Source: a virus. Taken from it: 64,000 nucleotides of DNA. The position numbers and the translations under genes were made by a program. The notes under the pieces were generated by a model. It was not told where the DNA came from, did not search any database, and saw only the letters and a program-made list of their open reading frames with translations. The DNA is taken from the IMG/VR virus record IMGVR_UViG_3300028706_000004, one strand, 5' to 3'. Numbering within the stretch: the stretch's first letter is position 1; the number at the start of each line of letters is the position of its first letter. Below, in pieces: positions 1 to 64,000 of the stretch.

Positions 1-132
1 CCATTCCTCATCACTACAATCTAGTAGTTGTAAAGGACTAGTATGAAAGACTTCGGAGAGGCGCGCAGCATTAACTATCGCACTTTGCTCTACAAGAGCA
101 TCGAAGGCTAGTTCGTAGGGTCCTCTAAAACA
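1..132 (-). CDS. Probable frameshift extension of the tail assembly chaperone (GT-like), truncated by the window edge
   Basis: 44 stop-free codons in the -1 frame relative to 108..665 (CFRGPYELAFDALVEQSAIVNAARLSEVFHTSPLQLLDCSDEEW); no ATG/GTG/TTG in frame. Confidence 0.5.
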
Positions 133-665
133 TCAACGGTGTCACCATAGCCAGCGGCTTCAAGTACTGCCAATGCTGCCCCCTCCACATGTGGGTCCGT
201 ACCAAAGAAGTTTCTAACTGCGTCTGGTACTGGCCTCGTGGCACTAGTCATTTCTAAAATCTCAGGCGCTGCAAAGTTGAGCGCATTGCCAGCTTCATCG
301 AACGCCTCTTCTCCGTCCATGCTGATGCCGACGCATGTTTGGCCAACTACTTGGCAAGCGAATTTGATCGGGTCGAGACCATTCTTTGATTCTTCGCCTG
401 CGTTTTTACGCCAAGCCTTCATTTGGGCTTGTGTGATGTTTGGGCTGATTCTCAAATGAACGCCCGGACGATCAGGAACCTCTAATAGAACAACGGTGCG
501 TTCTACTTTGGCAGAGACAACAGCCTTCAGGCGGTCAAGAACTGTCTCTTCAATCGGTAAAACACCCCCAATAACCCCCGCAGAGTCTTCCTTGGTTTTC
601 TTGGCGGTGGATTTTGAGTCTGAGGTTTTAGCCTCAGATGCTTCGTCATATAATGCGTCGCTCAT
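108..665 (-). CDS. Putative tail assembly chaperone
   Basis: 185 aa, directly after the tail tube gene, ends in ...EDPTN; call is positional. Confidence 0.55.
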   Translation of the reverse strand: MSDALYDEASEAKTSDSKSTAKKTKEDSAGVIGGVLPIEETVLDRLKAVVSAKVERTVVLLEVPDRPGVHLRISPNITQAQMKAWRKNAGEESKNGLDPIKFACQVVGQTCVGISMDGEEAFDEAGNALNFAAPEILEMTSATRPVPDAVRNFFGTDPHVEGAALAVLEAAGYGDTVDVLEDPTN

Positions 666-712
666 AAGGCGTACAGTATCACGCTATTCCCCCCGTGTAG
701 GGGAGGACTTAC

Positions 713-1189
713 TCAGTCGGGGGTTGTGCCGCCTCCGGCAATACCCTGCACTGCGAAAGTGAGCGCAAAAGTGGCGGGGGCGCCTGAAGATGCATCACCT
801 TCGGCTTCGGTAAGTCCCACCAATAGAGCGTTGCCGTAGTGCCTGTCAAGATTCTTGACGTTAATATCGCAATCGTAAGTTTGAATGCGGATGTCGTAAT
901 ACGAACTACCCACAAGCGTTCTAAGTTGATTGATTTTGAGGGCGATACCCGCTCCGGAGTCTGATTCAGTCAGATCATCATCGTAATGGGCGGTCAGGGT
1001 GATGTCGCCGATCTCGTAGGGCGCACATAGAACCTTCGGGAACTTGTCGCCGCCTTCATAGATCCTCTCGACAGCAGCCGTGATTTCACCACCAGAGACC
1101 TGAGCAAACTTAAACCCTTCCCACTTGGGGTGAGTTACGTTTTTCGGTTCAATCAGTCCGAGTACTTGTCGCTGTGAAATTTTGGCCAT
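713..1189 (-). CDS. Tail tube protein
   Basis: 158 aa, directly after the sheath gene; beta-rich pattern ending FALTFAV. Confidence 0.75.
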   Translation of the reverse strand: MAKISQRQVLGLIEPKNVTHPKWEGFKFAQVSGGEITAAVERIYEGGDKFPKVLCAPYEIGDITLTAHYDDDLTESDSGAGIALKINQLRTLVGSSYYDIRIQTYDCDINVKNLDRHYGNALLVGLTEAEGDASSGAPATFALTFAVQGIAGGGTTPD

Positions 1190-1202
1190 TAGTTAGCCCT
1201 CC

Positions 1203-2693
1203 CTATACCACTGAGTTTGTGAGGTTGGATTTGACGATGTCTACTTCGATCTTGTCGCCCACGCTCGATACCCGAAGGCCGACCTTGGCTTTGACAAGCC
1301 CATCCGCAAGTTGTGTAACCGGATTGATAGCTGCGTCACACTGAACCGTGTAACCCTTGTCAATTCGCTTACCTTTTGCATCGAAAGCTTCGTACAGCGC
1401 TCCGCTTTGGCGGAGGGGCTCCAAGATTCCGATGAGCTTGCCTTCGACCGCTGTGAAGATGTCGTTCCGACCGTTGATTACCGCGAAGATCAAATCCTCT
1501 AGAGCCACATTCGCTTCTGTCACTACACCGTTGACCGTATCCTGACCGGTGATGTAGCGGAAGTTTGTGGTGTCTCCTGACAAAGAGCGGGCTCCATAAA
1601 CTCGAAGCGAGCTATTGATCACTCTTAGTGCATTCACTAGAGCCACGTCTAGGGCGTCACCAGAGATCTGATCAACTTCCAGCTCTGGGGAAACTACCCA
1701 GCGGGCGTTTGAAATGATTCCTGCACCTGCTTGCTGTGGTCCAACCTGATTGTGTGCCCGCGAGCGTGTCGCTGCCACATAACCATCCGGTGGGATCAAG
1801 CGAGTTACGCCTGCTGTTGAGGTGGGGACGTTGATCCAAGGGAAGTAGCCAGCGGCATGTTCCGTGTTGGTTTCACTCGCCGTAATTGTCTCACCCCATG
1901 TTTCAGCCTGAGCAACCGTCTGTGAGGCTGCCGGATGCAAGATGGCAATCCGGTTGTAAGTATTGGCGTGGAGGATGAGACCCTGATAAGTCGCCGTTGC
2001 CGAGGACTCTGGGTTTGCCACACATCCCGTGCCGTAAGCATGGTTGAACTTGGTCAACGCTGCCGTGTGAATCGCAGTTGTGATGTTTGAACGGTCATCG
2101 TCGGAAGCCGTAGTGCCGCCAGTGGGCTGATCCGAATAGGTCAGTGCCGTAGAGGCCAGAGCGGCAGGAAGGTTGGAACCCAAACTTGAAGCCGTCACAT
2201 ACTTCGACGCGACTGCGCTTCCGTTAATCTTGCCGATAACCTGATCCACTGTGGTGCAGTTGCCCGATGTGAACACCTGAACGTTGTAGTAGAGAAGCTT
2301 AAGAATGACGCTACTAGCGACAGTTCCTGCCTCAACGGTGAAGGTCATGTTTGCGGACCAGTCGCCCGGTCCTACAGCCGTCAGCTGCATCGAGTCGCCC
2401 GAAGAGCTATCGAGGAGCTTATGTTTGCCCTCTGTGGCTGACGGGCCGACAACGCGAACGACGTAACACTGGGTGCCGCCCTCTTCAAAGAATGTTTCTA
2501 TGGTGGGGTGCAAATATGCGTAAGACTGGTATCCACCATATTGTGCTTCGAAATCAGCAATACTGGTGACCAGCGTGGCCTTTTCCTCAGGCCCTCGCAG
2601 AGCTAGACCGACAAAAAATGCTTGCGACGAATCGCGAACTGTGTCAGCCGATGGACCCGTTCTAACTGCTGTGGTAATGACTACTCCGGGCAT
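1203..2693 (-). CDS. Contractile tail sheath protein
   Basis: MPGVVITT..GP N-terminus; YFPW..V, PPDGYVAA..R..H, N..R....RVYGARSL motifs of sheath C-terminal domain. Confidence 0.92.
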   Translation of the reverse strand: MPGVVITTAVRTGPSADTVRDSSQAFFVGLALRGPEEKATLVTSIADFEAQYGGYQSYAYLHPTIETFFEEGGTQCYVVRVVGPSATEGKHKLLDSSSGDSMQLTAVGPGDWSANMTFTVEAGTVASSVILKLLYYNVQVFTSGNCTTVDQVIGKINGSAVASKYVTASSLGSNLPAALASTALTYSDQPTGGTTASDDDRSNITTAIHTAALTKFNHAYGTGCVANPESSATATYQGLILHANTYNRIAILHPAASQTVAQAETWGETITASETNTEHAAGYFPWINVPTSTAGVTRLIPPDGYVAATRSRAHNQVGPQQAGAGIISNARWVVSPELEVDQISGDALDVALVNALRVINSSLRVYGARSLSGDTTNFRYITGQDTVNGVVTEANVALEDLIFAVINGRNDIFTAVEGKLIGILEPLRQSGALYEAFDAKGKRIDKGYTVQCDAAINPVTQLADGLVKAKVGLRVSSVGDKIEVDIVKSNLTNSVV

Positions 2694-2837
2694 AAGACCT
2701 TCCCGTTCCTAATTGGAGCTTCCGGACATCGGAGCCGCCTTGTTTATTCTACAAAACGCTTCCGTGTATCCGTGTAACTGTTGATTATAGATTATCAGAC
2801 TAGAAGCTTTCTCTAGTGAGACTTTTACAGTATGTAC

Positions 2838-3200
2838 TCACTCTGCTTCTCGTTCCCACTCTGTGCCGTCCTGTACAAGACCGTCACCATCGCCATCTCT
2901 GGCATCAGGGTTGTATCCAGTACCTTTAGTTGACGCGGCAGGAGGTGTCTTTTTCTTGGAGGAAGATTTTTTCGGAGAGCCGCCACTAATAAGATTTAAA
3001 AGTCCAGCTTCGACCAATTTGTCTAAGATCGGATTGCTTTCTGAGACGCAACCGAAATGTCCGATAGGAACAACATGTCCCAGTTCGTCTATTTCGCGAA
3101 TAGCAAGACCCATGTTGTAGACGACAACGTCGCCTTCCTTAACGCGGGTATCCGCTTCGTCGCGGTGCATGCTATTAAAGCAATGAAATGAAGTAGCCAT
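2838..3200 (-). CDS. Small protein with C-terminal DARDGDGDGLVQDGT motif
   Basis: 120 aa; motif shared with the giant head-module proteins. Confidence 0.75.
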   Translation of the reverse strand: MATSFHCFNSMHRDEADTRVKEGDVVVYNMGLAIREIDELGHVVPIGHFGCVSESNPILDKLVEAGLLNLISGGSPKKSSSKKKTPPAASTKGTGYNPDARDGDGDGLVQDGTEWEREAE

Positions 3201-3214
3201 ACCTTGATTGTACC

Positions 3215-3475
3215 TTATCCTTTGTGCACCATATGTCCAATAGTGTCAAACTGGGCAATAACCTCTAAATGATCGGCAGCTAGTGCTCCGGAAATCAATT
3301 CTGTGTTGAGACACATCATATTACCTAATGGCTCTATTCTGTGACCACAACAGCTACAAGTCTCAATTATGTGTTGTGCCTTGCTATGAACAATAATACA
3401 ATTGGATCTTTCATAATCCATAGATATGGCATCGGCTGAGCCGCGTGGAACAGTTTGACATAAACAACAACTCAT
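3215..3475 (-). CDS. Hypothetical Cys-containing protein
   Basis: Fills the gap in the operon; ATGA overlap with the upstream stop; start uncertain. Confidence 0.35.
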   Translation of the reverse strand: MSCCLCQTVPRGSADAISMDYERSNCIIVHSKAQHIIETCSCCGHRIEPLGNMMCLNTELISGALAADHLEVIAQFDTIGHMVHKG

Positions 3476-4131
3476 TCTGACGAACCTCCGGTAGTCGTGT
3501 ACCCAAGGTTTGTCGGCAAGTCGAGAGAGGTATCGCTGACGCCAACATTCTTGACACCGATCTGGACACCTTCTTCTTTGACCGTGCCGAGATTGGTTCT
3601 GGCAACAACCTCATTGATGCCCAAGGTGTAGCCAATGTACGAACCAGCCATAACTCGATCACCTTTTACTAATGTCAAGTCGGAAAACTCTTCACGCATC
3701 GACGCTTCATCGATTTCTACTTTCCATGTGTCTCGCGCGTCTGTCGCTTTAAGACAGGGTCGATCAAGAAGAGCTGCTCTGGTCACGGTTGTTAACCGAT
3801 CGCGCATGTAGGTCGCAGCTTCAGAACCATTTGCTTTTGCCCAAATATAAGTACGCATTGTGTAATTGACTCGATACTCGGGTTCTGACGGCGTGTCCGA
3901 CGACCAGCCGAGTCTTTCCATATTCGCTGTCGATATGGCAACGGTAATAATCATTGGCCAAGCATCGATAGCGACTGGTTCAAAAGTCAGAAATTTCAAA
4001 GGGTCAGGCAAAGAGGCACTGTCGGCACCCCAACCGTTTCTGTATTCGACAAGACGAACAGGAAGGTCCGTTTCTAAGAAATCATTTACATAACTCTTGG
4101 CGAACTGTGCGCCATGCATCAGGGCTGCCAT
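3472..4131 (-). CDS. Putative tail terminator / tail completion protein
   Basis: 219 aa between virion morphogenesis gene and sheath; YRVNYTMRTYIW beta pattern. Confidence 0.55.
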   Translation of the reverse strand: MAALMHGAQFAKSYVNDFLETDLPVRLVEYRNGWGADSASLPDPLKFLTFEPVAIDAWPMIITVAISTANMERLGWSSDTPSEPEYRVNYTMRTYIWAKANGSEAATYMRDRLTTVTRAALLDRPCLKATDARDTWKVEIDEASMREEFSDLTLVKGDRVMAGSYIGYTLGINEVVARTNLGTVKEEGVQIGVKNVGVSDTSLDLPTNLGYTTTGGSSE

Positions 4132-4661
4132 TAGAGACTACTTTCCAATGCTGCACGGCCTTCTGACATGTAATCAACGGCCCATTGGCCCCAGCGAATA
4201 TGAGCCTCATGGGGTTCAAAAATAATTTGTCGCTTCGGCATCTTGCTTGTTCCCATTTGATGAAATTTGGCCCATTCGATATCTGTTCCAAAAACTGCTC
4301 GGTGGGGATGAATTTCGTTTGGATTTCCCCTCAAGCTAGACAGGCTATTAAATAAATGGCCCGTCTGTACGAGCGTCGGAGCTCCGGGAAAACGAGCTGC
4401 TTTCCATGAGCCATACTGAGCATCCAGTGGTGCCCAACCCCCTACGGGTAGTCCATTTGACGTGAAGTTTTTCGCCCAGTGCTGTTCTAAATCATCACGG
4501 ATGCGTTCGAAAACTGGGCCAAAATCTCTGGCACGCCGCTGCACACCATTGATTTCTCGTTTGAGAGGTTGAGTATTGAATTCGGTGTCAAACTCAATCT
4601 GAACACCTTTTGCCCGCCGCGCCCTTTGAAGCGGCTGAGGAATGCCGATTCGAAATGCCAT
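4131..4661 (-). CDS. Phage virion morphogenesis (Mu gpG-like) neck protein
   Basis: GWAPL..Y...K, L..TG.L..SL, FGT..EWAKFHQ.GT..MPKRQI motifs; start reassigned to MAFRIG (4661), abutting the upstream stop. Confidence 0.8.
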   Translation of the reverse strand: MAFRIGIPQPLQRARRAKGVQIEFDTEFNTQPLKREINGVQRRARDFGPVFERIRDDLEQHWAKNFTSNGLPVGGWAPLDAQYGSWKAARFPGAPTLVQTGHLFNSLSSLRGNPNEIHPHRAVFGTDIEWAKFHQMGTSKMPKRQIIFEPHEAHIRWGQWAVDYMSEGRAALESSL

Positions 4662-4662
4662 A

Positions 4663-5298
4663 TTAAGCCACCCGAATTCGGCGATGTCGTCTGACCGCCA
4701 GCAACTCCCTATCTGTAAACCCTGTTTCCATAGGGGCGATATTTCGAGGTTCGAGATCCTTAATGCCGACAACATCGTCGTGCATGTTCTGCATCTCTCT
4801 AGAAGCAGCCCTCAAAATCATTAACTTAAAAGTAGGGATGTTTGCACCAGCAAGACCGGCATTGTAAGTAATCGTTAATTTATCATTGGAGCTACCGCGA
4901 TAAACGTCTACGCCGTATCGACGTGCAACGTATTCGGTTCCGGCAACTAAAGTTTCGGCGGCACTTCCGGGAGTTACGGGAGTAAGAACGACACTCGCAA
5001 TTGAGTTAACCGGACTTTCTCGTAAGTACACCGTCGCTGGAGGATCTGTATACGAAAGAATGCCGCTTGTGTTCGAATCTAGTTTATTGTCATAAAAAAA
5101 TGAGGTTTCAGGAACACCCAAATGATTCGAATCGAGAATGTAATCCTCGGTGAAGTTGGCTGCTTCAATCTTTCTTCCTAAATAGGTTTCCAGTTCTGAT
5201 TGAAGACCGCCAAGAACAATGTCAGCAGCGTCTTGTTGACGCAAGCTGAACTCAATATCCATGTAGGTTTTAAGATTGGCACGAGTTACCAGAGCCAT
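4663..5298 (-). CDS. Head-tail connector/adaptor protein
   Basis: MALVTRANLKTYM..., ELETYLGR, ITYNAG, typical of gp6/gp15-like adaptors. Confidence 0.75.
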   Translation of the reverse strand: MALVTRANLKTYMDIEFSLRQQDAADIVLGGLQSELETYLGRKIEAANFTEDYILDSNHLGVPETSFFYDNKLDSNTSGILSYTDPPATVYLRESPVNSIASVVLTPVTPGSAAETLVAGTEYVARRYGVDVYRGSSNDKLTITYNAGLAGANIPTFKLMILRAASREMQNMHDDVVGIKDLEPRNIAPMETGFTDRELLAVRRHRRIRVA

Positions 5299-5309
5299 AT
5301 CGCAGGCTC

Positions 5310-5489
5310 CTATCTAATCGCGCGACGACGGCGCCTACCGCCTCTACGGATGATGTCACGCACTCGCTCATTGGCTATACGTCCACGACCACGGCGGGCT
5401 TCACGGCCACGCAAAAGAGAGCGAATACTACGACGAATTCGTCCAGCTCGCCGAAAATCGAATTCGCGTTCTCTACCGGGTGAGGGCAT
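5310..5489 (-). CDS. 59-aa Arg-rich protamine-like protein (not in the ORF track)
   Basis: Hand translation MPSPGREREFDFRRAGRIRRSIRSLLRGREARRGRGRIANERVRDIIRRGGRRRRRAIR; 24 of 59 residues Arg; GGAAGG RBS upstream. Confidence 0.7.
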   Translation of the reverse strand: MPSPGREREFDFRRAGRIRRSIRSLLRGREARRGRGRIANERVRDIIRRGGRRRRRAIR

Positions 5490-5561
5490 AACAACACCTT
5501 CCTAGATTTGATCTAGTTCTAAGTGTAGCACTAGGCCCTTACACTATATACCCGTTAATTG

Positions 5562-6128
5562 TTACCTATCGGCGTTAGGAGGTTTTTCTGTTGTGACTTC
5601 TTTTTTGTCAACAGTTCCGGGCGGAGCTTCCACCGGAACCCATGCCATCGAATAACGATGATTCGGAACTTTTCGGTGCTTAATGATCGAGCCATCCAAC
5701 ATCAATTCCAATTCATCGCCCTTCATACAAAAACGAGCCACGAAATCTTCTACCGAAAATGCTCTAGATCTTTTCAGTTGTTTTACGATTCGAGATAATT
5801 TATGGGCAACCATGTTCCCACGACCACGATTCAATTGAACGTGTAGAGCCATAGCCTCAGTTTCGCCACAATCAATCACATGAATAGGTACGCCATCAGC
5901 AAACCGTTCTGACAGGTGTTTATTACCCCTGATTGCTCGCAGCCGCTGAGAGCCGTCAATTACGTTCATGCCGTCCTTCTGAACAACAAGTGGGGAAAGC
6001 ACCCCATAATCCATTAGGGCCGCTGTCAGGACCAACAAATCCGGTCTAAGGATATATGTGGCATTCCACTCTGGAATATTGAGCTCCTCGTAATCCCGAA
6101 CCCACATCGTGTATTGCTCTGCACTCAT
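5562..6128 (-). CDS. ParB/Srx-like nuclease-domain protein (IbrB-like)
   Basis: L..YGVLSPLVV...VIDGSQRL...LNRGRG motifs; start moved to ATG 6128 (ATGA overlap with the upstream gene). Confidence 0.8.
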   Translation of the reverse strand: MSAEQYTMWVRDYEELNIPEWNATYILRPDLLVLTAALMDYGVLSPLVVQKDGMNVIDGSQRLRAIRGNKHLSERFADGVPIHVIDCGETEAMALHVQLNRGRGNMVAHKLSRIVKQLKRSRAFSVEDFVARFCMKGDELELMLDGSIIKHRKVPNHRYSMAWVPVEAPPGTVDKKEVTTEKPPNADR

Positions 6129-7252
6129 GAGGCTTCCTCTGCTGCTTTCTGCCTCACTGTGTGGGCTCTCGTTTTTGGCCCCACGGGGGAGGCTGAAGTT
6201 GTGGTGAGTTCGTTGAGTAGGAGATTCCTGATTAACCAATTAATCGGATACGAGTGCGGATCTAAAGCATGTTTCTTTCTGAATTCAGCCGCATACGCCT
6301 TAGCCCTTCGAGCTTTTGAATCACCGATCATGTAATCCTCGATGACACTAGTTACGCCGTCCCAACCCTCGTCGGCATAGTTGTTGATCAATTGCTCAAT
6401 GTCGAAGTCCTTCCACCAACGACGCTGAGCGTCGATCTGGGGAAAGCATTCATACAGCTTGTCGTAGAATTCTGGTTCTGTGGCAACCACATCCCCAATG
6501 CGTCGAATCGCGACAGAGTGGAGTGGTATCCCGACACGAGTATTCGATCCAGTTAATGCTGCCCTGTCGTAATACTCACAGTAGGGGGCATTATGTTCTT
6601 CGGTAATGAATTTGAGTACATCGTTAACATTCCAGTCGTAAATCACCTTCGCAAATTTGAGAGGTGTTCCACGCTTGATGCCGAAAGGTGTGACGATGTA
6701 ATTCTCGTGCAGCTTCTGCACCAAGGATCGGTAACGGATCATCGACTCGGCAGCCCGGACGCCAGTAATGAAGGCGACGCTTCCTTGCTTCCCTTGCATC
6801 GTGTAAAAATCAACAGCTTCAGGTAGGGGTTGACCCCCTTCTAGCCCGAACGATTTTGCGCTAATTACATCTTCCGGCATTTCGCGTACCCATCGCCCTG
6901 TTTGTTCTCGATACTCCCCCCACAACACCACGGGTTGTCGTCGGCCCAGAACCCATACCTCCCCCCCGTATGGGAGGCAATACCACTCCATGTCGACCCA
7001 ATCGAAATTTCTGACCATTTCGACATATTCGAGAACGAGAGGACTAACCATCTCTTCATCTCTGAATATGACTTTGACTGGACCTAAGTCACGTTCTTCG
7101 TGCACCTCTTTAGCCAGATAGAGAACAGCCGTACTGTCTTTGCCTCCAGAGAATTGAATACAAACGGTATCGAAGGTGTCGTAAACGTGACGTATCCGTT
7201 GACGAGCAGCATCGAGACATGTGATGTCTAGAAACATCCGCTGACGAGTCAT
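6125..7252 (-). CDS. PAPS reductase-family PP-loop protein (IbrA/DndC-related)
   Basis: FSGGKDS PP-loop, F.D.E, WYCLP, GVRAAES..RY, IYDW...DV. Confidence 0.88.
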   Translation of the reverse strand: MTRQRMFLDITCLDAARQRIRHVYDTFDTVCIQFSGGKDSTAVLYLAKEVHEERDLGPVKVIFRDEEMVSPLVLEYVEMVRNFDWVDMEWYCLPYGGEVWVLGRRQPVVLWGEYREQTGRWVREMPEDVISAKSFGLEGGQPLPEAVDFYTMQGKQGSVAFITGVRAAESMIRYRSLVQKLHENYIVTPFGIKRGTPLKFAKVIYDWNVNDVLKFITEEHNAPYCEYYDRAALTGSNTRVGIPLHSVAIRRIGDVVATEPEFYDKLYECFPQIDAQRRWWKDFDIEQLINNYADEGWDGVTSVIEDYMIGDSKARRAKAYAAEFRKKHALDPHSYPINWLIRNLLLNELTTTSASPVGPKTRAHTVRQKAAEEAS

Positions 7253-8037
7253 AACTCTGAGTGCGCCTCGACAAATGACATCAACTTCTCTGCAGTTGTA
7301 TCGCCTTCATAGGCCGGTTGCCCGCGAAGCCATCGCACAAAGGTGTACCAATCTTTCTGCTGGGCAGGATCATCGAAAACCAAGGTGTACTGGACAACTG
7401 CTTTATTTGACTCACCCTGAGGCGTAACTGTGCTGCCCTGAATAGCAATATCGTTATGGTCGACACTGTCGTCGGCGACAATCTTTCGTTCCCCATCCTC
7501 GCCATCCTGCACTAAAGCATCTAGCGCATCATCCATCCTGTCGATCAGAGACGGACGAGTAAATGTTGTGGTGCCATCTTCTCTGTCTGCGGCGATTTCT
7601 GCCTGCTCTTCGTAAAGAGCAATCTCGAAATCGTCCCACGCCAAGTCGCCCATAAGATCGCTGTACTCATCAACAACACTCAGAATCATGTCGACAGCCT
7701 TGGTGTTATCTGTATGGCCCAACTCCATTGTCCGGTTGTCAGCAAGGGCAAAAGCAACAGCTCGTTTGTCATCCCCATCAAAGGGCACAGCGGCAATATG
7801 AGTCCAGCCAAGCTTCTTGGCTGCTTCAACCTGATGGTTGCCAGCGATAACCGTGGCCTTATCGTCTTCGTTCAGACGAATCACAATGGGCTTCACTTGA
7901 CCAAATTCATCGTATGACGCAGCGATCGCTTCAACATTTCCAACTCTTGGGTTATTGAGAAGGGGCTGGAGGTCGCTCAATGGGACAAGCAACTCGTTGA
8001 GAGACTCGTGGACTTTGTAGTTACCCTTCATGGTCAC
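7249..8037 (-). CDS. ParB-like N-terminal domain protein
   Basis: L.P..NNPR.GNVEAIAAS..EFGQVKPIV..VIAGNHQ.EAAKKLGW..ALADNRT. Confidence 0.85.
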   Translation of the reverse strand: MTMKGNYKVHESLNELLVPLSDLQPLLNNPRVGNVEAIAASYDEFGQVKPIVIRLNEDDKATVIAGNHQVEAAKKLGWTHIAAVPFDGDDKRAVAFALADNRTMELGHTDNTKAVDMILSVVDEYSDLMGDLAWDDFEIALYEEQAEIAADREDGTTTFTRPSLIDRMDDALDALVQDGEDGERKIVADDSVDHNDIAIQGSTVTPQGESNKAVVQYTLVFDDPAQQKDWYTFVRWLRGQPAYEGDTTAEKLMSFVEAHSEL

Positions 8038-8372
8038 ACCTGCACTCTGACGTTTGCATTTAACGTTCGCATCGCGTCGATGGACGTTCTCAAGGAGAGC
8101 AATTTCTCTCGCTTCGATTTTAGTAGGGCTTCCGATATTTTGTACTCAAACTGTTCGTCAGCCATTTTGTAGTCGGCCCAAGATTCTCGTTCTTTGATCG
8201 ATCCCTTGGCCGACAAATACTCCTTAGCCCATGACGCTTTATACCTCGCCTCTTTTTTAGCATTGTCTTCAGCGAGGCTTTCAAAAGCTTCTGTTTCGCT
8301 TTCCAATTCGTCAAGGAAATATAACAGTCGTTGTTCGATCTCTACCTGACTAATAGGGCCTCTAAAGTTCAT
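8034..8372 (-). CDS. Coiled-coil hypothetical protein
   Basis: 112 aa helical protein, overlap-coupled to both neighbours. Confidence 0.6.
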   Translation of the reverse strand: MNFRGPISQVEIEQRLLYFLDELESETEAFESLAEDNAKKEARYKASWAKEYLSAKGSIKERESWADYKMADEQFEYKISEALLKSKREKLLSLRTSIDAMRTLNANVRVQV

Positions 8373-8889
8373 TATCTTTCCTCACAACATGGGACCAGTC
8401 GATGGATTCCAAAGCCTCTAAGTTCTTCTTTGGCCATTCTTCGTCAGACAAACCAAAGCGGGTACGTCCCATCTGCTCCAAGATCCACGCATCACACATA
8501 TCGTCGGCACCCTTGCCCTCCCAGACTAATCCAGTCCGGGCAGAGATTGCGGAGATGACTTCAGCCTTCGATGCGTTGCCTCTTCCAGTCGCGAACTTGG
8601 CACGGCAGGTCGGGGGGATGTCCACGAAGGTGTAATTCTCTTCATATAGAGCAAGACGAATGACGCCACCCAACTCTCCGATGGAGTGAGCTTGACTGGC
8701 TCGTGAAGCAAATGAGTAACCCTCAATCAACACCACGTCTGGGCGATGTTCGCGGCAGGCAAGCATGACTTCATCCCTGATGGCCGCAAGCCGTTCCACG
8801 CCCTTCTTCTTGACAGCAATTGCGTCCATGTCCCCGTCACAGGAGTAACCCGTCGATGTAAGGGACAGGTCGAGGCCCATGAACTTCAT
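8362..8889 (-). CDS. ruvC: RuvC-like Holliday junction resolvase
   Basis: MGLDLSLTSTG, IEGYSF, ELGG, KFATGRGNASK, D.CDA acidic catalytic pattern; start at ATGA overlap. Confidence 0.85.
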   Translation of the reverse strand: MKFMGLDLSLTSTGYSCDGDMDAIAVKKKGVERLAAIRDEVMLACREHRPDVVLIEGYSFASRASQAHSIGELGGVIRLALYEENYTFVDIPPTCRAKFATGRGNASKAEVISAISARTGLVWEGKGADDMCDAWILEQMGRTRFGLSDEEWPKKNLEALESIDWSHVVRKDNEL

Positions 8890-9266
8890 GGCTTTTTCCG
8901 CCACCCGGGAACAGCCAAACCAAGCTCGATTGCAGTTGCCGGTTCACGTCCGATGCGGTCATGGCAATCACGACACACGGCCATAAGATTTTCTTCTTCA
9001 AGAATGGAGCCACCCTGTGAGCGACGCTTCAATTCGTGAATATCGACGCTTGCATTCCGCTTGTAAAGCGTTACCTCATCGTGCTGCGCCCAAACCGGGC
9101 ACGCTTCACAATAGGGCCGCTCTTGCAGGAGGCGAGAGACCACCTTCCTGCGCTCAACGTATTTCTGCTGCATCTTCTTGCTGCGTGGGTTAAGAGAGCC
9201 TGTCCGCTTTAATGGGCCACTTCGTTTAAGCGGCCCACCACGCTTCATGGGCTTCTTGCGTTTCAT
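8886..9266 (-). CDS. HNH endonuclease
   Basis: CEAC...DIHE...RSQGG...NLMAVCRDCHD. Confidence 0.85.
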   Translation of the reverse strand: MKRKKPMKRGGPLKRSGPLKRTGSLNPRSKKMQQKYVERRKVVSRLLQERPYCEACPVWAQHDEVTLYKRNASVDIHELKRRSQGGSILEEENLMAVCRDCHDRIGREPATAIELGLAVPGWRKKP

Positions 9267-9772
9267 ACGGCGTCACTAGTTACCTGATCAAAGTTCCACT
9301 TATTCTCTAACGCTGCCCACAAGGCACGATCAATAGCGGTGTCTTCAAGGTCGTGCACATTCATAAGTTCTCGATGCTTCAAGATTGCACGACGATAAAA
9401 ATTGGCAGACTCAAATGGATTCATGTCGATGGGTTTACCGGTCTGAATCATCCCCATTACTTGACTCAAACGATTATCAACATGGAACTTAAAACGTTCA
9501 ACCTTTGTTTTTTTAGACGTATATGCATTTTCTGCTTCTCTGGCCAACTTGCGCCCGTCTTTGCCTAACGCCATATAACGGTTCGCGTCTGATTCGGCAT
9601 CTGCTTCGATGCTCTCAATCTGAGTCAAGAGGTTTTCAGACAATGCGTTCAGGGCTCGCTTCCAGCGATCCCAATTTTTTGCCTCTAGCAGAGTTTTTCG
9701 GTGGTCCGGCGACAGTTTGTTTTTGACTTCTTCCGCAACTAATTGCGCAAAAGCATCATCTGTTATTTGCAT
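9263..9772 (-). CDS. Hypothetical helical protein
   Basis: Operon-coupled ORF; start reassigned to MQITDD. Confidence 0.65.
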   Translation of the reverse strand: MQITDDAFAQLVAEEVKNKLSPDHRKTLLEAKNWDRWKRALNALSENLLTQIESIEADAESDANRYMALGKDGRKLAREAENAYTSKKTKVERFKFHVDNRLSQVMGMIQTGKPIDMNPFESANFYRRAILKHRELMNVHDLEDTAIDRALWAALENKWNFDQVTSDAV

Positions 9773-9774
9773 TT

Positions 9775-10542
9775 TCAACTCCAAGCAGGACACTGAGGCT
9801 TATACGCACACCAATTGCACAACGCCGTTTTTCTGGTCTCAAATTCATGTGTCTCACATGAAACATCTATGGCCTTTTTAGTATTTACAACGTATTCGAC
9901 AGTCTCATCAAAATCACTTTGGGTGAAATTATGTTCCAGCCTTACGCCATCTTTTAGATACAGCAATTCTAATTTTTCAGTTTCACCCACCCCCAACACT
10001 TTGGCTAGTGAGCCATAGATTTTGAGTTGGAGAAACTTGTCGTCACCATAGTTCGGATTGGGAGTCTTGCCGGTTTTGTAATCGCTGATAACCAGTTTGT
10101 CGCCAGCCAAGGAAAAGCGATCGATAAATCCTTTGAGGGTTACCCCTCCGAGCTCTCCGTTGAGTTCATACTCCAAGCCCTCTGGTTCGATCGCCGTGGG
10201 TTCTTCGACCGCCCACAAGTTCTCGACACACCACACGGCACGCCATTTGAATTGACGGATGCGTTTATCGCCCCTGACATATGGGTGAATCCGATTAATC
10301 CAGTCACCCGACTCCCACACTTCCGCGAAGAGGGGAACAATAAGTTCCTTGGTCCTCTCGTTGGGGTCATACATGTAAAACTGTTCACAAACATCGTGAA
10401 CCAAGTTTCCTAGCAGGGTTGCCTCACTGGGCTCATCGGGAAGCTTGTCAATTTTGCTGAATCGAAACTTCATCGGGCATTGGTTATATGTGCCCATCGA
10501 AGACGGGGACAGATGTGGTGGTGCTTCTAATTTCTCAGTCAC
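9775..10542 (-). CDS. RecB/Cas4-like PD-(D/E)XK exonuclease
   Basis: LSPSS....QCP, G...H, LKGFIDR, ISDYKTG, QL.IY, C-terminal CNWC.Y...CP. Confidence 0.88.
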   Translation of the reverse strand: MTEKLEAPPHLSPSSMGTYNQCPMKFRFSKIDKLPDEPSEATLLGNLVHDVCEQFYMYDPNERTKELIVPLFAEVWESGDWINRIHPYVRGDKRIRQFKWRAVWCVENLWAVEEPTAIEPEGLEYELNGELGGVTLKGFIDRFSLAGDKLVISDYKTGKTPNPNYGDDKFLQLKIYGSLAKVLGVGETEKLELLYLKDGVRLEHNFTQSDFDETVEYVVNTKKAIDVSCETHEFETRKTALCNWCAYKPQCPAWS

Positions 10543-10906
10543 TAACAGACCTCCATAGGTGCTGTGGGGCCTTGTGACGCGATGGCCTATTGGATAGCGC
10601 AGTCTCTGGTCGCCTGCATGTAGAACAGACTACGGGTTCGATAAGCCCGGCCTTTTCAGCGGCCTTCATAAGAGGCCCAAGCAGCCGGTTATCTTGAAGA
10701 GTTACTCCCTGATGATCTAAACGATCCAAGACGGCATCGGTTGTCCAATGAACGTCAGAAGGGAATGTTGTGGCGATGTGGTAAATCGCCCACTTGGCTG
10801 CTCTCTTTAGGTGTGGCTTTGCGTTTGATTCAACCAACCGCATTGCGGCATTGCGTTTGGTTGCGCCATCACTCGTTTGAGTCGTCATCATCAACGTACT
10901 CCGCAT
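10535..10906 (-). CDS. Hypothetical protein
   Basis: ORF in operon with a CxxC near the C-terminus; start uncertain. Confidence 0.55.
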   Translation of the reverse strand: MRSTLMMTTQTSDGATKRNAAMRLVESNAKPHLKRAAKWAIYHIATTFPSDVHWTTDAVLDRLDHQGVTLQDNRLLGPLMKAAEKAGLIEPVVCSTCRRPETALSNRPSRHKAPQHLWRSVSD

Positions 10907-11528
10907 TAAATGACAGACGAATTGCTTCTTCTGAGAGGGCCGTCAGGTCAGCTACTGTCGCTGTATCTTGCTGCGGCTTGGGCCTATTGCCGGAGAACTC
11001 CATCCAAAACTCGTTGAGCTTGGCCTTCTGGTCGGCATTTAGGCTTGACACTACAGAGGTAAAGGATTCCCATGCCGCTTTAACGGCTGGGTCGATTGCC
11101 TCTTCTTCGGCAATCTCCTGCTCCAGTTGAAGTGATTCATCTGACCTTGCAAGATACAAACCAACGCCAAGAGCCTGTGCGGCTTTCTTGAGGCTGTCCG
11201 AAACGGCACCTTTCATCTCGTCACCGAGATCGACAGGGTCGCCGTTTTTCATTCGCTTGATCTTTTGGCCACCAAAGCCGTCTTTGTAAACAACGTTGCT
11301 GTCGATCACAACAGTGAGGCGGACATGGGCGATAACCCACTCAGGGTCCAAGGCATCACGATGGCAGTCTCTGACCTCATAGGACCAGTTCTCAATCCCG
11401 AGTACGGTATTGAGACGAGTGATGACTTCGCTGATAGGAATATAGGTGAGGGAAGTCCCTCCCTTTTTCATACTGCGTTCGACTTCTCGTGGGAACGGTT
11501 CTGAAAGCTGGGCTAGTATGTCGCTCAT
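10869..11528 (-). CDS. Rad52/22-family single-strand annealing protein (Sak-like)
   Basis: LTYI....VI.RLN.VLG..NWS.E, KGAVSDSLKKAA..LGVGLYL. Confidence 0.88.
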   Translation of the reverse strand: MSDILAQLSEPFPREVERSMKKGGTSLTYIPISEVITRLNTVLGIENWSYEVRDCHRDALDPEWVIAHVRLTVVIDSNVVYKDGFGGQKIKRMKNGDPVDLGDEMKGAVSDSLKKAAQALGVGLYLARSDESLQLEQEIAEEEAIDPAVKAAWESFTSVVSSLNADQKAKLNEFWMEFSGNRPKPQQDTATVADLTALSEEAIRLSFNAEYVDDDDSNE

Positions 11529-12013
11529 CGGGCTTCACCCCTCCTGACAATGACGCTCGTCTTTGGTTCAGACGGCTCGCAGTAGAGATCAGCGTTAAGG
11601 CCAATCTCGCTCAATTTGCCCACCCTCCAGTAAGAAGGAGCAAGGTAGTCAAGCATTTGGATGGCCATGTCCTTTGGGGTGGCCACCACTTCACCGGTAT
11701 CCATGTCAACTGAGGACTGCTGGATTCGGTCCATGACCACGTTGGCAAGGTCTTTGTGGTTCCAGCCCTTTCGGGTGGACCCCATCTTGCGTTCCACCTG
11801 AGCGCCGTCACGCAACTCGATAAGTGGATCATTGATCATGAGGTCGCCCAGCAACCCTGAGACTTGGTCGTAAATAATCCCAAGTTCGACCTTGGCCAGA
11901 TTCAACTCTAAGACCAAGTTGGCCACATCTTGGGTTTCTCTGTCTATCTCGCCAACTCGTTCATCGAGCTGTGAGAGAAGCAGGCGGAGGGTTCTAATAT
12001 TCTCCAAATTCAT
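11525..12013 (-). CDS. Hypothetical protein
   Basis: 162 aa, coupled to the Sak-like gene. Confidence 0.65.
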   Translation of the reverse strand: MNLENIRTLRLLLSQLDERVGEIDRETQDVANLVLELNLAKVELGIIYDQVSGLLGDLMINDPLIELRDGAQVERKMGSTRKGWNHKDLANVVMDRIQQSSVDMDTGEVVATPKDMAIQMLDYLAPSYWRVGKLSEIGLNADLYCEPSEPKTSVIVRRGEAR

Positions 12014-12046
12014 AGCAACTCCGGTTAGTAGGGGTTTCTGTATTAC

Positions 12047-13354
12047 TCAGACAACGATAGCAACTCGTTTGCGCTGAGGCAACCCCAATCCGGCTAAGTG
12101 TGTGAAAGCTCCCGTGGCCGAGTCCACCTGATCGTCGTGATTGCAGGCTTCGGGGAAACTGGATAATTCGTCAAGCCAGTCGGTTAACCATGGCCCACGC
12201 ACCGCCCTGACGTTGCCGTTAGCAAGGGCGGCAGCAAATGGACGGGCACGAGTGACCTTGTCTCCGGTGGCACGCATGCCAATGAAATCGTAGCCGGGCA
12301 CGATGTAGCGAGCGTACTGATCTACAAGGGCTTTTCCAGAGGAGCCCGGTTCTTGTTCCATCCTGATTGGAACCCCATGCCCATCTTCGTAAGCGGTTTG
12401 GGCGATTAGTTGCTCCACTTTTTCCCCTTTGACCCTTGCACGTTTCACATCCAAAATGTAAGCAATTCCTTGGTCGAACATCATGAGGGTTCCGACTGTC
12501 CAGTCTGGATCAGGGTTGGTTGAGGACGGTTCAGTAGCAGCCAAGTCCCAAAAACGCACGGCCTTTGCCATTGAGGTCAGCTCTGGGATTTCGTTCTGAT
12601 CCAACAGGACAACTGATTCCCTATCGAACAGAGAACCTAAAGTGGTAGACCACCAGTCGCCTTCTTCGAGTCGCCTGCGTTCCACGGGGTCCAGAGCTTG
12701 CAGCGATTGTCGATACGAATCAGCGTCAATGCCCGGGTTGTCGTCCAAAAAACTAGGAACGAAAATTCGTCCCTCATTTTGACCCTCGATAATGAAACGC
12801 TGTCTAACCCAGTTAGGCGCGGGGTTGGAGGCACACCTCATCCGTAGAGGAACCTTTGAGAGTGGACCCGATGCCGGACGACGCAAGCGAGAGAATAGGT
12901 ATCGGTAGTCGGCTTCCCGGATTTCGGTGACCTCGTCCATCCCGATGAACTGGAACTCCGCACCCTTGTATCGCAAATAATCCTGACTGTTATTTAGGTA
13001 ACCAAATGAGATTCGGGCACCAGAGGGAAAAGTTGCCGTGTAGGTATTGGCGTTCCACTTCACATCTTCTTCCGGACCTGTCCACATTTGGAAACGATCC
13101 ATGATCGCTCCCGGCAGAGCAAGGTCGGCGTAGGTGCGACGAAACAGGATGGCCGAATACTGTGGCACGTCAACATATTGAAGTGCTGCCATCAAGAGGG
13201 CGGAACTTTTTCCGCCACCCGCCGCACCACCGAAGAGAGCTTCCAACGAATAAGTGCGTAAGAAAACTTTTTGGGTAAGAGACGCGTCCTCTGGGCAGTG
13301 AGGTGATTCGCGCGGCTCTAGGTAATCGAGTACCTTATTCCAATCCGTAGTCAC
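12047..13354 (-). CDS. terL: Terminase large subunit
   Basis: Walker A-like GGAAGGGKS, Walker B IGMDE, ASNP, nuclease WDLAA and HDDQVDS motifs. Confidence 0.95.
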   Translation of the reverse strand: MTTDWNKVLDYLEPRESPHCPEDASLTQKVFLRTYSLEALFGGAAGGGKSSALLMAALQYVDVPQYSAILFRRTYADLALPGAIMDRFQMWTGPEEDVKWNANTYTATFPSGARISFGYLNNSQDYLRYKGAEFQFIGMDEVTEIREADYRYLFSRLRRPASGPLSKVPLRMRCASNPAPNWVRQRFIIEGQNEGRIFVPSFLDDNPGIDADSYRQSLQALDPVERRRLEEGDWWSTTLGSLFDRESVVLLDQNEIPELTSMAKAVRFWDLAATEPSSTNPDPDWTVGTLMMFDQGIAYILDVKRARVKGEKVEQLIAQTAYEDGHGVPIRMEQEPGSSGKALVDQYARYIVPGYDFIGMRATGDKVTRARPFAAALANGNVRAVRGPWLTDWLDELSSFPEACNHDDQVDSATGAFTHLAGLGLPQRKRVAIVV

Positions 13355-13432
13355 TCCATCACCTCACAGTCTTAGCCTATTCTAGAATAGGCGACAAAGT
13401 GCAGCCTGTTCTTGACTATTGTAAGAGGGCAC

Positions 13433-13609
13433 ATGAATATTTGGATGAAAATACAAAGCCTGCAAGAGCGGGGAATAATAGCAAACGCTCTAATGGTATC
13501 ATTTATCATACTTACAGGCATCGGTGCAGCGATGGTATATCCGCCGTTGGGCCTTATAGTTGGGGGTCTAGCTTGTGGCATATTCGGATTTCTACTGGGT
13601 CTTGAGTAA
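13433..13609 (+). CDS. Small membrane protein preceding the portal
   Basis: 58 aa with two hydrophobic segments; GAGGG RBS; start reassigned. Confidence 0.7.
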   Translation: MNIWMKIQSLQERGIIANALMVSFIILTGIGAAMVYPPLGLIVGGLACGIFGFLLGLE

Positions 13610-13611
13610 CG

Positions 13612-15612
13612 ATGGCGTGGAACTCTACTAATAACAAATCTATTGACGGATCAGAACAGCGGAAACATGCCGCTGTGGGACCCGGCGCGCCCATAGCCAC
13701 AAACCCGACACTTGCTGGGCAACCTTACTTCGACCCTTGGGATATTGAACGGGCGTACCGAGAAGGCATGCAGAAGGTCACATGGGTGGCCCGCTGTGTG
13801 GATGTGATCGCTGGTAACCAAGCACGCCTTCCGGTTATTCTTCGTGAGGGCAATGCTCCAGATGGAAAACTAGTTACAAGCTCTTCCGTCATGAGGGAAA
13901 GCACAATATTAGATATCTTGAATACTAAATCTAATATTGGTGAAAATTCATTTATATTCAGATATCGGCTTTCAGCCCAACTGCTGATGAGTAGCCGTGG
14001 TGCCTTTATAGAGAAAGTGCGTTCTAGAGACGGAAGAATTATTGGGCTTAATTTGCTTCCCCCTCAACACACCGCACCAGTGCCTCATCCAAAAACATTT
14101 GTGTCTGGTTATGAAGTCGCCATGCCCGACGGAAAGAAAGTACGTCTTAAGCCAGAAGATGTTGTTTGGGTTCGGAGACCACACCCCTTAGATCCCTACC
14201 TGTCGATGACCCCGATGGAGTCTGCGGGCGTTGCTATAGAAATCGAAAACCTTGCGAAGCTATACAACCGCAACTTCCTTCTTAACGATGGCCGACCCGG
14301 GGGCCTATTGGTTCTCCGTGGCGAAATCGACGATGACGACAAGAACGAATTGAGATCACGATTTAGGGGCAATCTCGGTCGCGTTGGTTCAACCACCGTA
14401 GTAGCAGCAGATGACGGGGTTGATTTTGTCGATACCTCATCGAGTCCTCGCGATGCTGCCTACATCCAAATGAGAACCATCACCAAAGAAGAAATCTTTG
14501 CTGCCTTCGGAGTTCCTGAGACCGTTATAGGTAACGCTTCGGGAAGAACGTTCAGTAACGCGGGAGAAGAGATTCGTGTTTTCTGGATGGAGACAATGCT
14601 CCCCCACCTCGAACCAATAGCTCGTGCCTTGGATGAAATTGACCCTATTCATTACATCGACTTCGACACCTCAACGGTTCCCAACCTAATTATTTATAAA
14701 CAAGAACGCGATCGTTACTTGATGGATGAACTCCAGAACGGGTTGATAAGCATCAACGAATATCGTGACATGACAGGCAAAGAGACAGTTAAATCTGACC
14801 TTGCAGATTCATTACTTATGAACCCGAATTTGACGCCTGTCGCAAATACTGAGAAGGAAATGGAGCAGCCCAACGCAATGATGGGCGGGCAACCGGGCAT
14901 GATGCCACCTCAGCCCGGGATGCCAACGCCGGGAGCGGAAGGTCCGCAACCGGGTGAACAACCCCTTGACCCGAACACCATGCAAGGTTCTTTGGCTCAA
15001 GAACAAGAAAGCCCACCGGCTGCTGGACCACCTGCCGAAGCTGCTCCCAATATGGGACAACTCTCGGGTGAACCATTCGACATTGAGACCAAAGAGGACG
15101 ATCTGGGTGTGGACTACGAGCGTTGGACGGGCATTCTCGACCGCAGCTTCGAACGTCTGTTCGAGAGACAGCAACGAGTTATTTTAGAAAAAGCTGCTGG
15201 ACGAAAAGCGCGCACGCTTCTAACCGAAGGCACCTTGGATATCAAAAATATTATGACTCTCGGTACATGGGATCGACAGATGGATGAAGACATCCGACCC
15301 GTTTTGAACTCAATTATTAAAGACTCTCAAGAAAAGCAGTCCAATGAATCTGATGAGTACGAACCGCCATCTGGAGAAGATGTTCAGGTTCAACTGAATG
15401 CTCAAATGGATCGTATTAAATCAATTAATTTAGATACAGAGCAGATTATTAATCAAAAGATCACCACCTGTATGACATTACAGGACGAAGATCGCCGTCA
15501 TGCGGCGGTTAAGGGTGAGCTAGTCAGCGTATTTGCCAGCCTTCTTGCAAAAGCACCAGCGGCTTTGGCTGAGGATGAGGCTCGAAGGGCTTGGGTTTTC
15601 CCAATCAGTTAA
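13612..15612 (+). CDS. HK97-family portal protein with C-terminal Pro/Gly linker and helical extension
   Basis: V.RCV..IA..A.LP, G.SPMES, F.N.GRPGG.L, EEI.AAFGVP, SN, SINEYR. Confidence 0.93.
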   Translation: MAWNSTNNKSIDGSEQRKHAAVGPGAPIATNPTLAGQPYFDPWDIERAYREGMQKVTWVARCVDVIAGNQARLPVILREGNAPDGKLVTSSSVMRESTILDILNTKSNIGENSFIFRYRLSAQLLMSSRGAFIEKVRSRDGRIIGLNLLPPQHTAPVPHPKTFVSGYEVAMPDGKKVRLKPEDVVWVRRPHPLDPYLSMTPMESAGVAIEIENLAKLYNRNFLLNDGRPGGLLVLRGEIDDDDKNELRSRFRGNLGRVGSTTVVAADDGVDFVDTSSSPRDAAYIQMRTITKEEIFAAFGVPETVIGNASGRTFSNAGEEIRVFWMETMLPHLEPIARALDEIDPIHYIDFDTSTVPNLIIYKQERDRYLMDELQNGLISINEYRDMTGKETVKSDLADSLLMNPNLTPVANTEKEMEQPNAMMGGQPGMMPPQPGMPTPGAEGPQPGEQPLDPNTMQGSLAQEQESPPAAGPPAEAAPNMGQLSGEPFDIETKEDDLGVDYERWTGILDRSFERLFERQQRVILEKAAGRKARTLLTEGTLDIKNIMTLGTWDRQMDEDIRPVLNSIIKDSQEKQSNESDEYEPPSGEDVQVQLNAQMDRIKSINLDTEQIINQKITTCMTLQDEDRRHAAVKGELVSVFASLLAKAPAALAEDEARRAWVFPIS

Positions 15613-15710
15613 TTTCCGTAAAATAGTTTACGGAAACTGCAGTTCTTATGCTTGTTACTTACACGGTAGAAGCTTTCTGTCGCTTATTATGTATTGACGG
15701 AGGTTTCAAT

Positions 15711-18700
15711 ATGCCAAACGAACTGCTTGATGACATTCAATTTAAAGCCCGAAACGGCGCTCAGATCAGTGTTGACAATGCCCAAGGGATTGTCGAATGT
15801 TTTGTTTCTGGCATAGGCAACAAAGACAGTGTTGGCGACATCGTTCTTCCCGGCGCCTTCAATGAGAGCCTAAAAAGAAGAAAGCCCAGAGTGGTTTGGG
15901 GACATAGCTGGAACGACCCCATTGGAAAAGTTTTAGAGATCTACGAAGTCGCTAACTCGGACCCACGACTTCCAGAAAAAATGAAGAGTGCTGGAATCGG
16001 CGGTTTGTTTGCAAAAGTCCAGTTCAATCTGGGTGCAGAAAAAGGGCGAGAGGCATTCGCTAACGTCGCCTTCTTCGGAGAAGAACAGGAATGGTCAATC
16101 GGCTATAAGACCCTTCAAGCCACTTTCGATCCGGTCAAGCAGGCCAACTTGCTCAAAGAGGTTGAACTTTATGAAGTAAGCCCTGTGCTGCATGGTGCCA
16201 ACCAACTGACAGGCACGATTTCTGTCAAGGACGGAGAATACGGTGCCTGTGGAATTGGTGGTTGTGAATGTGGGACAAAGAACCACATTGCTTCAGAACC
16301 AGATATTCAGGCAGAAGAAGAGGAAGCTTTCATTTTCGAAAAGGGTCAGATGATGGGACGAGTTCCCATGCAAATGATCGTTATTCCAATGCCTAAGAAA
16401 CCAGATAGCGATTCCCACCACGCCGATAGAGACATTTGGTCTCGTGGTGAGGCTGGTCCCATTGACATGGAAGCTCGCATGGAACTGGCTCAAGAAATTC
16501 ACTCACGAACAAAGGTACCGATCAAGATCGTTGAGGCCACCGAGAACATGGTGGTGTTCCTCCGCAAGATGGTGGATGGGACTAACCGCATGTATCGAAT
16601 GGGATACCACAAGGCCAGCGACGGCAGATACATGTTTGGCAAACCAGCACGAGTTAAACCACAAACGGTTTATTCCCCGGTTCAACCGAACATGCCGCCC
16701 ATCGGCCCAATGAGCCATAAGCCGAATCATCATGTCAGCCCAATTCAGGGAAAAGAAACAACAGAAGAAGCTAAATCTGATTATCTTATTTCCTGCACAT
16801 TGGACAACATGTTTGAGTTCAAAGACATGCTTCAACCAATTTTCGATTATTACAGAGTCACAGTGACCCCTAGTGTCGATGGGCTGTTGTGTAGTGATTA
16901 TCCGTCCGGATTTGAGGACGCAGCAGATACGGCTGTGAAGGCCCTAGGTGGAAGACTGGGGCGAGGTGGTGGCTTGGGAAAAGGCCGTAGGGCTGGGAGA
17001 GCCCTCACCGCAGCGTTCGACCCAAAAGCTTGGGATGGTGATGGCGACGGAATAGTTCAAGAAGGTACGCCTTTCCAGCGTCCATCTATTCCCGGTATCA
17101 ACACAAACTGGCCCGGCGAACCAAAAACCAGAATCAAACCCCCTGATTACCCAGATGACAGTGCCCACGTCAGAGAGGCACGGAAGCCTCGTCGTAATCC
17201 GAATCGAACTCGTCCGGGTAAACGAACTGTCCAGAATCGCAGGGTGGAGCGTGCCGCTGGCATGCGCTCAGAGACTAGGGACCATCGCCTCACGCCGACG
17301 CTCAGAGAGGGAGATTTTCAGATCAGTGAAACCCTCTTGATGCACACTGATACTGAACTAAACAAACGCCCGATACTTCTTGTCGAATTAGCTGACGGAA
17401 CTACCCAGCCGTTCTATATGCGTTCCGGTACAGGTGACGTTCTTCGAGATGCCGACGCTCTCGAATCGGGTGAAGGTGGTAGCCACGGCAATTGGGTTCC
17501 ATTTGACGGTTTTGGCCTCGGGCGAAGAACGGAGTGGTTTAGAAAAGAGAAATACGCTGATTCGGAAGGACCAACTGGTCCCGGAGAGCCTTTGCATCGG
17601 TATGGAAACGAAGAGCTCAAAAAGGTGGGCGAGACGTTAGATGCATCAGAGAATGTGCAAGAGATGCTCAAAGACCGTTCTCGACAAATACCCATGTATC
17701 ACGGTGGGGCTGATGAGCCAGAGGGCTATGTGCCCGGCGACGACTCCACGTTGAAGTACGCAAGAAGTGATGACCTCAACGAAATGTTGGGCCTGCCCTC
17801 ACATGAAGAATATACGAACGAAGTATTTAGCCAGATTGCTGAAGATGAACGAGCGGGCAGTGTGCGATCCAACACTTATAAATATGGTACTCGCAAACCT
17901 ACCGGGCCGAGAGAGGGAACGCCGATACGCGGGGGCCGAGGAGCTACTGCACGCACTGGAGCAGGTCCAGCCGCAGTAAATCCGCGAGGACCCGGTACCC
18001 GAACAGAAAATATTGAATGGGACGCACTGAAGGCGCAGCTTCCATCACAAGCTATTAGAAATATGTCGGTTAAGGAACGTAAAGACCGAATTGAAGATCT
18101 GGATAAAAAACTAGATGTTCTAGAGGCCCAGATGGACGAGGTGGGACGATTCGACGCTGAATATGCTGAGATGAAACAACGTTTCATGCAGTTGGATTCA
18201 GAACGAAGAAAGCATTTGATTTCTGCGGCAATTCATAGTTGGGAAGGTGGACGTAAAAGTTTTGTTCGTTTGCCCGTCGAATCTAAGGGTGTTGAACTTG
18301 AGCTAACGCCAGATGAGATCGATTCACTTCGTTCCCATATAAAAGCACTGATTGGCAAAAGCAAAGACAGCAAAGTAAATGGTGTTTTAGCAAAATATGA
18401 TCAGAAACTTGCTGCCAACAAAGATGGGGTAGTAAAAATCCCTAGAGGGCAATATCACGACTTCACCCATGCGTGGGAGAAAGTTTCGCCGCCTACCCAA
18501 AGTCGAATGCATCCCAAAACAGGTCGCGACATACTCGAATTCGCTGCACTTTCACCAACCCAAAAATTTAGGTCGTCGCAACTCGACCTGCCAGACAATA
18601 AATACAGAGGATTCGGGAATAAGAGAATCAACAATGGTGCTCATCCTGACATAACTCCAGCCAATCAGGCAAAAATGATGGAAGCTATAGGTGCTCCAGA

Positions 18701-20846
18701 GGGTGAACGTCGGGGTCTTTATTTGCCCGGTCGCGACTATTTGATGTTCGCAGACTTAAAAGAACACGGCTCTGCTTCACCCCGACGGTGGGCAATCATG
18801 GAAGGCCAATACACACACGCCACCAAACAGGGGCGTTCGCGAGTAGATCTGCCCCAACTCGCTGGTGAGCCGGTTGTCGAAACGTTAAGGGGTGCCCGTA
18901 GGGCCGACATGGGTGGACCCAATATGAGTAGAGGTGGCCGCACGAGAAGACAATCTCGCAGTGGATCTCAGTCACTTCGAGCTTTCCCGGGGGATACCGA
19001 CGCCCTATTTGACGAACCTACCGGCGAGGACATCATTCCTGATATCAGAGATGTGAGGCCAGAGGATCGGGCGGATATCGACCGCTGGAACGCAATGGAT
19101 GATGCTGCGCTTAGTCGTCTAGGACAACGTCGAGTTGAGAGAATCGCACGACGTTCCGAAGCTCGTCGCGAGGCAGGTCAAGCGGCGGAGCGGCGACAGT
19201 CGAATGATCTTTTGTCCCGATGGGATGAAGCAACCACTGGCACCAGTCTCGACCCTGCGCGTCGTGGCTTGAGGTCGGAGCAGAAAATCCCACAAAGGGC
19301 AACTGCCGACGAAGCTAAACCAGAGACTCGCGGTCGCCCCATGGGGCATGTAATGGAAGATTCACAAGAACGCTTTAAAGGTAAGAAGTTTGAAGAAGTT
19401 AAGCCCGACGATTGGGACGATTTGAGTACTGAAGATAAGTTCGCTCTCCTCAGTGCGGAAATGACTCCAAGTAAGAGCGGGATGAGGCAAATTGACTATG
19501 ACCGTATCTACAATGAATTAGACAAGATTATAGAAAAAAGAGAGCTTCGCAGAGACCGTTCAGAGGGTCGCTTTGAAACGATAGCGGAGCGACGCGCTCG
19601 AAGAGGCGGAGTCATACTCCCAGCTAGTGTTCGCAAGCGTGAAACCGAAGATAGAGAGCCCCAACGAACAACGGCACAAACAGCTAAAACAGAACGTAAA
19701 AAAGTTCTTAATAACTTAGAGTCATCGTTTGCTAATGCTGACAGTAGAGCGACCAACAGTGGGGATGTAGTTCGAAGTGAACACGCAGACATTTGGTCTG
19801 AAGCTTTAGACATAGTTTCAGGGTCGGATGATTTGACCCATTCCCAATTGCGTGCTCTTGATGGATTGTTCGAGAGTTATCTCAGCAGAGAGTCTGGCGA
19901 ACTGTCGCCGGTTGAAGGCGAATTGCGTGCTGCCGCGCTAAGTCGTAAGAGTCATATTGAAGATCTTCTTTCCGACTATGAGGGTGATCGATTTATTTCC
20001 GAAGGAGACACCCCTCAAATTCGAACTCTGGGTGGGGGTAGCGACGACCTAGACATTATGGAACTCAACAACCTCGAACTATTTTCTCCAAGCGGTTTAC
20101 GATCCATTCGACAAAACAGCAGCAAGCTGTCGGGTACATCAACGCGAGAGTATGTAGATGCCAGACGACGACAAGGTTTGCGTTCGCAAGCTCATACATC
20201 CAGAGAAGAAAAGATCGGAGATCTTCGCAACCTTTGGAGTAACGCGCGAGCAACTGGTGACAAAGAAGAAATGGATCGTCTGGAACGCCAATTGCGAGAG
20301 CTTGGAGCTAAACCCAGTAGAGGCAATCCTCGACCACAGTATTCAGCTCCATCACGCAGACTCAACCTCAACCAAAATAATGAAACCAGTACGGGCAACC
20401 GAGGCATGCGATCAGAGCGCGAAGGTCGTGCTCAGATTACGGGCGAAGCCACATGGTTTAAAAAAATCGAAGATTCTCTTCAAAAAGAAATCGATATGGC
20501 TTCACGAGACAAAGATCAGCAAACAGCTGATGCCCTCCGAACCTTGAAACGAACATTGGCTCGTCAAGAATCGGGTAAAACCGGCGACAAGCGCACTAAC
20601 GCTGGTTCGTTGACTGTCACACAGACAGAGATTGACGAGATGCTCGATGCTTTAATGCATGTTTTGGATCGTCAAACTGCGGAAAAGGGGTCTCGAACAG
20701 AGATGTTTGCGGAATTGATTGAAAAGCTTTCTTCTGCAGCTATTTCGACTTTCATATTGAAAGAAACAGAAGCAATTCAAAGCAGAACACGGAAAGCCAC
20801 GAACGAAGCAGGTCGTACAGTCGACATCCCAAATACGGATTTATAA
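15711..20846 (+). CDS. HK97-type prohead protease fused to a ~1540-aa multi-module extension
   Basis: Residues 1-173: GNKDS.GD....GAF, WGH (His), EWSIGY (Ser), LYEVSPV..GAN; GGAGGT RBS; 1711 aa. Confidence 0.9.
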   Translation: MPNELLDDIQFKARNGAQISVDNAQGIVECFVSGIGNKDSVGDIVLPGAFNESLKRRKPRVVWGHSWNDPIGKVLEIYEVANSDPRLPEKMKSAGIGGLFAKVQFNLGAEKGREAFANVAFFGEEQEWSIGYKTLQATFDPVKQANLLKEVELYEVSPVLHGANQLTGTISVKDGEYGACGIGGCECGTKNHIASEPDIQAEEEEAFIFEKGQMMGRVPMQMIVIPMPKKPDSDSHHADRDIWSRGEAGPIDMEARMELAQEIHSRTKVPIKIVEATENMVVFLRKMVDGTNRMYRMGYHKASDGRYMFGKPARVKPQTVYSPVQPNMPPIGPMSHKPNHHVSPIQGKETTEEAKSDYLISCTLDNMFEFKDMLQPIFDYYRVTVTPSVDGLLCSDYPSGFEDAADTAVKALGGRLGRGGGLGKGRRAGRALTAAFDPKAWDGDGDGIVQEGTPFQRPSIPGINTNWPGEPKTRIKPPDYPDDSAHVREARKPRRNPNRTRPGKRTVQNRRVERAAGMRSETRDHRLTPTLREGDFQISETLLMHTDTELNKRPILLVELADGTTQPFYMRSGTGDVLRDADALESGEGGSHGNWVPFDGFGLGRRTEWFRKEKYADSEGPTGPGEPLHRYGNEELKKVGETLDASENVQEMLKDRSRQIPMYHGGADEPEGYVPGDDSTLKYARSDDLNEMLGLPSHEEYTNEVFSQIAEDERAGSVRSNTYKYGTRKPTGPREGTPIRGGRGATARTGAGPAAVNPRGPGTRTENIEWDALKAQLPSQAIRNMSVKERKDRIEDLDKKLDVLEAQMDEVGRFDAEYAEMKQRFMQLDSERRKHLISAAIHSWEGGRKSFVRLPVESKGVELELTPDEIDSLRSHIKALIGKSKDSKVNGVLAKYDQKLAANKDGVVKIPRGQYHDFTHAWEKVSPPTQSRMHPKTGRDILEFAALSPTQKFRSSQLDLPDNKYRGFGNKRINNGAHPDITPANQAKMMEAIGAPEGERRGLYLPGRDYLMFADLKEHGSASPRRWAIMEGQYTHATKQGRSRVDLPQLAGEPVVETLRGARRADMGGPNMSRGGRTRRQSRSGSQSLRAFPGDTDALFDEPTGEDIIPDIRDVRPEDRADIDRWNAMDDAALSRLGQRRVERIARRSEARREAGQAAERRQSNDLLSRWDEATTGTSLDPARRGLRSEQKIPQRATADEAKPETRGRPMGHVMEDSQERFKGKKFEEVKPDDWDDLSTEDKFALLSAEMTPSKSGMRQIDYDRIYNELDKIIEKRELRRDRSEGRFETIAERRARRGGVILPASVRKRETEDREPQRTTAQTAKTERKKVLNNLESSFANADSRATNSGDVVRSEHADIWSEALDIVSGSDDLTHSQLRALDGLFESYLSRESGELSPVEGELRAAALSRKSHIEDLLSDYEGDRFISEGDTPQIRTLGGGSDDLDIMELNNLELFSPSGLRSIRQNSSKLSGTSTREYVDARRRQGLRSQAHTSREEKIGDLRNLWSNARATGDKEEMDRLERQLRELGAKPSRGNPRPQYSAPSRRLNLNQNNETSTGNRGMRSEREGRAQITGEATWFKKIEDSLQKEIDMASRDKDQQTADALRTLKRTLARQESGKTGDKRTNAGSLTVTQTEIDEMLDALMHVLDRQTAEKGSRTEMFAELIEKLSSAAISTFILKETEAIQSRTRKATNEAGRTVDIPNTDL

Positions 20847-20890
20847 GATGATGTCTACTAATACTAATAAGACGCAAGAGGTAGGATACA

Positions 20891-22708
20891 ATGTCTAATA
20901 GCGGTCTCCGAGGCAAACAATCGAAGTACCAATGCATGTTGAGCGGCGAAAAGGTCGCAAAGCCATGTGTCGGCTGCATCAACCCTAAGGGGTGTCTGTC
21001 CAGAGCCATGCAGTACAAGGAGCCTCAACAAATGGGTCTGGAAGAAGAAAACGTAGTCAAGCTGAACACCGATGGTACAGCGCTTACATGTTCTAAGGGC
21101 TACAGTACTACTGATTGCGAGTATACTGCAGGTAGTAAGATGTGCGGTAAGTGTGGCGCATCAGCGGTCGAACTGAAAGAGAGTCCAATGGAACAAGCCA
21201 TCGTTAATGATGAAACTCTGGACGACGAGGACGCAGTGCTGATCAAGGCACTTGAAGAAAAAGCCAGCGTCATGGACGAGGTCTCCGAGGTTGAAGCCGA
21301 AAAGCGTCGTATTGAAAAAGACACTCGCGATAACTCTGATACCCAATTAGAGGATGACGATGACGACCCGGATCACGACGAGCACGAAGCTACAGAGGCT
21401 AAATCTGAAGATGATGTAGAAGAAAAGACCGAAGATGAGTCAATCGATGAAAAGGTTGATAACGAACCAATTTCTGAAGACGAGCCGATCGTAGAAAAAA
21501 CTGAAGATGACGGTTGGGTCGGCCTAGAGGAAGAAAAGGACGAAAAAGCTGGCGTTATGATGCGCGAAAGCCGCCTAAACGTCGACGATGAGGAAGAAGA
21601 GGAAGAGGATGCCGAAGAGGAAGAGGCTCCTGCTGCTGCTGCTCCTCCTCCTGCTGCTCCTGCTGCCGATCCTGCCGCCGCTGCTCCAGCCGCTCCCGTA
21701 GAGGAAGCCCCTCCGGCTCCCGCTGCCGAAGAGGAAGAAGTTCCCCCAGCCCCAGCTCTTGCTGAGGAAGAGGAGGAGGAAGAAGATGAAGAATACGAAG
21801 AGTCCTCAGCTAAGAAATCTGTCGGTGCATATTTGTGTGCCCTCGACCGAAAGGTCTACCCCGGCAACGCCTCTGTTTGCGACGACTGCCCGGGCGGCTG
21901 CGTCTCTGAAAAGGGCATGCCCAGCTTGCTCGAAGTTGAACAAGCTCTTGAAGTCCAATTCAAGGGCGCAGAGTACGCAACGGTAATTGATTCTGTTTAT
22001 TCAGATCGCGCAGATCTCTTTATCTGCGATCTTGATGTTGACGGCAAAAAGGTTATCGAAGTATTCGTTGAAGCTAAGTCTGGAGAGGTTCTCGGCTTTA
22101 GCCGCCTCGACGATTCTGTCTTTGAACAAAAAGATGCTTTCGAAACAGTTGACCTTGTTGACTTCAGCGAGGCTGCCGAAATCGCGGTTAAGACAATCGA
22201 AGGTGTAGTCAACGCCGTAGAGCCGGATGTATTCGAATCTTTCGACTGCTACGCGATAGAAATTAATGGCGTAGATGGCAAGTCACATGATGTGTTCGTT
22301 GCTCTTGACGGTGAAGTTTTGGGTTATGACACATACGAGCCGGACGAGGCAGAGGCCATCGAGGCCGAAGCTGCTGAAATCGCCCTTAAGCGTGCGTTCT
22401 CAGACGATGAGCGCGACGATTTGGCCGATCAGGGTCACGCCATGAAGGATGGTTCATATCCGATTGTGTCGGAAGAAGATCTCCGTAATGCGGTTCAGGC
22501 TTATGGTCGGGCAAGTAACAAACCAGCAACAAAAGCTCACATTATGAAGCGAGCTAAAGATCTTGGTCTGGAAGAACTTATTCCGACCAACTGGGTTGCT
22601 GGTAGTGACGAAAAAGCGATCCTGAGTGCAGATGATGCAGAATTCATGGCTTCTCTGATCGAATTTGAATTACTCGCGGAGGAAACCAATAACAACGGTC
22701 CCATTTAG
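20891..22708 (+). CDS. Acidic scaffold-like protein: Cys knuckles, Glu/Ala/Pro tract, two PepSY-like domains, C-terminal YPI...HI..RA..LG domain
   Basis: Very Glu/Asp-rich; FSEAAEIAVK...YAIEI...HDVFVALDGEVLG PepSY pattern. Confidence 0.75.
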   Translation: MSNSGLRGKQSKYQCMLSGEKVAKPCVGCINPKGCLSRAMQYKEPQQMGLEEENVVKLNTDGTALTCSKGYSTTDCEYTAGSKMCGKCGASAVELKESPMEQAIVNDETLDDEDAVLIKALEEKASVMDEVSEVEAEKRRIEKDTRDNSDTQLEDDDDDPDHDEHEATEAKSEDDVEEKTEDESIDEKVDNEPISEDEPIVEKTEDDGWVGLEEEKDEKAGVMMRESRLNVDDEEEEEEDAEEEEAPAAAAPPPAAPAADPAAAAPAAPVEEAPPAPAAEEEEVPPAPALAEEEEEEEDEEYEESSAKKSVGAYLCALDRKVYPGNASVCDDCPGGCVSEKGMPSLLEVEQALEVQFKGAEYATVIDSVYSDRADLFICDLDVDGKKVIEVFVEAKSGEVLGFSRLDDSVFEQKDAFETVDLVDFSEAAEIAVKTIEGVVNAVEPDVFESFDCYAIEINGVDGKSHDVFVALDGEVLGYDTYEPDEAEAIEAEAAEIALKRAFSDDERDDLADQGHAMKDGSYPIVSEEDLRNAVQAYGRASNKPATKAHIMKRAKDLGLEELIPTNWVAGSDEKAILSADDAEFMASLIEFELLAEETNNNGPI

Positions 22709-22732
22709 GGGCTCCCCGAAAGGTGGGTCCGA

Positions 22733-25700
22733 ATGACCGAGTTCTCTCCAAAAAAAAGAACCTACCTCTCAGCAAGAATTCGCCGTAGTCGGCGAGATTT
22801 AGAAGCTGCTGGGCTGGACTTTCTTGAACGCAGAAACATTCTTGCTGCACAGCCAACCCTTAACGCCCAAATTGTAGTTAAGGCGCTTGATGGCAGCATC
22901 GGAGATTCCCCTGAACAGGAAAAAGATAAGTCCAAAAAACGCACAGCCGGTTCAGGAGTTAAAGAAATAGAGCCCGAGGTTCGTTACGACCCCAAGGGTG
23001 TTCGTGATCCCGGACAAGTTTTCAAACTGCATGTCACTGCTCGTGACCTCAAAACAGGTCAAGATAATTTCGGGTGGATTGATCCGCCTAAAGCAGTGCC
23101 GAAAGAAGAACAGCGCTCCAATATGGCTGACGCTATGCAGTGGCGAGCAACCCGACCTCAGATTCGGATACGGACTTACGATCAGGACCCAAGAACGGGT
23201 CAACCAATCATTGAGACTGAGGAAGAAATTAAGGTCAAAGGTCTCGGCAGAACCCTCAAAGACACCCTTCCGGGCCAAAGCCTTGGGGGACGTGCCGCCA
23301 GCGGCCTTGGTCTCATTGTTGACGCTTTAGGGAAGTTTCGTTGCCCCCCCGGTACCCCAGCAGCCAACCAGTTCACCGACGAGTTCGGCACAAACTGTTT
23401 TTCACCTGTGGAGGTATTACGCGACACAGTCCGGGGTCTTGTCAATAGTCTCAGATCCGGTAGAGGTCGAAGCTGGTCATTACCCGGTCGAGGCGACAGC
23501 GAAGCGGAACAGCTGAGATCCAATATCGCAGAACGGCGCGCAACCGCAGGTAAGGCCGGACAGCTTATTGGTAATACTGCATCGATTGAAGCAGCCTTGA
23601 TTGAACGCAACACCGTTATTCAATCTTTAATGGATCAGTACGGCATCTCGGCTGGAGACGAACTAAACGAGGATATGTGGTCATTGTTGGAAGCGATGAC
23701 CGACGTAGATACCGGTGATTTCCCTGATCTGGAATGGAAGGGATTGTTCACCGGCATGTTCGGAGAAGAACTCTGGGACGACAATCTTACGATGCGTCAA
23801 AATTTGGAAAAGATGCGTGCGACAGTACGCGAAGACGTATTCAGTTTCATGGGTGCACAAACCAAAACGGGCGCACAAGCAATCCGGGATGCGTATAGAG
23901 CCAAAGACCCCACTGCGATGGAAATGGTTGACGGTCTTGTTGGTCGACACGAATCAGCGATGCGAGGCTTCTTAGGTTCGACTCTTCACGAGTTCGGAGA
24001 CGATCCGAGAGCCATGAGCGGTCTCAAAAAGATTTCTTTCCGAGCCTACAACCCAGATTATGACGACTTCCAAAGCTATTGGGGTACCGAAGGGGAATGC
24101 ATTCCCCTCTGGGAAGGTACCGGCACCGGAATGGCTACCAAACTCGAATTCAACGCTACTGCCATTGCCCTGCGACCGTTTCAAGAGGGTGGACTAACTC
24201 ATGAGGGTCCAGATGGTCGACCGAAACTCGTACAGGTTGACGCTGGAGGTACCTTTTCAGCATCAGTAACAGACGCCGAGAAATGGGCGGCAATCGCAGA
24301 CTTTCTTACACATACTGAAAAAATGGAATACTGGCATAAACAATATGCAAATGACCTTACTGCTGCTGCTCACGGCGGAAGTCTCGAAGCCTTTTCCATG
24401 CATGTCGGATACCACGAACTTGCGCACGTTAAACAGTATCAACAGATTGCACAACGTGTGTTGGAAGCTTATGAGCGTGATGGTCAATTCTCGATTTACA
24501 AAAGGGATGGCACTGGACTCGAATCATTAACTGCACATCCTTCTGAATGGACAAACGAACAGTTCGTTATGGCCGTTGTCTCCACATTCCAAGATGCGCT
24601 TCCACCCGGCACCACTACCGACTTTCCCCCGATGGACATGGTCCAATTTGAGGGAAGCATGCTGCATCTTCTCGCAGGACAATATTACCAAGACATGGTT
24701 CAAGGTTTCCTGCAAGCAACCTCTGGTGGTTATGCAGAAGATATTACTCCGGGTCAATATGTGAGTCCTTTGGACGCCAGAGGACTACCTGTTCACAATT
24801 CGGCGAAAGCCCACCTCAACCTGTTGTTTCTAGAGGGAACAGCTGAACTAGCGGCTCTTAAACGAACCGGAGGCATCGCAGGCGACGAACTCAATGAAGT
24901 TCTTGATTGGATGGACGCAGACATAGCAGACGTTGTCTACGGGATTCCAGAGGTTGACGTTCCGTTTAAACCCGGTTCCATTGTTCCCGACACTGACATG
25001 GGTGAAGCGCCTTGGGACACTCCTCTCGAACCGGGCGAAGTTATGACGCCATCAGGCATCATCATTCCAACTAGTGCTGTGAAAAAGATAGAAGCAGCAG
25101 CGGCGAGGAAGAGGCAAGAACGCCAACTAACTACGGAGAAGCGAAAGCTCGAAACTGCTAGACGATTGCGGCATCGAACAGAAATACACAGTTGGGGCAG
25201 CGGCGGGGACGGTGAAATCAAAACTGCGTCCGATGGAACAAAATATGTTTGGATCGGAGCATTAAGTGGTGAGGGCGAATGGCAGGTGCTAATTGACGAC
25301 CTGTTCGACCCAGCAGTTTTGGTGGAGCTCATCGACAACGATATTTTGCCAGCCGTCGGCCCGTTTGAAGCATGGAATGGACAGTGGTTGGGCGGCGCTG
25401 AGGGCGGTATGCGCTCTAGGCGAGAATTGGGCCAATTCGACAACGGACCCAGAGTCGGAAAGTTTTCCGGAGAAACACACGAAGAACCAGACGGCTCAGT
25501 CTGGGAGTTTCGCCCTACTCTTCGGGATCGTCCAGAAAAAGGTGGTTTCTGGCGTGATATGACAGACCCTGCAAACCGACGAGAAATAGCCGAACGCGCC
25601 ACACGCAGACGCCAATTGGAGGCTCAAGAGGGTCGAAGCATGGGACGACTTGCTCGCCCGGGGGCTGGAAGCGAATGGGAAAACATTGTCCGGAGGGGCG

Positions 25701-28700
25701 ATGGCGGGATGCGTTCCACAAGGGCCACTGTGGGACAAAGTTTCACTCCCGAGGAGATCAACGATCACGTGATACTCGACGACCTAGAGCTAGAGCTGGA
25801 CAGATTAGACCAAGCGCCCCCCACCATTTTGGGGCGGTTGCGTCAAAAGTTTGGTGGCCACAAAGGGCTGGAACAACGCAAACAAAGACACCGAGAGAGT
25901 ATTGCAGCCGTTAAGGAAGCATTAGCTGAAGGTAGGTTCGTCGAAAGTCTCGACGATTACATGAACCTTAGCGACAAAGAGAAGCTGAAGTTTTTCCATG
26001 GCAAACCTCTCGTCGTCACCGCTGATCAGACAGAACTTGCAATGAGAATCATTTTAGATAATTACCGCCTTAACCCTGAAGAATCTGATTCCGACAAACT
26101 CATGCACGTCAAGATTGTTCCAACTGATTCAGTTACCGGCGAAGAGATCCAGTCGCTACTGCATAAGGAATTCGCCGAGGCATTGGAAAACGGAATACCT
26201 ATTGCGGAGGCATTGGAAAACGGAAACGACGTTGAAGCACAGCGCCTAATCGCACAGTTGGAAGCTACTAATACCCCATTCATGCTCGGCAAGGAACATT
26301 ATGACTTATGCAAGGTTTCCGTAGCGGGCTCAAACATGTTCTGCTATGACCACGAAGGCATATTACGAAATAGTATGCCTCAGTTCAGTGGTCCTGTCTG
26401 GGATTTCGACACAGAAGAACACCAGAAACAGTATGAGGATGCTCTTACCAAGCTCGCCAACGCAGCCGGTCATGTCGACCCCTCAACGGATGAATATGAA
26501 GACTGGTTCAAGTCCACGGACGGCTGGACCGCTAGACGAGAAGCTCACGAGGAAGTGTTGGATGCAGGGGGCGCGGCGACAAAAGCCGCCACACTCTGGC
26601 ACGACCAGTTCGACGAAAAGGCGAGACAACTTCGGCTGGAAGGTAAACTGTCTGAGGAAGAAATCCTTGAAGAAGCAGCGAAAGCTACCCAGTTCGGAGC
26701 AGATACCACTCGCGAATTAATCGATCGACTGAGGGCAGACGGCGTTCGAGTCGAGGGTGGATTTGGCAAAGCAGATTTGCGGCCCGGCGATGATCTCGAA
26801 ACCGGCACAGAGAACCCAATCAAAAAGGCTTTGTTGCACCTGAAGGCCAGTCAGAACGAACTAATTGGACCTAAGGTGATGAAAGAAGCCCGGAAGGCCA
26901 CCATAAAGCAACCCGATGGGACATATATCAAGAACCCGGATCACTGGCTCTTCAAGGGATTCGAAGGTTCTTCAGATCCGATTTTGGTTACCGATGACGG
27001 ATTCATTCTTGATGGTCATCACCGCTGGGCGATGCTCGTAGCGGTTGCCAGCCTGACGGGAGACGAAGACGAAATCTTGGGCCACAAGAACGTTGTCGTT
27101 GTTCATATGCCAGTCAACGAGGCTCTTGGTTACGGGGTGGCCTTTGCCGACGATATGGGCATGCAGCGGGCACCTGCTGGACCGGATGAAGCTGCCCCAC
27201 ACCCTTCGACGCTTCCAGACGTACCGGGGACATGGGCGAAACGACAGGCTGAGCTTAGAGAACAGAAAAGTTCACTGCCTGAAAGCCCGATCGAAGAACG
27301 TGGAATGCGATCTTCCCGTCGCATGGATGGCGTGTTTGACGAAATTACCCGAGTCGGAAAATTCCATGGAGAGACTCACGAAGAACCAGATGGTTCAATC
27401 TGGGAATTCCGTCCCACTCTTCGAGACAGACCCGAACAAGGCGGGAATTGGATTGATCTTTCTGATCCCAGCATGCGGCGACATATGGCTGACCGTGCAA
27501 GAAGACGACGTATTGAGGAATCTGAGTCCGGCGGAAGCATGGGGCGGCTTGCACGACCGGGAGCCAACAGCGAGTGGGACGACATCACTCGTGGCGGGAT
27601 GCGTTCTCAGCGCAGAGAAATAGAACTGCGAAACATGGAACGTGAAATCCAAACCGCAGTAGGGCGCGAACGGGCTCTCGAAACAGAACTCCTTCAGCTC
27701 CGAGAAGATGAAGATGGTTTCGTTATTACCCGTGAAGAATTTGATAATTCGGTTGCCGAAATATCCGTTGAGCGAGAAGCGTTGAAGGAACGTAAGCGGC
27801 GGCTCCAGCAGCAGCACTCGATCCTTAAGCGTCATCGTGACAGGGGTTCCAGAACGGGCATGCGGTCGATTCGTGTGAGAAAGCAAAGTGACAACCCCGG
27901 CGCAGCAGAAACGATGACCGTCCGCAACGCCGACTTGGCTGAAGCGATTCCGGACTCAGCGTTCTCCGCTCCCAGTGGTTGGGGAAGCAACTATGCAACT
28001 GATCGCACTTCTAGAGCCTTACCGCCGATCCAAAGTCGCAGTAGGGCACTTTCGGATCACAATGAGAAGCTCAACGACTCTTTGGATGATCTAATGCATG
28101 TGCCGACTCTAGAATCTGACCGTTACTCCGAAGATTGGAAATACCTACAGGGACCAAATGGTTCATTTTTGGACATCGACCCAGAGGTTGCTGAGTTTCT
28201 ATCCAACCACGAAAAAGACGAAGTTAGTGAGACTATCGCCAAGGCTGCTGTTCAATTCCACCGAGGATTCGACCGGAGACCAAGAGTCCTGCTCGATTCG
28301 GACGAATTCGAAAACCTATTAGAAACAGGCAGCCACTCAAGGCCAGATATTCCATACGGCGAAAACAGTGTTGCGGATTTACGCATGGATTATGACCTTC
28401 GTAACGGTTTTGACACAAATACCCCGGCGTCTCAGCGACCAATAAGTGGGCACCTGTATCACGCCATGGATGATGACCAGATATCCGAAAGCCTCGATGC
28501 CATTGACGGACCATTAATGGAGCGACTCCCTGACTTCTGGGATTCAGAAGGAACAGCCCCTTGGGGAGATCCAGCAGCAATGGGTGGAGACATCGACATC
28601 GTTCTGCGCCCAGAGGTATCTGATAGAACCCATTACGGAACTGGCGATGCCATGAGTCGTGGAGCTATCCCGACACCAATGAATTCAAACGATGCTGACG

Positions 28701-29338
28701 AAATTCTGGCCGCACACACCCCCCGCTGGAATGGCGGGCAAGAAGACGGCCCCTTCAACAACACCGTGAAAATGCACGACCTGTTAAAAGCGGGAACAAC
28801 TGGAAACTACAGAGACCTCTCCCCCGACGGCGAGCACCATGAAGCACAAATCGCCGGGGGTATCGATATGGACGACATCGAGTTTGTCCGCTACCCGGTC
28901 AACAAGCTCAATTGGCGCAATCTCAAACTCAGTGATGCAGATACAGGGAAAAACGACAAATCCGCAGCGGCTAGGTTGCGCAGCGCAGGATTTAGTGACG
29001 CCGAAATTGGTTACTTCTACGACGCCATAAGCGAAGGACGAGTTACAGGTCTACGAAATGTCAACTGGCTTCGCCAACATCTTGCAGCCAAAAAAGCACA
29101 AGAACGATTCGATCGTCTTGGAGTTGGTGTCAAATTCACAAACCCAGACGGAATAGACCTTATGAATGTTGATTCGTTCATGAGTAATCTTCCGGGAGCT
29201 ATTGCGAGCACAACACCTGCAGATGTTTTGCGCAAACGAATACATCTTGAAATCGCAGAGCGTGCAGCTGAACTACTTCAAGATATTCGGAAAGAAATGA
29301 AGCCAAACCGCAACGCCTCCGCAGGAGTTTTGGTCTGA
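22733..29338 (+). CDS. Giant polyvalent head-module protein (zincin HExxH, ParB-like, DUF3626-like domains, 5 GMRS sites)
   Basis: 2201 aa; HELAH...EGTAE; ILDGHHRW; RPISG...DIVLRPEV..RT..GD...EAQIAGG. Confidence 0.85.
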   Translation: MTEFSPKKRTYLSARIRRSRRDLEAAGLDFLERRNILAAQPTLNAQIVVKALDGSIGDSPEQEKDKSKKRTAGSGVKEIEPEVRYDPKGVRDPGQVFKLHVTARDLKTGQDNFGWIDPPKAVPKEEQRSNMADAMQWRATRPQIRIRTYDQDPRTGQPIIETEEEIKVKGLGRTLKDTLPGQSLGGRAASGLGLIVDALGKFRCPPGTPAANQFTDEFGTNCFSPVEVLRDTVRGLVNSLRSGRGRSWSLPGRGDSEAEQLRSNIAERRATAGKAGQLIGNTASIEAALIERNTVIQSLMDQYGISAGDELNEDMWSLLEAMTDVDTGDFPDLEWKGLFTGMFGEELWDDNLTMRQNLEKMRATVREDVFSFMGAQTKTGAQAIRDAYRAKDPTAMEMVDGLVGRHESAMRGFLGSTLHEFGDDPRAMSGLKKISFRAYNPDYDDFQSYWGTEGECIPLWEGTGTGMATKLEFNATAIALRPFQEGGLTHEGPDGRPKLVQVDAGGTFSASVTDAEKWAAIADFLTHTEKMEYWHKQYANDLTAAAHGGSLEAFSMHVGYHELAHVKQYQQIAQRVLEAYERDGQFSIYKRDGTGLESLTAHPSEWTNEQFVMAVVSTFQDALPPGTTTDFPPMDMVQFEGSMLHLLAGQYYQDMVQGFLQATSGGYAEDITPGQYVSPLDARGLPVHNSAKAHLNLLFLEGTAELAALKRTGGIAGDELNEVLDWMDADIADVVYGIPEVDVPFKPGSIVPDTDMGEAPWDTPLEPGEVMTPSGIIIPTSAVKKIEAAAARKRQERQLTTEKRKLETARRLRHRTEIHSWGSGGDGEIKTASDGTKYVWIGALSGEGEWQVLIDDLFDPAVLVELIDNDILPAVGPFEAWNGQWLGGAEGGMRSRRELGQFDNGPRVGKFSGETHEEPDGSVWEFRPTLRDRPEKGGFWRDMTDPANRREIAERATRRRQLEAQEGRSMGRLARPGAGSEWENIVRRGDGGMRSTRATVGQSFTPEEINDHVILDDLELELDRLDQAPPTILGRLRQKFGGHKGLEQRKQRHRESIAAVKEALAEGRFVESLDDYMNLSDKEKLKFFHGKPLVVTADQTELAMRIILDNYRLNPEESDSDKLMHVKIVPTDSVTGEEIQSLLHKEFAEALENGIPIAEALENGNDVEAQRLIAQLEATNTPFMLGKEHYDLCKVSVAGSNMFCYDHEGILRNSMPQFSGPVWDFDTEEHQKQYEDALTKLANAAGHVDPSTDEYEDWFKSTDGWTARREAHEEVLDAGGAATKAATLWHDQFDEKARQLRLEGKLSEEEILEEAAKATQFGADTTRELIDRLRADGVRVEGGFGKADLRPGDDLETGTENPIKKALLHLKASQNELIGPKVMKEARKATIKQPDGTYIKNPDHWLFKGFEGSSDPILVTDDGFILDGHHRWAMLVAVASLTGDEDEILGHKNVVVVHMPVNEALGYGVAFADDMGMQRAPAGPDEAAPHPSTLPDVPGTWAKRQAELREQKSSLPESPIEERGMRSSRRMDGVFDEITRVGKFHGETHEEPDGSIWEFRPTLRDRPEQGGNWIDLSDPSMRRHMADRARRRRIEESESGGSMGRLARPGANSEWDDITRGGMRSQRREIELRNMEREIQTAVGRERALETELLQLREDEDGFVITREEFDNSVAEISVEREALKERKRRLQQQHSILKRHRDRGSRTGMRSIRVRKQSDNPGAAETMTVRNADLAEAIPDSAFSAPSGWGSNYATDRTSRALPPIQSRSRALSDHNEKLNDSLDDLMHVPTLESDRYSEDWKYLQGPNGSFLDIDPEVAEFLSNHEKDEVSETIAKAAVQFHRGFDRRPRVLLDSDEFENLLETGSHSRPDIPYGENSVADLRMDYDLRNGFDTNTPASQRPISGHLYHAMDDDQISESLDAIDGPLMERLPDFWDSEGTAPWGDPAAMGGDIDIVLRPEVSDRTHYGTGDAMSRGAIPTPMNSNDADEILAAHTPRWNGGQEDGPFNNTVKMHDLLKAGTTGNYRDLSPDGEHHEAQIAGGIDMDDIEFVRYPVNKLNWRNLKLSDADTGKNDKSAAARLRSAGFSDAEIGYFYDAISEGRVTGLRNVNWLRQHLAAKKAQERFDRLGVGVKFTNPDGIDLMNVDSFMSNLPGAIASTTPADVLRKRIHLEIAERAAELLQDIRKEMKPNRNASAGVLV

Positions 29339-32300
29339 TGAAAGCTATACACGTTGCCAATACGGGCGATAGTCGAATTTATTATCTATTGGAATCAGAT
29401 AACGACTCTACCGGTGTAGTGGTCAAACCCGATTCTCCTCCAACATTCGTCAACTTTTTTGCATACGTCTCTAAAAAACCGCGCATACAGCGTCTTATGG
29501 ATTCAGATTTTCATAAATTTCTTTGGACCGGCAACAAGGGAAGTCTAAAACCTCGCTGGGAACACGTCTTTATTGACCGAGTTGCCGAACCGGCTGATTT
29601 ATTGGTTGGCGTAAATGTGATTAGCAAGTTTAAAACAGACGACGGGCCTAGTCGTGTCCGACAAATGGAAGAGAAGGCCAACCGAGCTATCGAATATCGA
29701 TCGCTGATATCCGCAGGGCTCAACGAAAAAGCTTTTGCGAGAAGTGTCGGCAGGATGGCTGGTCGTGCAGCTACGGGAGCCGTCAGAGGTTTCCGTAGAG
29801 GAATTCGGTTTGACAGAAATGCTCATGACGGTGATTTGGATGGCTTTATTCAGGAAGGTACCCAGTGGGCTAGAGCTGCTACGCCGTCAGTACGAACGAA
29901 TCTAACTCCGGATGGTCTTAGGTCAACAAACCAACTACCACGGAAACGGTTCATGAAAGATGAGCCGCCAAATCCCACAACCTTGTTTGACGCTTCACCA
30001 CAAGACCTCTATGTAGCCAAGAATCGTTATTACAGCTGGAAGAAAACAGAAGCAGCCTTGTCTGCCCACCTCACAGGCAACGACCCTGAAGAGCTCTTGC
30101 AAAGTTGGATCGATTTAGAAAATGAATTGAGTGAAGCCTTTCTTGACGGGCGTCCCATACGAACCACTGACGATTTTCGAGAAATTGCAGCTCAACTTCA
30201 CAGCGGATTCGGACCCGGCCTCAATCAAAGAATGACAATTCGTTACAATCAGAATGGTGACCCAATAGGGCGTAAATATGACAATCCGGGGGGCAGCTAT
30301 TTCGACTTGATCACCCCCGATCGGCAAGGCGACGAAGAGTTTTCTCTGTATGAAAAATATACGGCATTAACTGTAATGAGGAATTTAAGAGATAACCCTG
30401 ATCTTCAAAACCACACCTTGGAAATTGCACATGAGGACAATCGAACCCCCGGCAATCCAGTCATTCAAGGACCGCCTGCTATTGCGGGTCAAGCGTCCAG
30501 CAAGCAAGGAAAGAAGTGGAAGGTCAACAAAATAGCTCTACAACTATTGAGAGCTACCACGGGTACACGGGAAGAACGAAACAAACGGTTCTCAGAACGC
30601 CTTGACGAAATGTTCGAAATTGATACAACGCCATCTCGTCACACAAAACCAAGAATCACTATCGGCTTACGCAAAGAAAAAGATCATCCGCAACTACTTG
30701 ACTTTGAGCTCGGCTTAGATGCTGAAGAGAGTTCAAAATGGGGTCACAACACCGCCACTACTGCTCTGATTGCCCTAGCAGCTCACCTTGACGATGTGCC
30801 CGAAGGTGAACAGGCAGCAGTTATCAAACAAGGTAAAGCAATATTTGGAGCCACGATTGCAACACATGAATTCTCTGGACATGGAAGTCATACTGCAAAT
30901 ATTAAATCATTTGCAGACAAAGATTCAGGTGGTGAAGAAAACGCATTAAAACGAGCATATGAACGAATAAAAGATCGTATAGCAAAAAACCCCATCGCTG
31001 ACAAAACCGCGCTAGATCTGGATAGCGAACATATAGATAAAACCAGCACTGGTGGTTATGCCTTGGCCCATGGAGCATATGGCCCAAGGGTGATTCTCGC
31101 CGTGGATAGAGCTGCTGCAGATTTATCAAACCACGGCGATATCCGAGGTGTTCTAAGTGTCGACCCTGACACTATGGGGGTCGGGCAATGGATGCGTTAT
31201 CTCGACATTATGGAAAAGACGGGTTCCAATAGGGCTCAGCGGCTTATTGAATGGATGGGACAACCCATCATGGATGGTGACGGCAACGCATACACAGCCA
31301 CTCCCGGACTCGCCCAGTATTTCAACGCATTAGCAGGTGAGGCTGCCCTTATTTGGCTAGACGTTGACCTAACCATCTCCCCGGGTGAAGAATTAACTCT
31401 TGCACATGTTTTGTACGGGATGTCTCCCAGCTTCTATTTCGGAAAATACCAATTGCTTTCCAGCGAATCCGCTGCCCATGGTGTCACCACATTGACAGAT
31501 CATCGAAAGGGTAAATATCTCAGCTACAAGCCAAGAGACGGAACTGCTACTGGAGAGAACTGGATCAGGGTTGATGACAAAGCACTATTTATACTCGACG
31601 ACGACAATGACATAGGACCGTTAGACGCCGTACCGGATAACGTGTTGGCTCAGGGTGGCTGGTATAAACGTGACAACGGTATCGAGCTACTCGACCAAGG
31701 AGTTTTACCCGCACCTACGGTACTTAGGGAAAGCGGAATACCCGGGTTCAAGTTTCGCGCCACGGACGACAACGCAAGCGTTATACGCGAGTCGGCACGA
31801 GTGTCGCCAGAAGATGTTGCACCGTTACTCGATGCTCATGCAGTAGTTAATCGTATTTTGGCTGATGAAAAATCTTCCATTCCGGTTGCCCCACGTCCTG
31901 TCACCAATGTACAAACTGCTTTCAAAGATCCATTCAACCCTACAGACCTAGAAAGACGTGCTGAAAGAAAGCGATTGAATGATGAAGAAGTAAAAAGGAG
32001 TCAAAACTATTTGGCCAAGCTTCTTAAAGTAAGATTTAATAAAATCAAAGAGTCGAAAAGCGAAGTTAGTTCAACAGGACTACCGGTTACTGAATTCGTT
32101 TCAAGTAAAAGCCCTGAACAGAGAGTCGAACTAAGACAAAAATTAGTTGACCAACTACTTGCTTCTCTCGTCTATGACCACAAGTTCATTGATAGAAGTC
32201 GAATCAATCAAACCCAGAGTTTCGGTGACCCTAGGGGGCAACGTGGCATAGATGTCATGGGAGACCATCGCCTCTTTGAAGAGGGTGGAGCACTCGAAGG

Positions 32301-32661
32301 AATTATTTCTTCCTTAGTCGGAACCCTTATTCAAGATGGCAGCTTCTGGGATGGCTTAAATGATACAGACATCGACCTGCTGAGGAATTTATCAGATAAT
32401 CTTGGGTATAGGGTTTATGGCAGTTACGCGGGTGCACATACATCACATGCCCTTCTCAACGAGCTAACAGGAGGAGGGCGCCACGAACTGGTAGCAGAGT
32501 TTATGACTCTGATGACTACGGGAATGGATTTCCCAATTTGGGGTCCGAATGGCCGTCGAGAACTTACTCCTGCGGAAGTGAATGCATTAACCCGCTTATT
32601 TAAATGGCTTTCCCCTAAGGGAACGCCAAAAATACGATCGGGAGGAACTACATATGTCTAA
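29338..32661 (+). CDS. Large head-module protein with DGDxDG motif and metallopeptidase-like region
   Basis: 1107 aa; TGATG coupling; FDRNAHDGDLDGFIQEGT; HEFSGH; GSYA...ELVAEF. Confidence 0.8.
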   Translation: MKAIHVANTGDSRIYYLLESDNDSTGVVVKPDSPPTFVNFFAYVSKKPRIQRLMDSDFHKFLWTGNKGSLKPRWEHVFIDRVAEPADLLVGVNVISKFKTDDGPSRVRQMEEKANRAIEYRSLISAGLNEKAFARSVGRMAGRAATGAVRGFRRGIRFDRNAHDGDLDGFIQEGTQWARAATPSVRTNLTPDGLRSTNQLPRKRFMKDEPPNPTTLFDASPQDLYVAKNRYYSWKKTEAALSAHLTGNDPEELLQSWIDLENELSEAFLDGRPIRTTDDFREIAAQLHSGFGPGLNQRMTIRYNQNGDPIGRKYDNPGGSYFDLITPDRQGDEEFSLYEKYTALTVMRNLRDNPDLQNHTLEIAHEDNRTPGNPVIQGPPAIAGQASSKQGKKWKVNKIALQLLRATTGTREERNKRFSERLDEMFEIDTTPSRHTKPRITIGLRKEKDHPQLLDFELGLDAEESSKWGHNTATTALIALAAHLDDVPEGEQAAVIKQGKAIFGATIATHEFSGHGSHTANIKSFADKDSGGEENALKRAYERIKDRIAKNPIADKTALDLDSEHIDKTSTGGYALAHGAYGPRVILAVDRAAADLSNHGDIRGVLSVDPDTMGVGQWMRYLDIMEKTGSNRAQRLIEWMGQPIMDGDGNAYTATPGLAQYFNALAGEAALIWLDVDLTISPGEELTLAHVLYGMSPSFYFGKYQLLSSESAAHGVTTLTDHRKGKYLSYKPRDGTATGENWIRVDDKALFILDDDNDIGPLDAVPDNVLAQGGWYKRDNGIELLDQGVLPAPTVLRESGIPGFKFRATDDNASVIRESARVSPEDVAPLLDAHAVVNRILADEKSSIPVAPRPVTNVQTAFKDPFNPTDLERRAERKRLNDEEVKRSQNYLAKLLKVRFNKIKESKSEVSSTGLPVTEFVSSKSPEQRVELRQKLVDQLLASLVYDHKFIDRSRINQTQSFGDPRGQRGIDVMGDHRLFEEGGALEGIISSLVGTLIQDGSFWDGLNDTDIDLLRNLSDNLGYRVYGSYAGAHTSHALLNELTGGGRHELVAEFMTLMTTGMDFPIWGPNGRRELTPAEVNALTRLFKWLSPKGTPKIRSGGTTYV

Positions 32662-33073
32662 ATGGCTCAAATTCTCTGACAAAATTCCACCTGCTGAATT
32701 TTTCACAAAAAATGCCGAGCGGGGAGAATTGGAAAAACCTTCAATTCAGGATTGGCAAAGCTTGTTAGAACGAGCGCTCGGTTATAAACCAAACCAGTGG
32801 AATGGGATGAGTCATAGTCGTGACGAACTGGTTGGGATTCTTCGTCAATTAGAAGATGGGTCTGATCCACATATTGATAACCGTCGAAACTCTATTGAAG
32901 AACGCATTGAACGTTACGAGCGCAGCAAACAACGGACAAGAGATGAAAGAGATGAGCAGCTAGAGCAGGTTGTCGATGTTGGAAGTTTCTTATTTCCTCC
33001 TTGGCATACGCATAGAGGAAGAATCACTTCATCATTGAATCCTGCAAACTTCGCAGATCCCGGACTGAATTGA
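32654..33073 (+). CDS. Small hypothetical protein coupled to the upstream large gene
   Basis: 139 aa; start overlaps the upstream stop. Confidence 0.65.
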   Translation: MSKWLKFSDKIPPAEFFTKNAERGELEKPSIQDWQSLLERALGYKPNQWNGMSHSRDELVGILRQLEDGSDPHIDNRRNSIEERIERYERSKQRTRDERDEQLEQVVDVGSFLFPPWHTHRGRITSSLNPANFADPGLN

Positions 33074-33099
33074 ACGTAAACTATTATAGGTGACTACAC

Positions 33100-33744
33100 A
33101 TGACAACTGACAGTTACGACATCAAAGGGCCACAGGACGTTCTACTCGATCTCCCTCAAGAGAGATTGACATCGATTACCCGTGGACGTGGACCGAGACG
33201 AGGCAATCTGGAGAGATTGCTTAGATATTGGCGCCCAATCATGAAAAAGCCCGGCGGGTTTACACGCTGTCGTGTCATTCTTAAAAATCACCCTGAGTTA
33301 TACCCACTGGAAAGAATTTGCGCGTGGCTCCATCACGAAACCACCGGTAAATGGCCCAACGAAGGGTGTCATCATCCGGGCATGAAGAATTGTAAAGGAA
33401 AACTTCGGAAGCTGGGATGGACTGATGCCGAATGGAGCAAGCGAATACGCAAGCGCTTCAAGAAACGTAAAAAAGGTTTCGATGAGGCTTGGGATCAGGA
33501 AGACGTATTTTTCGGAGACTTCTTAGAGTCTAAGAGCTCTTATACGACTATAGGGTATAATCCTGTAGTAACTACAAGTGACCTCAAGCATGCTTCAACC
33601 GTTTTAGCTGATTTCGTTGTGATGGAAAAGGACTTCACGTCCTACCTCCGAGATCACAACAATTGGGAATTAGTCGGAGAAGGCGACGACGGCGACGAAT
33701 GGGTTACAGATTTCAGCGAAGCTAAGGACTGTGGGTGCGAATAA
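33100..33744 (+). CDS. Head-module protein with L.RYW...GGF.RC...CAWLH..TG.WP domain
   Basis: 214 aa; motif recalled from actinophage head-module/MuF-type fusion proteins. Confidence 0.7.
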   Translation: MTTDSYDIKGPQDVLLDLPQERLTSITRGRGPRRGNLERLLRYWRPIMKKPGGFTRCRVILKNHPELYPLERICAWLHHETTGKWPNEGCHHPGMKNCKGKLRKLGWTDAEWSKRIRKRFKKRKKGFDEAWDQEDVFFGDFLESKSSYTTIGYNPVVTTSDLKHASTVLADFVVMEKDFTSYLRDHNNWELVGEGDDGDEWVTDFSEAKDCGCE

Positions 33745-33746
33745 AT

Positions 33747-35687
33747 ATGGCGACTTCCTACACCTACACGAAGGAATTGGGCTGCTGCGACGGTTTAGAA
33801 GTGCAGGTCAAACGAACAATTTTACGAAAGCTTGACGACACCATTCCTTCGGGTCTAATCCGACATGCACGCGCATCTGACGAAACTATTGGCGAATATA
33901 AAGCTTTATCTCATAGAAATGGGAATACTCGCCAGTACGACATCAGCGTAACTACCAAAGCGGGCTTAGTTGGATCAGGTTCTCGTCTTGGACAAGCAGC
34001 TCAGGCTGCGGGTTCAATCATCACACCCGGAAACATTTCCAGAGTTCGAAGTCCCTTACGTTCCGCCGGATGGCGGGCAATCACTCCCGGTCTCCCCGGA
34101 GGTGGACGAGGCATTCGCAAACGTGGACGAGCACACCGATGCCCAGAGGGCTACCAATACGGTGGTCGGTTTACTGATAATCAACTATCCACTTGCGGAC
34201 AACAACTTTTCGATATCCCATCTGCTATCGGTGCAACCATTGCCGCCATTCGTAGGGCCGCTGCTGGTGCACCCGCAGGACCCGAAGGTGAAGTAATTCG
34301 TGGACGCTCAGGCCAAGACGTTCTAAAAAGCCGTAGGCCAGATATTCCCCGCGTCGGCAACGACGACCGCCAAGAACGCATTCGTGCTACTGGAAAAATC
34401 ATAGAAGCCATGGGTAAGCCCGACATAAACACGGCTCGGCTCGTCCGTCGAGATGGGTTCCAGTTGGAGCCGGTCGTCAGTCCTGCCGTCCTTAGAACCA
34501 TCCCAGACAACAGGGATATGGAAGGCGCCACCTACTTAATGAATCTCACATCCGTTGATGGAATGGGCGGCGAAGAGTTGGGTCTCCTGTCCAATACGGG
34601 AGTTACTAATATCTCTTACGTTCTTCCTGACGGATCTTCTCTTTCTATTGAAAAGGTTCGAGGGCTCACTGTCGGTGAACGTAGAAAACTGGGCCGCACG
34701 GTTAATGCCGCCATGAAGAAAGACAATTCTAAAGATCCTGCGGCCAGACTAAAATTTGTCGACGAGGAGACGGGAACAGGTATCGCATACACGGAGGACT
34801 GGAAAGGATCAGCTCGTTCCGTTGCGGATGCCCTCAAATCCAAGCCAGACAAAACACCCACAGTGGAAGCTGAAGTTCCTGAAGCTGAAGTGCCCGAAGG
34901 TGTTGGCGACAAAATTGGTAACGTCGATGACGCTGTAACCCACATCAATGGTGGGGGCAGTCTTGCTGAAATTGATCCATCTATTTTGCAGGCTGCGATG
35001 CGAAAAGCGGGTACGAAACGACCCGGAGGCATCTTTGAAGTCGGCGATAATCGTTACCTTATGCAGTCTTCGAAAACCGATTTCGACCATTTACACGTTG
35101 CTACGGCAGCAGAAATCCAAAATCATCTAGGTTTGGCAGCGTTCCCCCCAGCGTTTACGGGGAAGGGTGGCAAGCGGCGTGGCTACGTTCTCGCTGCCCC
35201 ATCTATGGATACTGATCGGACATTCGATGATGTAGATCCAGAAGACGCAGTACGCATGCTCTTATCTGACTTAATTCTCGGAGTCAACGATAGACCGCCC
35301 ACTGCCGTAGGGAAACTAGGCGAAGCAACAGTGCCGACACATATACCGTCTGCACTCAAAGATTTGGACGACATCAGCATACAAGAAAGAATCGAAGAAA
35401 GCATTTCTTCGATGAAACCACTTTCGAATGAAAGCATATATTCTTCGCATTACCAACAATTACGAGAAGCCCAACAGGAAGCATTTCGCAACGAACTAGA
35501 ACGCCTCCTTGAAAGAGCTCGTACATTCAATTTTACTGATTACAAGGATCGCCTTTACCGCGACGGTGCTTTATCTGCAGCCGAAAAAACTCACCTAAAT
35601 ATTATTCAAACAATTGTTGAAGCTCGTATCCAGACACTTGCTGCTGCCTACAACGCGATTCTCGCCCGCTTGGACGGTTCCCAATGA
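33747..35687 (+). CDS. Head-module protein with RCPxG..FTD..C motif and degenerate HipA/PI3K-like kinase C-terminus
   Basis: Start reassigned to MATSY; ...AEI..HLGL..P...DLILGVNDR... Confidence 0.75.
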   Translation: MATSYTYTKELGCCDGLEVQVKRTILRKLDDTIPSGLIRHARASDETIGEYKALSHRNGNTRQYDISVTTKAGLVGSGSRLGQAAQAAGSIITPGNISRVRSPLRSAGWRAITPGLPGGGRGIRKRGRAHRCPEGYQYGGRFTDNQLSTCGQQLFDIPSAIGATIAAIRRAAAGAPAGPEGEVIRGRSGQDVLKSRRPDIPRVGNDDRQERIRATGKIIEAMGKPDINTARLVRRDGFQLEPVVSPAVLRTIPDNRDMEGATYLMNLTSVDGMGGEELGLLSNTGVTNISYVLPDGSSLSIEKVRGLTVGERRKLGRTVNAAMKKDNSKDPAARLKFVDEETGTGIAYTEDWKGSARSVADALKSKPDKTPTVEAEVPEAEVPEGVGDKIGNVDDAVTHINGGGSLAEIDPSILQAAMRKAGTKRPGGIFEVGDNRYLMQSSKTDFDHLHVATAAEIQNHLGLAAFPPAFTGKGGKRRGYVLAAPSMDTDRTFDDVDPEDAVRMLLSDLILGVNDRPPTAVGKLGEATVPTHIPSALKDLDDISIQERIEESISSMKPLSNESIYSSHYQQLREAQQEAFRNELERLLERARTFNFTDYKDRLYRDGALSAAEKTHLNIIQTIVEARIQTLAAAYNAILARLDGSQ

Positions 35688-38600
35688 GACAGTTCGCTAT
35701 TATCAAAGACGTTAGTTCGGATAAACTTTTTGCAATTATTGTTAAAGATGATGATTTTACTGTCTGTCATGGTGTCCATGCTGCCGGTAAAAAGTGGGCT
35801 GAAAGTTACAACAAGGGTTTAACCAAATCCATTTATGACGATCTTCAGCCGGGAATTTCCGTTGGATCGTTCGCGCCCGTAAGAGCGACAACACAAGCTT
35901 TGATTGATGAGGCAACCGAAGGGAAGCCCGTTCGTTTTCCTGATCACTCACAGCTTGTATATGTCAAGTCAGTTAACTACAGATATGCCGGAGAGATTCC
36001 GCAAGTAAAAGATGCTGGGCTATCAAATCTGACAGATAAAGATTTCTTTATTGGAGCAGACTATAAGGGATCAGCTTTTCGTGCCGATTCTGCAAGACTT
36101 TCACTTTTAGCCAAAGCACGCTTAGGACATTTCGGAGCCGATTCTAAAGGTTTTAATTTCACCGAAAAAGGAACAGATCAGAAGGCCCTAAACGAAGAAT
36201 TATTTCAAACTGCTCGGGGGTCCGGGAATGCACGTCGTGCAGCTAAAGCAGTACTTTTAGAGAAACATTTAAACCTAGAAGAACATCCGGGGTATCTCGG
36301 AACAAAAGAACATTCGTCATCTATCCGTACAAAAGCTAACCGTCTTGGTCGCAGACTCGCCCCGGGAGGCGGCGGAGGCAGGGGTCGCGGAGGTATTCGC
36401 AAAATCGGACGGTCAATGAAAGACCCGTTTGATCCAAACGCTTGGGACGGAGATAATGATGGGATAGTTCAGGAGGGCACCGTATGGGAACGTCCCTCAA
36501 TACCGGGCGTTAACACAAATCTTCCGGGCCAACGTCATACCCGAACCAAGCCTCGTAGCTTCCCACGCGATGACGCGGACGGTGTCGAATTTAGATTGCG
36601 CAATCGTCGTGAAGAGAACCGTGCCCAAGACGAGATTTTAAGTACTCCGGTTGGAGAGGTTATTGAAGATTTCCCCGAAGCAACCGAAGCTCTCAGAAAC
36701 ACACTTTCAGGATTCTCTGAAGATGATGACATTTGGGAAACCCCACTAAGGGATATCACGGATGATGGAGAATATTTTGGTGAAGATGATTTAGATCGAC
36801 TTCTTGATATTGCTGTACCGCGACGCCGAGAAGGCACTACTGACAGCTTCTATCGCGATGAACAAGGTATGCGTTCTCAGCGTCTACAGCCCGGGGACAA
36901 GGTCACCGTTCGCCACAGGGGCGAGGACACTGAGGGAACTATCGTCCGATTGGGGCAAGGCGGAGCGAGCGGCGTAGGCACTGACTCCTATGTAGTTGAT
37001 GTCGGTGAGCGGCAATCACTATGGAAACGCTCAGACGAGATTCTGGGCAGCCCGGGCGGCATGCCCTCTCAACGAGGCATGCGTTCTGAGCGATATGACA
37101 TCACACGAGATGAAGCTGGCAAATGGCGTGTCATTGATACGGGCAACAGAAACATGCGGCTTCCCGAAGAATATGACAACCGTGAGGAAGCTTTAAGAGA
37201 AGCGATACGAAGAGATAACCCTCGTGGCGGCATGCGCTCCCAGCGTCGCCCATATGCAGGAACGATTCCAGACCGGTCAGGCGAAACTCGACAAGAACGA
37301 GAGAATCGCAGAATGCGAGGCGAGTTCGACGAAATGACCCGAGTCGGGCGAGCCGCCAGAGAAACCCATGAAGAGCCAGACGGTTCAATCTATGAATTCC
37401 GTCCAACTCTTCACGACAAACCTGAACGGGGTGGCAATTGGATTGACATTACAGACCCCGGCCAAAGATCTGAAATGGCTAGGCGTGCTACGGAAAGGCG
37501 CCAACACGAAGCCCAAACGGGTACGAGCATGGGGCGGTTAGCGCGACCGGGTGCTGGTAGTGAATGGGATCGAATTACAAGGGGTGGAATGCGCTCTAGG
37601 GCGCGCGACGCTTCAGTAGATCGTGCCTCTCAATTGCAGGGCATGCGGTCAAGTCGCAGACGACGCCGAGGTCAAGCTGAACCCGGACTTGATCGTCACT
37701 CAGACATTGATGGTCAGATTTGGGAAAACCTTACCGATGCTGAAAGAGCGCATGTCGGAACGGCGATTGACACAGAAATGCGTAGACGAATGCACGGACT
37801 CGCATGGAATGACATGAACGGCATAGATCCTCGCAAGCCAAAACAAAAAAAGCGTTCAGAAATGACCCCCGAAGAAGAAATGGAAGCAACCTTCCACGTC
37901 AACCCCCTCGGAGGGATCGTAAAACAGTATTTCGATCAAGCAATCAGACCAGACTTTGAAAAAGACTATGAAGGTGACGAGCTTGCCCAAAAACTTAGGG
38001 ACTATATTTTCACCGACGCCGATATCGACACCATCGAAGCCGCGATAGAAAGTCAAATCGAAGCGACTGGCGACGCGACCGACAAGGCTGCCGACCAGCT
38101 CAAGGACCAGTTAAGGGAAATTCGAATCTACCGAAACATGGTCGAACAAAGCAACAACGGCAAAGACCCTGACGCCTTCCGATTCCTTGAGCATCTTACG
38201 CCGACACAGCGTGCCCGAATCTACAACCGTGCAAACGGTGCTGATAAAGATCGTCTAGAAACAAGTAAAGCTTCTTGGGGTCTCAGTAAAGGCAATCGCA
38301 TCAATTCGACTATCGGCAGCACGTTCACGGAACGTCAAGCCGCTATTGATGCTGTTGAGCCCGGCGTTAGGCGCCGTGCGGGAGAGTTCTCCCGATCAAT
38401 GGCACAACGTATTTGGGCTCCAAACCCGAACAATGCCTATCGTCGTGCGCTTAGAAAAGCTCGACGCGGAGGGGCGGGAAGTTCTCTTCCCGGTTTCCGT
38501 CGTGAAGAGGATAAAAGATCAATAGTTGCCCGCCGTGTCGCTCAACTGCGACGCAAGTTGCGGGTCGTTAAGGGTCGTAAAGGTATCCAAGGTGCAATTA

Positions 38601-39586
38601 ATGCTTCTGAAAAGAAACAAATCAAGAAAGCAGTCGATTTCGACGCAGATGGCAAGTTGGTTACAAGCGACGAAGGTATCGCACGTCTCGGCAAAGCCTC
38701 CAGAGCACTACTTGGCGACAAGTCGGTTCTGAAAGATGTCAGAATGAAGGGTCGTGGCGGTAAGGGCACAGACGGAGCTAGCGAAGATGAGGTCGAGAAG
38801 ATACTCAATCAGAACCCAGAAATGGCTGTCATTTGGGACGCTATGGGCATGAATGATTTGCCGGTTGTTGTAGACGATGACAACTTCGAAGCCCTAATTG
38901 ATGCTGGCCATCCCGTCATAGGTCGAGGACACGGAAGCGCTTCCAATGCAACCGATTATCTTGATGACGAATTGCGTTTCCTCCCCGGAGGAGGCGGAGA
39001 AGCCTCAGGCAAGGGCGAATACTGGTCAACCGGTCAAGGCAGTTGGGGTAGTTGGCAAACCGTAGAAGGAGGCAACACGGTTGCTGTTCTTACACCCAAT
39101 GTTCGCCGCATGGACGGAGACACCCTAGACGCCGAATTTACCGCTAATAGATCCGTTAGTCGGGCATTCGAGCTTGTACGAGCAACCTATCCCGGAGATG
39201 AATTGGAAAAAGCGGACATTGCCGAAGTCGTCTCCAGAATGGATGCTGAAATAGCAAAAATAACAGATCTTGCCGAAGGTGCCCCTATTTGGGAAACCGA
39301 AGTTGGTCAACTCTGGACACACTTGTTGGATTCGATCCGCACCAGCGGCAACCCCGACTCTTTGAATGCCATGTTGCTGCTTAACAAAATTAATAACACC
39401 AGCAACGGCAGAAACCTTATTGCCCCCATCTTGGGTTATGACACAATCCAGTCGGGTAGCGTAGAGTTGGTGATGAACCGCAGTGCCGTCATCACCCTAG
39501 GCAGAACCCTTGGTTCTTCAGGATTGAGTCAATTCTTCAAGCAAGCATCAGATGTACGCAGCGAAGGCAGAAGGGCTAGAGCATGA
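35684..39586 (+). CDS. Large polyvalent head-module protein (DGDxDG motif, 5 GMRS sites, C-terminal ART-like domain)
   Basis: 1300 aa; ATGA coupling; FDPNAWDGDNDGIVQEGT; LPVVV...RGH...GKGEY. Confidence 0.82.
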   Translation: MRQFAIIKDVSSDKLFAIIVKDDDFTVCHGVHAAGKKWAESYNKGLTKSIYDDLQPGISVGSFAPVRATTQALIDEATEGKPVRFPDHSQLVYVKSVNYRYAGEIPQVKDAGLSNLTDKDFFIGADYKGSAFRADSARLSLLAKARLGHFGADSKGFNFTEKGTDQKALNEELFQTARGSGNARRAAKAVLLEKHLNLEEHPGYLGTKEHSSSIRTKANRLGRRLAPGGGGGRGRGGIRKIGRSMKDPFDPNAWDGDNDGIVQEGTVWERPSIPGVNTNLPGQRHTRTKPRSFPRDDADGVEFRLRNRREENRAQDEILSTPVGEVIEDFPEATEALRNTLSGFSEDDDIWETPLRDITDDGEYFGEDDLDRLLDIAVPRRREGTTDSFYRDEQGMRSQRLQPGDKVTVRHRGEDTEGTIVRLGQGGASGVGTDSYVVDVGERQSLWKRSDEILGSPGGMPSQRGMRSERYDITRDEAGKWRVIDTGNRNMRLPEEYDNREEALREAIRRDNPRGGMRSQRRPYAGTIPDRSGETRQERENRRMRGEFDEMTRVGRAARETHEEPDGSIYEFRPTLHDKPERGGNWIDITDPGQRSEMARRATERRQHEAQTGTSMGRLARPGAGSEWDRITRGGMRSRARDASVDRASQLQGMRSSRRRRRGQAEPGLDRHSDIDGQIWENLTDAERAHVGTAIDTEMRRRMHGLAWNDMNGIDPRKPKQKKRSEMTPEEEMEATFHVNPLGGIVKQYFDQAIRPDFEKDYEGDELAQKLRDYIFTDADIDTIEAAIESQIEATGDATDKAADQLKDQLREIRIYRNMVEQSNNGKDPDAFRFLEHLTPTQRARIYNRANGADKDRLETSKASWGLSKGNRINSTIGSTFTERQAAIDAVEPGVRRRAGEFSRSMAQRIWAPNPNNAYRRALRKARRGGAGSSLPGFRREEDKRSIVARRVAQLRRKLRVVKGRKGIQGAINASEKKQIKKAVDFDADGKLVTSDEGIARLGKASRALLGDKSVLKDVRMKGRGGKGTDGASEDEVEKILNQNPEMAVIWDAMGMNDLPVVVDDDNFEALIDAGHPVIGRGHGSASNATDYLDDELRFLPGGGGEASGKGEYWSTGQGSWGSWQTVEGGNTVAVLTPNVRRMDGDTLDAEFTANRSVSRAFELVRATYPGDELEKADIAEVVSRMDAEIAKITDLAEGAPIWETEVGQLWTHLLDSIRTSGNPDSLNAMLLLNKINNTSNGRNLIAPILGYDTIQSGSVELVMNRSAVITLGRTLGSSGLSQFFKQASDVRSEGRRARA

Positions 39587-39897
39587 TTACTCCAGAAAAT
39601 CATAAGGAATATCACATAATGCTCTCAACGCTTCTGCGGTACCCCCCGTTCTCCACCGAAGACGACGAGAATGGCGACGAATTGAATTACATCGCTGGTA
39701 AAGAACTAATGGCCTACCACGACGAAGTTATCGCGCCAGCATCCGAGGGCGGAAAACTAGATTGGGAACTAGAAGGCGAACCCTTCGAAGAGTTCAGAGA
39801 AAAATGGAAAGAAGAACTTGAAGAGGCTGAACTCTACCAATCCAGACATGGCGACGATTTCGCTGCCGCCGCAAAAGCTGCCAGCGGCGATGAATAA
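39583..39897 (+). CDS. Small acidic protein, candidate immunity/partner protein
   Basis: 104 aa, strongly acidic, ATGA-coupled to the ART-like domain gene. Confidence 0.65.
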   Translation: MITPENHKEYHIMLSTLLRYPPFSTEDDENGDELNYIAGKELMAYHDEVIAPASEGGKLDWELEGEPFEEFREKWKEELEEAELYQSRHGDDFAAAAKAASGDE

Positions 39898-39899
39898 CG

Positions 39900-42641
39900 A
39901 TGCCCGAGGCACGCACGGACTCCGAAACTGCCAAGAAAGCGCAGGCTCTAAGAGAGGCTGCTGAACTCGGCTGTACCGGTGCGCACCGTCATCCCGATGG
40001 AACATGGATGGCGTGCAGCACCATGGAAGAATACGAGCGCCTCACCAACGGCGAAAAAGAAAAAAGCGCTTTAGATGTCGTTGAAGAAACTCAGAAGATC
40101 CGTTCCCAAAAGGGTCGCAAACGCAAGAAGAAAACTAAGCGCCAATGGGACAAATTGAGAGAACGGGGTGTCACTGGAATTGACACTCTGTCTGGTGGCG
40201 GACTCGTATCCGGCAAGGGTATGACTTTTCGACCTGTAGACGGTGACACGGACGTTTTCGACAACATCAACCAAGCGCGTCGTAGAGCACGCCAATTGGG
40301 ATGTATCGGTGTATCTAGACGTATATCCCGTAGCGGACGTAGGGTTTGGACCCCGTGCACCAACATGACGGACTATGCACGAGCCACTGGCAGTACAGCT
40401 CTTGGAAGGCGCTACCAGCAAAGACTGGAACGTCAACGAATACGAAACATTGTTCGTGACGAGCTATCTAAAATGAAACGACGTAAAAAGCGTCTATTCG
40501 AAGAAGTGTACGAAGTTAAAGGTATTGGTCGCCGTATCGGACGTACCGCACGGTTTGACCCAAAGGCTTGGGATGGCGACAACGACGGGATAGTTCAAGA
40601 GGGCACCCCATACGCACGCCCTGCCATCCCCGGGCTTAACACCAACCTCCCCGGGAAAAAAAGAGGTGTGCGTTCCGTTTGGGATGGGAAACCCGGCACG
40701 CTGAAACGTCCAGAACCTAAAGCAAAGCCAGAACCCGTAACCGACGAAGTCAGAATGGCGTCTCTTAGCAAGGAAATTGACAAGTTGCGAACGGAGAAAC
40801 TCGACCCTCTCCTTCAACAACTCAAGAAAGCCCAAAAGGAAGGTAGTCACGCTGACGTTGCTCGCATTAGGGGCATGATGGCGCCACTTCAACAGGAAGA
40901 ATCGCGTCTTCGTGAAGAACTCGGTACCGCCATGGGTAAAAGCAGATCGGCTCTATCGTTAGGAGCTTCTGCAAATGGTGGCATACGTTCTCGACGGCAA
41001 ATCGATCATATGCTTCAGACCCCTGAGCAAAATATTGAAGATATGGGAGCTGACATAGATGAGTATTTCGCTTTCTTAGATGAACATAATCGAATTGATT
41101 TTCATAGATATTCCATTCATCGACCTAACGATAGGCGAATTCGGCAAGTAGGAGAACCGTCAACAGACGAATATGCGAGTGGAGACGAGTTCGCAGATTT
41201 ACCCGAAATAGATCAAAACATTATCGAAGAGCATGACGAGCTTTGGAGTCAGGTCGAGTGGTGGGCAGACTTTATTGAAAATTCAGGGATTGAACGCAAC
41301 GACTTAACAACTGAACTCAGGGAAAAAGAAGATGAGCTCGATAGCGCAACGGAAAGCGCTTCAAGGCCATATCACGCAGACACTAGAAATTTCTTAGCGG
41401 CTATCGACGGCGACGAAGATAGGGATACCTTTATTGAGCGTGAATACGGTCCCTTCGAAACCAACGAAGCAGATCTGCCATACGGTGGCAGTAGTGAACC
41501 TGAGTGGCGTGAAGATCAATGGGGAAGGGATACCTTCAACGAATACACCGGCTACTGGGATGATTTGATTCGGATACGAGAAGAAACTTCAGATATACAA
41601 CGTGAAATAGACTTCATTCAGGATCAGATTAGTAAATACCACGGGAACGGCACTGAATCCGCCAGAGACAATTATCGCGAAGCCCTAGAAGCCAAGTTGG
41701 CTCAAAGGGCCAACGCAGACGCAATCAGGGGCGAGCTCGCTGAAGGGCGAATTGCCCTCGACCCCGGTCAGGGTCTGCGTTCGCGTAGAGATCGTTTAAG
41801 CCCTAGTGAAAAAGAGTGGCTTAAGATACTTCAAGATAATCCCGGTCTTTGGGCTGAAGCCCCAGCAAGTGTGCGAGCGGTTGCTTCAGACAAGATGAAA
41901 CGTGAAGCACTCCAGATACGCAATGATTTTTCAGGTGGGATGCGAAGCGGACGCTTTGGTAGCGGCGGAAAAGCAATGGGCCAACGAATACTTGCCAAGG
42001 TCAAGCCAGAACACAGAGACAAGGAAGATAGAACCCTTTACTTCATTGGTGGTACAACGGGTTCCGGTAAGTCCACTTTGATTAGCAATGGCTCCATAAG
42101 TGTTCCAAACGACACTGAAGCTGCCCACATAGATCCGGATTTCATCAAAACGGGCCTAGAGGGCTGGGACCCCAAAAACGCTATGGCATTCCACGGAGCA
42201 TCCGTTACAGCGACTCGCGGCGTTCTGGATAGTGCCATCAACGCCAAGATGGATGCTGTAGTGCAGGGCACGGGGAAACGAGCCGAACACCTCCGTACTG
42301 CTAGATCGCGCGGTTATTCGACTGTTGGTCATTTTGTTCATGTCCCCGGCGATGTAGCAAATAAGAGGATCGCCCAACGAAAAGCAGCTGGTGGGCCTGA
42401 TATCCCAACCGGTTTTGGTACCCAAATCGCTGGAGAACTAAGAGGCCATGTAAGTAGACAAATAACAGAAGGCCTATATGACGAGTTCTTCCTGTGGGAG
42501 AACACTGGAGATGCGCCAAGACTGATAGCGTTCAGAAATAGAGATGGGCATTTCGAAATCAATAGCAAAACTGAGTTCGATGCCTTCTTCGGTGACATCG
42601 GTGCAAAGTATGTAGAAAGGTATTGGAAAGATAACCAATGA
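39900..42641 (+). CDS. Polyvalent protein: two DUF3721-like Cys motifs, DGDxDG motif, C-terminal zeta toxin-like P-loop kinase
   Basis: 913 aa; GGTTGSGKST, HIDPDFIK, VVQGT, RIAQR...GG..IP. Confidence 0.85.
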   Translation: MPEARTDSETAKKAQALREAAELGCTGAHRHPDGTWMACSTMEEYERLTNGEKEKSALDVVEETQKIRSQKGRKRKKKTKRQWDKLRERGVTGIDTLSGGGLVSGKGMTFRPVDGDTDVFDNINQARRRARQLGCIGVSRRISRSGRRVWTPCTNMTDYARATGSTALGRRYQQRLERQRIRNIVRDELSKMKRRKKRLFEEVYEVKGIGRRIGRTARFDPKAWDGDNDGIVQEGTPYARPAIPGLNTNLPGKKRGVRSVWDGKPGTLKRPEPKAKPEPVTDEVRMASLSKEIDKLRTEKLDPLLQQLKKAQKEGSHADVARIRGMMAPLQQEESRLREELGTAMGKSRSALSLGASANGGIRSRRQIDHMLQTPEQNIEDMGADIDEYFAFLDEHNRIDFHRYSIHRPNDRRIRQVGEPSTDEYASGDEFADLPEIDQNIIEEHDELWSQVEWWADFIENSGIERNDLTTELREKEDELDSATESASRPYHADTRNFLAAIDGDEDRDTFIEREYGPFETNEADLPYGGSSEPEWREDQWGRDTFNEYTGYWDDLIRIREETSDIQREIDFIQDQISKYHGNGTESARDNYREALEAKLAQRANADAIRGELAEGRIALDPGQGLRSRRDRLSPSEKEWLKILQDNPGLWAEAPASVRAVASDKMKREALQIRNDFSGGMRSGRFGSGGKAMGQRILAKVKPEHRDKEDRTLYFIGGTTGSGKSTLISNGSISVPNDTEAAHIDPDFIKTGLEGWDPKNAMAFHGASVTATRGVLDSAINAKMDAVVQGTGKRAEHLRTARSRGYSTVGHFVHVPGDVANKRIAQRKAAGGPDIPTGFGTQIAGELRGHVSRQITEGLYDEFFLWENTGDAPRLIAFRNRDGHFEINSKTEFDAFFGDIGAKYVERYWKDNQ

Positions 42642-42863
42642 AAATTGCTTCACTGATTTGCGCTTCGTCATTCGCGATAGCCATCTATTGGTATTACTGG
42701 TTTAAAAAATAAACCAGAAAAAAACACCTGAATATTTGACAGTCTTCCCCTACTGGTACCACTATCACTAGTATGCTATTACTTGTACCGGCTCGGGTGC
42801 TTACCTTGGGATCGGACGAACAACTAACAATTACGTCCAATAATTAATCCCGAGGAGGGAAAT

Positions 42864-44198
42864 ATGAGCGAGGACACCTCCCGTCTTTCCGAGTTGCAAA
42901 CCGCAATGCGGACGAAGATGGATACAAACAAGGAGATCGCCGATTCTTTCGAAATCGAAGACGGCGTTGTCCAAGTCGATGCAGACCAAAAAGCTGCGTT
43001 CGACACAAACATGAAAGACATCAAAGAGATCAAAGGTCTCATTGATGGCATTCAGGAGATGGAAAAAGCTCGCGAGTGGGGTTCACAGCCCTCGACCGAG
43101 TCCGTCGCCGCAGAAGCTGCAGCCGAATGGGCAAACAGCAGCGAAGTCAAAGAGGCTGTTCAGCAGTACCGCACTGTCGGTGAGGCTTTTCTAGACTCTG
43201 CTGAGTTCAAAGCTCTTGCCAATGGCGCTGCTGGCGCGAACATGCCTGCTCCGTTCAGTGTCCCCGGAAGCCTTGCTTCCAAAGACCTTTACGGCCAGAA
43301 GGATGTTTACTCCGCTTTGCCCACGGGCACTCCGGGTTCTTTCGGCACCATCCAGCGTGACCCAATCGTCATGCCCCCACAGCGTACAAAGCGCGTTCGT
43401 GACTTGTTCCCGAGCCGCACAACCAACGCTGCTGTCATCGAGTACTTCCGGATGTCCGGCTTCACCAACAACGCTGCTGCAGTGTCTGAGCGCTCAGGTA
43501 CGCCTGAGGCGTTCACCGCCAAGCCGCAGTCGACCTTGGCGTTCGTCGGCGAGCAAGCACCCGTGCGCACCCTTGCACACTGGGAAGCTGCTCACCGCAA
43601 CGTGCTGGCAGACGAGCCGCAGCTCCGGTCGATCATCGACAACGAGCTTCTTTACGGCCTTCGCCTTCAGGAAGATGCACAGATCATCAGCGGTGCCGGT
43701 ACCGGTGAAAACCTCACTGGTATCACCGCCACCACTGGTATCCAGACCTACAACTGGTCTGCAGGTGCATTCACTCCAGTACCCGACACCAAAGCGGACG
43801 CCATCCGGCGTGCGGCAACCTTGTCGTTCCTCGCATACTACGAGCCCACAGGCGTCGTGATGCACCCGAACGACTGGGAAGACGTTGAGCTCACCAAAGA
43901 TTCCAACGGCCAGTACTTGGTCGCGGTTTCTGTGGCGCTCGGCGGCGAGCCTCGCGTGTGGCGACTCCCTGTCATTGAGACTCCGGCCATCGCTGAAGGC
44001 ACTTGTGTCGTCGGCGCATTCGGTACCGGTGCACAGCTCTATGACCGTGAGCAGGCCAGCATTCGGATCAGTGAACAGCACTCGGACTTCTTCATTCGCA
44101 ACGCCATCGTGGTGCTTGCGGAGCAGAGGCTCGCTCTTGCTGTGAAGCGCCCTGAAGCGTTTGTGAAGGTTACCTTCAACAACGCTCCGACTTCCTAA
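42864..44198 (+). CDS. Major capsid protein (HK97 fold)
   Basis: Coiled-coil delta domain; VRDLF, LRSIIDNELLYG....ED.Q...G.G, VMHPNDW, GLPV..T, F..N...V.AE.R. Confidence 0.95.
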   Translation: MSEDTSRLSELQTAMRTKMDTNKEIADSFEIEDGVVQVDADQKAAFDTNMKDIKEIKGLIDGIQEMEKAREWGSQPSTESVAAEAAAEWANSSEVKEAVQQYRTVGEAFLDSAEFKALANGAAGANMPAPFSVPGSLASKDLYGQKDVYSALPTGTPGSFGTIQRDPIVMPPQRTKRVRDLFPSRTTNAAVIEYFRMSGFTNNAAAVSERSGTPEAFTAKPQSTLAFVGEQAPVRTLAHWEAAHRNVLADEPQLRSIIDNELLYGLRLQEDAQIISGAGTGENLTGITATTGIQTYNWSAGAFTPVPDTKADAIRRAATLSFLAYYEPTGVVMHPNDWEDVELTKDSNGQYLVAVSVALGGEPRVWRLPVIETPAIAEGTCVVGAFGTGAQLYDREQASIRISEQHSDFFIRNAIVVLAEQRLALAVKRPEAFVKVTFNNAPTS

Positions 44199-44260
44199 TC
44201 TGACTTAGGGAGAAGCTCTACTTAGCAAATGGCTAAGTAGCACACAGAAAAGCACAACAG

Positions 44261-44293
44261 AAAGCCCCCGGTCCACTACGGGCCGGGGGTTTT
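44261..44293. terminator. Intrinsic (possibly bidirectional) terminator after the capsid gene
   Basis: AAAG-CCCCCGGTCC-ACTAC-GGGCCGGGGG-TTTT. Confidence 0.85.
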
Positions 44294-44331
44294 CTACTTC
44301 TATTGGGGCTTACAAGTAGTAATATTTAGCC

Positions 44332-44502
44332 GTGGCGAAGAATGCGAACGCAGACAATGACTACTGGGAAGAATACCGGCGTCTCGGTAAGGACTTCAGG
44401 GGTGACCCTGAAGACTTTGAAGATTTAGTTGTCGAAGAAGAGCATCCGCGAGCTATAAGAAAAAAGCGGGTCGAGAACACAAAGTTCACCCAGAATGATT
44501 AG
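44332..44502 (+). CDS. Small hypothetical protein (56 aa)
   Basis: Hand translation MAKNANADNDYWEEYRRLGK...; GTG start. Confidence 0.5.
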   Translation: MAKNANADNDYWEEYRRLGKDFRGDPEDFEDLVVEEEHPRAIRKKRVENTKFTQND

Positions 44503-44513
44503 GAGAGGCGCCT

Positions 44514-44915
44514 GTGGAATGTCAATGTGATCCCAATTGTGACTGCCGTACAGAATCTAAATACTTCTACGCAGCAAAAGTTTTACGAGTAGTCGACGGT
44601 GACACTATCGACGCCATGATCGATGTCGGTTTCGACATTCATCACAAAGCTCGTCTTCGCCTCCTCGGGATAAACACTCCCGAGACTCGTACCAAGGATT
44701 TGGTTGAAAAGGCTGCGGGTAAGGCTGCCACGGCTTACGCCATCGATTGGCTTGATGGTCTCGACACGATCTACATTCAAACTCACAAAGACAAGAGCGG
44801 CAAGTTCGGACGAATATTGGCCGACATCTATTGTGATGAGAATAAGAGCGCCTGCTTGAATGAGGATCTGGTCGACGGGGGTCATGCCACGGTTTATCAT
44901 GGCGGTAAGCGCTGA
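44514..44915 (+). CDS. Staphylococcal nuclease (SNase)-like protein
   Basis: VLRVVDGDTI..RLRLLGINTPE..KFGRILA. Confidence 0.9.
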   Translation: MECQCDPNCDCRTESKYFYAAKVLRVVDGDTIDAMIDVGFDIHHKARLRLLGINTPETRTKDLVEKAAGKAATAYAIDWLDGLDTIYIQTHKDKSGKFGRILADIYCDENKSACLNEDLVDGGHATVYHGGKR

Positions 44916-44980
44916 TCGTCATTTCAGAATCTTAAGCTAAAAGACGCCGCAAAGCGACCCCCTTGTGGTTCAATGTAGGC

Positions 44981-45406
44981 ATGACGACGGAGCACCGCAA
45001 ATCTCCCCGACGTTCCGTTGAGCGAATCGAGCGACTCGGTGGTTGGGGGAAAGTCAAATACCATCACCACTTAGAGTGTGGCCACATAGAGGTCCGTAAC
45101 AGGGCGTCTACGGCACCCAAGATTGCTTGCGTTTGGTGTTTGAAGACAGCCGAGCGAGATGCTGAGTGGAAAAATCCGGGGGCCGCTGAAAAAAATTCCA
45201 TCATAAGCATTGACTACGCCGCCGATCTAGGACAAGATGAGTTGGTCATCGAGCAGACTCGTGCAGCACTCGCCAGAGAGCTTTCGGTTCCGTCCGATGT
45301 CATCGACATAGTCGCCGTGGACGCTGGGGGAAATCTGGAAATCCAGTCTGCGTTGGTGTTTCTATCAGCTGACGACGTAAATCGGATTACTAGGCGGAAG
45401 GGATAG
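44981..45406 (+). CDS. Hypothetical protein with Cys/His cluster
   Basis: HHHLECGH...ACVWC; start reassigned. Confidence 0.6.
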   Translation: MTTEHRKSPRRSVERIERLGGWGKVKYHHHLECGHIEVRNRASTAPKIACVWCLKTAERDAEWKNPGAAEKNSIISIDYAADLGQDELVIEQTRAALARELSVPSDVIDIVAVDAGGNLEIQSALVFLSADDVNRITRRKG

Positions 45407-45407
45407 C

Positions 45408-45788
45408 GTGATTATAGAGAAACCGCCTCTTATGCCGCCCGACACGGGGGCCTGTACCGGGAAACCCACAGACTGGTGGTTTCCTCTCCGAAAGAAAGAA
45501 ACACAGGGAGCAGCTCTAGCAGAAGCCAAAGAAAACGCAATTGTAGCAAAGTTGATCTGTCAGTCGTGTTCTAGTATTAGTGAGTGTTTGGAATATTCTC
45601 TTCATCATGAGCCCCTAGGAATATGGGGTGGCATGGATGAAACAGAACGTGCAATACTAAGACGCTCTAGAAACATTTACGCTGATCGTTCTGCACGAGT
45701 GTATTTACCGGGTGCCCGAAGTGGGCGTGGTGGAACACGATCTTCGAATCCAACAGGGTATAGCCCGGGCAGACCTAAGCAAAGATGA
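45408..45788 (+). CDS. whiB: WhiB-family transcription factor
   Basis: AC..WWFP...C..C....C...GIWGG..E.ER. Confidence 0.9.
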   Translation: MIIEKPPLMPPDTGACTGKPTDWWFPLRKKETQGAALAEAKENAIVAKLICQSCSSISECLEYSLHHEPLGIWGGMDETERAILRRSRNIYADRSARVYLPGARSGRGGTRSSNPTGYSPGRPKQR

Positions 45789-47569
45789 ACTATAACCACA
45801 CCGCTTCCTTCTTAGAACGTCTCGATGGTGTCACTACTTCCAGTAATGGATGGGAAGCCCGTTGTCCTTGTAGACAAGACGACAATAATCCATCGTTATC
45901 CATACACGAAAAAGATGACGGACAAATATTGGTCCACTGTCATCGATCTGCAGGAGCGTGTGGCGCTGCAGAAATAGTTGCGTCTATTGGTTTAACTCTG
46001 GCAGATTTACGACCAGACAGCAAGAATTCGTCAACAGATTTCGACCCGCCTAAGTACGAAAAGTCAACACCTAAAAAACTTACTTTTGTAAGTAAATATG
46101 AATACAAAGATGCCGACAATGTGCTTCTTTTCGAAAAAGTTCGTTTTGTTGAACCTGATGGTAAGAAAACGTTTCGTCAAAGACGACCTGACGGTTCTGG
46201 TGGATGGACCTACAAGCTGGGCAGCACGCCTAAGGTTCTTTACAATTTGCCTAAGGTGCTTAGACAGAAAGAGAACGGCGAGTCCATCTTCGTCGTGGAG
46301 GGCGAGAAGGACTGCGACACACTGACCGAACTGGGTGCCTGCGCTACAACGATGCCGGGTGGTGCGGGAAAGTGGTTAGAAATACATACTGAAGCTCTTG
46401 CTGGGGCAACGGTAGACATCATCGCCGACAACGATGAAATCGGAAGAAAGCACGCTCTTCATGTCTATGGGGAACTCAAAAAGGCGGGCTGTGATGTTGA
46501 GATTTTCAAATGTCCAGAAGCAAAAGACATCACTGACCATATCGAAGCTGGGGGTTCTACAACCGAACTCATAAAAGTTGAGTCAGACATACTCAAGTCT
46601 GAGTTTGAGGGGCAAGAATCACAGCCAGAGCTAGAAGAAACACCAGAAGAAGAGCTTCCCCCACCTTCACCGGAAGAACTGGCTCTCGAACAAATACGGC
46701 AACTTCTTGATGACCCCAACAAAACCCCAACACAAATACTTAATAAGGCACAACAACTAACCCAGACCCGTGAAGAAACGACTCTCAGAGATGAGGGTCG
46801 TTTGGTCGTATGGGACGAGTTCCTCCAAGAAACTGTCAACGACGATTATGACTGGTTGATTCCCGGCCTTCTAGAACGTAGAGAACGGGTAATGGTGGTA
46901 GCTGCAGAAGGTGTCGGCAAAACAATGCTCGCCCGACAAGTCGCCATTTGTTCTGGTTTGGGCGTAAACCCATTTACATTCCAGAAGATGCCCCAAATCC
47001 GAACACTGACAGTTGACTTAGAAAATCCCGAAAGAATCATCCGGCGCACATCCAGAAACATCGTTGGTGCGGCCAAGTCCATGGGCTTCGCTGACAAAAT
47101 GCATGCACATTTATTCATTAAGCCAGACGGGCTTGATCTACTAAATGCTCATGACCGAATTCTGCTAGAGCAACACATAGAGGAAACCAAACCAGACATG
47201 CTGGTAATGGGACCGCTCTACAAAGCTTTCCTAGATCCGGGAACCCGAACTTCCGAAGCTGTGGCCGTCGAGGTAGCCCGATACTTAGACACGCTCCGCA
47301 CTATCTATGGATGTGCCCTGTGGTTAGAACATCACGCCCCTTTAGGGAGCTCCATGACTAGCCGAGAGTTGCGTCCTTTCGGGTCAGCCGTTTGGTCTCG
47401 TTGGCCCGAATTCGGGCTTGCTTTACAACCAGATCCCACCCATATGGGAGAATATGTATATGAAGTTAATCACTTCAGAGGCGCACGCGACATAAGATAT
47501 TGGCCGTTGCAAATGAAGCGCGGGAAAAAGTTTCCCTTTGAAGTAACACAGTTTATGGACGTAAGTTAA
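45785..47569 (+). CDS. Primase-helicase (Zn-binding + TOPRIM + RepA/AAA_25-like helicase)
   Basis: ARCPC..D.NPSLS, VVEGEKD, IADNDE.G, AAEGVGKT, DLEN. Confidence 0.9.
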   Translation: MNYNHTASFLERLDGVTTSSNGWEARCPCRQDDNNPSLSIHEKDDGQILVHCHRSAGACGAAEIVASIGLTLADLRPDSKNSSTDFDPPKYEKSTPKKLTFVSKYEYKDADNVLLFEKVRFVEPDGKKTFRQRRPDGSGGWTYKLGSTPKVLYNLPKVLRQKENGESIFVVEGEKDCDTLTELGACATTMPGGAGKWLEIHTEALAGATVDIIADNDEIGRKHALHVYGELKKAGCDVEIFKCPEAKDITDHIEAGGSTTELIKVESDILKSEFEGQESQPELEETPEEELPPPSPEELALEQIRQLLDDPNKTPTQILNKAQQLTQTREETTLRDEGRLVVWDEFLQETVNDDYDWLIPGLLERRERVMVVAAEGVGKTMLARQVAICSGLGVNPFTFQKMPQIRTLTVDLENPERIIRRTSRNIVGAAKSMGFADKMHAHLFIKPDGLDLLNAHDRILLEQHIEETKPDMLVMGPLYKAFLDPGTRTSEAVAVEVARYLDTLRTIYGCALWLEHHAPLGSSMTSRELRPFGSAVWSRWPEFGLALQPDPTHMGEYVYEVNHFRGARDIRYWPLQMKRGKKFPFEVTQFMDVS

Positions 47570-47571
47570 TT

Positions 47572-48252
47572 ATGGCAGCAGACGGAACAAGCAAAGCCCT
47601 GACTAGGGAGTTTCTGGCAGAACGCGACCTTCGCATGTTCAAAATGCGGCAGGGTGGCGTAACTTCCCAAGAAATAGGTCGTCGTTTTGGGGTATCCACT
47701 TCTGTAGTTTCAAAATCCATCGGTCGGCAGCTAGAACGCATGAACCGTGAAGCCCTTATGGCTTATCCAGAAGTTCTACGAATGGAATTGGAACGTCTTG
47801 ATTCGCTACAAGCGGCAATTTGGCCCATGACCCAACATCGCAGGGTTTCTCTAGACGATGGCACGGAAATTCAAGTGGAGCCAGACATGAAGGCAATTCA
47901 GCAAGTTCTGTCGATTATGGACCGACGCTCGAAGCTCTTAGGTATGGAAAGTAATAATATTTCCATTCAAATGGACATGTCGACCAACCTTTCCGACCCC
48001 ATTCGAGTGTCTATGGTTGGCGACAATGATGCTGCACCACTAGCCCAGTTCTCTCCCGAGCAAGAAGCCAAAGAATTGTTGCAATTGATGGCCAAAAGCG
48101 GTGTTTTGCCACAAGAAGAAGTAGACCAAATGTTGGGTTCCAAAGTATTAGATGTTCCTGAAGAAGACATCTTGGATTCCGCCGATGACGGCATCGTCGA
48201 AGCGGAGATTATAGAGCTTCCCCTACCAGCCCAGTCTGAAGACCTAGACTGA
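47572..48252 (+). CDS. HTH DNA-binding protein, possible terminase small subunit
   Basis: N-terminal HTH (QEIGRRFGVS); ELERLD.L...W...AI..VL.IMDRR.KLLG. Confidence 0.6.
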   Translation: MAADGTSKALTREFLAERDLRMFKMRQGGVTSQEIGRRFGVSTSVVSKSIGRQLERMNREALMAYPEVLRMELERLDSLQAAIWPMTQHRRVSLDDGTEIQVEPDMKAIQQVLSIMDRRSKLLGMESNNISIQMDMSTNLSDPIRVSMVGDNDAAPLAQFSPEQEAKELLQLMAKSGVLPQEEVDQMLGSKVLDVPEEDILDSADDGIVEAEIIELPLPAQSEDLD

Positions 48253-48257
48253 TATAC

Positions 48258-48845
48258 ATGAGCGACTCAACGAATATCCCGATGTCTCAATACCTCCCCG
48301 CAGATGCCGAGGACGACGCCGAGGAACCTGAACAGACAGAAACTGTTGAGACCGACGAGCTCCAAGCTTTTCTCGACGAGATGGGGGGGATTGAGCTCGC
48401 TATGGAATCAGAACCAGAGCCAAAACCAGAACCAACAGTTCAATATGACCCACTTGCGGCTGCCGCTCAACTGTCCCAAAAAATCCACGACGACAATGAG
48501 ATTGCTACTCAACAGGACAACGTCGAAGCGGCTATGGACAAACTGGCAGAAACCTTAGATCCCAAAATTTCTACAAAGATCAGTGACGACGACGGCCCGG
48601 CTGATAAGCAGATTCTTATTCGCTCCACGCAAAAAGATCATGAGCGCTGGAAAGTCGCAGCCGAGCGTGAAGGTAAGTCGTTATCTGGATTTGTTCGTGA
48701 CATCGTCAATACTTCAGTTACGGAAATTTTAGACTGTTCTCACCCCATGGAATACCGAGAGAGCTATCCATGGTCCGAACGATGTCTTAAATGCGACACT
48801 CGCCTATGGAGCTCAAACGAAACCCACATCGAGAACCGACGGTGA
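48258..48845 (+). CDS. Acidic protein with C-terminal ribbon-helix-helix-like domain
   Basis: ILIRSTQKDHERWKVAAEREGKSLSGFVRDIV. Confidence 0.6.
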   Translation: MSDSTNIPMSQYLPADAEDDAEEPEQTETVETDELQAFLDEMGGIELAMESEPEPKPEPTVQYDPLAAAAQLSQKIHDDNEIATQQDNVEAAMDKLAETLDPKISTKISDDDGPADKQILIRSTQKDHERWKVAAEREGKSLSGFVRDIVNTSVTEILDCSHPMEYRESYPWSERCLKCDTRLWSSNETHIENRR

Positions 48846-48991
48846 TTGAGCTCCGCCCTGCGGAAAAGTACGCATTCTGTCTTGAGTGCGATAGATTCAA
48901 GAGGCTCACCAAGCGTTGCAAAGAATGTGGTTGCTTTATGCCGTTAAAGGTTCGTGTTCCGGGTCTTCACTGTCCTATCGATAAATGGTGA
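48842..48991 (+). CDS. Small Cys-rich protein (49 aa)
   Basis: C..C......RC..CGCFMPLK....HCP..KW; GTGA overlap start. Confidence 0.7.
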   Translation: MIELRPAEKYAFCLECDRFKRLTKRCKECGCFMPLKVRVPGLHCPIDKW

Positions 48992-48996
48992 TCTGA

Positions 48997-49503
48997 ATGC
49001 CTATCCTCAGCTGCGCTATTGACGATCAGATGATCGAAGAAGCCAAGCGACTGGCAGCGGAGGTTCCTCTTCTCCCCCATTCCATTCGGAAAGGCGAGGG
49101 AACGGTTTACGGGTTCCTCGGCGAGCTGGTGTTCTTACGCCTCGTCGGAGGTAACCATGAGAACACCTATGACTTCGACGTTGTCATGCGTAGCGGTATG
49201 CGTGTCGATGTGAAGACCAAGATGGTTACGTCCGCCCCACGCCCCCATTACGAATGCTCTATCGCCGCGTCTAACACTAAGCAGGACTGTGACGTGTACG
49301 CCTTCGTTCGGGTACACGAGGACATGACCCAAGGTTGGTACTGCGGAGCGATGTTCAAAGACTTGTTCTTTGCAGAAGCCCGCCCTGTCAAGAAGGGCGA
49401 GATAGATCACTCAAATGGCTGGGTGGCATCAGCCGATTGCTTCAATGTCAGGATCGCTGACCTGACGCATCAGGCGCCGTCTAGTTCGTTGTCTTATCGG
49501 TAA
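48997..49503 (+). CDS. Putative PD-(D/E)XK nuclease-fold protein
   Basis: GELVF...DFDV...VDVKTK. Confidence 0.5.
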   Translation: MPILSCAIDDQMIEEAKRLAAEVPLLPHSIRKGEGTVYGFLGELVFLRLVGGNHENTYDFDVVMRSGMRVDVKTKMVTSAPRPHYECSIAASNTKQDCDVYAFVRVHEDMTQGWYCGAMFKDLFFAEARPVKKGEIDHSNGWVASADCFNVRIADLTHQAPSSSLSYR

Positions 49504-49519
49504 GTGGTAACTTTAATAC

Positions 49520-49738
49520 ATGGCTCACAAATACACTTGTGAATGGCTATACCACTTCACCTGTTCAGACTGTAAAAACTGGTGGTCATGGTCTTTGAGC
49601 CTGCCCGGACTTCAATATGTTCAAAAAAGCTGGCATTGTCCCCATTGTGGGAAGGTCAACGAGATACAAGATGCGGCGATTCGAGACCATTCGGAATCAC
49701 CATTTGGTTCTGGGCCAGAAACGCCTGACGAAAACTAG
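49520..49738 (+). CDS. Small zinc-ribbon protein
   Basis: CSDC...CPHC. Confidence 0.6.
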   Translation: MAHKYTCEWLYHFTCSDCKNWWSWSLSLPGLQYVQKSWHCPHCGKVNEIQDAAIRDHSESPFGSGPETPDEN

Positions 49739-49749
49739 TCGCACATCCC

Positions 49750-51675
49750 TTACTTGATGGGACAAGCTCCCCCTTCACAATCGTCTATTTCAACTTCGTG
49801 GTTGCCATTCGTTTGTGACAACGGAACTGAAAAGTCAATCTTAGAAAGCATCTTTATATATTCTGCCTCAGAAAACTCTTCATATGGGGGCATAGGGAAA
49901 TTATGATCTGCATGTAACAAAAATGAAACAGACTTAATTGATTTTGTATAGTTATTCTTTAGCCACTCTTTTATCTCCGGAAGTTCGTCTTTCCGGTAAT
50001 ACACCGTGACAGACACACAGTTGTCCGCCCAGTCTGTTTGCATTCGCTTAACCCATTCCAGCTGATCCACAGCAGTCATATCGGCAGCCAAAATGGCACC
50101 CTCTGGAGATTGACATGGAAATTCCACCACATAGGAGGTGTGGTCCTCGCGCCCATCTAGCCCAACGTCGTATTGGACATTGTGCCCACGCTTGCGACAC
50201 GCTTCAACTAAGGGGTCGGTAGAACGAAATCGAACACGGCGAATGTAATACTTAGCGAACCCGGGATGAATTCCCGGCGTAATCCCCGGCAAGAGAGACA
50301 ATGTGCCCGAAGGTTGAATTGTTGTAATTCGTACCGACTCTGGCAGTCCCATTTTCTCTGACTCTCGCTTATCTAAATCATCCAAATATTCATACATCGT
50401 CGGCAACCAAGCCAGCTGCTTCTCAGATGATTGCAATACTCCCGTAATCGATTGTCCAAGCCGAGTATTTTTACTTACGATGTTTGTGGTTTTTTCATAA
50501 GGATATTCGAGTTGGGTAACGGCCTTCTGTGTCTTGTATAAGAGATACGAAATCTCACGGAACTCTTTCAGCGATTCAATATTCGGGAGAAAAATCGTCG
50601 CCAAATTGCAGCTCTCGCCGTCACCGAGCGCGATCTCAGCGCAGGGGTTAAACCCCTCCACGCTGTTATCTGTCTTTGCCTCTCCGAGCCTTCCAACCCG
50701 GCGAGCCAGTTTACGATTAACGAGTCCATATGGTTCCCCACTCCCGTCATACCCATTCCAGAATTCAGGCATGATTTCATCAAATGAATCGGCATAAATT
50801 GAATTATTACTGCTAGAGCGCCATGCCGGGATCTTTCCGGTTCCCCAGTTCTTAGCTCTCAGAAACAGCACGTCGTCCGGGTCCCCTATGGCGATCTGTG
50901 CAGATCGACGAGATGAACCAGAAACAACAATTCTTCCGATTATGTTACAAATATCTAAAACATCTACGCTACGAAGTTTCTTACCTGCGCGATTATCCAT
51001 AACACCGCAGATGTCTTTTAATCCGTCGATAAGGGCTGCAGGGCCAGAAGCTGTTCCCCCAAAAGTTTTTAGTTTCGCTCCAAACTCCCTAACCAAAATG
51101 GTGGAATAGCTGAAGGATTTACCTGTGTCCAAGTAAGACTTCAACGTAGAGTGAAGCATCCGCGACCATCCCTGTCGCGAATCGGGCACGATAATGTCGG
51201 CATCGTTGGTCCGCTCGTGGGTGATTTCCACTCCCACTTTGACTTTGGGAAATTCGTGGATCTTTGCACGTTCAACTGAATAACCAACGCCACCACCCAA
51301 CATGAGCATGTCGAACAGAAATTCAAAGTCCTCGATAGTTTCGATATTGACGTAGTAACAGTTATTCAAACTTGCACCGTTGAGCTTCTGAACCAGCGGC
51401 GTCCCTAGTTGCCACAGTGCGCGACCTGAGAAGGAGCAGCGCAGATTGAACATGTGGTCGAACAGACGTTCGGCCTCCTTCTGCGTGTAGTCAACTCCGA
51501 TGTCAGCTGCGCCGTTAATGACCCGCTGTAACGTCTCTGGCCATATCTCGATTGTCCCATCGCCTTTTGATCGGCTGTACGTTCGTAGATAGACAACTTC
51601 ACCCATCCCCCCAAAACCCCATGGGGGCGTCTCTAGGGCGTAACGGTCTACGAATTCTTGGGTTAGCAGGGTCAT
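49750..51675 (-). CDS. nrdJ: Class II (adenosylcobalamin-dependent) ribonucleotide reductase
   Basis: NNC, NPCAEI...ESCNL, TTIQPSGTLSLL, C-terminal CEGGACPIK. Confidence 0.92.
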   Translation of the reverse strand: MTLLTQEFVDRYALETPPWGFGGMGEVVYLRTYSRSKGDGTIEIWPETLQRVINGAADIGVDYTQKEAERLFDHMFNLRCSFSGRALWQLGTPLVQKLNGASLNNCYYVNIETIEDFEFLFDMLMLGGGVGYSVERAKIHEFPKVKVGVEITHERTNDADIIVPDSRQGWSRMLHSTLKSYLDTGKSFSYSTILVREFGAKLKTFGGTASGPAALIDGLKDICGVMDNRAGKKLRSVDVLDICNIIGRIVVSGSSRRSAQIAIGDPDDVLFLRAKNWGTGKIPAWRSSSNNSIYADSFDEIMPEFWNGYDGSGEPYGLVNRKLARRVGRLGEAKTDNSVEGFNPCAEIALGDGESCNLATIFLPNIESLKEFREISYLLYKTQKAVTQLEYPYEKTTNIVSKNTRLGQSITGVLQSSEKQLAWLPTMYEYLDDLDKRESEKMGLPESVRITTIQPSGTLSLLPGITPGIHPGFAKYYIRRVRFRSTDPLVEACRKRGHNVQYDVGLDGREDHTSYVVEFPCQSPEGAILAADMTAVDQLEWVKRMQTDWADNCVSVTVYYRKDELPEIKEWLKNNYTKSIKSVSFLLHADHNFPMPPYEEFSEAEYIKMLSKIDFSVPLSQTNGNHEVEIDDCEGGACPIK

Positions 51676-51745
51676 AATTAGTTCTCTCGGGCTTCTAAAC
51701 TTGTTCAGCCTTCTGATTGTATCGAATCAGAAATTGCGGAAACTG

Positions 51746-52027
51746 TCAAATCAATCCTAAGTTTCTAGCCTCATCTATAGAGATGAGTTTCCCCTTAGCA
51801 TATTTCAAAACTGTAATGGTAATGCCACCCGCTAGCTGACGTTCTTCGGTTATATCTTCTTCAACTAGATGCGTTTGTCCATCTCCATATCCAGAAATAT
51901 GATCTGGAGAGGAATCGACACCTTCCGGCTTGCAGTTACCTGAAGGGTCACCGCAAACAGGACAGGCAATAGGGGCAGCACGAAGTACCTCAATGTTGTA
52001 CTCGCCTATGCGTATCGCTTCCGACAT
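51746..52027 (-). CDS. Hypothetical protein with CPVC motif
   Basis: Start reassigned to MSEAIR. Confidence 0.55.
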   Translation of the reverse strand: MSEAIRIGEYNIEVLRAAPIACPVCGDPSGNCKPEGVDSSPDHISGYGDGQTHLVEEDITEERQLAGGITITVLKYAKGKLISIDEARNLGLI

Positions 52028-52080
52028 GCGTTGCTCATAGGCACTGTCCGGGGGGTAACCAACCATCCCCCAACATTACA

Positions 52081-53007
52081 TCAGGAAGTGGACTCCCACA
52101 GGTTGTCCAATCCCCTGACCATCCCCCCGTTGCGGAGAAACTCAACGGCGTATGACAGCCGGAAATGGAACTTGCCCGGTGTCCCCGGTGGGTACCGTTC
52201 CTCCAACAGAAGGACCGTGTACTCGAAGGGGTACCCGTCCCACTCGGCGTCGAACAGGTCATACCCGTCAGGGAGACCCGACGAAGAAGGCGGTGGGGCA
52301 GGAGTGCTTTGTTCGGGTGCGGGTCCGGGTTCGGGATCGGGCAGGGGAGCTTGGGTCGTCGTAGTAGTAGCTGGAGCAGCCGTCGTAGTCGTGGCCGGTG
52401 CGACTGTCGTAGTAGTCGTAGCTGGAGCCACCGTCGTTGTGGTCGCTGGAAGGTTCGAAACCCACACACCGTCTTCGTTGATCTCCATGACAGGTATGGA
52501 ATACCCGTAGTCACCCATGCAGAGCGACTGCCAGACGGTAAAGGTTGGGGTCATCGGGTTCGCTGCGGCCCAGTAGGGATCGTTGAACCGGCGAATAACC
52601 ATGTTGGCGTCCAGAATCCATTCGGGGATTAGACCCGAACTGAACATCAACGCTTCGATCTCTGGGTAGTTACCGTTGGCCCAATCGTCAATGGACAGAA
52701 TCTGCCCGTCGGTCAGACCGCCAGCCCAGTTATCCCACGCCGGGATAGTCCCATCCTCTTGGACGTTTGTGCCCTTGCCTCCGTGGAGTTCTTCGTAGTA
52801 GCGGAAGACGATGCCGGGAGGGATCGTGCCGTCAGCTTCCATCGTGGTGATGTGTGCGGCCCACTCGTCGTAAGTCATGTGGATGAACCCGTACTCCGTG
52901 GAGCAGGGTGAGTAGATCGCGTCGTGAGTAGCGGTCGCAGGGGTCGCAAACATCAGTAAACCTGCGAGAACGCCTGCCGTCAAAAATGGCAACGTTATTT
53001 TTTTCAT
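52081..53007 (-). CDS. Exported protein with Thr/Pro-rich linker
   Basis: Signal peptide (A-x-A sites); ATTTTVAP repeats. Confidence 0.75.
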   Translation of the reverse strand: MKKITLPFLTAGVLAGLLMFATPATATHDAIYSPCSTEYGFIHMTYDEWAAHITTMEADGTIPPGIVFRYYEELHGGKGTNVQEDGTIPAWDNWAGGLTDGQILSIDDWANGNYPEIEALMFSSGLIPEWILDANMVIRRFNDPYWAAANPMTPTFTVWQSLCMGDYGYSIPVMEINEDGVWVSNLPATTTTVAPATTTTTVAPATTTTAAPATTTTTQAPLPDPEPGPAPEQSTPAPPPSSSGLPDGYDLFDAEWDGYPFEYTVLLLEERYPPGTPGKFHFRLSYAVEFLRNGGMVRGLDNLWESTS

Positions 53008-53015
53008 GTTGATTC

Positions 53016-53315
53016 CTATGAACGCGCCTTATTAGTCCTGCGGCCTTCTAACGCTTGCCGCAGTCGCGCTTCAACTAGTAGGTGGGCTGTCAGGATACCC
53101 CAAATTGCTTGAAGGGCAAACCCTCCCCAAGAGGTTTTGCTAAGCCTCCAGAAGCTCCTAGTAAGGGTTTCTACCCTCTGGGTCCTTATAGCCCATAAGT
53201 CCCAAAGGATCACCGTCGCACTAAGAAGGAGCCACCCCATCACCCCCGTCTTTCGTTGCCCCTTCTCCAAGTCGATAGGACCCAGATACCCCTTTACGAA
53301 ATCGTTAGGGGTCAC
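53016..53315 (-). CDS. Small membrane protein
   Basis: Two hydrophobic segments; coupled to the upstream gene. Confidence 0.6.
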   Translation of the reverse strand: MTPNDFVKGYLGPIDLEKGQRKTGVMGWLLLSATVILWDLWAIRTQRVETLTRSFWRLSKTSWGGFALQAIWGILTAHLLVEARLRQALEGRRTNKARS

Positions 53316-53944
53316 CCAAATTCCTGAACATTAAATCCATTTTCGGTCAACACACCCATAACCATGTCTATGTCTTGACCCATAATGTCCGGATCGGGGT
53401 ATTCGGAAATACAGCGAGCGATTGTCGCTGGAATTTTCGCATTCGTAAGGACATCTCCAACGCCCCTCTCGAATCCTAAGGCGTCACCCCACACGACATG
53501 CCTGCCCAAAAGGTATTGATATGGCACGCTAACCAATGTCGCCATAGGTGTATTAAAATCATCCATCTCGACATGCGTAGCTGTTAGAACTTCTTCAATT
53601 TCCGCACTTTTATCAAGAAATGCCTTGAAGATGTCCTCCCCTTTATGTAGTTCTGGAGTTTTTGATTGAAACCCTTCTGCAACGAGTGTGATTGCATCAC
53701 ATTGCCAAAATTTACGCATCGCTTGTATTGCGTGTTCACATTTTTCTAAACGCGCAGCGGCAGGCTTCTTCATATCCGCCTTAGAACACTGAATTATTAA
53801 TATCAATTCATCCTCACACCAACCAAAAAAGTTGAAGGGGAGATCCTCGCCCACTCCGAGCTCATCAACGAGATTTTCTTTGGCATGTTGGGCTGCAGTC
53901 ATTGAAAGAGCCAGCTTGGAATAGGTATCCGGGTAGTTCTCCAT
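53312..53944 (-). CDS. Hypothetical protein
   Basis: 210-aa ORF with normal composition. Confidence 0.7.
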   Translation of the reverse strand: MENYPDTYSKLALSMTAAQHAKENLVDELGVGEDLPFNFFGWCEDELILIIQCSKADMKKPAAARLEKCEHAIQAMRKFWQCDAITLVAEGFQSKTPELHKGEDIFKAFLDKSAEIEEVLTATHVEMDDFNTPMATLVSVPYQYLLGRHVVWGDALGFERGVGDVLTNAKIPATIARCISEYPDPDIMGQDIDMVMGVLTENGFNVQEFG

Positions 53945-53992
53945 TGTTATGTAGACTACACAAGGTACAGACTGACAAAGGACACCCTATTT

Positions 53993-54379
53993 ATGGCTGA
54001 AAAGAAAAAACAACCCGCAGCTAAAAAGAAAGCTCCAGCCAAAAAGCCAGCGGCAAAAAAGGCAGCAGCCAAAAAGCCAGCGGCGAAAAAGGCAGCAGCC
54101 AGTAAGCCAGCGGCGAAAAAGGCAGCAGCCAGTAAGCCAGCGGCGAAAAAGCCTGCGGCCCAAAAGCCAGCAGCAAAATCTGGAACTCGCGCTACTACTC
54201 CACCACGGAATCCGGCAGCGAAAGAACGTGCTTCGGCACCCCCGGCAAAGAAAGCGGCGAAAAAGAAAGATCCGCTGCCTTACGCTCCGAAACCTCCTCC
54301 TGCTGCTGAGAAAATGGAATCACCAATTGTCGTGAAGAAACGAGGTTTCTTCTCCCGACTGTTTGGGCGCCGCCAATGA
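53993..54379 (+). CDS. Histone H1-like Lys/Ala/Pro-rich protein
   Basis: KKPAAKKAAA repeats. Confidence 0.75.
   Translation: MAEKKKQPAAKKKAPAKKPAAKKAAAKKPAAKKAAASKPAAKKAAASKPAAKKPAAQKPAAKSGTRATTPPRNPAAKERASAPPAKKAAKKKDPLPYAPKPPPAAEKMESPIVVKKRGFFSRLFGRRQ
54043..54150 (+). repeat. ~30-nt tandem repeats encoding KPAAKKAAA(S/K)
   Basis: aagccagcggcgaaaaaggcagcagcc units visible in the sequence. Confidence 0.8.
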
Positions 54380-55233
54380 GCCTCTTAGTTCACGAGACAT
54401 TTGAAGATGGTTGGCAGGATTCATGGAAGGGGAAGGTCCACAACGCTTATGTAAGTGGCGACTCTTTGCGGCTGATGTTCCGAACCGGCGACCACTACGG
54501 GTGCGCTCTCTACAAGGAAGTGCCACCCTGCCGCCATGTGAAGGTGTCCTACATGGTCAGGGCACTCAGCAACTGGAACTCCCACAGCACTGGCAAGACA
54601 CTGGGGTTCGCTGATCTGCGCTACAAGGACGCCAGAGGCCGGTCCTACGGGCACGGAAACCGACAGCCTGATCCTGACGGCTTCTCATTCCGTACATGGT
54701 TCGGTAAGACTAAGGATGGCTACATGCCCATCGGCATGTATTTCTACCATCTTGGACAGGTCCCCAAGTGGGGTGATTCGGTCAAGGTCGGACAACTCAA
54801 GGTAGGCGGTAATCCCGTTCTCTTTGAATGTGAAGCCGATTTCGACGAGGGCTTCATTCGGGCTCGCGTCGATGGTGGCGACTGGGTTCGTCACAACCTT
54901 GTCGTTACCGACAAGACCGCTGTCACATGGGCGTGGTTAGATGCCTACTACGGTGGTCCAGCCGTGGCCCCTGAGAACATGGCGTGGGACATTTCCGATT
55001 ACAAGTTGGAGAACCTCGGCCCTGATGTCGCCGACCCGGGCATCGACTGGGCGGGCCTCGCCAAGATGATCGCCGAAAAAGAAGAAGCTGCTAGGGAAAC
55101 CGCAGAATCTGAAAATCCGGTGCCATTCATTAAAGCGTCTCCGAAACCGGTAGACACGATGGCAGAGATGACTCCGAGTTTGTCTGATCAACTCAGGAGA
55201 ATCGCAGACCAGATTGACGCTCTAGACTCATAG
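54376..55233 (+). CDS. Polysaccharide lyase-like (PL14-type) protein
   Basis: GKT.GF...GFSFR.WF...YFYH...GFIRA.VDG...YYGG pattern. Confidence 0.5.
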   Translation: MSLLVHETFEDGWQDSWKGKVHNAYVSGDSLRLMFRTGDHYGCALYKEVPPCRHVKVSYMVRALSNWNSHSTGKTLGFADLRYKDARGRSYGHGNRQPDPDGFSFRTWFGKTKDGYMPIGMYFYHLGQVPKWGDSVKVGQLKVGGNPVLFECEADFDEGFIRARVDGGDWVRHNLVVTDKTAVTWAWLDAYYGGPAVAPENMAWDISDYKLENLGPDVADPGIDWAGLAKMIAEKEEAARETAESENPVPFIKASPKPVDTMAEMTPSLSDQLRRIADQIDALDS

Positions 55234-55234
55234 G

Positions 55235-55387
55235 GTGGCCAGAGAAAAGTACGACGCCAGCCTGATTATCCCAGTTCTTGCGGACCCCAACCTCTGGATT
55301 GAATGGGTCGATATCAACGGCGAGGTTCATCACACTCCACGCTCACTCGCAGCCATCATTCCGCCAGACGCGAACATAGTAAAATGA
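55235..55387 (+). CDS. Small hypothetical protein (50 aa)
   Basis: Hand translation MAREKYDASLIIPVLADPNLWIEW... Confidence 0.45.
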   Translation: MAREKYDASLIIPVLADPNLWIEWVDINGEVHHTPRSLAAIIPPDANIVK

Positions 55388-55393
55388 TTAGTC

Positions 55394-55498
55394 ATGGGCT
55401 CATTAATCGCTTTCGTCATCGGCAGCTGTCTCGTGTTTCTTCTACTTACACTGGCCGACAACAAGGGTTGGCTTCCTAGTCGCAAGAACCGGTCTTAA
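55394..55498 (+). CDS. 34-aa single-pass membrane peptide
   Basis: MGSLIAFVIGSCLVFLLLTLADNKGWLPSRKNRS. Confidence 0.5.
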   Translation: MGSLIAFVIGSCLVFLLLTLADNKGWLPSRKNRS

Positions 55499-55500
55499 CC

Positions 55501-55644
55501 GTGTCTTACAAGCCATACACATACTCTGATTACATCCGTGAATTATATGACCACGGAATTTCAGTAGAATCAATTTGTTGGAACTTAAAGATAAAACCCG
55601 AAACAGTCGAAAAGTGGGTCGACAGCTCTGTGACTCGCCGCTAG
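55501..55644 (+). CDS. Small HTH-like protein (47 aa)
   Basis: IRELYDHGISVESICWNLKIKPETVEKWV. Confidence 0.55.
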   Translation: MSYKPYTYSDYIRELYDHGISVESICWNLKIKPETVEKWVDSSVTRR

Positions 55645-55654
55645 GAGATAAAAC

Positions 55655-55834
55655 ATGTATTCAACTATTTCTGATGAAATTCAGACAGCCTGCTGGAATG
55701 CATGCCTTGAATTAGAGAAACTCACTTTAGGTGATGATGCACAAACCCAAATAGACATCATCAAGGAAGCAGTTAAAGAACCTTCCAATAGGGAATATCA
55801 GACTGCCGAAAATAGCCAGCACTGGCACGGCTAG
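55655..55834 (+). CDS. Small hypothetical protein (59 aa)
   Basis: AGGAG RBS; MYSTISDEIQTACW... Confidence 0.55.
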   Translation: MYSTISDEIQTACWNACLELEKLTLGDDAQTQIDIIKEAVKEPSNREYQTAENSQHWHG

Positions 55835-56856
55835 TCTTCGAATACTCCTAGAAGATAGGGAATAGCTGAAATTGTATACCAATCTTCAGCAGTCATGCCA
55901 AATGTGTCGCTGAACGCGACCTCCCAAGCCGACCGGGTTGAACTACTCGGCTGGTTTATCGCTAACCACAGTTCGTTAACTTTCGCGTCCCCAAAGTCGT
56001 AAAACAATTTCTCGTTGACGAGCAGACCCATCGAATACTGGATCTCTCGTGTGCATTCATAGTTCTTCGTCACCGAATTGTGTTGGGTACGCTGCAAACG
56101 TTCCAATAGGTCATTTTCAGTCAACCTGTCAGAATTCGTAATCTGCCAGATTCGTAGACCGCGCAAGGTACCGGGCTCCGACCCAAATGGAATCGTGTAC
56201 AACTCCGCGTGTCCCTCAATAAACCAGCAGGGCAACAGCGTCCACGGACACGGCATCGACCAGTTCTCCCACCCCATTACCGTTTCCCAATTCGGGTTTG
56301 AACACTTGTCGGTCATCCAACCGCTTACCTGATATTGGTACCAATGAGCGCTTTCATGATGGGCTATCAACGCGGCACTAAACGCACCAAAATGTTCAAA
56401 ATCCGTCTTGCTTCCGGATACCACAATGACGTGCGGCATTCCAGTCTCGTCGGCATCCACCATCCCAACAGTTCCCCCTGACCGGACGGAACTTTTCCAC
56501 CAATGTGGGGAGAACAAATCACGCGGTCCTCTGGTAGTGGTTGACTCCCACCAGTCTCGGTCCCCTGAATCCATCACCGTAAGGGGAAGTGCTACATCAA
56601 AATCGAACACCCCTGACCAAAACCCGATGGCCTCTTCGTACAAGCCCATTACGGCGTCTAAACGATCAGCGGGAAAATCGGGAGCTACCCGTAAATCAAT
56701 TTCTTGACCCGGCCTGTGACGGTCAGTCGCAAGATCGCGGACATCCTCGTACACCTGTTCCCATACGGGCGGCGGAGGTTCACTCCAATAGGCGATGTGA
56801 TCCGCCGCAGAGCATTGATTCATTAGTAGGGGTATTGCTAGTAGTAGTGATTTCAT
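55831..56856 (-). CDS. Exported gluzincin-like metallopeptidase
   Basis: N-terminal hydrophobic signal; HESAH...WFIEGHAE. Confidence 0.7.
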   Translation of the reverse strand: MKSLLLAIPLLMNQCSAADHIAYWSEPPPPVWEQVYEDVRDLATDRHRPGQEIDLRVAPDFPADRLDAVMGLYEEAIGFWSGVFDFDVALPLTVMDSGDRDWWESTTTRGPRDLFSPHWWKSSVRSGGTVGMVDADETGMPHVIVVSGSKTDFEHFGAFSAALIAHHESAHWYQYQVSGWMTDKCSNPNWETVMGWENWSMPCPWTLLPCWFIEGHAELYTIPFGSEPGTLRGLRIWQITNSDRLTENDLLERLQRTQHNSVTKNYECTREIQYSMGLLVNEKLFYDFGDAKVNELWLAINQPSSSTRSAWEVAFSDTFGMTAEDWYTISAIPYLLGVFED

Positions 56857-56865
56857 TAGTACTGG

Positions 56866-57885
56866 TTAGTACATGTAGATGCGCCAGTTTCCTAACCGGT
56901 TGCGGGTGTTGTCCATCAAATATCGCGCCATACGCAGGTTGCAATCGACATCAAGCAGCATTACCTCCAGATCCCATCCCTCACACACCTTGAATACGGC
57001 CCTGCGGTGAATCGAGTTGATCTGCACAAGGCCATAATCAATCGAACCGTCTGAATTCAACGTGTCGTTGACGACCGTCGGCCTACAGCGACTTTCCTTC
57101 CAAGCAACATACGACCAAACGTCGACAGGGACGAGGCCATAAGCAACGAACGTGTCCTCCCACTCGGGGCAACGCTTCTCGGGGTCCATCGGATAGTCGT
57201 ACCCGCCATCTCCAACTATTTCATCCAAGCTGAAGGTCATATCAACAGGCTGCCATTGTCCTAGCCGGACAAGAGCCCTGATGTGTTCTCCACGAGTGAT
57301 CGGGCCATAAATGCCGTCTACATCTACTTCTAAATAGTGTTGGAGAATCTTCACATCCTCGTCAAAGCGAAAAAATGTGTACTCGCTTTTGAGAATCTCC
57401 AAGATTGTCTCTTCGATAAAGGTCTCTACAAATTCAGGTGATAATTCGGTAACCGTTACTTCCTGATTGAATTCATCGTCATAGAACTCTGGAGTGTGGT
57501 TATCTGGGGGACATTCTGGATAGTTATTGATGTCTCCCCAATGGGGAGGCCACTCTGGAAGAGGGTGAGCCCATCCTTCTGGTATTTCACTCAACACCAC
57601 ACAATCCGGAGGTGGCTCCAACACCTCCACTGTCGGAAGGTTCGCAGTCGTCGTGGTGGTTGTAGTCGTGGTCGAGGTGGCCACCCAAGTGATCACCGGC
57701 TGAGCGGTCGTAGTGGTAGCGCCACTGACGCTCAACCCCGATACGGGCAGATCTTCTCGCGTGAGATTAAAAGGTTGGTCGGCAACACTCCTGCTGTCGG
57801 CCCATATTGTCAAACCGTAAAGGCTTAGAACTGAAACCGAAAAGATTGTCAAAGCTTTGACACGGCTGCGGATGTCGTATCGCAC
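56866..57885 (-). CDS. Membrane-anchored lytic transglycosylase (SLT) with peptidoglycan-binding motif
   Basis: N-terminal TM, poly-Thr linker, DGIYGPIT, KESRC...DYGLVQIN...CNLRMA. Confidence 0.8.
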   Translation of the reverse strand: MRYDIRSRVKALTIFSVSVLSLYGLTIWADSRSVADQPFNLTREDLPVSGLSVSGATTTTAQPVITWVATSTTTTTTTTTANLPTVEVLEPPPDCVVLSEIPEGWAHPLPEWPPHWGDINNYPECPPDNHTPEFYDDEFNQEVTVTELSPEFVETFIEETILEILKSEYTFFRFDEDVKILQHYLEVDVDGIYGPITRGEHIRALVRLGQWQPVDMTFSLDEIVGDGGYDYPMDPEKRCPEWEDTFVAYGLVPVDVWSYVAWKESRCRPTVVNDTLNSDGSIDYGLVQINSIHRRAVFKVCEGWDLEVMLLDVDCNLRMARYLMDNTRNRLGNWRIYMY

Positions 57886-57894
57886 TTGGTCCTC

Positions 57895-58173
57895 CTACAA
57901 GTTTTCGGCTACCAAATACTCCTTGGACTTGGCCGTGAAGAACGCCTCAATGTCCTCAAGCTTGCAGGTAGCCGTAATAGTATCGTCATCTGTTGTTTCT
58001 GTAATGGTGAATCCCATGGATTCCAACAGCAAGTCTGCCCACTCCTCTGCGTCATTGTACTGTTCGTCCAGCTCGGCGTCGGTAAGACTCTCGTCATCGT
58101 CCGAAATGGCCAGCAGCATCACGGTGATGTGCTTCATAACCTTCAGTCGCAAGTCAGCATTTTTCGTAGGCAT
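57895..58173 (-). CDS. Acidic hypothetical protein (92 aa)
   Basis: Start reassigned to MPTKNAD. Confidence 0.6.
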   Translation of the reverse strand: MPTKNADLRLKVMKHITVMLLAISDDDESLTDAELDEQYNDAEEWADLLLESMGFTITETTDDDTITATCKLEDIEAFFTAKSKEYLVAENL

Positions 58174-58260
58174 GGTTGACAATGCTAACCGAATCGGTGT
58201 TAGAGTGCAACCTACACAACGATGGGGGTTCTCCCCCAAACCCAAGAGAAGCGAGCTGAA

Positions 58261-58707
58261 ATGAACAATTCGACATTCACCGGTTGCGGCAACGTAACCC
58301 AAGACCCGGAAATGAAATACACCGATTCGGGCATCTCCAAGCTCAAGTTCAGCATTGCCTGTAACCGCAGCTGGAAGAACGCCAAGACAGACGAATGGGA
58401 AGAGGACACCTCCTACTTCAACGTCATCGCATGGCGAAAGCTCGCCGACGATACCGCAGACGTTCTAGAGAAGGGTGTTGGCGTTATCGTCACCGGTCGC
58501 ATGGAACAGCGCGTCTGGGAAAAAGATGATGGGACCAAACAAAACATCGTCGAAGTGGTGGCTGAGAACATCGCCATCCAGACTCGCAGCATCTCCGACT
58601 TCACTCGCAAGCGCGCTGGGGACAACGCAGAAGGTGGCTCCAAGAGAGCTACGGCTACGTCTCCGCGCAAACAAGTAGAAGAGGAACTGGTCAAAGACCC
58701 GTTCTAG
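58261..58707 (+). CDS. ssb: Single-stranded DNA-binding protein
   Basis: GNVTQDPE..YT.SG, F.IA.NR, V..WRKLA, KG..VIV.GR, C-terminal DPF. Confidence 0.93.
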   Translation: MNNSTFTGCGNVTQDPEMKYTDSGISKLKFSIACNRSWKNAKTDEWEEDTSYFNVIAWRKLADDTADVLEKGVGVIVTGRMEQRVWEKDDGTKQNIVEVVAENIAIQTRSISDFTRKRAGDNAEGGSKRATATSPRKQVEEELVKDPF

Positions 58708-58899
58708 GTCGCGCGTAGGTAACGCGGAAACCACAGCGCGAGGATTTAGGGACCTCTTCTGGCATTGCCCGGTACAGAGATGCATGGGCAACCCGGAGGG
58801 GGTCCCTATTTCTCTCTCAGACAGCCACACAGCCCTCCTAAGGCGTTCCCACCTTCTTACTAGCCCCTTGGAGGTATAAGCAACTATTACTAAGGCACG

Positions 58900-58983
58900 G
58901 GCGGTGTGGTGGAATAGGCATACACAGGAGACTTAAAATCTCCCGACTCTTGAGTCATGCGGGTTCGAATCCCGCCATCGCCA
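58900..58983 (+). tRNA. tRNA-Leu (UAA)
   Basis: GGCGGTG/CATCGCC acceptor; GGAGA-CT-TAA-AA-TCTCC; long variable arm; GGTTCGAATCC. Confidence 0.92.
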
Positions 58984-58987
58984 CTTC

Positions 58988-59060
58988 GGGAGCGTAACTC
59001 AATTGGCAGAGTAGCGGACTTTTAATCCGACGGTTGCGGGTTCGATTCCCGCCGCTCCCA
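58988..59060 (+). tRNA. tRNA-Lys (UUU)
   Basis: GGGAGCG/CGCTCCC acceptor; CGGA-CT-TTT-AA-TCCG. Confidence 0.92.
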
Positions 59061-59064
59061 CTCA

Positions 59065-59139
59065 GCCCCCATCGTCTAGTGGTCAGGACACCAGCCTTTC
59101 ACGCTGGGAACACGGGTTCGATCCCCGTTGGGGGTACCA
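59065..59139 (+). tRNA. tRNA-Glu (UUC)
   Basis: GCCCCCA/TGGGGGT acceptor; CCAGC-CT-TTC-AC-GCTGG; encoded CCA. Confidence 0.92.
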
Positions 59140-59140
59140 A

Positions 59141-59213
59141 TCGGCGGTAGTTCAACTGGCAGAACGTCGGGCTTTGGACCCGAAGGTTGGAGGTTCGAGC
59201 CCTCCCCGCCGAG
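59141..59213 (+). tRNA. tRNA-Gln (UUG)
   Basis: TCGGCGG/CCGCCGA acceptor (U1-A72, G73); TCGGG-CT-TTG-GA-CCCGA. Confidence 0.88.
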
Positions 59214-59217
59214 CTAG

Positions 59218-59290
59218 GCCCCCGTGGCGCAACGGATAGCGCAGCGGGCTTCTATCCCGAAGGTTGTAGGTTCGAATCCTGCCGGGGGCG
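59218..59290 (+). tRNA. tRNA-Arg (UCU)
   Basis: GCCCCCG/CGGGGGC acceptor; CGGG-CT-TCT-AT-CCCG. Confidence 0.9.
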
Positions 59291-59299
59291 CTATTTGAT

Positions 59300-59533
59300 T
59301 TACTTGTCAGAAATTGTTGTTAAATCTTCAAGCCAAGAATCAAATTTTTCACGCATCGCAGCCAAACGGATACGACGCAGCACAATTCCCCAGTGAGGCA
59401 ACCTTTCGGCAGTTTTAAAGAAATCATCCACCAAAGTTTTAGCTTCTGCGGCCAATTCGTCTAATGACGCATCGGCTTTAGGCGTCCTTGGTGTGACTTC
59501 CCATGACATATTTGGAGTGGACTCGGGAGGCAT
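59300..59533 (-). CDS. Small hypothetical protein
   Basis: 77-aa helical ORF. Confidence 0.45.
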   Translation of the reverse strand: MPPESTPNMSWEVTPRTPKADASLDELAAEAKTLVDDFFKTAERLPHWGIVLRRIRLAAMREKFDSWLEDLTTISDK

Positions 59534-59551
59534 ATCAGGTATACTAGTACG

Positions 59552-59722
59552 ATGGCCACTTGGGACGGGGAACTGCAGGAAATTGAAGCCGTCATCGGCG
59601 CTTTACGCGACACCGTAAACGATGTTCGACGACGTTTGCAGATGCTGGAATCTAAAATTGTCACGCTTGAGCAGCAACAAGGGTTGATGCTCAAAGAGAC
59701 CGCGAAGCGGCGACAAATCTAG
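59552..59722 (+). CDS. Small coiled-coil protein (56 aa)
   Basis: Hand translation MATWDGELQEIEAVIGALRDTVNDVRRRLQMLESKIVTLEQQQ... Confidence 0.55.
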   Translation: MATWDGELQEIEAVIGALRDTVNDVRRRLQMLESKIVTLEQQQGLMLKETAKRRQI

Positions 59723-60495
59723 TCGAAGAGCTCCTGCCAAGACGCAGGACCAACAATGCCATCCATCGTAAGGCTCTCATTCCTTTGGAACTGCTTTACG
59801 GCACGTTCAGTACCGCGTCCAAAGATCCCGTCTATACCTTTTCCGGTCATCGTGCGACTAGAAGTTTTGGCCGTGCTAATGCCCTGTTTCTCCAACAACA
59901 TTTGAAGCAGCTTTACAGCTTCTCCGCGATCACCCTTGCGCAAAACTTGACGGCGGGCACGAGCAATAGCCTCAGCAAGTTCTTGGAGAGGATGCTTCGC
60001 TTTTGCCAATTCTTGATCTTTTACGCGAATCGCCTTTTCAGACTGCTCGCCCTTCAGCGCCGGAGCATCAAACCAATTCCACTGTCCGTTTAGAAAACGC
60101 CCATATGGTTGATGATGCCACCACTCGCCACTCACTGTAGGGTGTAAGCCATACTGCTTAGCAGTATTATTGACTTCCCAAGTGGATAAGCCTTTACCGG
60201 TAATGCGAAAATCGACAGCAAATCCGTAATTGTCAAATGCAGGCTGAGCCATATGCCAGCTACCCTGAAAGCCATTTCCAAAACGTCTTTGAGGATTGGC
60301 AGCTAAGTTTCCCTTGCCTGATTTATATTTATCGTATAACGCCTGCTGTGCAGCCATCGTTCTCACGCCCGACACGATAGCCACCCGGCCACGAATAATC
60401 GGATCGTCAAAAAACGCCCCCAAGCGTAATTTGAACCGAGGATGCAACTCATCGAGCCGCACCCAACGGGATGTCACTGGCAGGTCTATGTCCAC
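59719..60495 (-). CDS. Endolysin-like M15 zinc peptidase with C-terminal PG_binding_1 domain
   Basis: SG.RT...Q..L, NLAA.P..S.H, AVD, EWWH; G..GEAVK.LQ.LL...DGIFG..T..AVKQFQ..L..DGIVGP.SW. Confidence 0.88.
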   Translation of the reverse strand: MDIDLPVTSRWVRLDELHPRFKLRLGAFFDDPIIRGRVAIVSGVRTMAAQQALYDKYKSGKGNLAANPQRRFGNGFQGSWHMAQPAFDNYGFAVDFRITGKGLSTWEVNNTAKQYGLHPTVSGEWWHHQPYGRFLNGQWNWFDAPALKGEQSEKAIRVKDQELAKAKHPLQELAEAIARARRQVLRKGDRGEAVKLLQMLLEKQGISTAKTSSRTMTGKGIDGIFGRGTERAVKQFQRNESLTMDGIVGPASWQELFD

Positions 60496-60579
60496 TCGCT
60501 ATCACCTTCAATCGTTAACGTAAATAAAGACTAGCAGCTTGGGTTTACAGGTGGGGGTAAAGCTGCTAACGTCACATCT

Positions 60580-61095
60580 ATGGATGAAGTCAGCGCAGAA
60601 GCCATCATCAAAATCGAAGCCATGCAAGCCCGATTCACCGAACGAGCTCAAGCTGTAGCCAAATCCGGCATGCCCCCACTAGAGGGTCTCATGCGTCGCA
60701 AATGGATTCAGCAAAAGGAACTTGACTACCAAGATTTCCTCATCGTTGCCGACTGCGTCGTTGAAGTTGTCGAGGGCATCCTCAAACTCGATCTTCGACC
60801 GGCGATCTGTGATGCCACAATGCGGAACTCCCCCAACGGCATCATCGACAAAAGCCTAGAGAGAGAAACACACGTCGCCACAGACAACATCGCCAAAGCT
60901 CTCCCCACCGACGGAAACAAAATCACCCCCAAAATGCTCGACTCCAAAACAGACCTCCAAGACCTGATCGACGGAGCCGAGATGTTCAGAGTGGTCCGAC
61001 TTGTCCGACCAATCGTTACCAAAAAAAAAATTAAAAGAAGAATCGGTCTAAGCGGATACAACCCCAACTTCGAATACGGAGGCGAAAGCGGATGA
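60580..61095 (+). CDS. Hypothetical protein
   Basis: 171-aa ORF. Confidence 0.65.
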   Translation: MDEVSAEAIIKIEAMQARFTERAQAVAKSGMPPLEGLMRRKWIQQKELDYQDFLIVADCVVEVVEGILKLDLRPAICDATMRNSPNGIIDKSLERETHVATDNIAKALPTDGNKITPKMLDSKTDLQDLIDGAEMFRVVRLVRPIVTKKKIKRRIGLSGYNPNFEYGGESG

Positions 61096-61250
61096 ACCTC
61101 AAATCACTCTTCTTCGGCACCATCCTCGCCATCTCAGGCGGAATCATCTCCGGAGGGCTCGTCGGCGAATGGTGGGCCTTCGCAATCCTCATCCCCGCCG
61201 GAGCCTACGCAGGATGGACACTCGGAGAACGCAAACCGCGCAACCCCTAA
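61092..61250 (+). CDS. Small two-TM membrane protein (52 aa), possible holin
   Basis: MNLKSLFFGTILAISGGIISGGLVGEWWAFAILIPAGAYAGWTLGERKPRNP; ATGA coupling; near endolysin. Confidence 0.55.
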   Translation: MNLKSLFFGTILAISGGIISGGLVGEWWAFAILIPAGAYAGWTLGERKPRNP

Positions 61251-61309
61251 AAACCCATGCAACAACAAAAGAAAACAAACCCCTCAAAAATTTTTAGGCA
61301 CCCCACAAC

Positions 61310-61672
61310 ATGACCGGGGCTGAACAACCCACACCCCCCTCCCAAAAAGGCCCCACGGGACCCGGACAAAACACAATCTACGAAGCCCTAGAAATTTATA
61401 TCAACGAACTCAGCCACCTATCCTTCAACGAAGAACCAGACGACTACCTAAAAACAAGCCTCGTCATAGAGAACCTCCTCGAAATCCTCCTAAACAGCCA
61501 CAACTACGAAACACACGGCATCATCATCGACAGAGACGAACTCACCAAAGACGCCTACAAAAAAGGCATCAAGCTCTACAACAAAAAAAAGAACCAACTC
61601 CACCTGCAATGGACACTCACACTCATCACAACCATCGCACTCGCAACCATCCTCTACTCCGCACTCTCCTGA
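61310..61672 (+). CDS. Hypothetical protein with C-terminal TM segment
   Basis: 120 aa; hydrophobic C-terminus. Confidence 0.6.
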   Translation: MTGAEQPTPPSQKGPTGPGQNTIYEALEIYINELSHLSFNEEPDDYLKTSLVIENLLEILLNSHNYETHGIIIDRDELTKDAYKKGIKLYNKKKNQLHLQWTLTLITTIALATILYSALS

Positions 61673-61724
61673 ATTAAACCAGAGAAACATACACACCAAA
61701 ATTCTGTATGCGTGCCCCCACAGC

Positions 61725-61740
61725 CCGAACGTGTGTTCGA
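61725..61740. promoter_or_regulatory. LexA (SOS) box, Gram-positive/actinobacterial type
   Basis: CCGAAC-GTGT-GTTCGA matches TCGAAC-N4-GTTCGA at 11 of 12 fixed positions; intergenic. Confidence 0.7.
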
Positions 61741-61794
61741 AAAGTTTGCGGGACTATGAAGTGACGGTTCGGTAACTTCGTTCGGATTCGTTCA

Positions 61795-61842
61795 GGGTTG
61801 CCTCACGGTTTCGTTTGGGTTGCCTCACGGTTTCGTTTGGGT
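61795..61842 (+). repeat. 22-nt perfect tandem direct repeat
   Basis: GGGTTGCCTCACGGTTTCGTTT twice, plus GGGT. Confidence 0.9.
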
Positions 61843-61988
61843 GTTGCTCGCCGGTTGAGCTTGCGAAGCGGGGCAGAAGACAACTCGGTTCTCGGCGTGT
61901 CGAGGGGGGGGATGGTATTCCTTGGCTTTTCCCAGCAAATCGTGTTGCGAGGTTGCTTGTTGTTGGCATAACCGCTAGGCTTATCCCC

Positions 61989-62276
61989 ATGACAGGGCTA
62001 ATCAGATTCACGGCGGCGGCTACAGCCATCGCAGCGTTCATGGTCTTTGCTATCTGGGGCCTCGGTTGGACGAACGAACGCCACTCCCGTTTCACTTGTG
62101 AGAGTGGGACCCATGTGGCTGAAGCGTTCGACACCATCTGGGAGATTGCACGCACCCGGTGTGAAGGCAACCTTGAGAACGCCGTGTACCACTTCGTCCA
62201 ACTCAATGGTGGGACGGCGTCGATCCAGATTGGTCAGGAAATTCGCGTGCCCTCCACGGGTAATGCTGATGAGTAG
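61989..62276 (+). CDS. Membrane-anchored LysM-domain protein
   Basis: TM segment, then H.AE.FDTIWEIA....LN......IGQEIRVP; start reassigned. Confidence 0.8.
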   Translation: MTGLIRFTAAATAIAAFMVFAIWGLGWTNERHSRFTCESGTHVAEAFDTIWEIARTRCEGNLENAVYHFVQLNGGTASIQIGQEIRVPSTGNADE

Positions 62277-62547
62277 AGAGCCGTGGAAGCACAAGGCAGC
62301 CTGCATCTCTGCTAACACCACCATCTTCTTCTCCAAACGTGGAGGCAGTAGAGGTCCAGCCTTGGAGTACTGCCATCATTGTGATGTGAGAGATTCCTGT
62401 CTCGCTGAGGCCCTCGTTCAACCTGACCTCCTTGGTATCTGGGGCGGCACTACTCGGAGGGAACGTAGGAACATCCGACATCAGGAGAAGCTTTCGCCCT
62501 CCATGTCTTTCGCTGATGTCCTCGCTGTCATCCGCAGCCTTGACTGA
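62269..62547 (+). CDS. whiB: WhiB-family transcription factor (second copy)
   Basis: W..KAAC...FF...C..C.V...CL..AL...GIWGGTT..ER; start reassigned. Confidence 0.9.
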   Translation: MSREPWKHKAACISANTTIFFSKRGGSRGPALEYCHHCDVRDSCLAEALVQPDLLGIWGGTTRRERRNIRHQEKLSPSMSFADVLAVIRSLD

Positions 62548-62594
62548 TGTTGCCTCTCCTTGACACGACGTTGACATCCAACTAAGGTACGCAC

Positions 62595-63848
62595 ATGGCA
62601 TACGACACCGCAGCCCGAAGCAAGGCACTGAAGTGTAAGAAGGACTGCACCTGTGATCGACACGCCGCACCCATGCGCAACCGATCGCTCTCCGCTAAAG
62701 AAGCCAACGCTCGGCTGAAAGAGAAGAACCTCGTCGCACTGGAGCCTTGGCATGGACGCACCACCCAACCTTGGAAGGTCAAGTGCTTGACCTGCGACAC
62801 CAAAGGATCGCCCACTATCGGAAGTCTCTTCGCTACAGGCGGATGCAGGACATGTGGATACCAGCGTCTGGTAGCAGAACGCATCAAGAAGGCAGCAGTC
62901 GACGCAACGGCTTTGATGATCGACAATGGCTTCACCCCTCTAGAGGAGTACACAGGCAGCAAGGTTCCCATGAAATGCCGACACACCTGTGGGGCCACAG
63001 TCACGGTCAAGCCAGTCATGATCAAGCAGGCCATCAAGAAGGGTTGGACCATCACGCAATGTGAGTGCCAAAAGGGAACAGGCGCTAAGCCACGAATCTC
63101 TCAGGAAGCAGTGTTCGAAGAGATGAGGCAAGCAGGGCACGAACCTCTGGAGCCGTTCCTGTCCATCAAGTCACCTTGGCGAACCATCCATGTCGAATGC
63201 GGCGGCGAACGTCACTCCACCCTTGAACTAATCAGACGTGGAGGCTCAGGTTGCTACCCATGTTCACGAAAGTCAATCGACCCCAGCAGCCTCACGGGTG
63301 GTGCCAGCCCTAGATGGTCACACCCACACACCATCAGTCCAGAAGCAGCAGCAGACTACGTTCGTTCCAGAGGGTTCGAACCCATCGACGAATACAGCGG
63401 CTCTCAGAAGAAGTGGAAGATGAAGCACTCATGTGGCGCTGTCGTCACCCCCTCTCTCACGAACCTTAAAGGGGGCTCAGGTTGCAAAGCTTGCCACTCC
63501 TCGTTCAACTACATGGAGGAAGCCATCGTCTACCTCTTGAAGCACACGGGACATAACGCATTGAAGGTAGGCGTTGCAGGCGCAGAGTCCGCTGACCGCA
63601 GAATGGGTGACAACGTTCGCAATGGATTCGCCATCGTAAAGACTTGGGACATCACAACAGGTCAAGAGGCAGAGGACATCGAACAAGAAGTCATACGGCA
63701 CTGGCGACAAGACCTGAACGCACCGCCCAATGTTGAGAAGGCGCACATGCGAGGTGGTCACACTGAGACGGCCAGCATGCGCAAGGTCGGCCTAGCCAAC
63801 ACCATCGACTACATCGACACACTCGCACCCAGAAGGGACACAATCTGA
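62595..63848 (+). CDS. Repeated zinc-ribbon protein with C-terminal GIY-YIG-like nuclease
   Basis: About four W..C/H..CG....l..G.GC..C repeats; VYLL...LKVG..RR..EQEVI. Confidence 0.7.
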   Translation: MAYDTAARSKALKCKKDCTCDRHAAPMRNRSLSAKEANARLKEKNLVALEPWHGRTTQPWKVKCLTCDTKGSPTIGSLFATGGCRTCGYQRLVAERIKKAAVDATALMIDNGFTPLEEYTGSKVPMKCRHTCGATVTVKPVMIKQAIKKGWTITQCECQKGTGAKPRISQEAVFEEMRQAGHEPLEPFLSIKSPWRTIHVECGGERHSTLELIRRGGSGCYPCSRKSIDPSSLTGGASPRWSHPHTISPEAAADYVRSRGFEPIDEYSGSQKKWKMKHSCGAVVTPSLTNLKGGSGCKACHSSFNYMEEAIVYLLKHTGHNALKVGVAGAESADRRMGDNVRNGFAIVKTWDITTGQEAEDIEQEVIRHWRQDLNAPPNVEKAHMRGGHTETASMRKVGLANTIDYIDTLAPRRDTI

Positions 63849-64000
63849 CGGACTACGGGGAACACTTTCGCCCCTTATGGACCACCTGCGGATCTCTTGT
63901 CGCACCCAGCCACTGATGCCACTCGCCATGGCGTCGCCGCGCTAGCCAAAAGGCGGGACTGTGAGTGCCGTAGCTATCTCGGTCACCACTTGACGGAGCC

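Follow-up and report, generated by a model that had tools for sequence, protein, structure and literature searches.

Lineage-specific junction peptides in the giant head-module proteins of an uncultured phage and its relatives: candidate processing sites of polyvalent polyproteins

Introduction

Polyvalent proteins, known from phages and conjugative elements, rank with the most frequent large genes that phages and plasmids carry, and their cutting has been predicted since 2017, with the signal left undefined. Specifically, zincin MPTase domains were predicted to autoprocess the polyvalent proteins that carry them into functional units (Iyer, Burroughs, Anand, de Souza and Aravind 2017, PMC5512222). 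These zincins have an HExxH...E active site and have been unified with lethal factor, and some MPTase-bearing polyvalent proteins, e.g. N4 vRNAP, are packaged uncut (PMC5512222).

A second group of relevant systems is formed by the head proteases of T4, phiKZ and SPN3US, which cut many head proteins at a single short consensus, i.e. L/I-x-E for T4 gp21 and A/S/G-x-E for phiKZ gp175 and SPN3US gp245 (PMC5694885, PMC10052503, PMC7411985). The phage locus analysed here resembles these systems in as much as there is a protease in the head module, one short motif recurs in many head or ejection proteins with several sites per protein, and the N-terminal units are propeptide-like. There are also differences: the motif found here is basic or small while theirs ends in Glu, and their cleavage is proven by mass spectrometry whereas here it is predicted from the sequence.

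Finally, in eukaryotic polyprotein viruses the site consensus of the processing protease (potyvirus NIa, the adenovirus, ASFV and poxvirus core-protein proteases) differs between related viruses. The likeness to our locus is twofold. Firstly, one protease serves many sites of 4-7 residues that lie between functional units, and secondly, the consensus is uniform within a genome but shifts between relatives. The hosts of these viruses are, however, eukaryotic and the enzymes are unrelated. To our knowledge, no such co-evolving site system has been described in tailed phages.

Results and Discussion

The locus and its genes

The window, i.e. the whole stretch of DNA that was analysed, comprises 64,000 nucleotides from the 91-kb contig of an uncultured phage that is known here from its IMG/VR contig alone (record IMGVR_UViG_3300028706_000004). 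Five giant ORFs lie between the portal and the capsid genes (15648/15711-20846, 22733-29338, 29338-32661, 35684-39586 and 39900-42641). The features of the region are as follows, where "sites" are occurrences of the peptide G[MLIV]RS described below.

13612..15612, + strand: portal protein, 666 aa (Pfam Phage_portal, E 2.7e-47); zero sites
15648..20846, + strand: giant 1, 1732 aa counted from 15648; sites at 17259, 19266, 20094, 20175 and 20403
nt 15780-16217, + strand: S78 prohead protease at the N-terminus of giant 1 (Pfam Peptidase_S78; PHROG head maturation protease)
20891..22708, + strand: acidic scaffold-like protein, 605 aa; no sites; C-terminal half kept in 15/15 relatives compared
22733..29338, + strand: giant 2, 2201 aa; five GMRS at 25406, 25706, 27302, 27596 and 27857
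23573..24916, + strand: zincin-like metallopeptidase domain of giant 2, candidate processing enzyme; HELAH at 24413-24427, E-x-x-x-E at 24833-24847
25406..25717, + strand: cassette copy 1, about 100 aa, in giant 2; GMRS at either end
27302..27607, + strand: cassette copy 2, in giant 2; GMRS at either end
29338..32661, + strand: giant 3, 1107 aa; a single GLRS at 29914, immediately after a DGD...NTN tag
33735..35687, + strand: conserved core protein, 650 aa; no sites; found in 15/15 relatives compared
35684..39586, + strand: giant 4, 1300 aa; five GMRS at 36866, 37076, 37229, 37586 and 37640
37229..37597, + strand: cassette copy 3, in giant 4; GMRS at either end
39900..42641, + strand: giant 5, 913 aa; GVRS at 40665, GIRS at 40980, GLRS at 41772 and GMRS at 41937
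nt 41997-42389, + strand: zeta-toxin-like kinase domain of giant 5 (Pfam Zeta_toxin, 39.8 bits)
42864..44198, + strand: major capsid protein, HK97 fold, 444 aa (Pfam Phage_capsid, E 1.8e-45); no motif

A preliminary description of this DNA, made from the sequence alone, had named the portal and the capsid correctly, as both identities are borne out by Pfam. It had also started giant 1 at 15711, and the aligned N-termini of the orthologues favour this position, which is probably the true start. The zeta-like domain it mentioned, with a site just before it, is found by PF06414 (Zeta toxin, 39.8 bits against a cutoff of 22.3) at residues 700-830 of giant 5, the site being just upstream at residue 680; the Walker A motif GxxGxGK is invariant in 18 orthologues, and DUF3721 was also detected by Pfam in giant 5. 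The S78 domain occupies residues 45-190 of giant 1 (PF04586, 43.2 bits against a cutoff of 21; phrog_80, E 2.1e-26). Giant 2 consists of an N-terminal unit of about 890 aa that holds the zincin domain and is free of sites, with the five GMRS located downstream. In giant 4 the comparison of orthologues revealed conserved N- and C-terminal modules and a variable middle.

In general terms these giants resemble polyvalent proteins: they are multi-domain proteins encoded beside virion genes, they contain several unrelated domains (S78, zincin, zeta-toxin kinase, DUF3721) in modules that are bounded by linkers, and the modules include unrelated enzymes, here the zeta-like kinase, the proteases and a ParB-like DGHHR. 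The latter motif, in giant 2, was spotted by eye. An HExxH...E zincin of the MPTase kind may be common to both. There are three differences. Firstly, PMC5512222 gives no cleavage site or linker motif, while here there is a defined junction peptide that varies between lineages. Secondly, the zincin of giant 2 has no match to Pfam MPTase-PolyVal. Thirdly, the assemblin-like (S78) protease is N-terminal here but always C-terminal in the proteins of PMC5512222.

A short peptide recurs in the giants

The preliminary description listed 20 G[MLIV]RS sites, and all of them were recovered at the same nucleotide positions (13 GMRS, 5 GLRS, 1 GVRS and 1 GIRS). Residue shuffling of the five giants (5000 shuffles) gave a mean of 0.70 and a maximum of 5 such sites. 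For GMRS, the commonest tetrapeptide of the five giants, the mean was 0.084 (maximum 2) in 5000 shuffles, as compared with 13 observed. The motif is practically confined to the giants: a single further site, a GIRS, was found in the six-frame ORFs of the window and in the whole 91-kb contig. Sites are absent from the portal and the capsid, from the acidic protein of 605 aa and the core protein of 650 aa, and from two long proteins (1259 and 2258 aa) encoded elsewhere than in the head module.

The core of the motif was only partly as first described. Across the relatives, M (30-fold), L (7-fold) and F (3-fold) are enriched at the middle position, while V and I are not. The core thus reads G-[M/L/F]-R-S, and in most cases x-R comes next. 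In giant 5, GVRS and GIRS nevertheless align with GMRS or GLRS of the orthologues. The flanks of the motif carry basic residues, and the putative recognition peptide of this phage can be written as [R/G]-G-[M/L/F]-R-S-x-R. The motif is retained in orthologues whose flanks are only 17-43% identical.

The codons differ at every degenerate position of the motif, which upholds the earlier view that selection acts on the peptide. A DNA repeat or recombination site was rejected on this ground, as there is no DNA homology on which recombination could act. Internal translation starts at the Met of the motif were also considered and rejected, because Met is replaced by non-start Leu and Phe codons and because the motifs of other lineages (see below) contain no Met. 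A literature search for the peptide returned only the GmrS restriction enzyme, which is unrelated, and no published description was found.

The peptide marks module borders

It had been suggested that the sites lie at domain boundaries, and the orthologue comparisons agree with this. Fifteen of the 20 sites are no more than 5 residues away from a boundary between BLAST homology blocks, against 4.9 under the null model; in 5000 permutations a count of 15 was never attained. In giant 5 all four sites coincide with or border low-confidence linkers, i.e. segments of the AF2 model with pLDDT below 50. The median module spacing is 135 aa. Relatives gain, lose and swap modules exactly at the motif; for instance, an indel between two of them (G002 and G003) spans precisely the distance from one site to the next.

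One could ask if the peptide is simply a functionless remnant of module copy-paste, left behind where modules recombined or where a duplicated linker was spread together with the cassettes. The motif is indeed found at both ends of all three cassette copies, and modules are shuffled at it. Nevertheless we regard this explanation as very unlikely, given that the flanks are unrelated at 14 or more of the 20 sites (and at 45/45 in relative G013), that the codon differences leave no DNA homology, and that the motif survives at about 20% flank identity and switches genome-wide between lineages.

Related phages carry their own versions of the peptide

A recurring junction peptide of its own was found in 13/16 related IMG/VR phages, with 11-45 copies in each as opposed to the expected number of at most 1. 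The versions are G[MLF]RS, GMAS, [FL]SSG/GLSSG, STRS and I[ST]GxM. Some of the relatives share the linker of this phage, others carry a different peptide, and there is no one universal linker. In G001, G002 and G003 the top tetrapeptide of the giants is the same as here, and the G[MLF]RS class also includes G012 (19 copies) and G013 (45 copies), all in unique contexts and some as tandem doubles. GMAS occurs 13 times in G009, STRS 23-25 times in G008, [FL]SSG about 23 times in G010, GLSSG 19-25 times in G015, and I[ST]GxM 11-18 times in G004 and G005. G004 was at first taken as motif-free, a view that was overturned by the gapped search that found I[ST]GxM. No crisp motif was found in G006, G007 and G014, nor in a whole, large clade of relatives, the linkers there being just rich in Pro, Ala, Arg and Lys. 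The lack of a motif in this clade speaks against the processing model presented below.

The replacement of one version by another can be followed at single positions. GLRS is replaced by GMAS at three aligned orthologous sites; behind the DGD tag, the site that comes first reads GMAS, GLRS or LSSG depending on the genome; and the junction ahead of the zeta domain is GMRS, GLRS or GFRS in some genomes and GMAS or GFAS in others. The codons vary synonymously. Taken together, the junction peptide of this phage is, in the genomes compared, one of at least five lineage-specific versions within the phage family, each uniform within its genome.

The motif classes are structured by clade on the capsid tree, as host range might be, so the peptide could in principle be cut by a host protease after ejection, the versions mirroring different hosts. 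We give this hardly any credence: strict motifs of 4-6 residues are rarely read by housekeeping bacterial proteases, and close genomes differ in their motif (G009 and G012, whose S78 domains are 84% identical).

A different explanation is that the peptide is an uncut docking motif, read by a co-evolving partner (the capsid interior, the 650-aa protein, the scaffold-like protein or DNA), that tethers or orders the modules during packaging or ejection. A repeated motif in linkers that is conserved at the peptide level and has basic flanks would suit such a role, and N4 vRNAP is an example of a giant that is packaged uncut (PMC5512222). However, the candidate partners are present and similar in every motif class as well as in the motif-less genomes (the capsid is about 70% identical across all of these), so no co-varying reader is visible, and both the module swaps exactly at the motif and the tandem double sites are typical of polyprotein cleavage sites. 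We consider docking unlikely.

A proposed model of processing

On balance we think it probable, if by no means certain, that the junction peptides are processing sites of packaged polyvalent polyproteins. In the scheme that we infer, from cleavage, enzyme and scissile bond to packaging and ejection, the giants would be head-module polyvalent polyproteins in which a conserved N-terminal unit precedes a series of cargo modules, each about the size of a domain, with flexible linkers between them that bear the short recognition peptide. The peptide would most likely be the cleavage signal for a phage-encoded endopeptidase, and cutting would free the individual cargo proteins, be it in the prohead or in the host after ejection. 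That the giants are packaged in the virion is suggested by the position of their genes between portal and capsid and by the fusion to the prohead protease. We propose that the peptide and its reader co-evolve, and therefore each lineage would have its own version.

Which enzyme could cut the peptide?

One candidate is the S78 prohead protease, which would cut R|S (A|S or S|S in the other lineages) inside the prohead, in the manner of T4 gp21 and phiKZ gp175. S78 proteases are the enzymes that canonically process phage heads, and this one lies at the start of the module, fused to a motif-bearing giant. Moreover, a Ser follows the variable residue in most classes (GMR-S, GMA-S, GLS-S, STR-S), which recalls the sites K|S of HK97 and A|S of herpesviruses, both cleaved by assemblin-fold proteases. 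The conservation of the enzyme, however, does not fit well with a changing site. Five motif classes and three motif-less genomes share an S78 domain that is 70-86% identical and has the same catalytic blocks throughout; i.e. close relatives differ in the motif but hardly in the protease, a situation different from that in T4, phiKZ and SPN3US. With S78 as the cutter, P1 would be the position that varies, although it is usually the one that matters most for specificity, and I[ST]GxM does not fit. Furthermore, the capsid consensus of the T4/phiKZ type, common to the capsid and the core head proteins, has no parallel here: the capsid, the portal and the scaffold-like protein are without the motif, and the likely maturation site of the capsid (x-V/Q-K|D-V-Y-S, at about residues 139-142) is dissimilar to it and is conserved in all motif classes. 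We therefore consider cutting by S78 unlikely.

The HExxH...E zincin of giant 2 is a fast-evolving domain and a candidate alternative cutter. We favour it over the S78 protease: in our model it would cut G|M/L/F, so that P1' is the hydrophobic residue. The overall pattern of the versions, in which G and a large hydrophobic residue are kept and the third position drifts between R, A and S, fits cleavage of G|M/L/F by a zincin no worse than cleavage of R|S by a serine protease. It should be mentioned that STRS offers no hydrophobic residue to the S1' pocket of a zincin.

No match of this domain to any peptidase family, including MPTase-PolyVal and ATLF, was found by Pfam, also with all nine orthologues, and neither Foldseek against the PDB nor a profile search of the PDB sequences gave a match. 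The putative active site is well conserved: H, E, H, Q, E and E are invariant in an alignment of nine orthologues, HExxH and ExxxE in 9-11. The AF2 model of the domain (pTM 0.78) is closest to the catalytic domain of anthrax lethal factor (1yqy_A, Z 8.3, a value inside the range that the tool calls common for unmatched models), followed by many zincins; PPEP-3 scores Z 5.6. Atlas searches with the domain gave weak leads only, themed on zincins and polyvalent proteins, and a search for related loci with the zincin region returned a near-identical relative only.

Peptidase family M34 comprises anthrax lethal factor and the Pro-Pro endopeptidases PPEP-1, -2 and -3. M34 enzymes read extended linear motifs, and lethal factor has a preference for basic residues upstream and a hydrophobic residue at P1'. 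Lethal factor and PPEP-3 share HExxH and a downstream Glu with the giant 2 zincin and are, with a borderline score, its nearest solved folds; lethal factor and the PPEPs are also sequence-specific endopeptidases. In contrast to the M34 enzymes, our domain is embedded in a phage protein of 2201 aa, and its sequence matches neither Pfam ATLF nor a chain in the PDB.

The distribution of the zincin follows that of the motif to some extent. HMM matches were found in 11/16 genomes, and this type of zincin is present in 11/11 genomes with GxRS, GMAS, STRS or xSSG and in 0/3 motif-less ones, an association that shared ancestry confounds. In G004 and G005 the corresponding position of giant 2 is occupied by another HExxH domain; it was considered as a homologue and rejected, as the alignment is limited to the active-site helix (hhalign probability 18%). 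Zincin identity is only 17-49% even among the G[MLF]RS genomes, and the domains within the GxRS class are as divergent (17-33%) as those between classes. A strict co-variation of zincin clade and motif class is not upheld by this observation, and since zincins diverge even inside the G[MLF]RS class, their divergence does not map one-to-one onto motif class. The full proposal, namely that all giants of the head module are cut by a fast-evolving zincin at a peptide of 4-6 residues that differs by lineage, and that the specificity of the zincin and dozens of sites shift in concert between close relatives, is a tentative one, possible but doubtful as a whole.

Implications

If the zincin interpretation is true, the junction peptides would be the first cleavage code to be defined for MPTase domains in polyvalent proteins, and they would parallel, in phages, the protease/site co-evolution of eukaryotic polyprotein viruses. 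Should cleavage as such be confirmed, there would be a rule by which thousands of unannotated giant phage proteins could be parsed into modules, a natural series of orthogonal protease/site pairs, and an example of a protease and dozens of substrates changing specificity together. Even an uncut peptide would still represent a type of linear signal that is new for the assembly of phage heads.

Cultured relatives

When the module was compared with 50,697 phage records by megablast, no match was obtained. The nearest cultured phages are Brevibacterium phage Cantare and Gordonia phages Chidiebere and GMA6, with a capsid identity of 46-48%. All three have a similar effector block between portal and capsid, without GxRS. 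The repeat RLTDARTPTAH that is present in these cultured phages belongs to a tail fibre and is unrelated to the junction peptide.

Organization of the head module

The source contig measures 91 kb and is 61% complete by the CheckV estimate. Its head module lies on the + strand and runs from portal to capsid with seven ORFs between the two genes, five of them encoding the long proteins that we call giants 1 to 5.

Genes of the head module, in order
13612-15612, + strand: portal gene (Pfam Phage_portal)
start 15711 or 15648, + strand: giant 1, Peptidase_S78 prohead protease at the N-terminus
20891-22708, + strand: acidic, scaffold-like protein, 605 aa, conserved in all 16 genomes
+ strand: giant 2, 2201 aa, HExxH...ExxxE domain in the first 890 residues
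+ strand: giant 3, 1107 aa, between portal and capsid
33735-35687, + strand: 650-aa protein, conserved in all 16 genomes
+ strand: giant 4, 1300 aa, between portal and capsid
+ strand: giant 5, 913 aa, zeta-toxin-like kinase at the C-terminal end
42864-44198, + strand: capsid gene, HK97-fold (Pfam Phage_capsid)

For giant 1 the previously proposed start at 15711 is preferred over the first ATG (15648) on the basis of orthologue N-termini. The 605-aa acidic and 650-aa core proteins are without a match in Pfam or PHROG. Only from gene position and the protease fusion do we infer that the giants are packaged in the virion.

The GxRS peptide and module borders

The preliminary description had listed 20 G[MLIV]RS sites (here GxRS) in the giants, and all 20 were found in place. 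In 5000 shuffles of the five proteins the mean was 0.70 sites and the maximum 5; for GMRS, the top-ranking tetrapeptide of the giants, 13 copies stand against a shuffle mean of 0.084. The longer consensus of the sites is [R/G]-G-[M/L]-R-S-x-R. The suggested restriction to the giants holds as well, i.e. the entire contig has one extra site, and the motif is missing from the long proteins encoded outside the head module (1259 and 2258 aa). As had been noted, the codons vary: every degenerate position of the motif differs between sites, and synonymous variation is also seen across the lineages compared.

The sites had been said to lie at domain boundaries, and this was borne out when homology blocks were defined by BLAST comparison of the giants with every ORF of related contigs. 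Fifteen of the 20 sites lie no more than 5 residues from a block end and 18 no more than 10, while random placement puts 4.9 near block ends and none of 5000 permutations matched the observed value. In giant 5, relatives retain residues 1 to ~250, which form the N-terminal unit, and the kinase that starts near residue 690, and the pieces between sites 256, 361, 625 and 680 are gained or lost. An AlphaFold2 model of this protein, built with 18 orthologues as input, shows confident helical or alpha/beta units between the sites, and all four sites fall in, or at, stretches where pLDDT is under 50 (234-279, 349-363, 606-624 and 674-687). In giant 1, an insertion in one relative (G002) compared with another (G003) spans exactly one site to the next, and GMRS stands at both ends of each of the three copies of the ~100-aa cassette repeated in giants 2 and 4. 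GxRS had been read as a cleavage signal or a junction: the junction role is well supported, while cleavage is the best explanation but unproven, and we give it only slightly better than even chances.

Junction peptides in related genomes

By capsid protein, 411 IMG/VR contigs are related to the window phage; the nearest cultured phages reach a capsid identity of only 46-48%, and the GxRS motif is not present in them. Portal-to-capsid modules were assembled for 15 relatives, and gene order is identical in all 15. The linker does recur in related contigs: G[MLF]RS ranks first among the tetrapeptides of G001, G002 and G003, and G011, G012 and G013 show strong enrichment. The last of these has 45 sites, each in a unique context, at intervals of 50-400 residues, and some are tandem doubles; the median spacing in the six genomes is 135 residues. 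M, L and F are enriched as the middle residue, V and I are not, and the GVRS and GIRS of giant 5 align to GMRS and GLRS in orthologues.

A single GxRS linker does not, however, describe the whole group, since other lineages use different peptides at the junctions. These were found by de novo search of genomes without GxRS.

Junction peptides of other lineages (chance expectation for each, at most 1 copy)
G009: R-G-M-A-S-R, 13 copies, plus three GMRS
G008: S-T-R-S-S, 23-25 copies
G010: R-[F/L]-S-S-G, about 23 copies
G015: G-L-S-S-G-[R/K], 19-25 copies
G004, G005: I-[S/T]-G-x-M, 11-18 copies

The chief new result is that every lineage carries its own junction peptide, used alike. Orthologous junctions switch peptide by genome: at three aligned positions G012 has GLRS where G009 has GMAS, the first peptide to follow the DGD...PG tag, itself conserved, is GMAS, GLRS or LSSG, and ahead of the kinase stands GMRS, GLRS or GFRS in some genomes and GMAS or GFAS in others. 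In every genome compared, junction peptides are essentially absent from two core proteins, the acidic one and the one of 650-690 aa. On the capsid tree the motif classes (genomes sharing one peptide) are clade-structured with several switches, and one large clade lacks any crisp motif, its linkers being just rich in Pro, Ala, Arg and Lys. Conservation at the peptide level, uniformity within a genome and difference between relatives together imply a trans-acting reader that co-evolves with the peptide.

Two variants of the layout were also seen. In G011, giant 1 is present as two ORFs (L147:14198-18825), a 586-aa protein with S78 and a 978-aa protein starting at the DGD tag, which is a natural gene fission into protease unit and cargo string. 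Gordonia phage Chidiebere (L082, 11838-25151), representing the nearest cultured relatives, has the same portal-to-capsid layout with separate effector-like genes inside (RNA ligase, VIP2-like ADP-ribosyltransferase, two annotated 'head maturation protease', endolysin and hydrolase), and this block has no giant fusions or junction peptides.

Candidate readers of the junction peptides

If the peptides are cut, the S78 prohead protease of giant 1 is one candidate. In most motif classes a Ser stands at the position for which HK97-type and herpesvirus proteases favour this residue. However, the S78 domain is nearly uniform (70-86% identity, identical catalytic blocks) throughout the five motif classes and in the genomes that lack a motif while the peptides differ, and its P1 would be the drifting residue; we consider this enzyme an improbable cutter. 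The capsid protein has no junction site, and its stretch holding a K-D bond, the probable maturation point from its position relative to HK97, is conserved in all motif classes.

The sole other protease-like element is the HExxH...ExxxE domain, which lies in the N-terminal 890 residues of giant 2, a region free of junction sites. Nine orthologues have its H, E, H, Q, E and E unchanged. The AlphaFold2 model (pTM 0.78) gave no Foldseek matches; exhaustive structural alignment placed the anthrax lethal factor catalytic domain on top (Z 8.3, a score that the tool's own note rates borderline), with lethal-factor-like domains, PPEP-3, M36, thermolysin and numerous further zincins ranked below it. 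Because the match list is uniformly zincin and the metal-binding residues are invariant, a zincin peptidase is the reasonable reading of the modelled domain. Its profile matches 11 of 16 genomes, exactly those with GxRS, GMAS, STRS or xSSG; in a profile search it was absent from the three motif-less genomes, and the corresponding position in G004 and G005 is taken by a different HExxH domain. Across classes G and a large hydrophobic residue persist and the following residue drifts (R, A or S), a pattern that fits cleavage by a zincin in front of a hydrophobic P1' better than cleavage by a serine protease. Against the zincin, its identity is only 17-49% even inside the GxRS class, the link to motif presence is confounded by phylogeny, and STRS is without a hydrophobic residue. 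That the zincin cuts the peptides is a tentative proposal, with more in its favour than S78, and the small remaining share of the cleavage reading falls to some further enzyme, including one from the host.

It is useful to compare this arrangement with known systems. In T4, phiKZ and SPN3US one head protease cuts many head and ejection proteins at a single short consensus, which their capsid protein also has, unlike that of the window phage. Polyvalent proteins were defined by Iyer et al. 2017 (PMC5512222) with zincin MPTases, unified with lethal factor, as the hub domain; the proposal was that these domains autoprocess the proteins, either ahead of delivery or following it, and N4 vRNAP was described there as packaged uncut. 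No site motif was given in that work, whereas the window phage has a junction peptide, and our literature search found no paper that describes it. The new element within the polyvalent-protein and head-protein-processing kind is the set of lineage-specific, co-varying junction peptides.

Other elements in the giants

In giants 1, 3, 4 and 5 the conserved N-terminal unit terminates in the DGD tag (FDPxAWDGDxDG[IL]VQEGTxxxRPxIPGxNTNxPG; approximately 17034-17140, 29890-29913, 36440-36540 and 40560-40664). The tag is followed by the first junction site after 0-60 residues, and nearly all of the 16 related genomes have it, irrespective of junction peptide; it may be the packaging or anchoring part of the giants. 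Around residues 1420-1465 of giant 2 (26990-27130), a module with a ParB/sulfiredoxin-like 'DGHHRW' motif lies between two GMRS-bounded cassettes. It has a weak PHROG match (phrog_2859, E 1.2e-6) and is retained only in G001 among the relatives compared.

The C-terminal ~260 residues of giant 4 (38800-39586) are conserved throughout the GxRS class and also in G008 and G009, and were not detected in G004, G005, G006, G010 and G015; one negative-class genome has a weak partial match (residues 1051-1150). The module has no family match, and by eye its R...S-T...E pattern could make it a candidate ADP-ribosyltransferase. In the N-terminal unit of giant 5, two small Cys-containing elements (39930-40030 and 40270-40370; C-x-G-x-H...W-x-x-C-S/T-N) resemble DUF3721, with a Pfam match at E 4e-11.

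Follow-up and report, generated by a model that had tools for sequence, protein, structure and literature searches.

An undescribed module of about 55 residues, built around a DxDxDG loop, is shared by four giant, otherwise unrelated proteins, encoded between the portal and capsid genes, and one small neck-region protein of the phage in IMG/VR record IMGVR_UViG_3300028706_000004. We call this module the tag, and by "the window" we mean the whole 64,000-nucleotide stretch of phage DNA that was analyzed. The phage encodes WhiB and so is probably an actinobacterial myovirus. Its 91,339-bp genome has matches to D[GAN]DxDG at five places only, all of them tag copies, compared to 0.05 expected from shuffles. 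The original prediction had reported near-identical motifs in four otherwise unrelated proteins. This was borne out: translation of the four segments (Table 1) reproduced the peptides exactly, and a fifth, overlooked copy forms the C-terminal end of a 120-aa ORF. When the four giant tagged proteins were compared by BLAST, they had no mutual similarity except the tag, and a BLAST search for similarity among the N-terminal domains of tagged proteins found none. Besides the tag, the sole piece shared within the head module is a cassette common to the 1300-aa and 2201-aa proteins. At the DNA level, many synonymous positions differ between the tag copies, indicating selection at the peptide level rather than recent duplication. 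Chance resemblance, or a functionless recent duplication or gene conversion within the genome, has nothing more than the shortness of the motif in its favor, and we give it practically no credence: it is refuted by the shuffles, by the synonymous differences and by a tag profile that matches 872 protein clusters at E<=1e-3 (152 at E<=1e-10), with conservation over several phage lineages. Collectively, these data establish the tag as a genuine shared module on head-module phage proteins.

Table 1. Tag modules and associated features (nucleotide positions in the window; aa, residue numbers in the protein concerned).
Feature	Position	Strand	Description
120-aa ORF	2838..3200	-	Between neck genes and tail sheath gene; Lys-rich patch
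Fifth tag copy	2915-2841	-	YNPDARDGDGDGLVQDGTEWEREAE; extreme C-terminus of 120-aa ORF
Portal gene	13612..15612	+	Left border of head module
Peptidase_S78 prohead protease domain and folded middle domain	15648..16940	+	Ends at invariant K431; Peptidase_S78 domain at aa 36-197, folded middle domain at aa ~270-435
Tag module 1	16938..17117	+	1732-aa prohead-protease fusion (ORF 15648-20846); K431-ALG site, Gly/Arg linker, core FDPKAWDGDGDGIVQEGT at 17016-17069, tail up to NTNWPG; peptide 17016-17117 (aa 457-490); first G[MLIV]RS at aa 538
605-aa protein, very acidic, scaffold-like	20891..22708	+	Conserved beside protease fusion in relatives
2201-aa protein, K169-GLGR site and Gly-rich linker	23237..23398	+	Cys motif, RCPxG...FTD...C (23339-23398), replaces DGD core
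Tag module 2	29728..29907	+	1107-aa protein (ORF 29338-32661); most divergent copy; K131-A site, basic linker, core FDRNAHDGDLDGFIQEGT at 29809-29862; peptide 29809-29874 (aa 158-190); first G[MLIV]RS is GLRS at aa 193
650-aa protein, Gly/Arg patch then alternative Cys motif as in 2201-aa protein	34137..34196	+	
Tag module 3	36332..36529	+	1300-aa protein (ORF 35684-39586); K217-A site, Gly/Arg patch, core FDPNAWDGDNDGIVQEGT at 36428-36481, tail up to NTNLPG; peptide 36428-36529 (aa 249-282); first G[MLIV]RS at aa 395
Tag module 4	40518..40655	+	913-aa DUF3721 and Zeta-toxin protein (ORF 39900-42641); K207-GIG site, short basic linker, core FDPKAWDGDNDGIVQEGT at 40554-40607, tail up to NTNLPG; peptide 40554-40655 (aa 219-252); first G[MLIV]RS is GVRS at aa 256
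Major capsid protein (HK97 fold)	42864..44198	+	Right border of head module; N-terminal delta-like region with EIK-GLI and EFK-ALANG, untagged sites resembling the Lys site

The motif is the core of the longer module, which runs in the order acidic/hydrophobic-x-K, [AGS]-[LI]-G, a Gly/Arg-rich basic linker (~10-28 residues), the loop core ([FY][DN]P[DN]A-x-DxDxDG-x-VQ[ED]GT-x-[FW]ERP) and a Pro-rich tail. Across relatives, the N-terminal domain and the tag are conserved, while the cargo downstream is variable. When 30-aa windows were ranked by conservation, the tag window came highest in both the 1300-aa family (0.78, compared to a mean of 0.44) and the 1107-aa family (0.68, compared to a mean of 0.37). 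The 120-aa ORF with the fifth copy matches phrog_7924 and is kept in the closest relative; it had no match in the protein Atlas.

Consistent with the original prediction, a Lys followed by a small residue precedes the tag in all four giants (K431-A, K131-A, K217-A and K207-G), each of which also has an Arg/Gly-rich stretch near the tag. The Lys site generalizes to relatives: K[AGS][LIV] is present within 45 aa upstream in 128 of 161 internal tag copies, compared to 16% of control windows, at a median of 22 aa from the tag in those 128, and in some lineages the two are just 4-8 residues apart. The true N-terminus is no more than 45 aa away in 42 of the 203 tag copies, with one such case verified on the stop-to-stop frame. 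K431 is invariant across 29 protease fusions. In an AF2 model of residues 1-500 of the window's fusion, the Lys site is not in the protease active site and the tag is predicted to be disordered (pLDDT 35-43). In one relative (L106), the protease is unfused and ends ...LETK and the next gene begins with the tag, such that two genes, divided at the conserved Lys, take the place of the fusion.

The tag was also said to lie upstream of the first GxRS in its own protein, which is true of all four giants in the window. As a general right-hand boundary, however, GxRS failed: its use is restricted to one clade, it is missing from many orthologues, and in one orthologue GMRS lies upstream of the tag.

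We next consider where the tag occurs. It is carried almost exclusively by phage proteins, from a large clade whose members are mostly uncultured. Our scans of IMG/VR and of cellular genomes used narrow peptide patterns from close relatives and are for that reason biased toward head modules; they returned 291 IMG/VR stretches with the tag, the best 79 loci all lying between portal and capsid genes, and only 10 tag loci in 185,579 species genomes, all on MAG contigs with homologous phage head genes. In a different lineage (L105), a tagged protein is likewise encoded with a portal fusion on one side and the capsid gene on the other. Confinement to head modules, the test set for a profile of the motif, held nearly but not entirely. 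Small proteins with one or two tags are found in neck/tail modules or beside an SLT lysin, fused to PG_binding_1; and tagged giants, with proteins of ~3,200 and 1,679 aa, are found outside head modules, including among replication genes in G002, G003 and L107. By capsid protein, the closest cultured relatives are Gordonia phage Gray and Brevibacterium phage Cantare, in which head-module effector genes are present and the tag is absent. A tblastn search of 50,697 GenBank phage records with the 913-aa protein, the tag segments and the small tagged proteins gave no match, although BLAST masking of low-complexity sequence may conceal the loop. Neither Pfam nor NCBIfam has a family that covers the module, and a literature search for "DGDGDG" and "phage" found no paper.

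Judged by sequence, the tag is most closely related to the Excalibur calcium-binding domain (PF05901), specifically to its loop half. The two have P-x-A-x-DxDxDG-[IV]-V-x-E in common, and when the tag profile was aligned by hhalign with the Excalibur repeats in protein P0066, the probability was 92% over 22 columns, which suggests a related loop only. Pfam matches are weak: the 15.2 bits of P0182 fall below the 22-bit Excalibur threshold, and in the four window proteins no Pfam family, LPD families included, matched the tag at E<=0.01. The tag loop reads DxDxDG-x-V-Q-[ED], with Gln for the Cys of the Excalibur DxDxDGxxCE, and it lacks the N-terminal, Cys-containing half. Moreover, Excalibur is an extracellular domain of cells, and the tag belongs almost exclusively to phages. 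Nor is the loop a canonical EF-hand, as position 12 is Thr, the acidic residue is at position 10, and the structure predictions have no helices flanking the loop. A broader DxDxDG class of calcium-binding motifs, with Asp or Asn at positions 1, 3 and 5, was reportedly defined by Rigden and Galperin in 2004. The tag loop fits such a class: D1, D3 and D5 are invariant in one alignment (A2) and Gly6 is nearly so, with Met or Lys in some copies; D-to-N variants occur as in EF-hand-type loops, and some copies lose Asp residues. The prediction of a DxDxDG loop as the tag core was upheld, and we infer that this loop binds Ca2+. In the EPYDPDA subfamily, an extended tag is predicted to form a compact mini-domain (pLDDT 92-96), for which fold searches gave nothing significant (Foldseek PDB E>=0.97, VIA-align Z<=3.0, BFVD E>=0.5, Atlas TM<0.5).

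We also considered a FrpC-type module for Ca-dependent Asp-Pro self-processing. Such modules have ~170 aa and an invariant scissile Asp-Pro, while the tag module is far shorter and its D-P is ~90% conserved in the close family only, being DR, DA, NP, KA, KP or absent in other subfamilies. As D-P is not conserved across subfamilies, we rejected self-cleavage at Asp-Pro.

The tagged proteins of the window contain protease, Zeta toxin and DUF3721 domains, and those of relatives contain Zeta_toxin, ADPrib_exo_Tox, ART-PolyVal, RNase_T, sigma-70 r4, UvrD helicase, HipA/PI3K-like kinase, NUDIX and GNAT domains. Polyproteins have one tag per effector unit: one (P0142) consists of four repeats of tag and ART, and another (P0144) of portal, MuF and five tagged units. 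The tag marks the predicted start of each putative cargo unit in these large proteins. A phage-head class of polyvalent proteins has been described (PMC5512222, Iyer et al. 2017), and the tagged giants resemble it in combining several unrelated effector domains, among them ART-PolyVal, Zeta toxin, kinase, helicase and GNAT, in one giant polypeptide encoded among head and packaging genes; calcium has no mention in the main text of that paper. The fusion of tagged units to portal and MuF likewise recalls MuF-anchored effectors. Tagged giants are probably packed into the phage head, and it is plausible that the tag loads them.

The interpretation we favor, to which we give a little less than an even chance, is that every mature cargo unit bears the tag as a calcium-dependent docking module. 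The S78 prohead protease would cut after the Lys, giving each unit a new N-terminus with the tag ~10-30 residues away, and the DxDxDG loop would bind Ca2+. The basic linker and the Ca-loop would together form a short docking peptide that ties the units to a common partner in the prohead or virion, possibly an acidic scaffold, the capsid delta region or the portal; one candidate for pairing with the basic linker is the acidic 605-aa protein. Docking would serve incorporation, retention or both, rather than acting as an address excised at GxRS. The disorder predicted for the tag in the window's protease fusion, together with the Gly/Arg and Pro-rich linkers that flank it, is in keeping with a docking peptide.

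Known systems offer partial parallels. The T4-type capsid-targeting sequence can load a reporter without further signals and is cleaved off once loading is complete. Similar to the tag, it is a short peptide in the N-terminal region of head-packed, host-delivered proteins and is tied to prohead-protease processing; however, it has no sequence similarity to the tag, is not repeated per unit and lies N-terminal to its cleavage site. The tag lies C-terminal to the putative Lys site and would stay with the cargo, which weakens the T4-like removable address of the original prediction. In addition, a single address would suffice to load a polyprotein, and the repetition of the tag on every unit, portal fusion included, argues against a purely removable loading address and suggests a role after cleavage. 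Encapsulins, which are HK97-fold nanocompartments, also use a short conserved peptide, disordered alone and flanked by flexible linkers, on unrelated cargo encoded beside the shell gene, but these peptides are usually C-terminal, differ in sequence, and have neither a Ca loop nor a link to proteolysis. In type I dockerin, tandem EF-hand-like Ca loops dock to cohesin. As a docking peptide of the Ca-loop type it resembles the tag, and the two tags 25-30 residues apart in some proteins recall its two repeats. We nevertheless rejected Dockerin (PF00404), since the tag has no Pfam match to it and no helices after the loops, its structural matches are insignificant, and tandem copies are confined to small proteins.

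Several other roles would account for part of these data. The tag might be an ejection leader or calcium switch, that is, a post-maturation N-terminal signal on every released unit, which would be docked or compact in the Ca-rich virion and then either led through the portal and tail channel or released and activated in the low-Ca cytoplasm. Such a signal would explain why there is one tag per unit, always near an actual or predicted N-terminus, why a cut at the Lys would leave it with the cargo, and why it is kept even on a portal-fused polyprotein, where loading is automatic; the Ca-loop chemistry and the position of small tagged ORFs at the neck/tail junction are also in keeping with it. 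We nonetheless regard it as unlikely, as the 120-aa ORF has its tag at the C-terminus, the window fragments expected from GxRS cleavage have none, and we know of no comparable ejection signal. A further reading, which we hold to be distinctly improbable, is a calcium-gated handling signal on every mature cargo unit: the tag would fold in the Ca-rich virion, where it would anchor the N-terminus of the unit to a common receptor close to the portal or the capsid wall, then release and unfold in the low-Ca cytoplasm after ejection, governing retention, exit order and activation of the injected effectors.

Alternatively, the tag could be a generic Excalibur-like, calcium-stabilized mini-domain or linker, reused by phages in many proteins exposed extracellularly in the virion or at lysis, with neither a common partner nor an address role. 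The similarity to the Excalibur loop, the co-occurrence with PG_binding_1 beside a lysin and the compact model of the EPYDPDA tag all agree with this, but its strongly non-random position at unit starts and after Lys sites, its near absence from cellular genomes, where Excalibur belongs, and a conservation higher than that of any other segment in these otherwise rapidly evolving proteins make it unlikely. The tight coupling of the Lys site and tag, the placement of the tag at polyprotein unit boundaries and its presence at the protease fusion's own junction (the one split in L106) would instead suit a single recognition unit for the S78 protease, made up of the Lys site and the tag as a prime-side exosite, whose purpose is efficient cleavage between units and not targeting. 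This is quite unlikely given the copies at true N-termini, where there is nothing to cleave, the tandem tags on small proteins and the similar Lys sites (E-x-K-[AG]-L) of the capsid protein, which are untagged.

How internal head proteins are chosen, held and delivered by tailed phages is understood for few models (T4, P1, P22, T7 and phiKZ-like phages). From sequence alone, the tag signature predicts the start of each cargo unit in giant polyvalent proteins and which Lys site is probably cut, and it flags effector cargo, including toxins, ADP-ribosyltransferases, kinases and helicases, in uncultured aquatic phages. The calcium-gated reading, if true, would amount to a general, portable "pack-and-release" signal in a large group of uncultured phages. 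If the tag is a docking signal, foreign proteins could be loaded into HK97-fold capsids by means of it, and it would make the order and control of protein ejection easier to study.

The four motif peptides quoted in the original prediction were recovered exactly by translation, one each in the 1732-, 1107-, 1300- and 913-aa proteins. A combined regex and HMM scan of all six frames detected a fifth copy of this tag, in a 120-aa ORF that matches PHROG 7924 (function unassigned) and is syntenic with untagged ~100-aa ORFs located ahead of the sheath gene in Gordonia phage Gray and in Brevibacterium phage Cantare. In the whole genome, a single contig of 91,339 bp with 50% G+C of which the window covers 64 kb, D[GAN]DxDG occurs at the five tag places only, compared to 0.05 occurrences expected from shuffles, and a 12-residue version of the motif was found 5 times versus 0 expected; we regard chance as an extremely improbable source of the shared motif. 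BLAST among the four large carriers detected no similarity besides the tag. At the DNA level the copies show many synonymous differences, and conservation acts on the tag peptide, not on the DNA.

The large carriers are encoded in a head module that opens with the portal gene and ends with the major capsid gene. The large terminase, neck, tail sheath, tail tube and tail chaperone genes lie on the minus strand, which makes the phage a myovirus. A WhiB-like ORF, together with a Pfam WhiB gene at the equivalent position in a close relative (L004), suggests an actinobacterial host. The closest cultured capsid proteins (46-48% identity) are those of Cantare and of Gordonia phages of the Bendigovirus group. 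Separately, a ~100-130-aa cassette (59-66% identity) is common to the 1300-aa protein and two places in the 2201-aa protein.

Features of the phage genome, with two orphan genes from relatives
Feature	Position	Strand	Remarks
120-aa ORF	2838-3200	-	between neck genes and sheath gene; last 25 residues are the fifth tag
Portal	13612-15612	+	first gene of head module
1732-aa protein	15648-20846	+	first ~200 residues are a Peptidase_S78 prohead protease
605-aa protein	20891-22708	+	very acidic
Proteins of 2201, 1107, 139, 214, 650, 1300 and 104 aa		+	in that order between the 605-aa and 913-aa genes
Cys motif RCPxG...FTD...C, 2201-aa protein	23339-23398	+
Cassette, 2201-aa protein	25415-25717	+	aa 895-995
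Cassette, 2201-aa protein	27245-27628	+	aa 1505-1632
Cys motif RCPxG...FTD...C, 650-aa protein	34137-34196	+
Cassette, 1300-aa protein	37235-37618	+	aa 518-645
913-aa protein	39900-42641	+	N-terminal DUF3721, C-terminal Zeta-toxin domain
HK97-type major capsid protein	42864-44198	+	last gene of head module
WhiB-like ORF	45408-45788	+	Cys pattern and GIWGG motif, by eye only
Orphan ~3,200-aa protein	L102:8591-18229		Lys site and tag near N-terminus
Orphan ~3,200-aa protein	L103 11691-2356	-	Lys site and tag near N-terminus

Alignment of the five window copies with 25 metagenomic relatives gave a module of ~55 residues. It starts with Lys followed by [AGS]-[LI]-G-R-R-[IL]-G and a Gly/Arg-rich linker, continues into the core [FY]-[DN]-P-[KND]-A-x-D-[GA]-D-x-D-G-x-V-Q-[ED]-G-T-x-[FWY]-x-R-P and ends in a Pro-rich tail, NTNLPG or DRATGG; D1, D3, D5, Q, G, T and R are invariant in the alignment. 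The tag is the best-conserved 30-residue window of both the 1300-aa family (0.78 versus a mean of 0.44) and the 1107-aa family (0.68 versus 0.37), and the sequence directly downstream is the least conserved part of both. Different downstream parts are joined to a recurring N-terminal domain and tag, a likeness to polymorphic toxins. The 2201-aa and 650-aa head proteins have the usual K-GLGR or Gly-Arg lead-in with a Cys motif replacing the DGD loop, which looks like an alternative tag at the equivalent position.

Forty-two of 203 collected tag copies lie within 45 residues of the annotated N-terminus, and one such copy, verified on its stop-to-stop frame, has only 23 codons upstream. K-[AGS]-[LIV] was present within 45 residues upstream in 128 of the 161 other copies, compared to 16% of random windows from the same proteins, at a median Lys-to-tag distance of 22 residues. 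In the logo of the site, hydrophobic-E-x-K precedes [AGS]-[LI]-G-R-R-[IL]-G. K431 is invariant in all 29 protease fusions, and at L106:1622-4200, in a relative, a separate S78 protease gene ends in ...LETK and the next gene (309 aa) begins with the tag, a gene fission at precisely the position that the Lys site has in the window's protease fusion. Polyproteins carry one tag for every unit, and untagged Lys-like sites (EIK-GLI and EFK-ALANG) occur in the N-terminal delta-like region of the capsid protein in the window and its relatives. In HK97, the S78-type protease removes the delta domain by a cut after Lys. Collectively, these observations make prohead-protease cleavage at the Lys site plausible; such a cut would leave each mature unit with the tag at its N-terminus.

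The right-hand boundary originally proposed, GxRS, fared differently. Five head proteins of the window (15648-42641, plus strand) together hold 20 copies of G[MLIV]RS, compared to ~0.7 expected, and the tag does precede the first site in each tagged protein of the window that bears any, but this order fails in relatives. The motif is absent from the window's portal, acidic and capsid proteins, and its conservation does not extend to more distant relatives. Most ~1,000-aa orthologues of the 1300-aa protein have zero or one site; the distance from tag to first site ranges from 1 to more than 140 residues in relatives; and in one orthologue GMRS lies after the Lys site but ahead of the tag. Because the relation breaks down in this way, the layout of Lys cut, tag, GxRS cut and cargo is contradicted as a general one.

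Searching 1.84 billion cluster representatives with the profile returned 872 matches at E<=1e-3 and 152 at E<=1e-10. In scans biased by narrow patterns taken from close relatives, the tag was found at 10 loci only among 185,579 prokaryote species (one genome each), and IMG/VR yielded 291 confirmed stretches, with a tagged ORF between the portal and capsid genes in 79 of the 79 best loci. All 10 cellular loci are MAG contigs bearing homologues of head-module genes (portal, protease, terminase, capsid, or the acidic 605-aa, 650-aa, 214-aa or 104-aa proteins), and are therefore mis-binned phage DNA. In IMG/VR the tag recurs in the protease fusion, in the protein encoded after the 650-aa gene and in the gene that immediately precedes the capsid gene. 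Two independent lineages agree with this placement. In one (L105), the order is terminase, portal fusion, a tagged protein with four ART units and capsid; at L105:4320-15067, the portal fusion is an 1888-aa protein with 2',5'-RNA-ligase-like and Acb1-like (anti-CBASS nuclease family) domains, and the protein after it has four tag and ART-PolyVal repeats. In the other (L010), the genes immediately upstream of the capsid gene encode a tagged Zeta-toxin protein and one with two tags. All five copies, small ORF included, are retained in the closest relative, G001 (114 kb). No tag was found in the cultured relatives Gray and Cantare, whose portal-to-capsid interval holds effector-like genes (VIP2-like ADP-ribosyltransferase, RNA ligase and lysin B). 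The predicted confinement to head modules thus held at the best IMG/VR loci and all cellular-scan loci, but has exceptions in neck/tail, lysin and replication regions.

Among the Pfam domains of 58 + 7 tagged proteins are Zeta_toxin, ADPrib_exo_Tox, ART-PolyVal, RNase_T, UvrD helicase, NUDIX, GNAT, and HipA-like and PI3/4-kinase-like kinases, as well as DUF3721, Peptidase_S78, sigma-70 region 4, HTH, MuF and an intein. This repertoire matches that of the polyvalent proteins, which Iyer et al. argued are packed in the head and delivered along with the DNA (PMC5512222); the word calcium does not occur in the main text of that paper. P0142 has four repeats of tag and ART-PolyVal. P0144 (L104:9388-18435; 3015 aa) combines portal, MuF-like and GNAT domains with five units that each start with K-A-A or K-G-L and a short-form tag. 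A polyvalent protein of 3881 aa, bearing helicase and Zeta-toxin domains, comes after P0144. The intein (Hint and LAGLIDADG homing endonuclease) lies in the tagged polyvalent protein P0147 (aa 1180-1475), which also has a NUDIX domain.

The tag loop, D-x-D-x-D-G-x-V-Q-E, fits the DxDxDG class and specifically the Excalibur loop DxDxDGxxCE, although the Excalibur Cys residues are missing. The tag profile recovered a true Excalibur protein, P0066, and hhalign matched the tag alignment to its repeats with 92% probability over 22 columns, the preceding P-x-A-x included. D-to-N variants occur, as in EF-hand-type loops, and a few copies are degenerate or have the loop Gly replaced by Met or Lys. The loop would be expected to bind Ca2+. 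AF2 modelled residues 1-500 of the window's protease fusion (29 sequences) with a folded protease and middle domain and a disordered tag (pLDDT 35-43), whereas the tag of the EPYDPDA subfamily, lengthened by ~40 conserved residues, was modelled as a compact ~60-residue mini-domain (P0073:556-650, alignment A6, model m843c1ebcc6fe; pLDDT 92-96) with no significant structural neighbour in PDB, BFVD or ESM Atlas. Going by these models, the core therefore behaves like a short linear motif in proteins of the window and like a piece of a small fold elsewhere.

Several carriers restrict the reading of the tag as a capsid address. Between neck and tail genes lie small proteins that bear one or two tags (the 120-aa ORF, P0182 in L022 and P0098 in L021). 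At L008/L009:9287-10555, P0140 (184 aa), with two tandem tags and PG_binding_1, directly follows an SLT_3 lytic transglycosylase gene; this could be a two-part lysin or a wall-binding virion protein. Tagged orphans of ~3,200 aa and 1,679 aa are encoded among replication genes; the ~3,200-aa proteins, found in two relatives of 118-132 kb at ~11 kb beyond the capsid gene, have no sequence match in Pfam or PDB. Tags are also repeated within portal-fused polyproteins, where no address is needed, and the Cys-motif proteins add a further restriction. What stands of the original prediction is a shared signature on head cargo beside a cleavage-type Lys site, but not its excisable, GxRS-bounded, loading-only form.

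Other roles fit parts of this evidence. The tag could be an ejection leader or a Ca2+ switch acting after maturation, which we think unlikely. The loop chemistry would suit a generic Ca2+-stabilized element, although this seems rather improbable for a peptide placed once per unit. Proximity to the Lys site would also suit a prime-side recognition element for the protease; with untagged Lys-like sites in the capsid protein, we find this distinctly doubtful.

The ingredients, namely DxDxDG/Excalibur loops, T4 and P1 capsid-targeting peptides and polyvalent proteins, are already known. No Pfam or NCBIfam model covers the tag, PHROG 7924 alone covering its small-protein form, and we found no description in Pfam, NCBIfam or the literature, including PMC5512222, of the module, its coupling to the Lys site, its one-per-unit placement or its phage-wide spread. 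We tentatively favor, at somewhat under even confidence, a model in which the tag is a Ca2+-loop docking peptide that, with its basic linker, would stand at the N-terminus of each mature unit and bind a common partner inside the prohead or virion. The partner might be the conserved acidic 605-aa protein, the capsid delta region or the portal, and binding would serve the incorporation of the units, their retention, or both.

What the first reader, a model, noticed from the sequence alone, without database searches (positions are those of the whole stretch)
15711..20846. Prohead protease fused to ~1,540 aa of cargo
Seen: an intact HK97-type protease domain (His in WGH, Ser in EWSIGY) occupies only residues 1-173 (to about 16229). 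It is followed by the DGDxDG tag, five GxRS sites and a GSVRS variant (17856). Known: HK97 gp4 is about 225 aa and is necessarily packaged into proheads. Inference: the protease acts as a carrier that guarantees encapsidation of its own cargo.
Basis: partly seen in the sequence, partly recalled or inferred. Interest (0 to 1): 0.72.

Follow-up and report, generated by a model that had tools for sequence, protein, structure and literature searches.

The report
Head protease hard-wired to cargo polyprotein
An uncultured ~150-kb phage makes its capsid-maturation protease as one 1,711-residue protein whose tail is a string of swappable modules separated by a short Gly-Met/Leu-Arg-Ser motif, most likely so that the protease drags passenger proteins into the capsid and cuts them free; nothing has been shown at the bench.

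Summary
ORF 15711-20846 (+) is intact and has a perfect ribosome-binding site. It carries an HK97-type (Pfam S78) protease with invariant His and Ser, the DGDGDG tag, five G[ML]RS sites and one GSVRS variant, all at the stated coordinates. It is not an assembly error: the identical protein is recorded on 47 contigs, and over 120 full-length relatives (950-3,030 aa) exist.

The carrier idea is supported but needs three corrections.
- The basal protease is about 440 aa, not 173. Cargo-free relatives of 460-712 aa end there.
- The add-on has a fixed order: basic linker, tag, variable cassettes, then conserved modules D and E, with E always at the extreme C terminus. The layout resembles herpesvirus pUL26.
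- The tag and the motif also occur in neighbouring giant ORFs that have no protease.

G-hydrophobic-(R/A/S)-S is enriched about 27-fold in this window. It changes version by lineage together with the neighbouring genes, brackets the Pfam domains in relatives, and falls in predicted disordered linkers. In five split relatives the protease ORF ends on an A7-8 run and the tag-cargo ORF continues in the -1 frame, which suggests frameshift-made fusions.

Cleavage, packaging and ejection are inferred, not shown. The scan has logged the same theme on other DNA. Verdict: a new variant of polyvalent or ejection-protein systems.

The parts
15700..15704 (+). Shine-Dalgarno GGAGG, six bases before the ATG at 15711
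   Evidence: it is the only 5-base SD match (GGAGG) before an in-frame ATG in the ORF; three internal ATGs have only 4-base matches
15711..20846 (+). Protease-cargo polyprotein gene, 1,711 aa. The frame is open from 15648, but that upstream ATG is probably not used.
15780..16217 (+). Peptidase S78 (HK97-type prohead protease) catalytic domain. His codon at 15903-15905, Ser codon at 16095-16097.
16248..16976 (+). M region, the conserved remainder of the basal protease protein. It has a disordered stretch and two small alpha/beta domains. Cargo-free relatives end here.
16977..17165 (+). Basic Gly/Arg linker plus the tag FDPxAWDGDxDGxVQEGT...RPxIPGxNTNxPG (core 17016-17117). The tag is also present in the ORFs at 29338, 35684 and 39900.
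17259..17270 (+). Site 1, GMRS. It separates the protease-M-tag part from the cassettes.
   Evidence: lies in a stretch with pLDDT under 50
17271..18047 (+). Lineage-specific cassette (aa ~542-800), replaced in relative P0004. It contains the GSVRS variant site at 17856-17870.
   Evidence: P0003 has GSLRS at the position orthologous to the GLRS at 19266.
18045..18797 (+). Module C (aa ~800-1050), shared with about 24 of 120 relatives. Function unknown.
19266..19277 (+). Site 2, GLRS, just upstream of module D
19320..20072 (+). Module D (aa ~1225-1475). All-helical and includes a four-helix bundle. Shared with about 54 of 120 relatives.
20094..20105 (+). Site 3, GLRS
20175..20186 (+). Site 4, GLRS
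20403..20414 (+). Site 5, GMRS, directly before module E. This position is conserved across relatives whichever version of the motif they use.
20406..20843 (+). Module E (aa 1587-1732). A folded alpha/beta domain at the extreme C terminus in 83 of 120 relatives. Candidate capsid- or scaffold-binding end.
13612..15612 (+). Portal protein gene (context)
22733..42641 (+). Block of giant ORFs: 22733-29338, 29338-32661, 35684-39586 and 39900-42641. They carry the same G[MLIV]RS motif (5, 1, 5 and 4 copies), and three of them carry the tag.
42864..44198 (+). Major capsid protein (HK97 fold, about 140-aa N-terminal extension, PGSLASKD at aa 134-141), 22 kb downstream of the protease gene

Best explanation
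The gene encodes a self-processing, capsid-directed polyprotein, and the fusion is real and hard-wired.

Proposed layout:
- An active HK97-type serine protease with its conserved M region (about 440 aa), which is the basal prohead protease of this phage clade.
- A basic linker and a DGDxDG/IPGxNTNxPG tag.
- Swappable cassettes.
- Two conserved modules, D and E, with E always at the extreme C terminus.

Proposed mechanism (inferred):
1. The protein is co-assembled into the prohead through its protease/M part and/or its C-terminal module E. This mirrors herpesvirus pUL26, which joins the capsid through the C terminus of its scaffold part.
2. After shell assembly the protease cuts at the G-(M/L)-R-S linkers. 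By analogy with Lys|Ser in HK97 and Ala|Ser in herpesviruses, the cut probably falls just before the invariant Ser.
3. This releases fragments of about 27-470 aa.
4. Folded fragments are too large to leave the shell. They stay with the DNA and are probably ejected into the host.

The neighbouring giant ORFs, which have the same motif and mostly the same tag, would be processed by the same protease.

Shown here: the gene structure, the family, the motif statistics, the lineage co-variation, the placement of sites between domains, and the split forms with a slippery run. Inferred: packaging, cleavage, the identity of the cutting enzyme, and ejection.
For: Real gene:
- An identical 1,711-aa protein is recorded on 47 contigs, the longest 134 kb. 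There are 133 hits of 950-3,030 aa, and nearly all listed carry PF04586.
- Synteny is conserved: terminase on the minus strand, then portal, protease fusion, a ~500-aa ORF and giant ORFs.

Architecture:
- Coverage by 120 relatives: aa 26-490 in nearly all, 500-800 unique, 800-1050 in ~24, 1225-1475 in ~54, 1575-1725 in ~83.
- The module order is fixed. E lies 0-11 aa from the C terminus, and in most relatives a motif copy lies 1-10 aa upstream of it.

Motif:
- 20 G[MLIV]RS in the five giant ORFs against 0.73 expected, and none in the other 10,665 aa of the window.
- Family-wide there are 698 G[MLFIV][RAS]S against 75.5 expected, in lineage-specific versions GMRS, GLAS, GFAS, GFSS and GLSSG.
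- Neighbouring ORFs use their own lineage's version.
- Codons at the sites vary synonymously, so selection acts on the peptide.
- Pfam domains of relatives always lie between sites. UvrD at 1253-2022 is bracketed by sites at 1208 and 2047. RNase_T with WYL lies between 2098 and 2539. The HTH and sigma region 4 domains each lie between sites. ArdC-N starts 8 aa after a site.
- All five sites of this protein fall in AlphaFold stretches with pLDDT under 50.

The link to the protease matters:
- Cargo-free proteases of 460-712 aa end after the M region.
- In five of five split loci examined, the protease ORF ends on an A7-8 run (A_AAA_AAA), and the -1 frame runs through it into linker, tag and cargo. 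The cargo ends in module E in the one ORF recovered whole (L089), up to 3,336 codons. The downstream frame has no SD-preceded start, and gene callers missed it or started it late in two loci.

pUL26 architecture: PMC4498786.
Against: - No experimental data of any kind, and no cultured member.
- The major capsid protein has no exact G-hydrophobic-R-S. It has only a GSLAS-like stretch at the expected propeptide border, and that stretch does not track the lineage motif.
- No column of the highly conserved protease domain tracks the R/A/S version of the motif. The cutting enzyme therefore remains unassigned, and the third motif position may simply be tolerated.
- This window's own tail has no Pfam, PDB or Atlas match, so 'cargo' here is by analogy with relatives.
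- Three neighbouring ORFs carry the tag and sites without a protease, so fusion to the protease is not required for whatever the tag does.
- The protease model has only moderate confidence (mean pLDDT 61 for the N-terminal 520 aa).
- If every protease copy carries about 140 kDa of extra protein, the internal protein load would be large.
Confidence: 0.6

Rival explanations
1. The extension is an internal head core or scaffold, not delivered cargo. In this reading the tail, especially helical module D and C-terminal module E, builds or sizes the prohead. It is then chopped at the G[ML]RS sites and expelled or left inert, like T4 gp22 or the scaffold part of herpesvirus pUL26.
For: - D and E are conserved in 54-83 of 120 relatives and always sit at the C terminus.
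- D is an all-helical bundle.
- No enzyme domain is recognisable in this window's tail.
- The N-terminal protease with a C-terminal conserved module preceded by a site copies the pUL26 layout.
Against: - Relatives insert helicases, nucleases, sigma/HTH domains, pentapeptide repeats and ArdC/MPTase at the same place. These make no sense as scaffold.
- Cassettes are swapped between near-identical phages.
- The capsid protein has its own ~140-aa N-terminal extension of the HK97 delta-domain kind.
- The fragments between sites are folded domains too large to escape a closed shell.
Confidence: 0.2
2. The G-hydrophobic-x-S motifs are not cut by the S78 protease. They could be flexible linkers, sites for another enzyme (a host protease, or a co-encoded MPTase in some relatives) or sites of Ser modification. 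The protein would then remain a giant multidomain virion or non-virion protein.
For: - There is no co-variation between protease residues and motif version.
- The capsid protein lacks the exact motif.
- Gly and Ser are typical linker residues.
- A Zeta-toxin-like P-loop kinase lies in a neighbouring ORF.
Against: - A plain linker would not keep an invariant four-residue word with a hydrophobic second position. It would also not change word in step across all co-encoded giant proteins of a lineage.
- The motif is confined to genes of the head module.
- The position before module E is conserved across motif versions.
- Most relatives have no MPTase.
Confidence: 0.15
3. Artefact: a sequencing or assembly error fused separate ORFs.
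For: Some relatives do have the protease and the cargo polyprotein in different frames at a homopolymer run, so indels at that junction change the reading.
Against: - The window has no homopolymer at the junction.
- The identical protein is recorded on 47 contigs.
- P0003 (86% identical over 99% of the query) is colinear with this protein end to end; P0004 is about 90% identical except for one swapped cassette at aa ~540-800.
- The fused architecture recurs in over 100 distinct clusters.
Confidence: 0.02

Closest known systems
Polyvalent proteins of phages and conjugative elements (Iyer, Burroughs, Anand, de Souza, Aravind 2017, PMC5512222)
   Same: - Giant multidomain proteins encoded beside portal and terminase genes.
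- Predicted to be packaged and delivered with the DNA.
- Relatives here carry the paper's own signature domains, ArdC-N and MPTase-PolyVal (PF08401, PF18818), plus helicases and nucleases.
- The paper notes that a minority carry an assemblin-like peptidase presumed to process them.
   Different: [quoted passage not shown] Here it is N-terminal and is the phage's own, and only, prohead protease.
- The paper does not report, in the passages I searched, a repeated lineage-specific four-residue punctuation, a conserved C-terminal module, or frameshift-linked forms.
- This window's own tail has no recognised effector domain.
Herpesvirus pUL26 protease-scaffold polyprotein (PMC4498786)
   Same: - N-terminal assemblin-fold serine protease.
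- Self-cleavage at a release site after the protease and at a maturation site just before the C-terminal end that binds the major capsid protein.
- The same order is seen here: protease, site, ..., site, conserved C-terminal module.
   Different: - No sequence homology outside the protease fold.
- About 660 aa of variable cassettes, and enzymes in relatives, are inserted between protease and C-terminal modules.
- No nested in-frame scaffold gene is evident: no internal in-frame ATG has more than a 4-base SD match.
- The motif is G-hydrophobic-(R/A/S)-S.
T4 internal proteins IPI-III and Alt, and the phiKZ/SPN3US ejection proteins (PMC7411985, PMC9026906)
   Same: Passenger proteins are addressed to the prohead by a propeptide, trimmed by the prohead protease at a short consensus, retained with the DNA and ejected into the host.
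   Different: - Those passengers are separate genes with N-terminal targeting peptides, cut at L/I-x-E or S/A/G-x-E by a T4 gp21-type protease.
- Here the passengers are concatenated and covalently joined to an HK97-type protease, with a different motif.
Gordonia phage DalanDe gp27 (Bendigovirus) and other actinophage protease fusions (PMC7302621)
   Same: - The head genes of these isolates are the nearest cultured relatives: protease 39-42%, capsid 47-48% and portal 39-41% identical.
- DalanDe gp27 is a 1,633-aa 'capsid maturation protease'.
- MuF-protease and protease-scaffold-capsid fusions are known in Microbacterium phages.
   Different: - In gp27 the protease sits at aa ~1121-1305, after about 1,100 aa. 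This is the C-terminal type of arrangement.
- There is no detectable homology outside the protease domain.
- I did not search these isolates for the tag or the motif.
Lambda gpG/gpGT-type programmed -1 frameshifting. This rests on my own knowledge of the system; the system is mentioned in PMC7302621.
   Same: In five split relatives a slippery A_AAA_AAA run at the end of the short ORF would give a minority long fusion product. That would set a fixed ratio of free protease to cargo-bearing protease.
   Different: - The gene pair is different.
- Frameshifting is only inferred from sequence.
- It does not apply to this window, where the fusion is in frame.

Membership tests
Peptidase S78 (HK97-type caudoviral prohead serine protease) | Match to the family profile above the curated threshold | tested here: met
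   PF04586: 43.2 bits against a cut-off of 21, E = 5.8e-11, profile positions 11-152 of 165. PHROG 80: E = 2e-26.
Peptidase S78 (HK97-type caudoviral prohead serine protease) | Catalytic His and Ser conserved | tested here: met
   H65 (WGH) and S129 (EWSIGY), numbered from 15711, are invariant in 33 diverse relatives. They were assigned from motif position and family knowledge, not from a residue-level superposition on a solved S78 enzyme.
Peptidase S78 (HK97-type caudoviral prohead serine protease) | Assemblin/prohead-protease fold | tested here: inconclusive
   VIA-align gives Z 7.8, 117 residues and 3.6 A to T4 gp21 5jbl_A. Foldseek gives only weak herpes protease rows at E 0.2-0.6. The model has moderate confidence.
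Peptidase S78 (HK97-type caudoviral prohead serine protease) | Encoded in the head module after the portal gene, and the only such gene in the genome | tested here: met
   The gene directly follows the portal gene. There is one PF04586 match in the 91-kb contig. The capsid gene lies 22 kb downstream.
Polyvalent proteins (Iyer et al. 2017) | Two to fifteen distinct effector or enzyme domains in one polypeptide | tested here: not met
   For this window's protein, only the protease is recognised by Pfam, even at E up to 1. The feature is met in relatives such as P0093, P0080, P0074 and P0101-P0103.
Polyvalent proteins (Iyer et al. 2017) | Encoded with a portal-terminase packaging module | tested here: met
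Polyvalent proteins (Iyer et al. 2017) | Assemblin-like peptidase, where present, lies at the C terminus | tested here: not met
   The protease is N-terminal in every relative that has it; only P0041 and P0084 of the 120 lack a protease match. The paper's statement was read.
Herpesvirus pUL26-like protease-scaffold polyprotein (analogy in how it works, not homology) | N-terminal protease, an internal release site, and a site just before a conserved C-terminal capsid-binding end | tested here: inconclusive
   The layout is matched. Cleavage and capsid binding cannot be tested here. No homology of module E to any scaffold was found.
T4-type capsid targeting sequence system | A short N-terminal targeting peptide removed at L/I-x-E by a gp21-type protease | tested here: not met
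   The motif here is G-hydrophobic-(R/A/S)-S, the protease is S78, and the passengers are C-terminal to the protease.

The most novel reading that the evidence does not exclude
A large clade of uncultured ~110-160-kb phages, with 411 capsid relatives in IMG/VR alone, loads its capsids with swappable effector modules by tethering a cargo polyprotein to the C terminus of the prohead protease. The tether is either a hard-wired in-frame fusion, as in this window, or a programmed -1 frameshift or transcriptional slip at a conserved A_AAA_AAA run, which would set the dose. The protease then frees the modules at a fast-evolving four-residue site. This would be a general, evolvable protease-as-carrier system for delivering anti-defence and take-over proteins.
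Probability: 0.4. Interest if true: 0.8.

Novelty: new variant of a known kind. Interest (0 to 1): 0.62.

Why it matters
How phages address passenger proteins to the capsid interior is known for only a few model phages: T4, P1, N4 and phiKZ. This family would add a simple and modular solution. The one protein that must enter every prohead serves as the carrier, and its own cutting site serves as the joint between exchangeable modules.

It also gives a ready catalogue of candidate early-acting phage proteins, namely the modules between sites. Most are of unknown function, and some are clearly anti-restriction or transcription factors.

The design could be borrowed for packaging foreign proteins in HK97-fold capsids. 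The frameshift-linked forms offer a direct test of whether covalent linkage to the protease is what matters.

Tried and rejected
- Sequence search of the protease region against PDB chains: no relative found.
- Foldseek PDB and BFVD searches with both models: nothing at E <= 0.001.
- VIA-align wide search. The D/E model gave only generic four-helix bundles. The N-terminal model gave T4 gp21 for the protease, and cystatin/NTF2-like and ferredoxin-like rows (Z 6-7.8) for the two small M-region domains. I treat those as common folds, not as function.
- Pfam at E up to 1 on four tail segments: nothing credible.
- ESM Atlas on aa 790-1100: no usable hit.
- Profile comparison of the relatives' alignment (A2, which spans their full length) with Cantare gp13: only the protease domain aligns, so the tails of the cultured relatives are not detectably homologous.
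- Test for protease residues that track the motif version (R/A/S): none found, and in particular no charge switch.
- Test for the lineage motif at the capsid-protein propeptide border: only a loosely similar stretch (GSLAS, GSLTT, VSLSS) with no clean co-variation.
- DNA-level recombination signal at the sites: rejected, because codons vary freely.
- Nested internal start, as in lambda Nu3 or UL26.5: no convincing SD plus ATG.
- The genome search on the metagenome loci: the records are not held.
- Megablast of 13000-23000 against cultured phages: no match.
Full report
**What is there**

The frame 15648-20846 (+) is open for 1,732 codons.
- GGAGG sits six bases upstream of it.
- The first 21 codons of the longer frame are not conserved.
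- Cantare gp13 and the database cluster identical to this protein (P0002, 1,711 aa) begin at that Met.

Residues are numbered below from 15648; subtract 21 for the real protein.

The gene follows the portal gene (13612-15612) and lies opposite the large terminase gene (12047-13354, minus strand). The window is part of a 91-kb IMG/VR contig judged about 61% complete, with a single S78 protease gene.

**The protease**

- Pfam Peptidase_S78 covers aa 45-190, at 43.2 bits against a cut-off of 21.
- PHROG 80 matches at E = 2e-26.
- The His of WGH and the Ser of EWSIGY are invariant in 33 diverse relatives.
- The AlphaFold model of this part aligns with T4 gp21, with Z 7.8 over 117 residues.
- The nearest cultured relatives are actinophage myoviruses: Gordonia GMA6 and the Bendigovirus phages, and Brevibacterium Cantare. 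Identities are 39-42% for the protease, 47-48% for the capsid protein and 39-41% for the portal.

**The fusion is real and belongs to a large family**

The identical protein is recorded on 47 contigs. There are 133 proteins of 950-3,030 aa that match at E <= 0.001, and nearly all listed carry PF04586. Gene order is conserved in the five loci fetched for long forms of the protein.

Behind the same N terminus, relatives carry recognisable domains:
- sigma-70 region 4 and HTH domains;
- pentapeptide repeats;
- UvrD-type helicases;
- RNase T with WYL;
- ArdC-N with MPTase-PolyVal.

**Anatomy of the tail**

Coverage of the query by 120 relatives is as follows:

| Residues | Relatives covering them |
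|---|---|
| 26-490 | nearly all |
| 500-800 | only the closest two |
| 800-1050 | ~24 |
| 1225-1475 | ~54 |
| 1575-1725 | ~83 |

- The order of parts is fixed: protease, M region, tag, variable part, (C), D, E. E always lies within 11 residues of the C terminus.
- Shorter homologues of 460-712 aa, 76-83% identical in the protease domain and found on contigs of up to 146 kb, end just after the last small domain of the M region. The basal protease of this clade is therefore about 440 aa. The add-on here is about 1,290 aa, not 1,540.
- AlphaFold models give these elements:
  - a protease domain;
  - a disordered stretch;
  - two small alpha/beta domains in the M region;
  - a helical module D;
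  - a well-folded alpha/beta module E with pLDDT around 90.
- No function could be assigned to any tail module of this window.

**The motif**

- G[ML]RS occurs five times in this protein, against 0.19 expected. No shuffle out of 20,000 reached five.
- The same word occurs 15 more times in four neighbouring giant ORFs between the protease and capsid genes. It is absent from the remaining 10,665 aa of the window.
- Codons at the 20 sites vary freely, so the peptide is what is conserved, not the DNA.
- Across the family, G-hydrophobic-(R/A/S)-S occurs 698 times against 75.5 expected. Each lineage has its own version: GMRS/GLRS, GLAS, GFAS, GFSS or GLSSG.
- In two other lineages the neighbouring giant ORFs use their own lineage's version.
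- Sites never fall inside Pfam domains of relatives and often bracket them tightly.
- All five sites here lie in stretches with pLDDT under 50.
- The site just before module E is conserved in position whatever its spelling.
- GSVRS at 17856 is a plausible variant, because P0003 has GSLRS at the position orthologous to the GLRS at 19266.
- P0004 is about 90% identical to this protein except for aa ~540-800, where identity falls to 12-28%. That is a cassette swap beginning at the first site.

**The tag**

The ~50-residue element FDPxAWDGDxDGxVQEGT...RPxIPGxNTNxPG is preceded by a Gly/Arg-rich stretch and lies upstream of the first site. It also occurs in the ORFs at 29338, 35684 and 39900, again upstream of their first sites. 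A shorter form sits at the C terminus of a 120-aa ORF among the tail genes.

Some cargo-rich relatives lack it. It is therefore neither sufficient evidence for an address nor required for fusion.

**Split relatives**

In five of five loci where the protease is a short ORF ending in ...GG(S/L/Q)KK or ...EKKV:
- the ORF ends on a run of seven or eight A (codons xxA AAA AAA);
- the -1 frame is open through that run and continues into the same linker (KALGxKxG...), the tag and a polyprotein of up to 3,336 codons; in the one locus where that ORF is complete (L089) it ends in module E.

In two loci gene callers either missed the downstream frame or started it after the tag. These proteins recur on many independent contigs, for example 13 for P0184 and blocks holding over 24 for P0209. 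Random homopolymer errors are therefore unlikely. A programmed -1 frameshift or transcriptional slippage is the natural reading, but it is untested. I found no paper that describes it.

**Interpretation**

The best reading (confidence 0.6) is a capsid-directed, self-processing polyprotein. Its layout copies herpesvirus pUL26: N-terminal protease, release site, then a site before a C-terminal capsid-binding end (PMC4498786). The difference is that exchangeable cassettes are inserted in the middle. In content it is a variant of the polyvalent proteins of Iyer et al. 2017. That paper records assemblin-like peptidases only at the C termini of such proteins.

Evidence against:
- The capsid protein lacks the exact motif.
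- No protease residue tracks the motif version.
- This protein's own cassettes are of unknown function.
- Nothing has been measured.

The main rivals are a scaffold/core role for the tail (0.2) and motifs that are not S78 cleavage sites (0.15). An assembly artefact is effectively excluded.

**Relation to earlier notes of the scan**

I derived the motif statistics, lineage versions and domain bracketing before opening the notes. The notes show that the motif, the tag and a repeated cassette in this window were logged before. They also show that protease-headed cargo polyproteins have been logged on other genomes.

Noticed in passing
L089:11344-11400, L091:7422-7470, L093:7644-7690, L094:1831-1880, L095:5338-5385: In split relatives the protease ORF ends on an A7-8 run (A_AAA_AAA), and the -1 frame continues into the tag-cargo polyprotein. 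This is a candidate programmed -1 frameshift or transcriptional slippage site that would make a protease-cargo fusion.
   Followed up: partly
window 20891-22708 (+): A 605-aa, extremely acidic (poly-Glu/Asp, Pro/Ala-rich), Cys-motif-bearing ORF follows the protease gene directly. It has no G[ML]RS site, and ORFs of similar size (453-529 aa) with no Pfam hit sit at the same position in other loci; homology among them was not checked. Its C-terminal ~105 aa are homologous to the C terminus of the protease fusion P0106 (35% identity, E = 3e-14). It is possibly a scaffold or an internal acidic protein.
   Followed up: partly
window 39900-42641 (+): A 913-aa giant ORF combines DUF3721 (aa 13-42), the tag, four G[MLIV]RS sites and a Zeta-toxin/AAA_33 P-loop kinase domain (aa 700-830). 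It is a candidate packaged kinase.
   Followed up: no
window 2838-3200 (-): A 120-aa ORF just upstream of the 496-aa minus-strand ORF at 1203-2693 (unannotated) ends in a short form of the tag (...DARDGDGDGLVQDGTEWEREAE). The DGDxDG element is therefore not confined to the giant head-module ORFs.
   Followed up: no
window 15613-15635: A perfect 9-bp inverted repeat, TTCCGTAAA-ATAG-TTTACGGAA, lies directly after the portal stop codon and before the protease gene. It may be a regulatory or terminator-like hairpin.
   Followed up: no
window 20846-42864: About 22 kb, encoding roughly 7,000 aa of mostly giant ORFs, is inserted between the protease and capsid genes. These two genes are adjacent or nearly so in the cultured relatives (Cantare gp13/gp14, DalanDe gp27/gp28).
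   Followed up: partly
window 16400-16650 (aa ~265-340 from 15648): The first small domain of the M region is predicted with pLDDT around 89 as a helix packed on a curved sheet. Its best structural rows are cystatin and NTF2-like folds (Z 6-7.8). That is a curiosity next to a protease, but the fold is common.
   Followed up: no
L005:15988-18963: In the G[LM]SSG lineage, an ArdC-N plus MPTase-PolyVal module is a separate 991-aa ORF right after the protease fusion. In other relatives (P0101-P0103, P0116) the same domains are fused to the protease. Modules therefore move between the protease fusion and its neighbours.
   Followed up: partly
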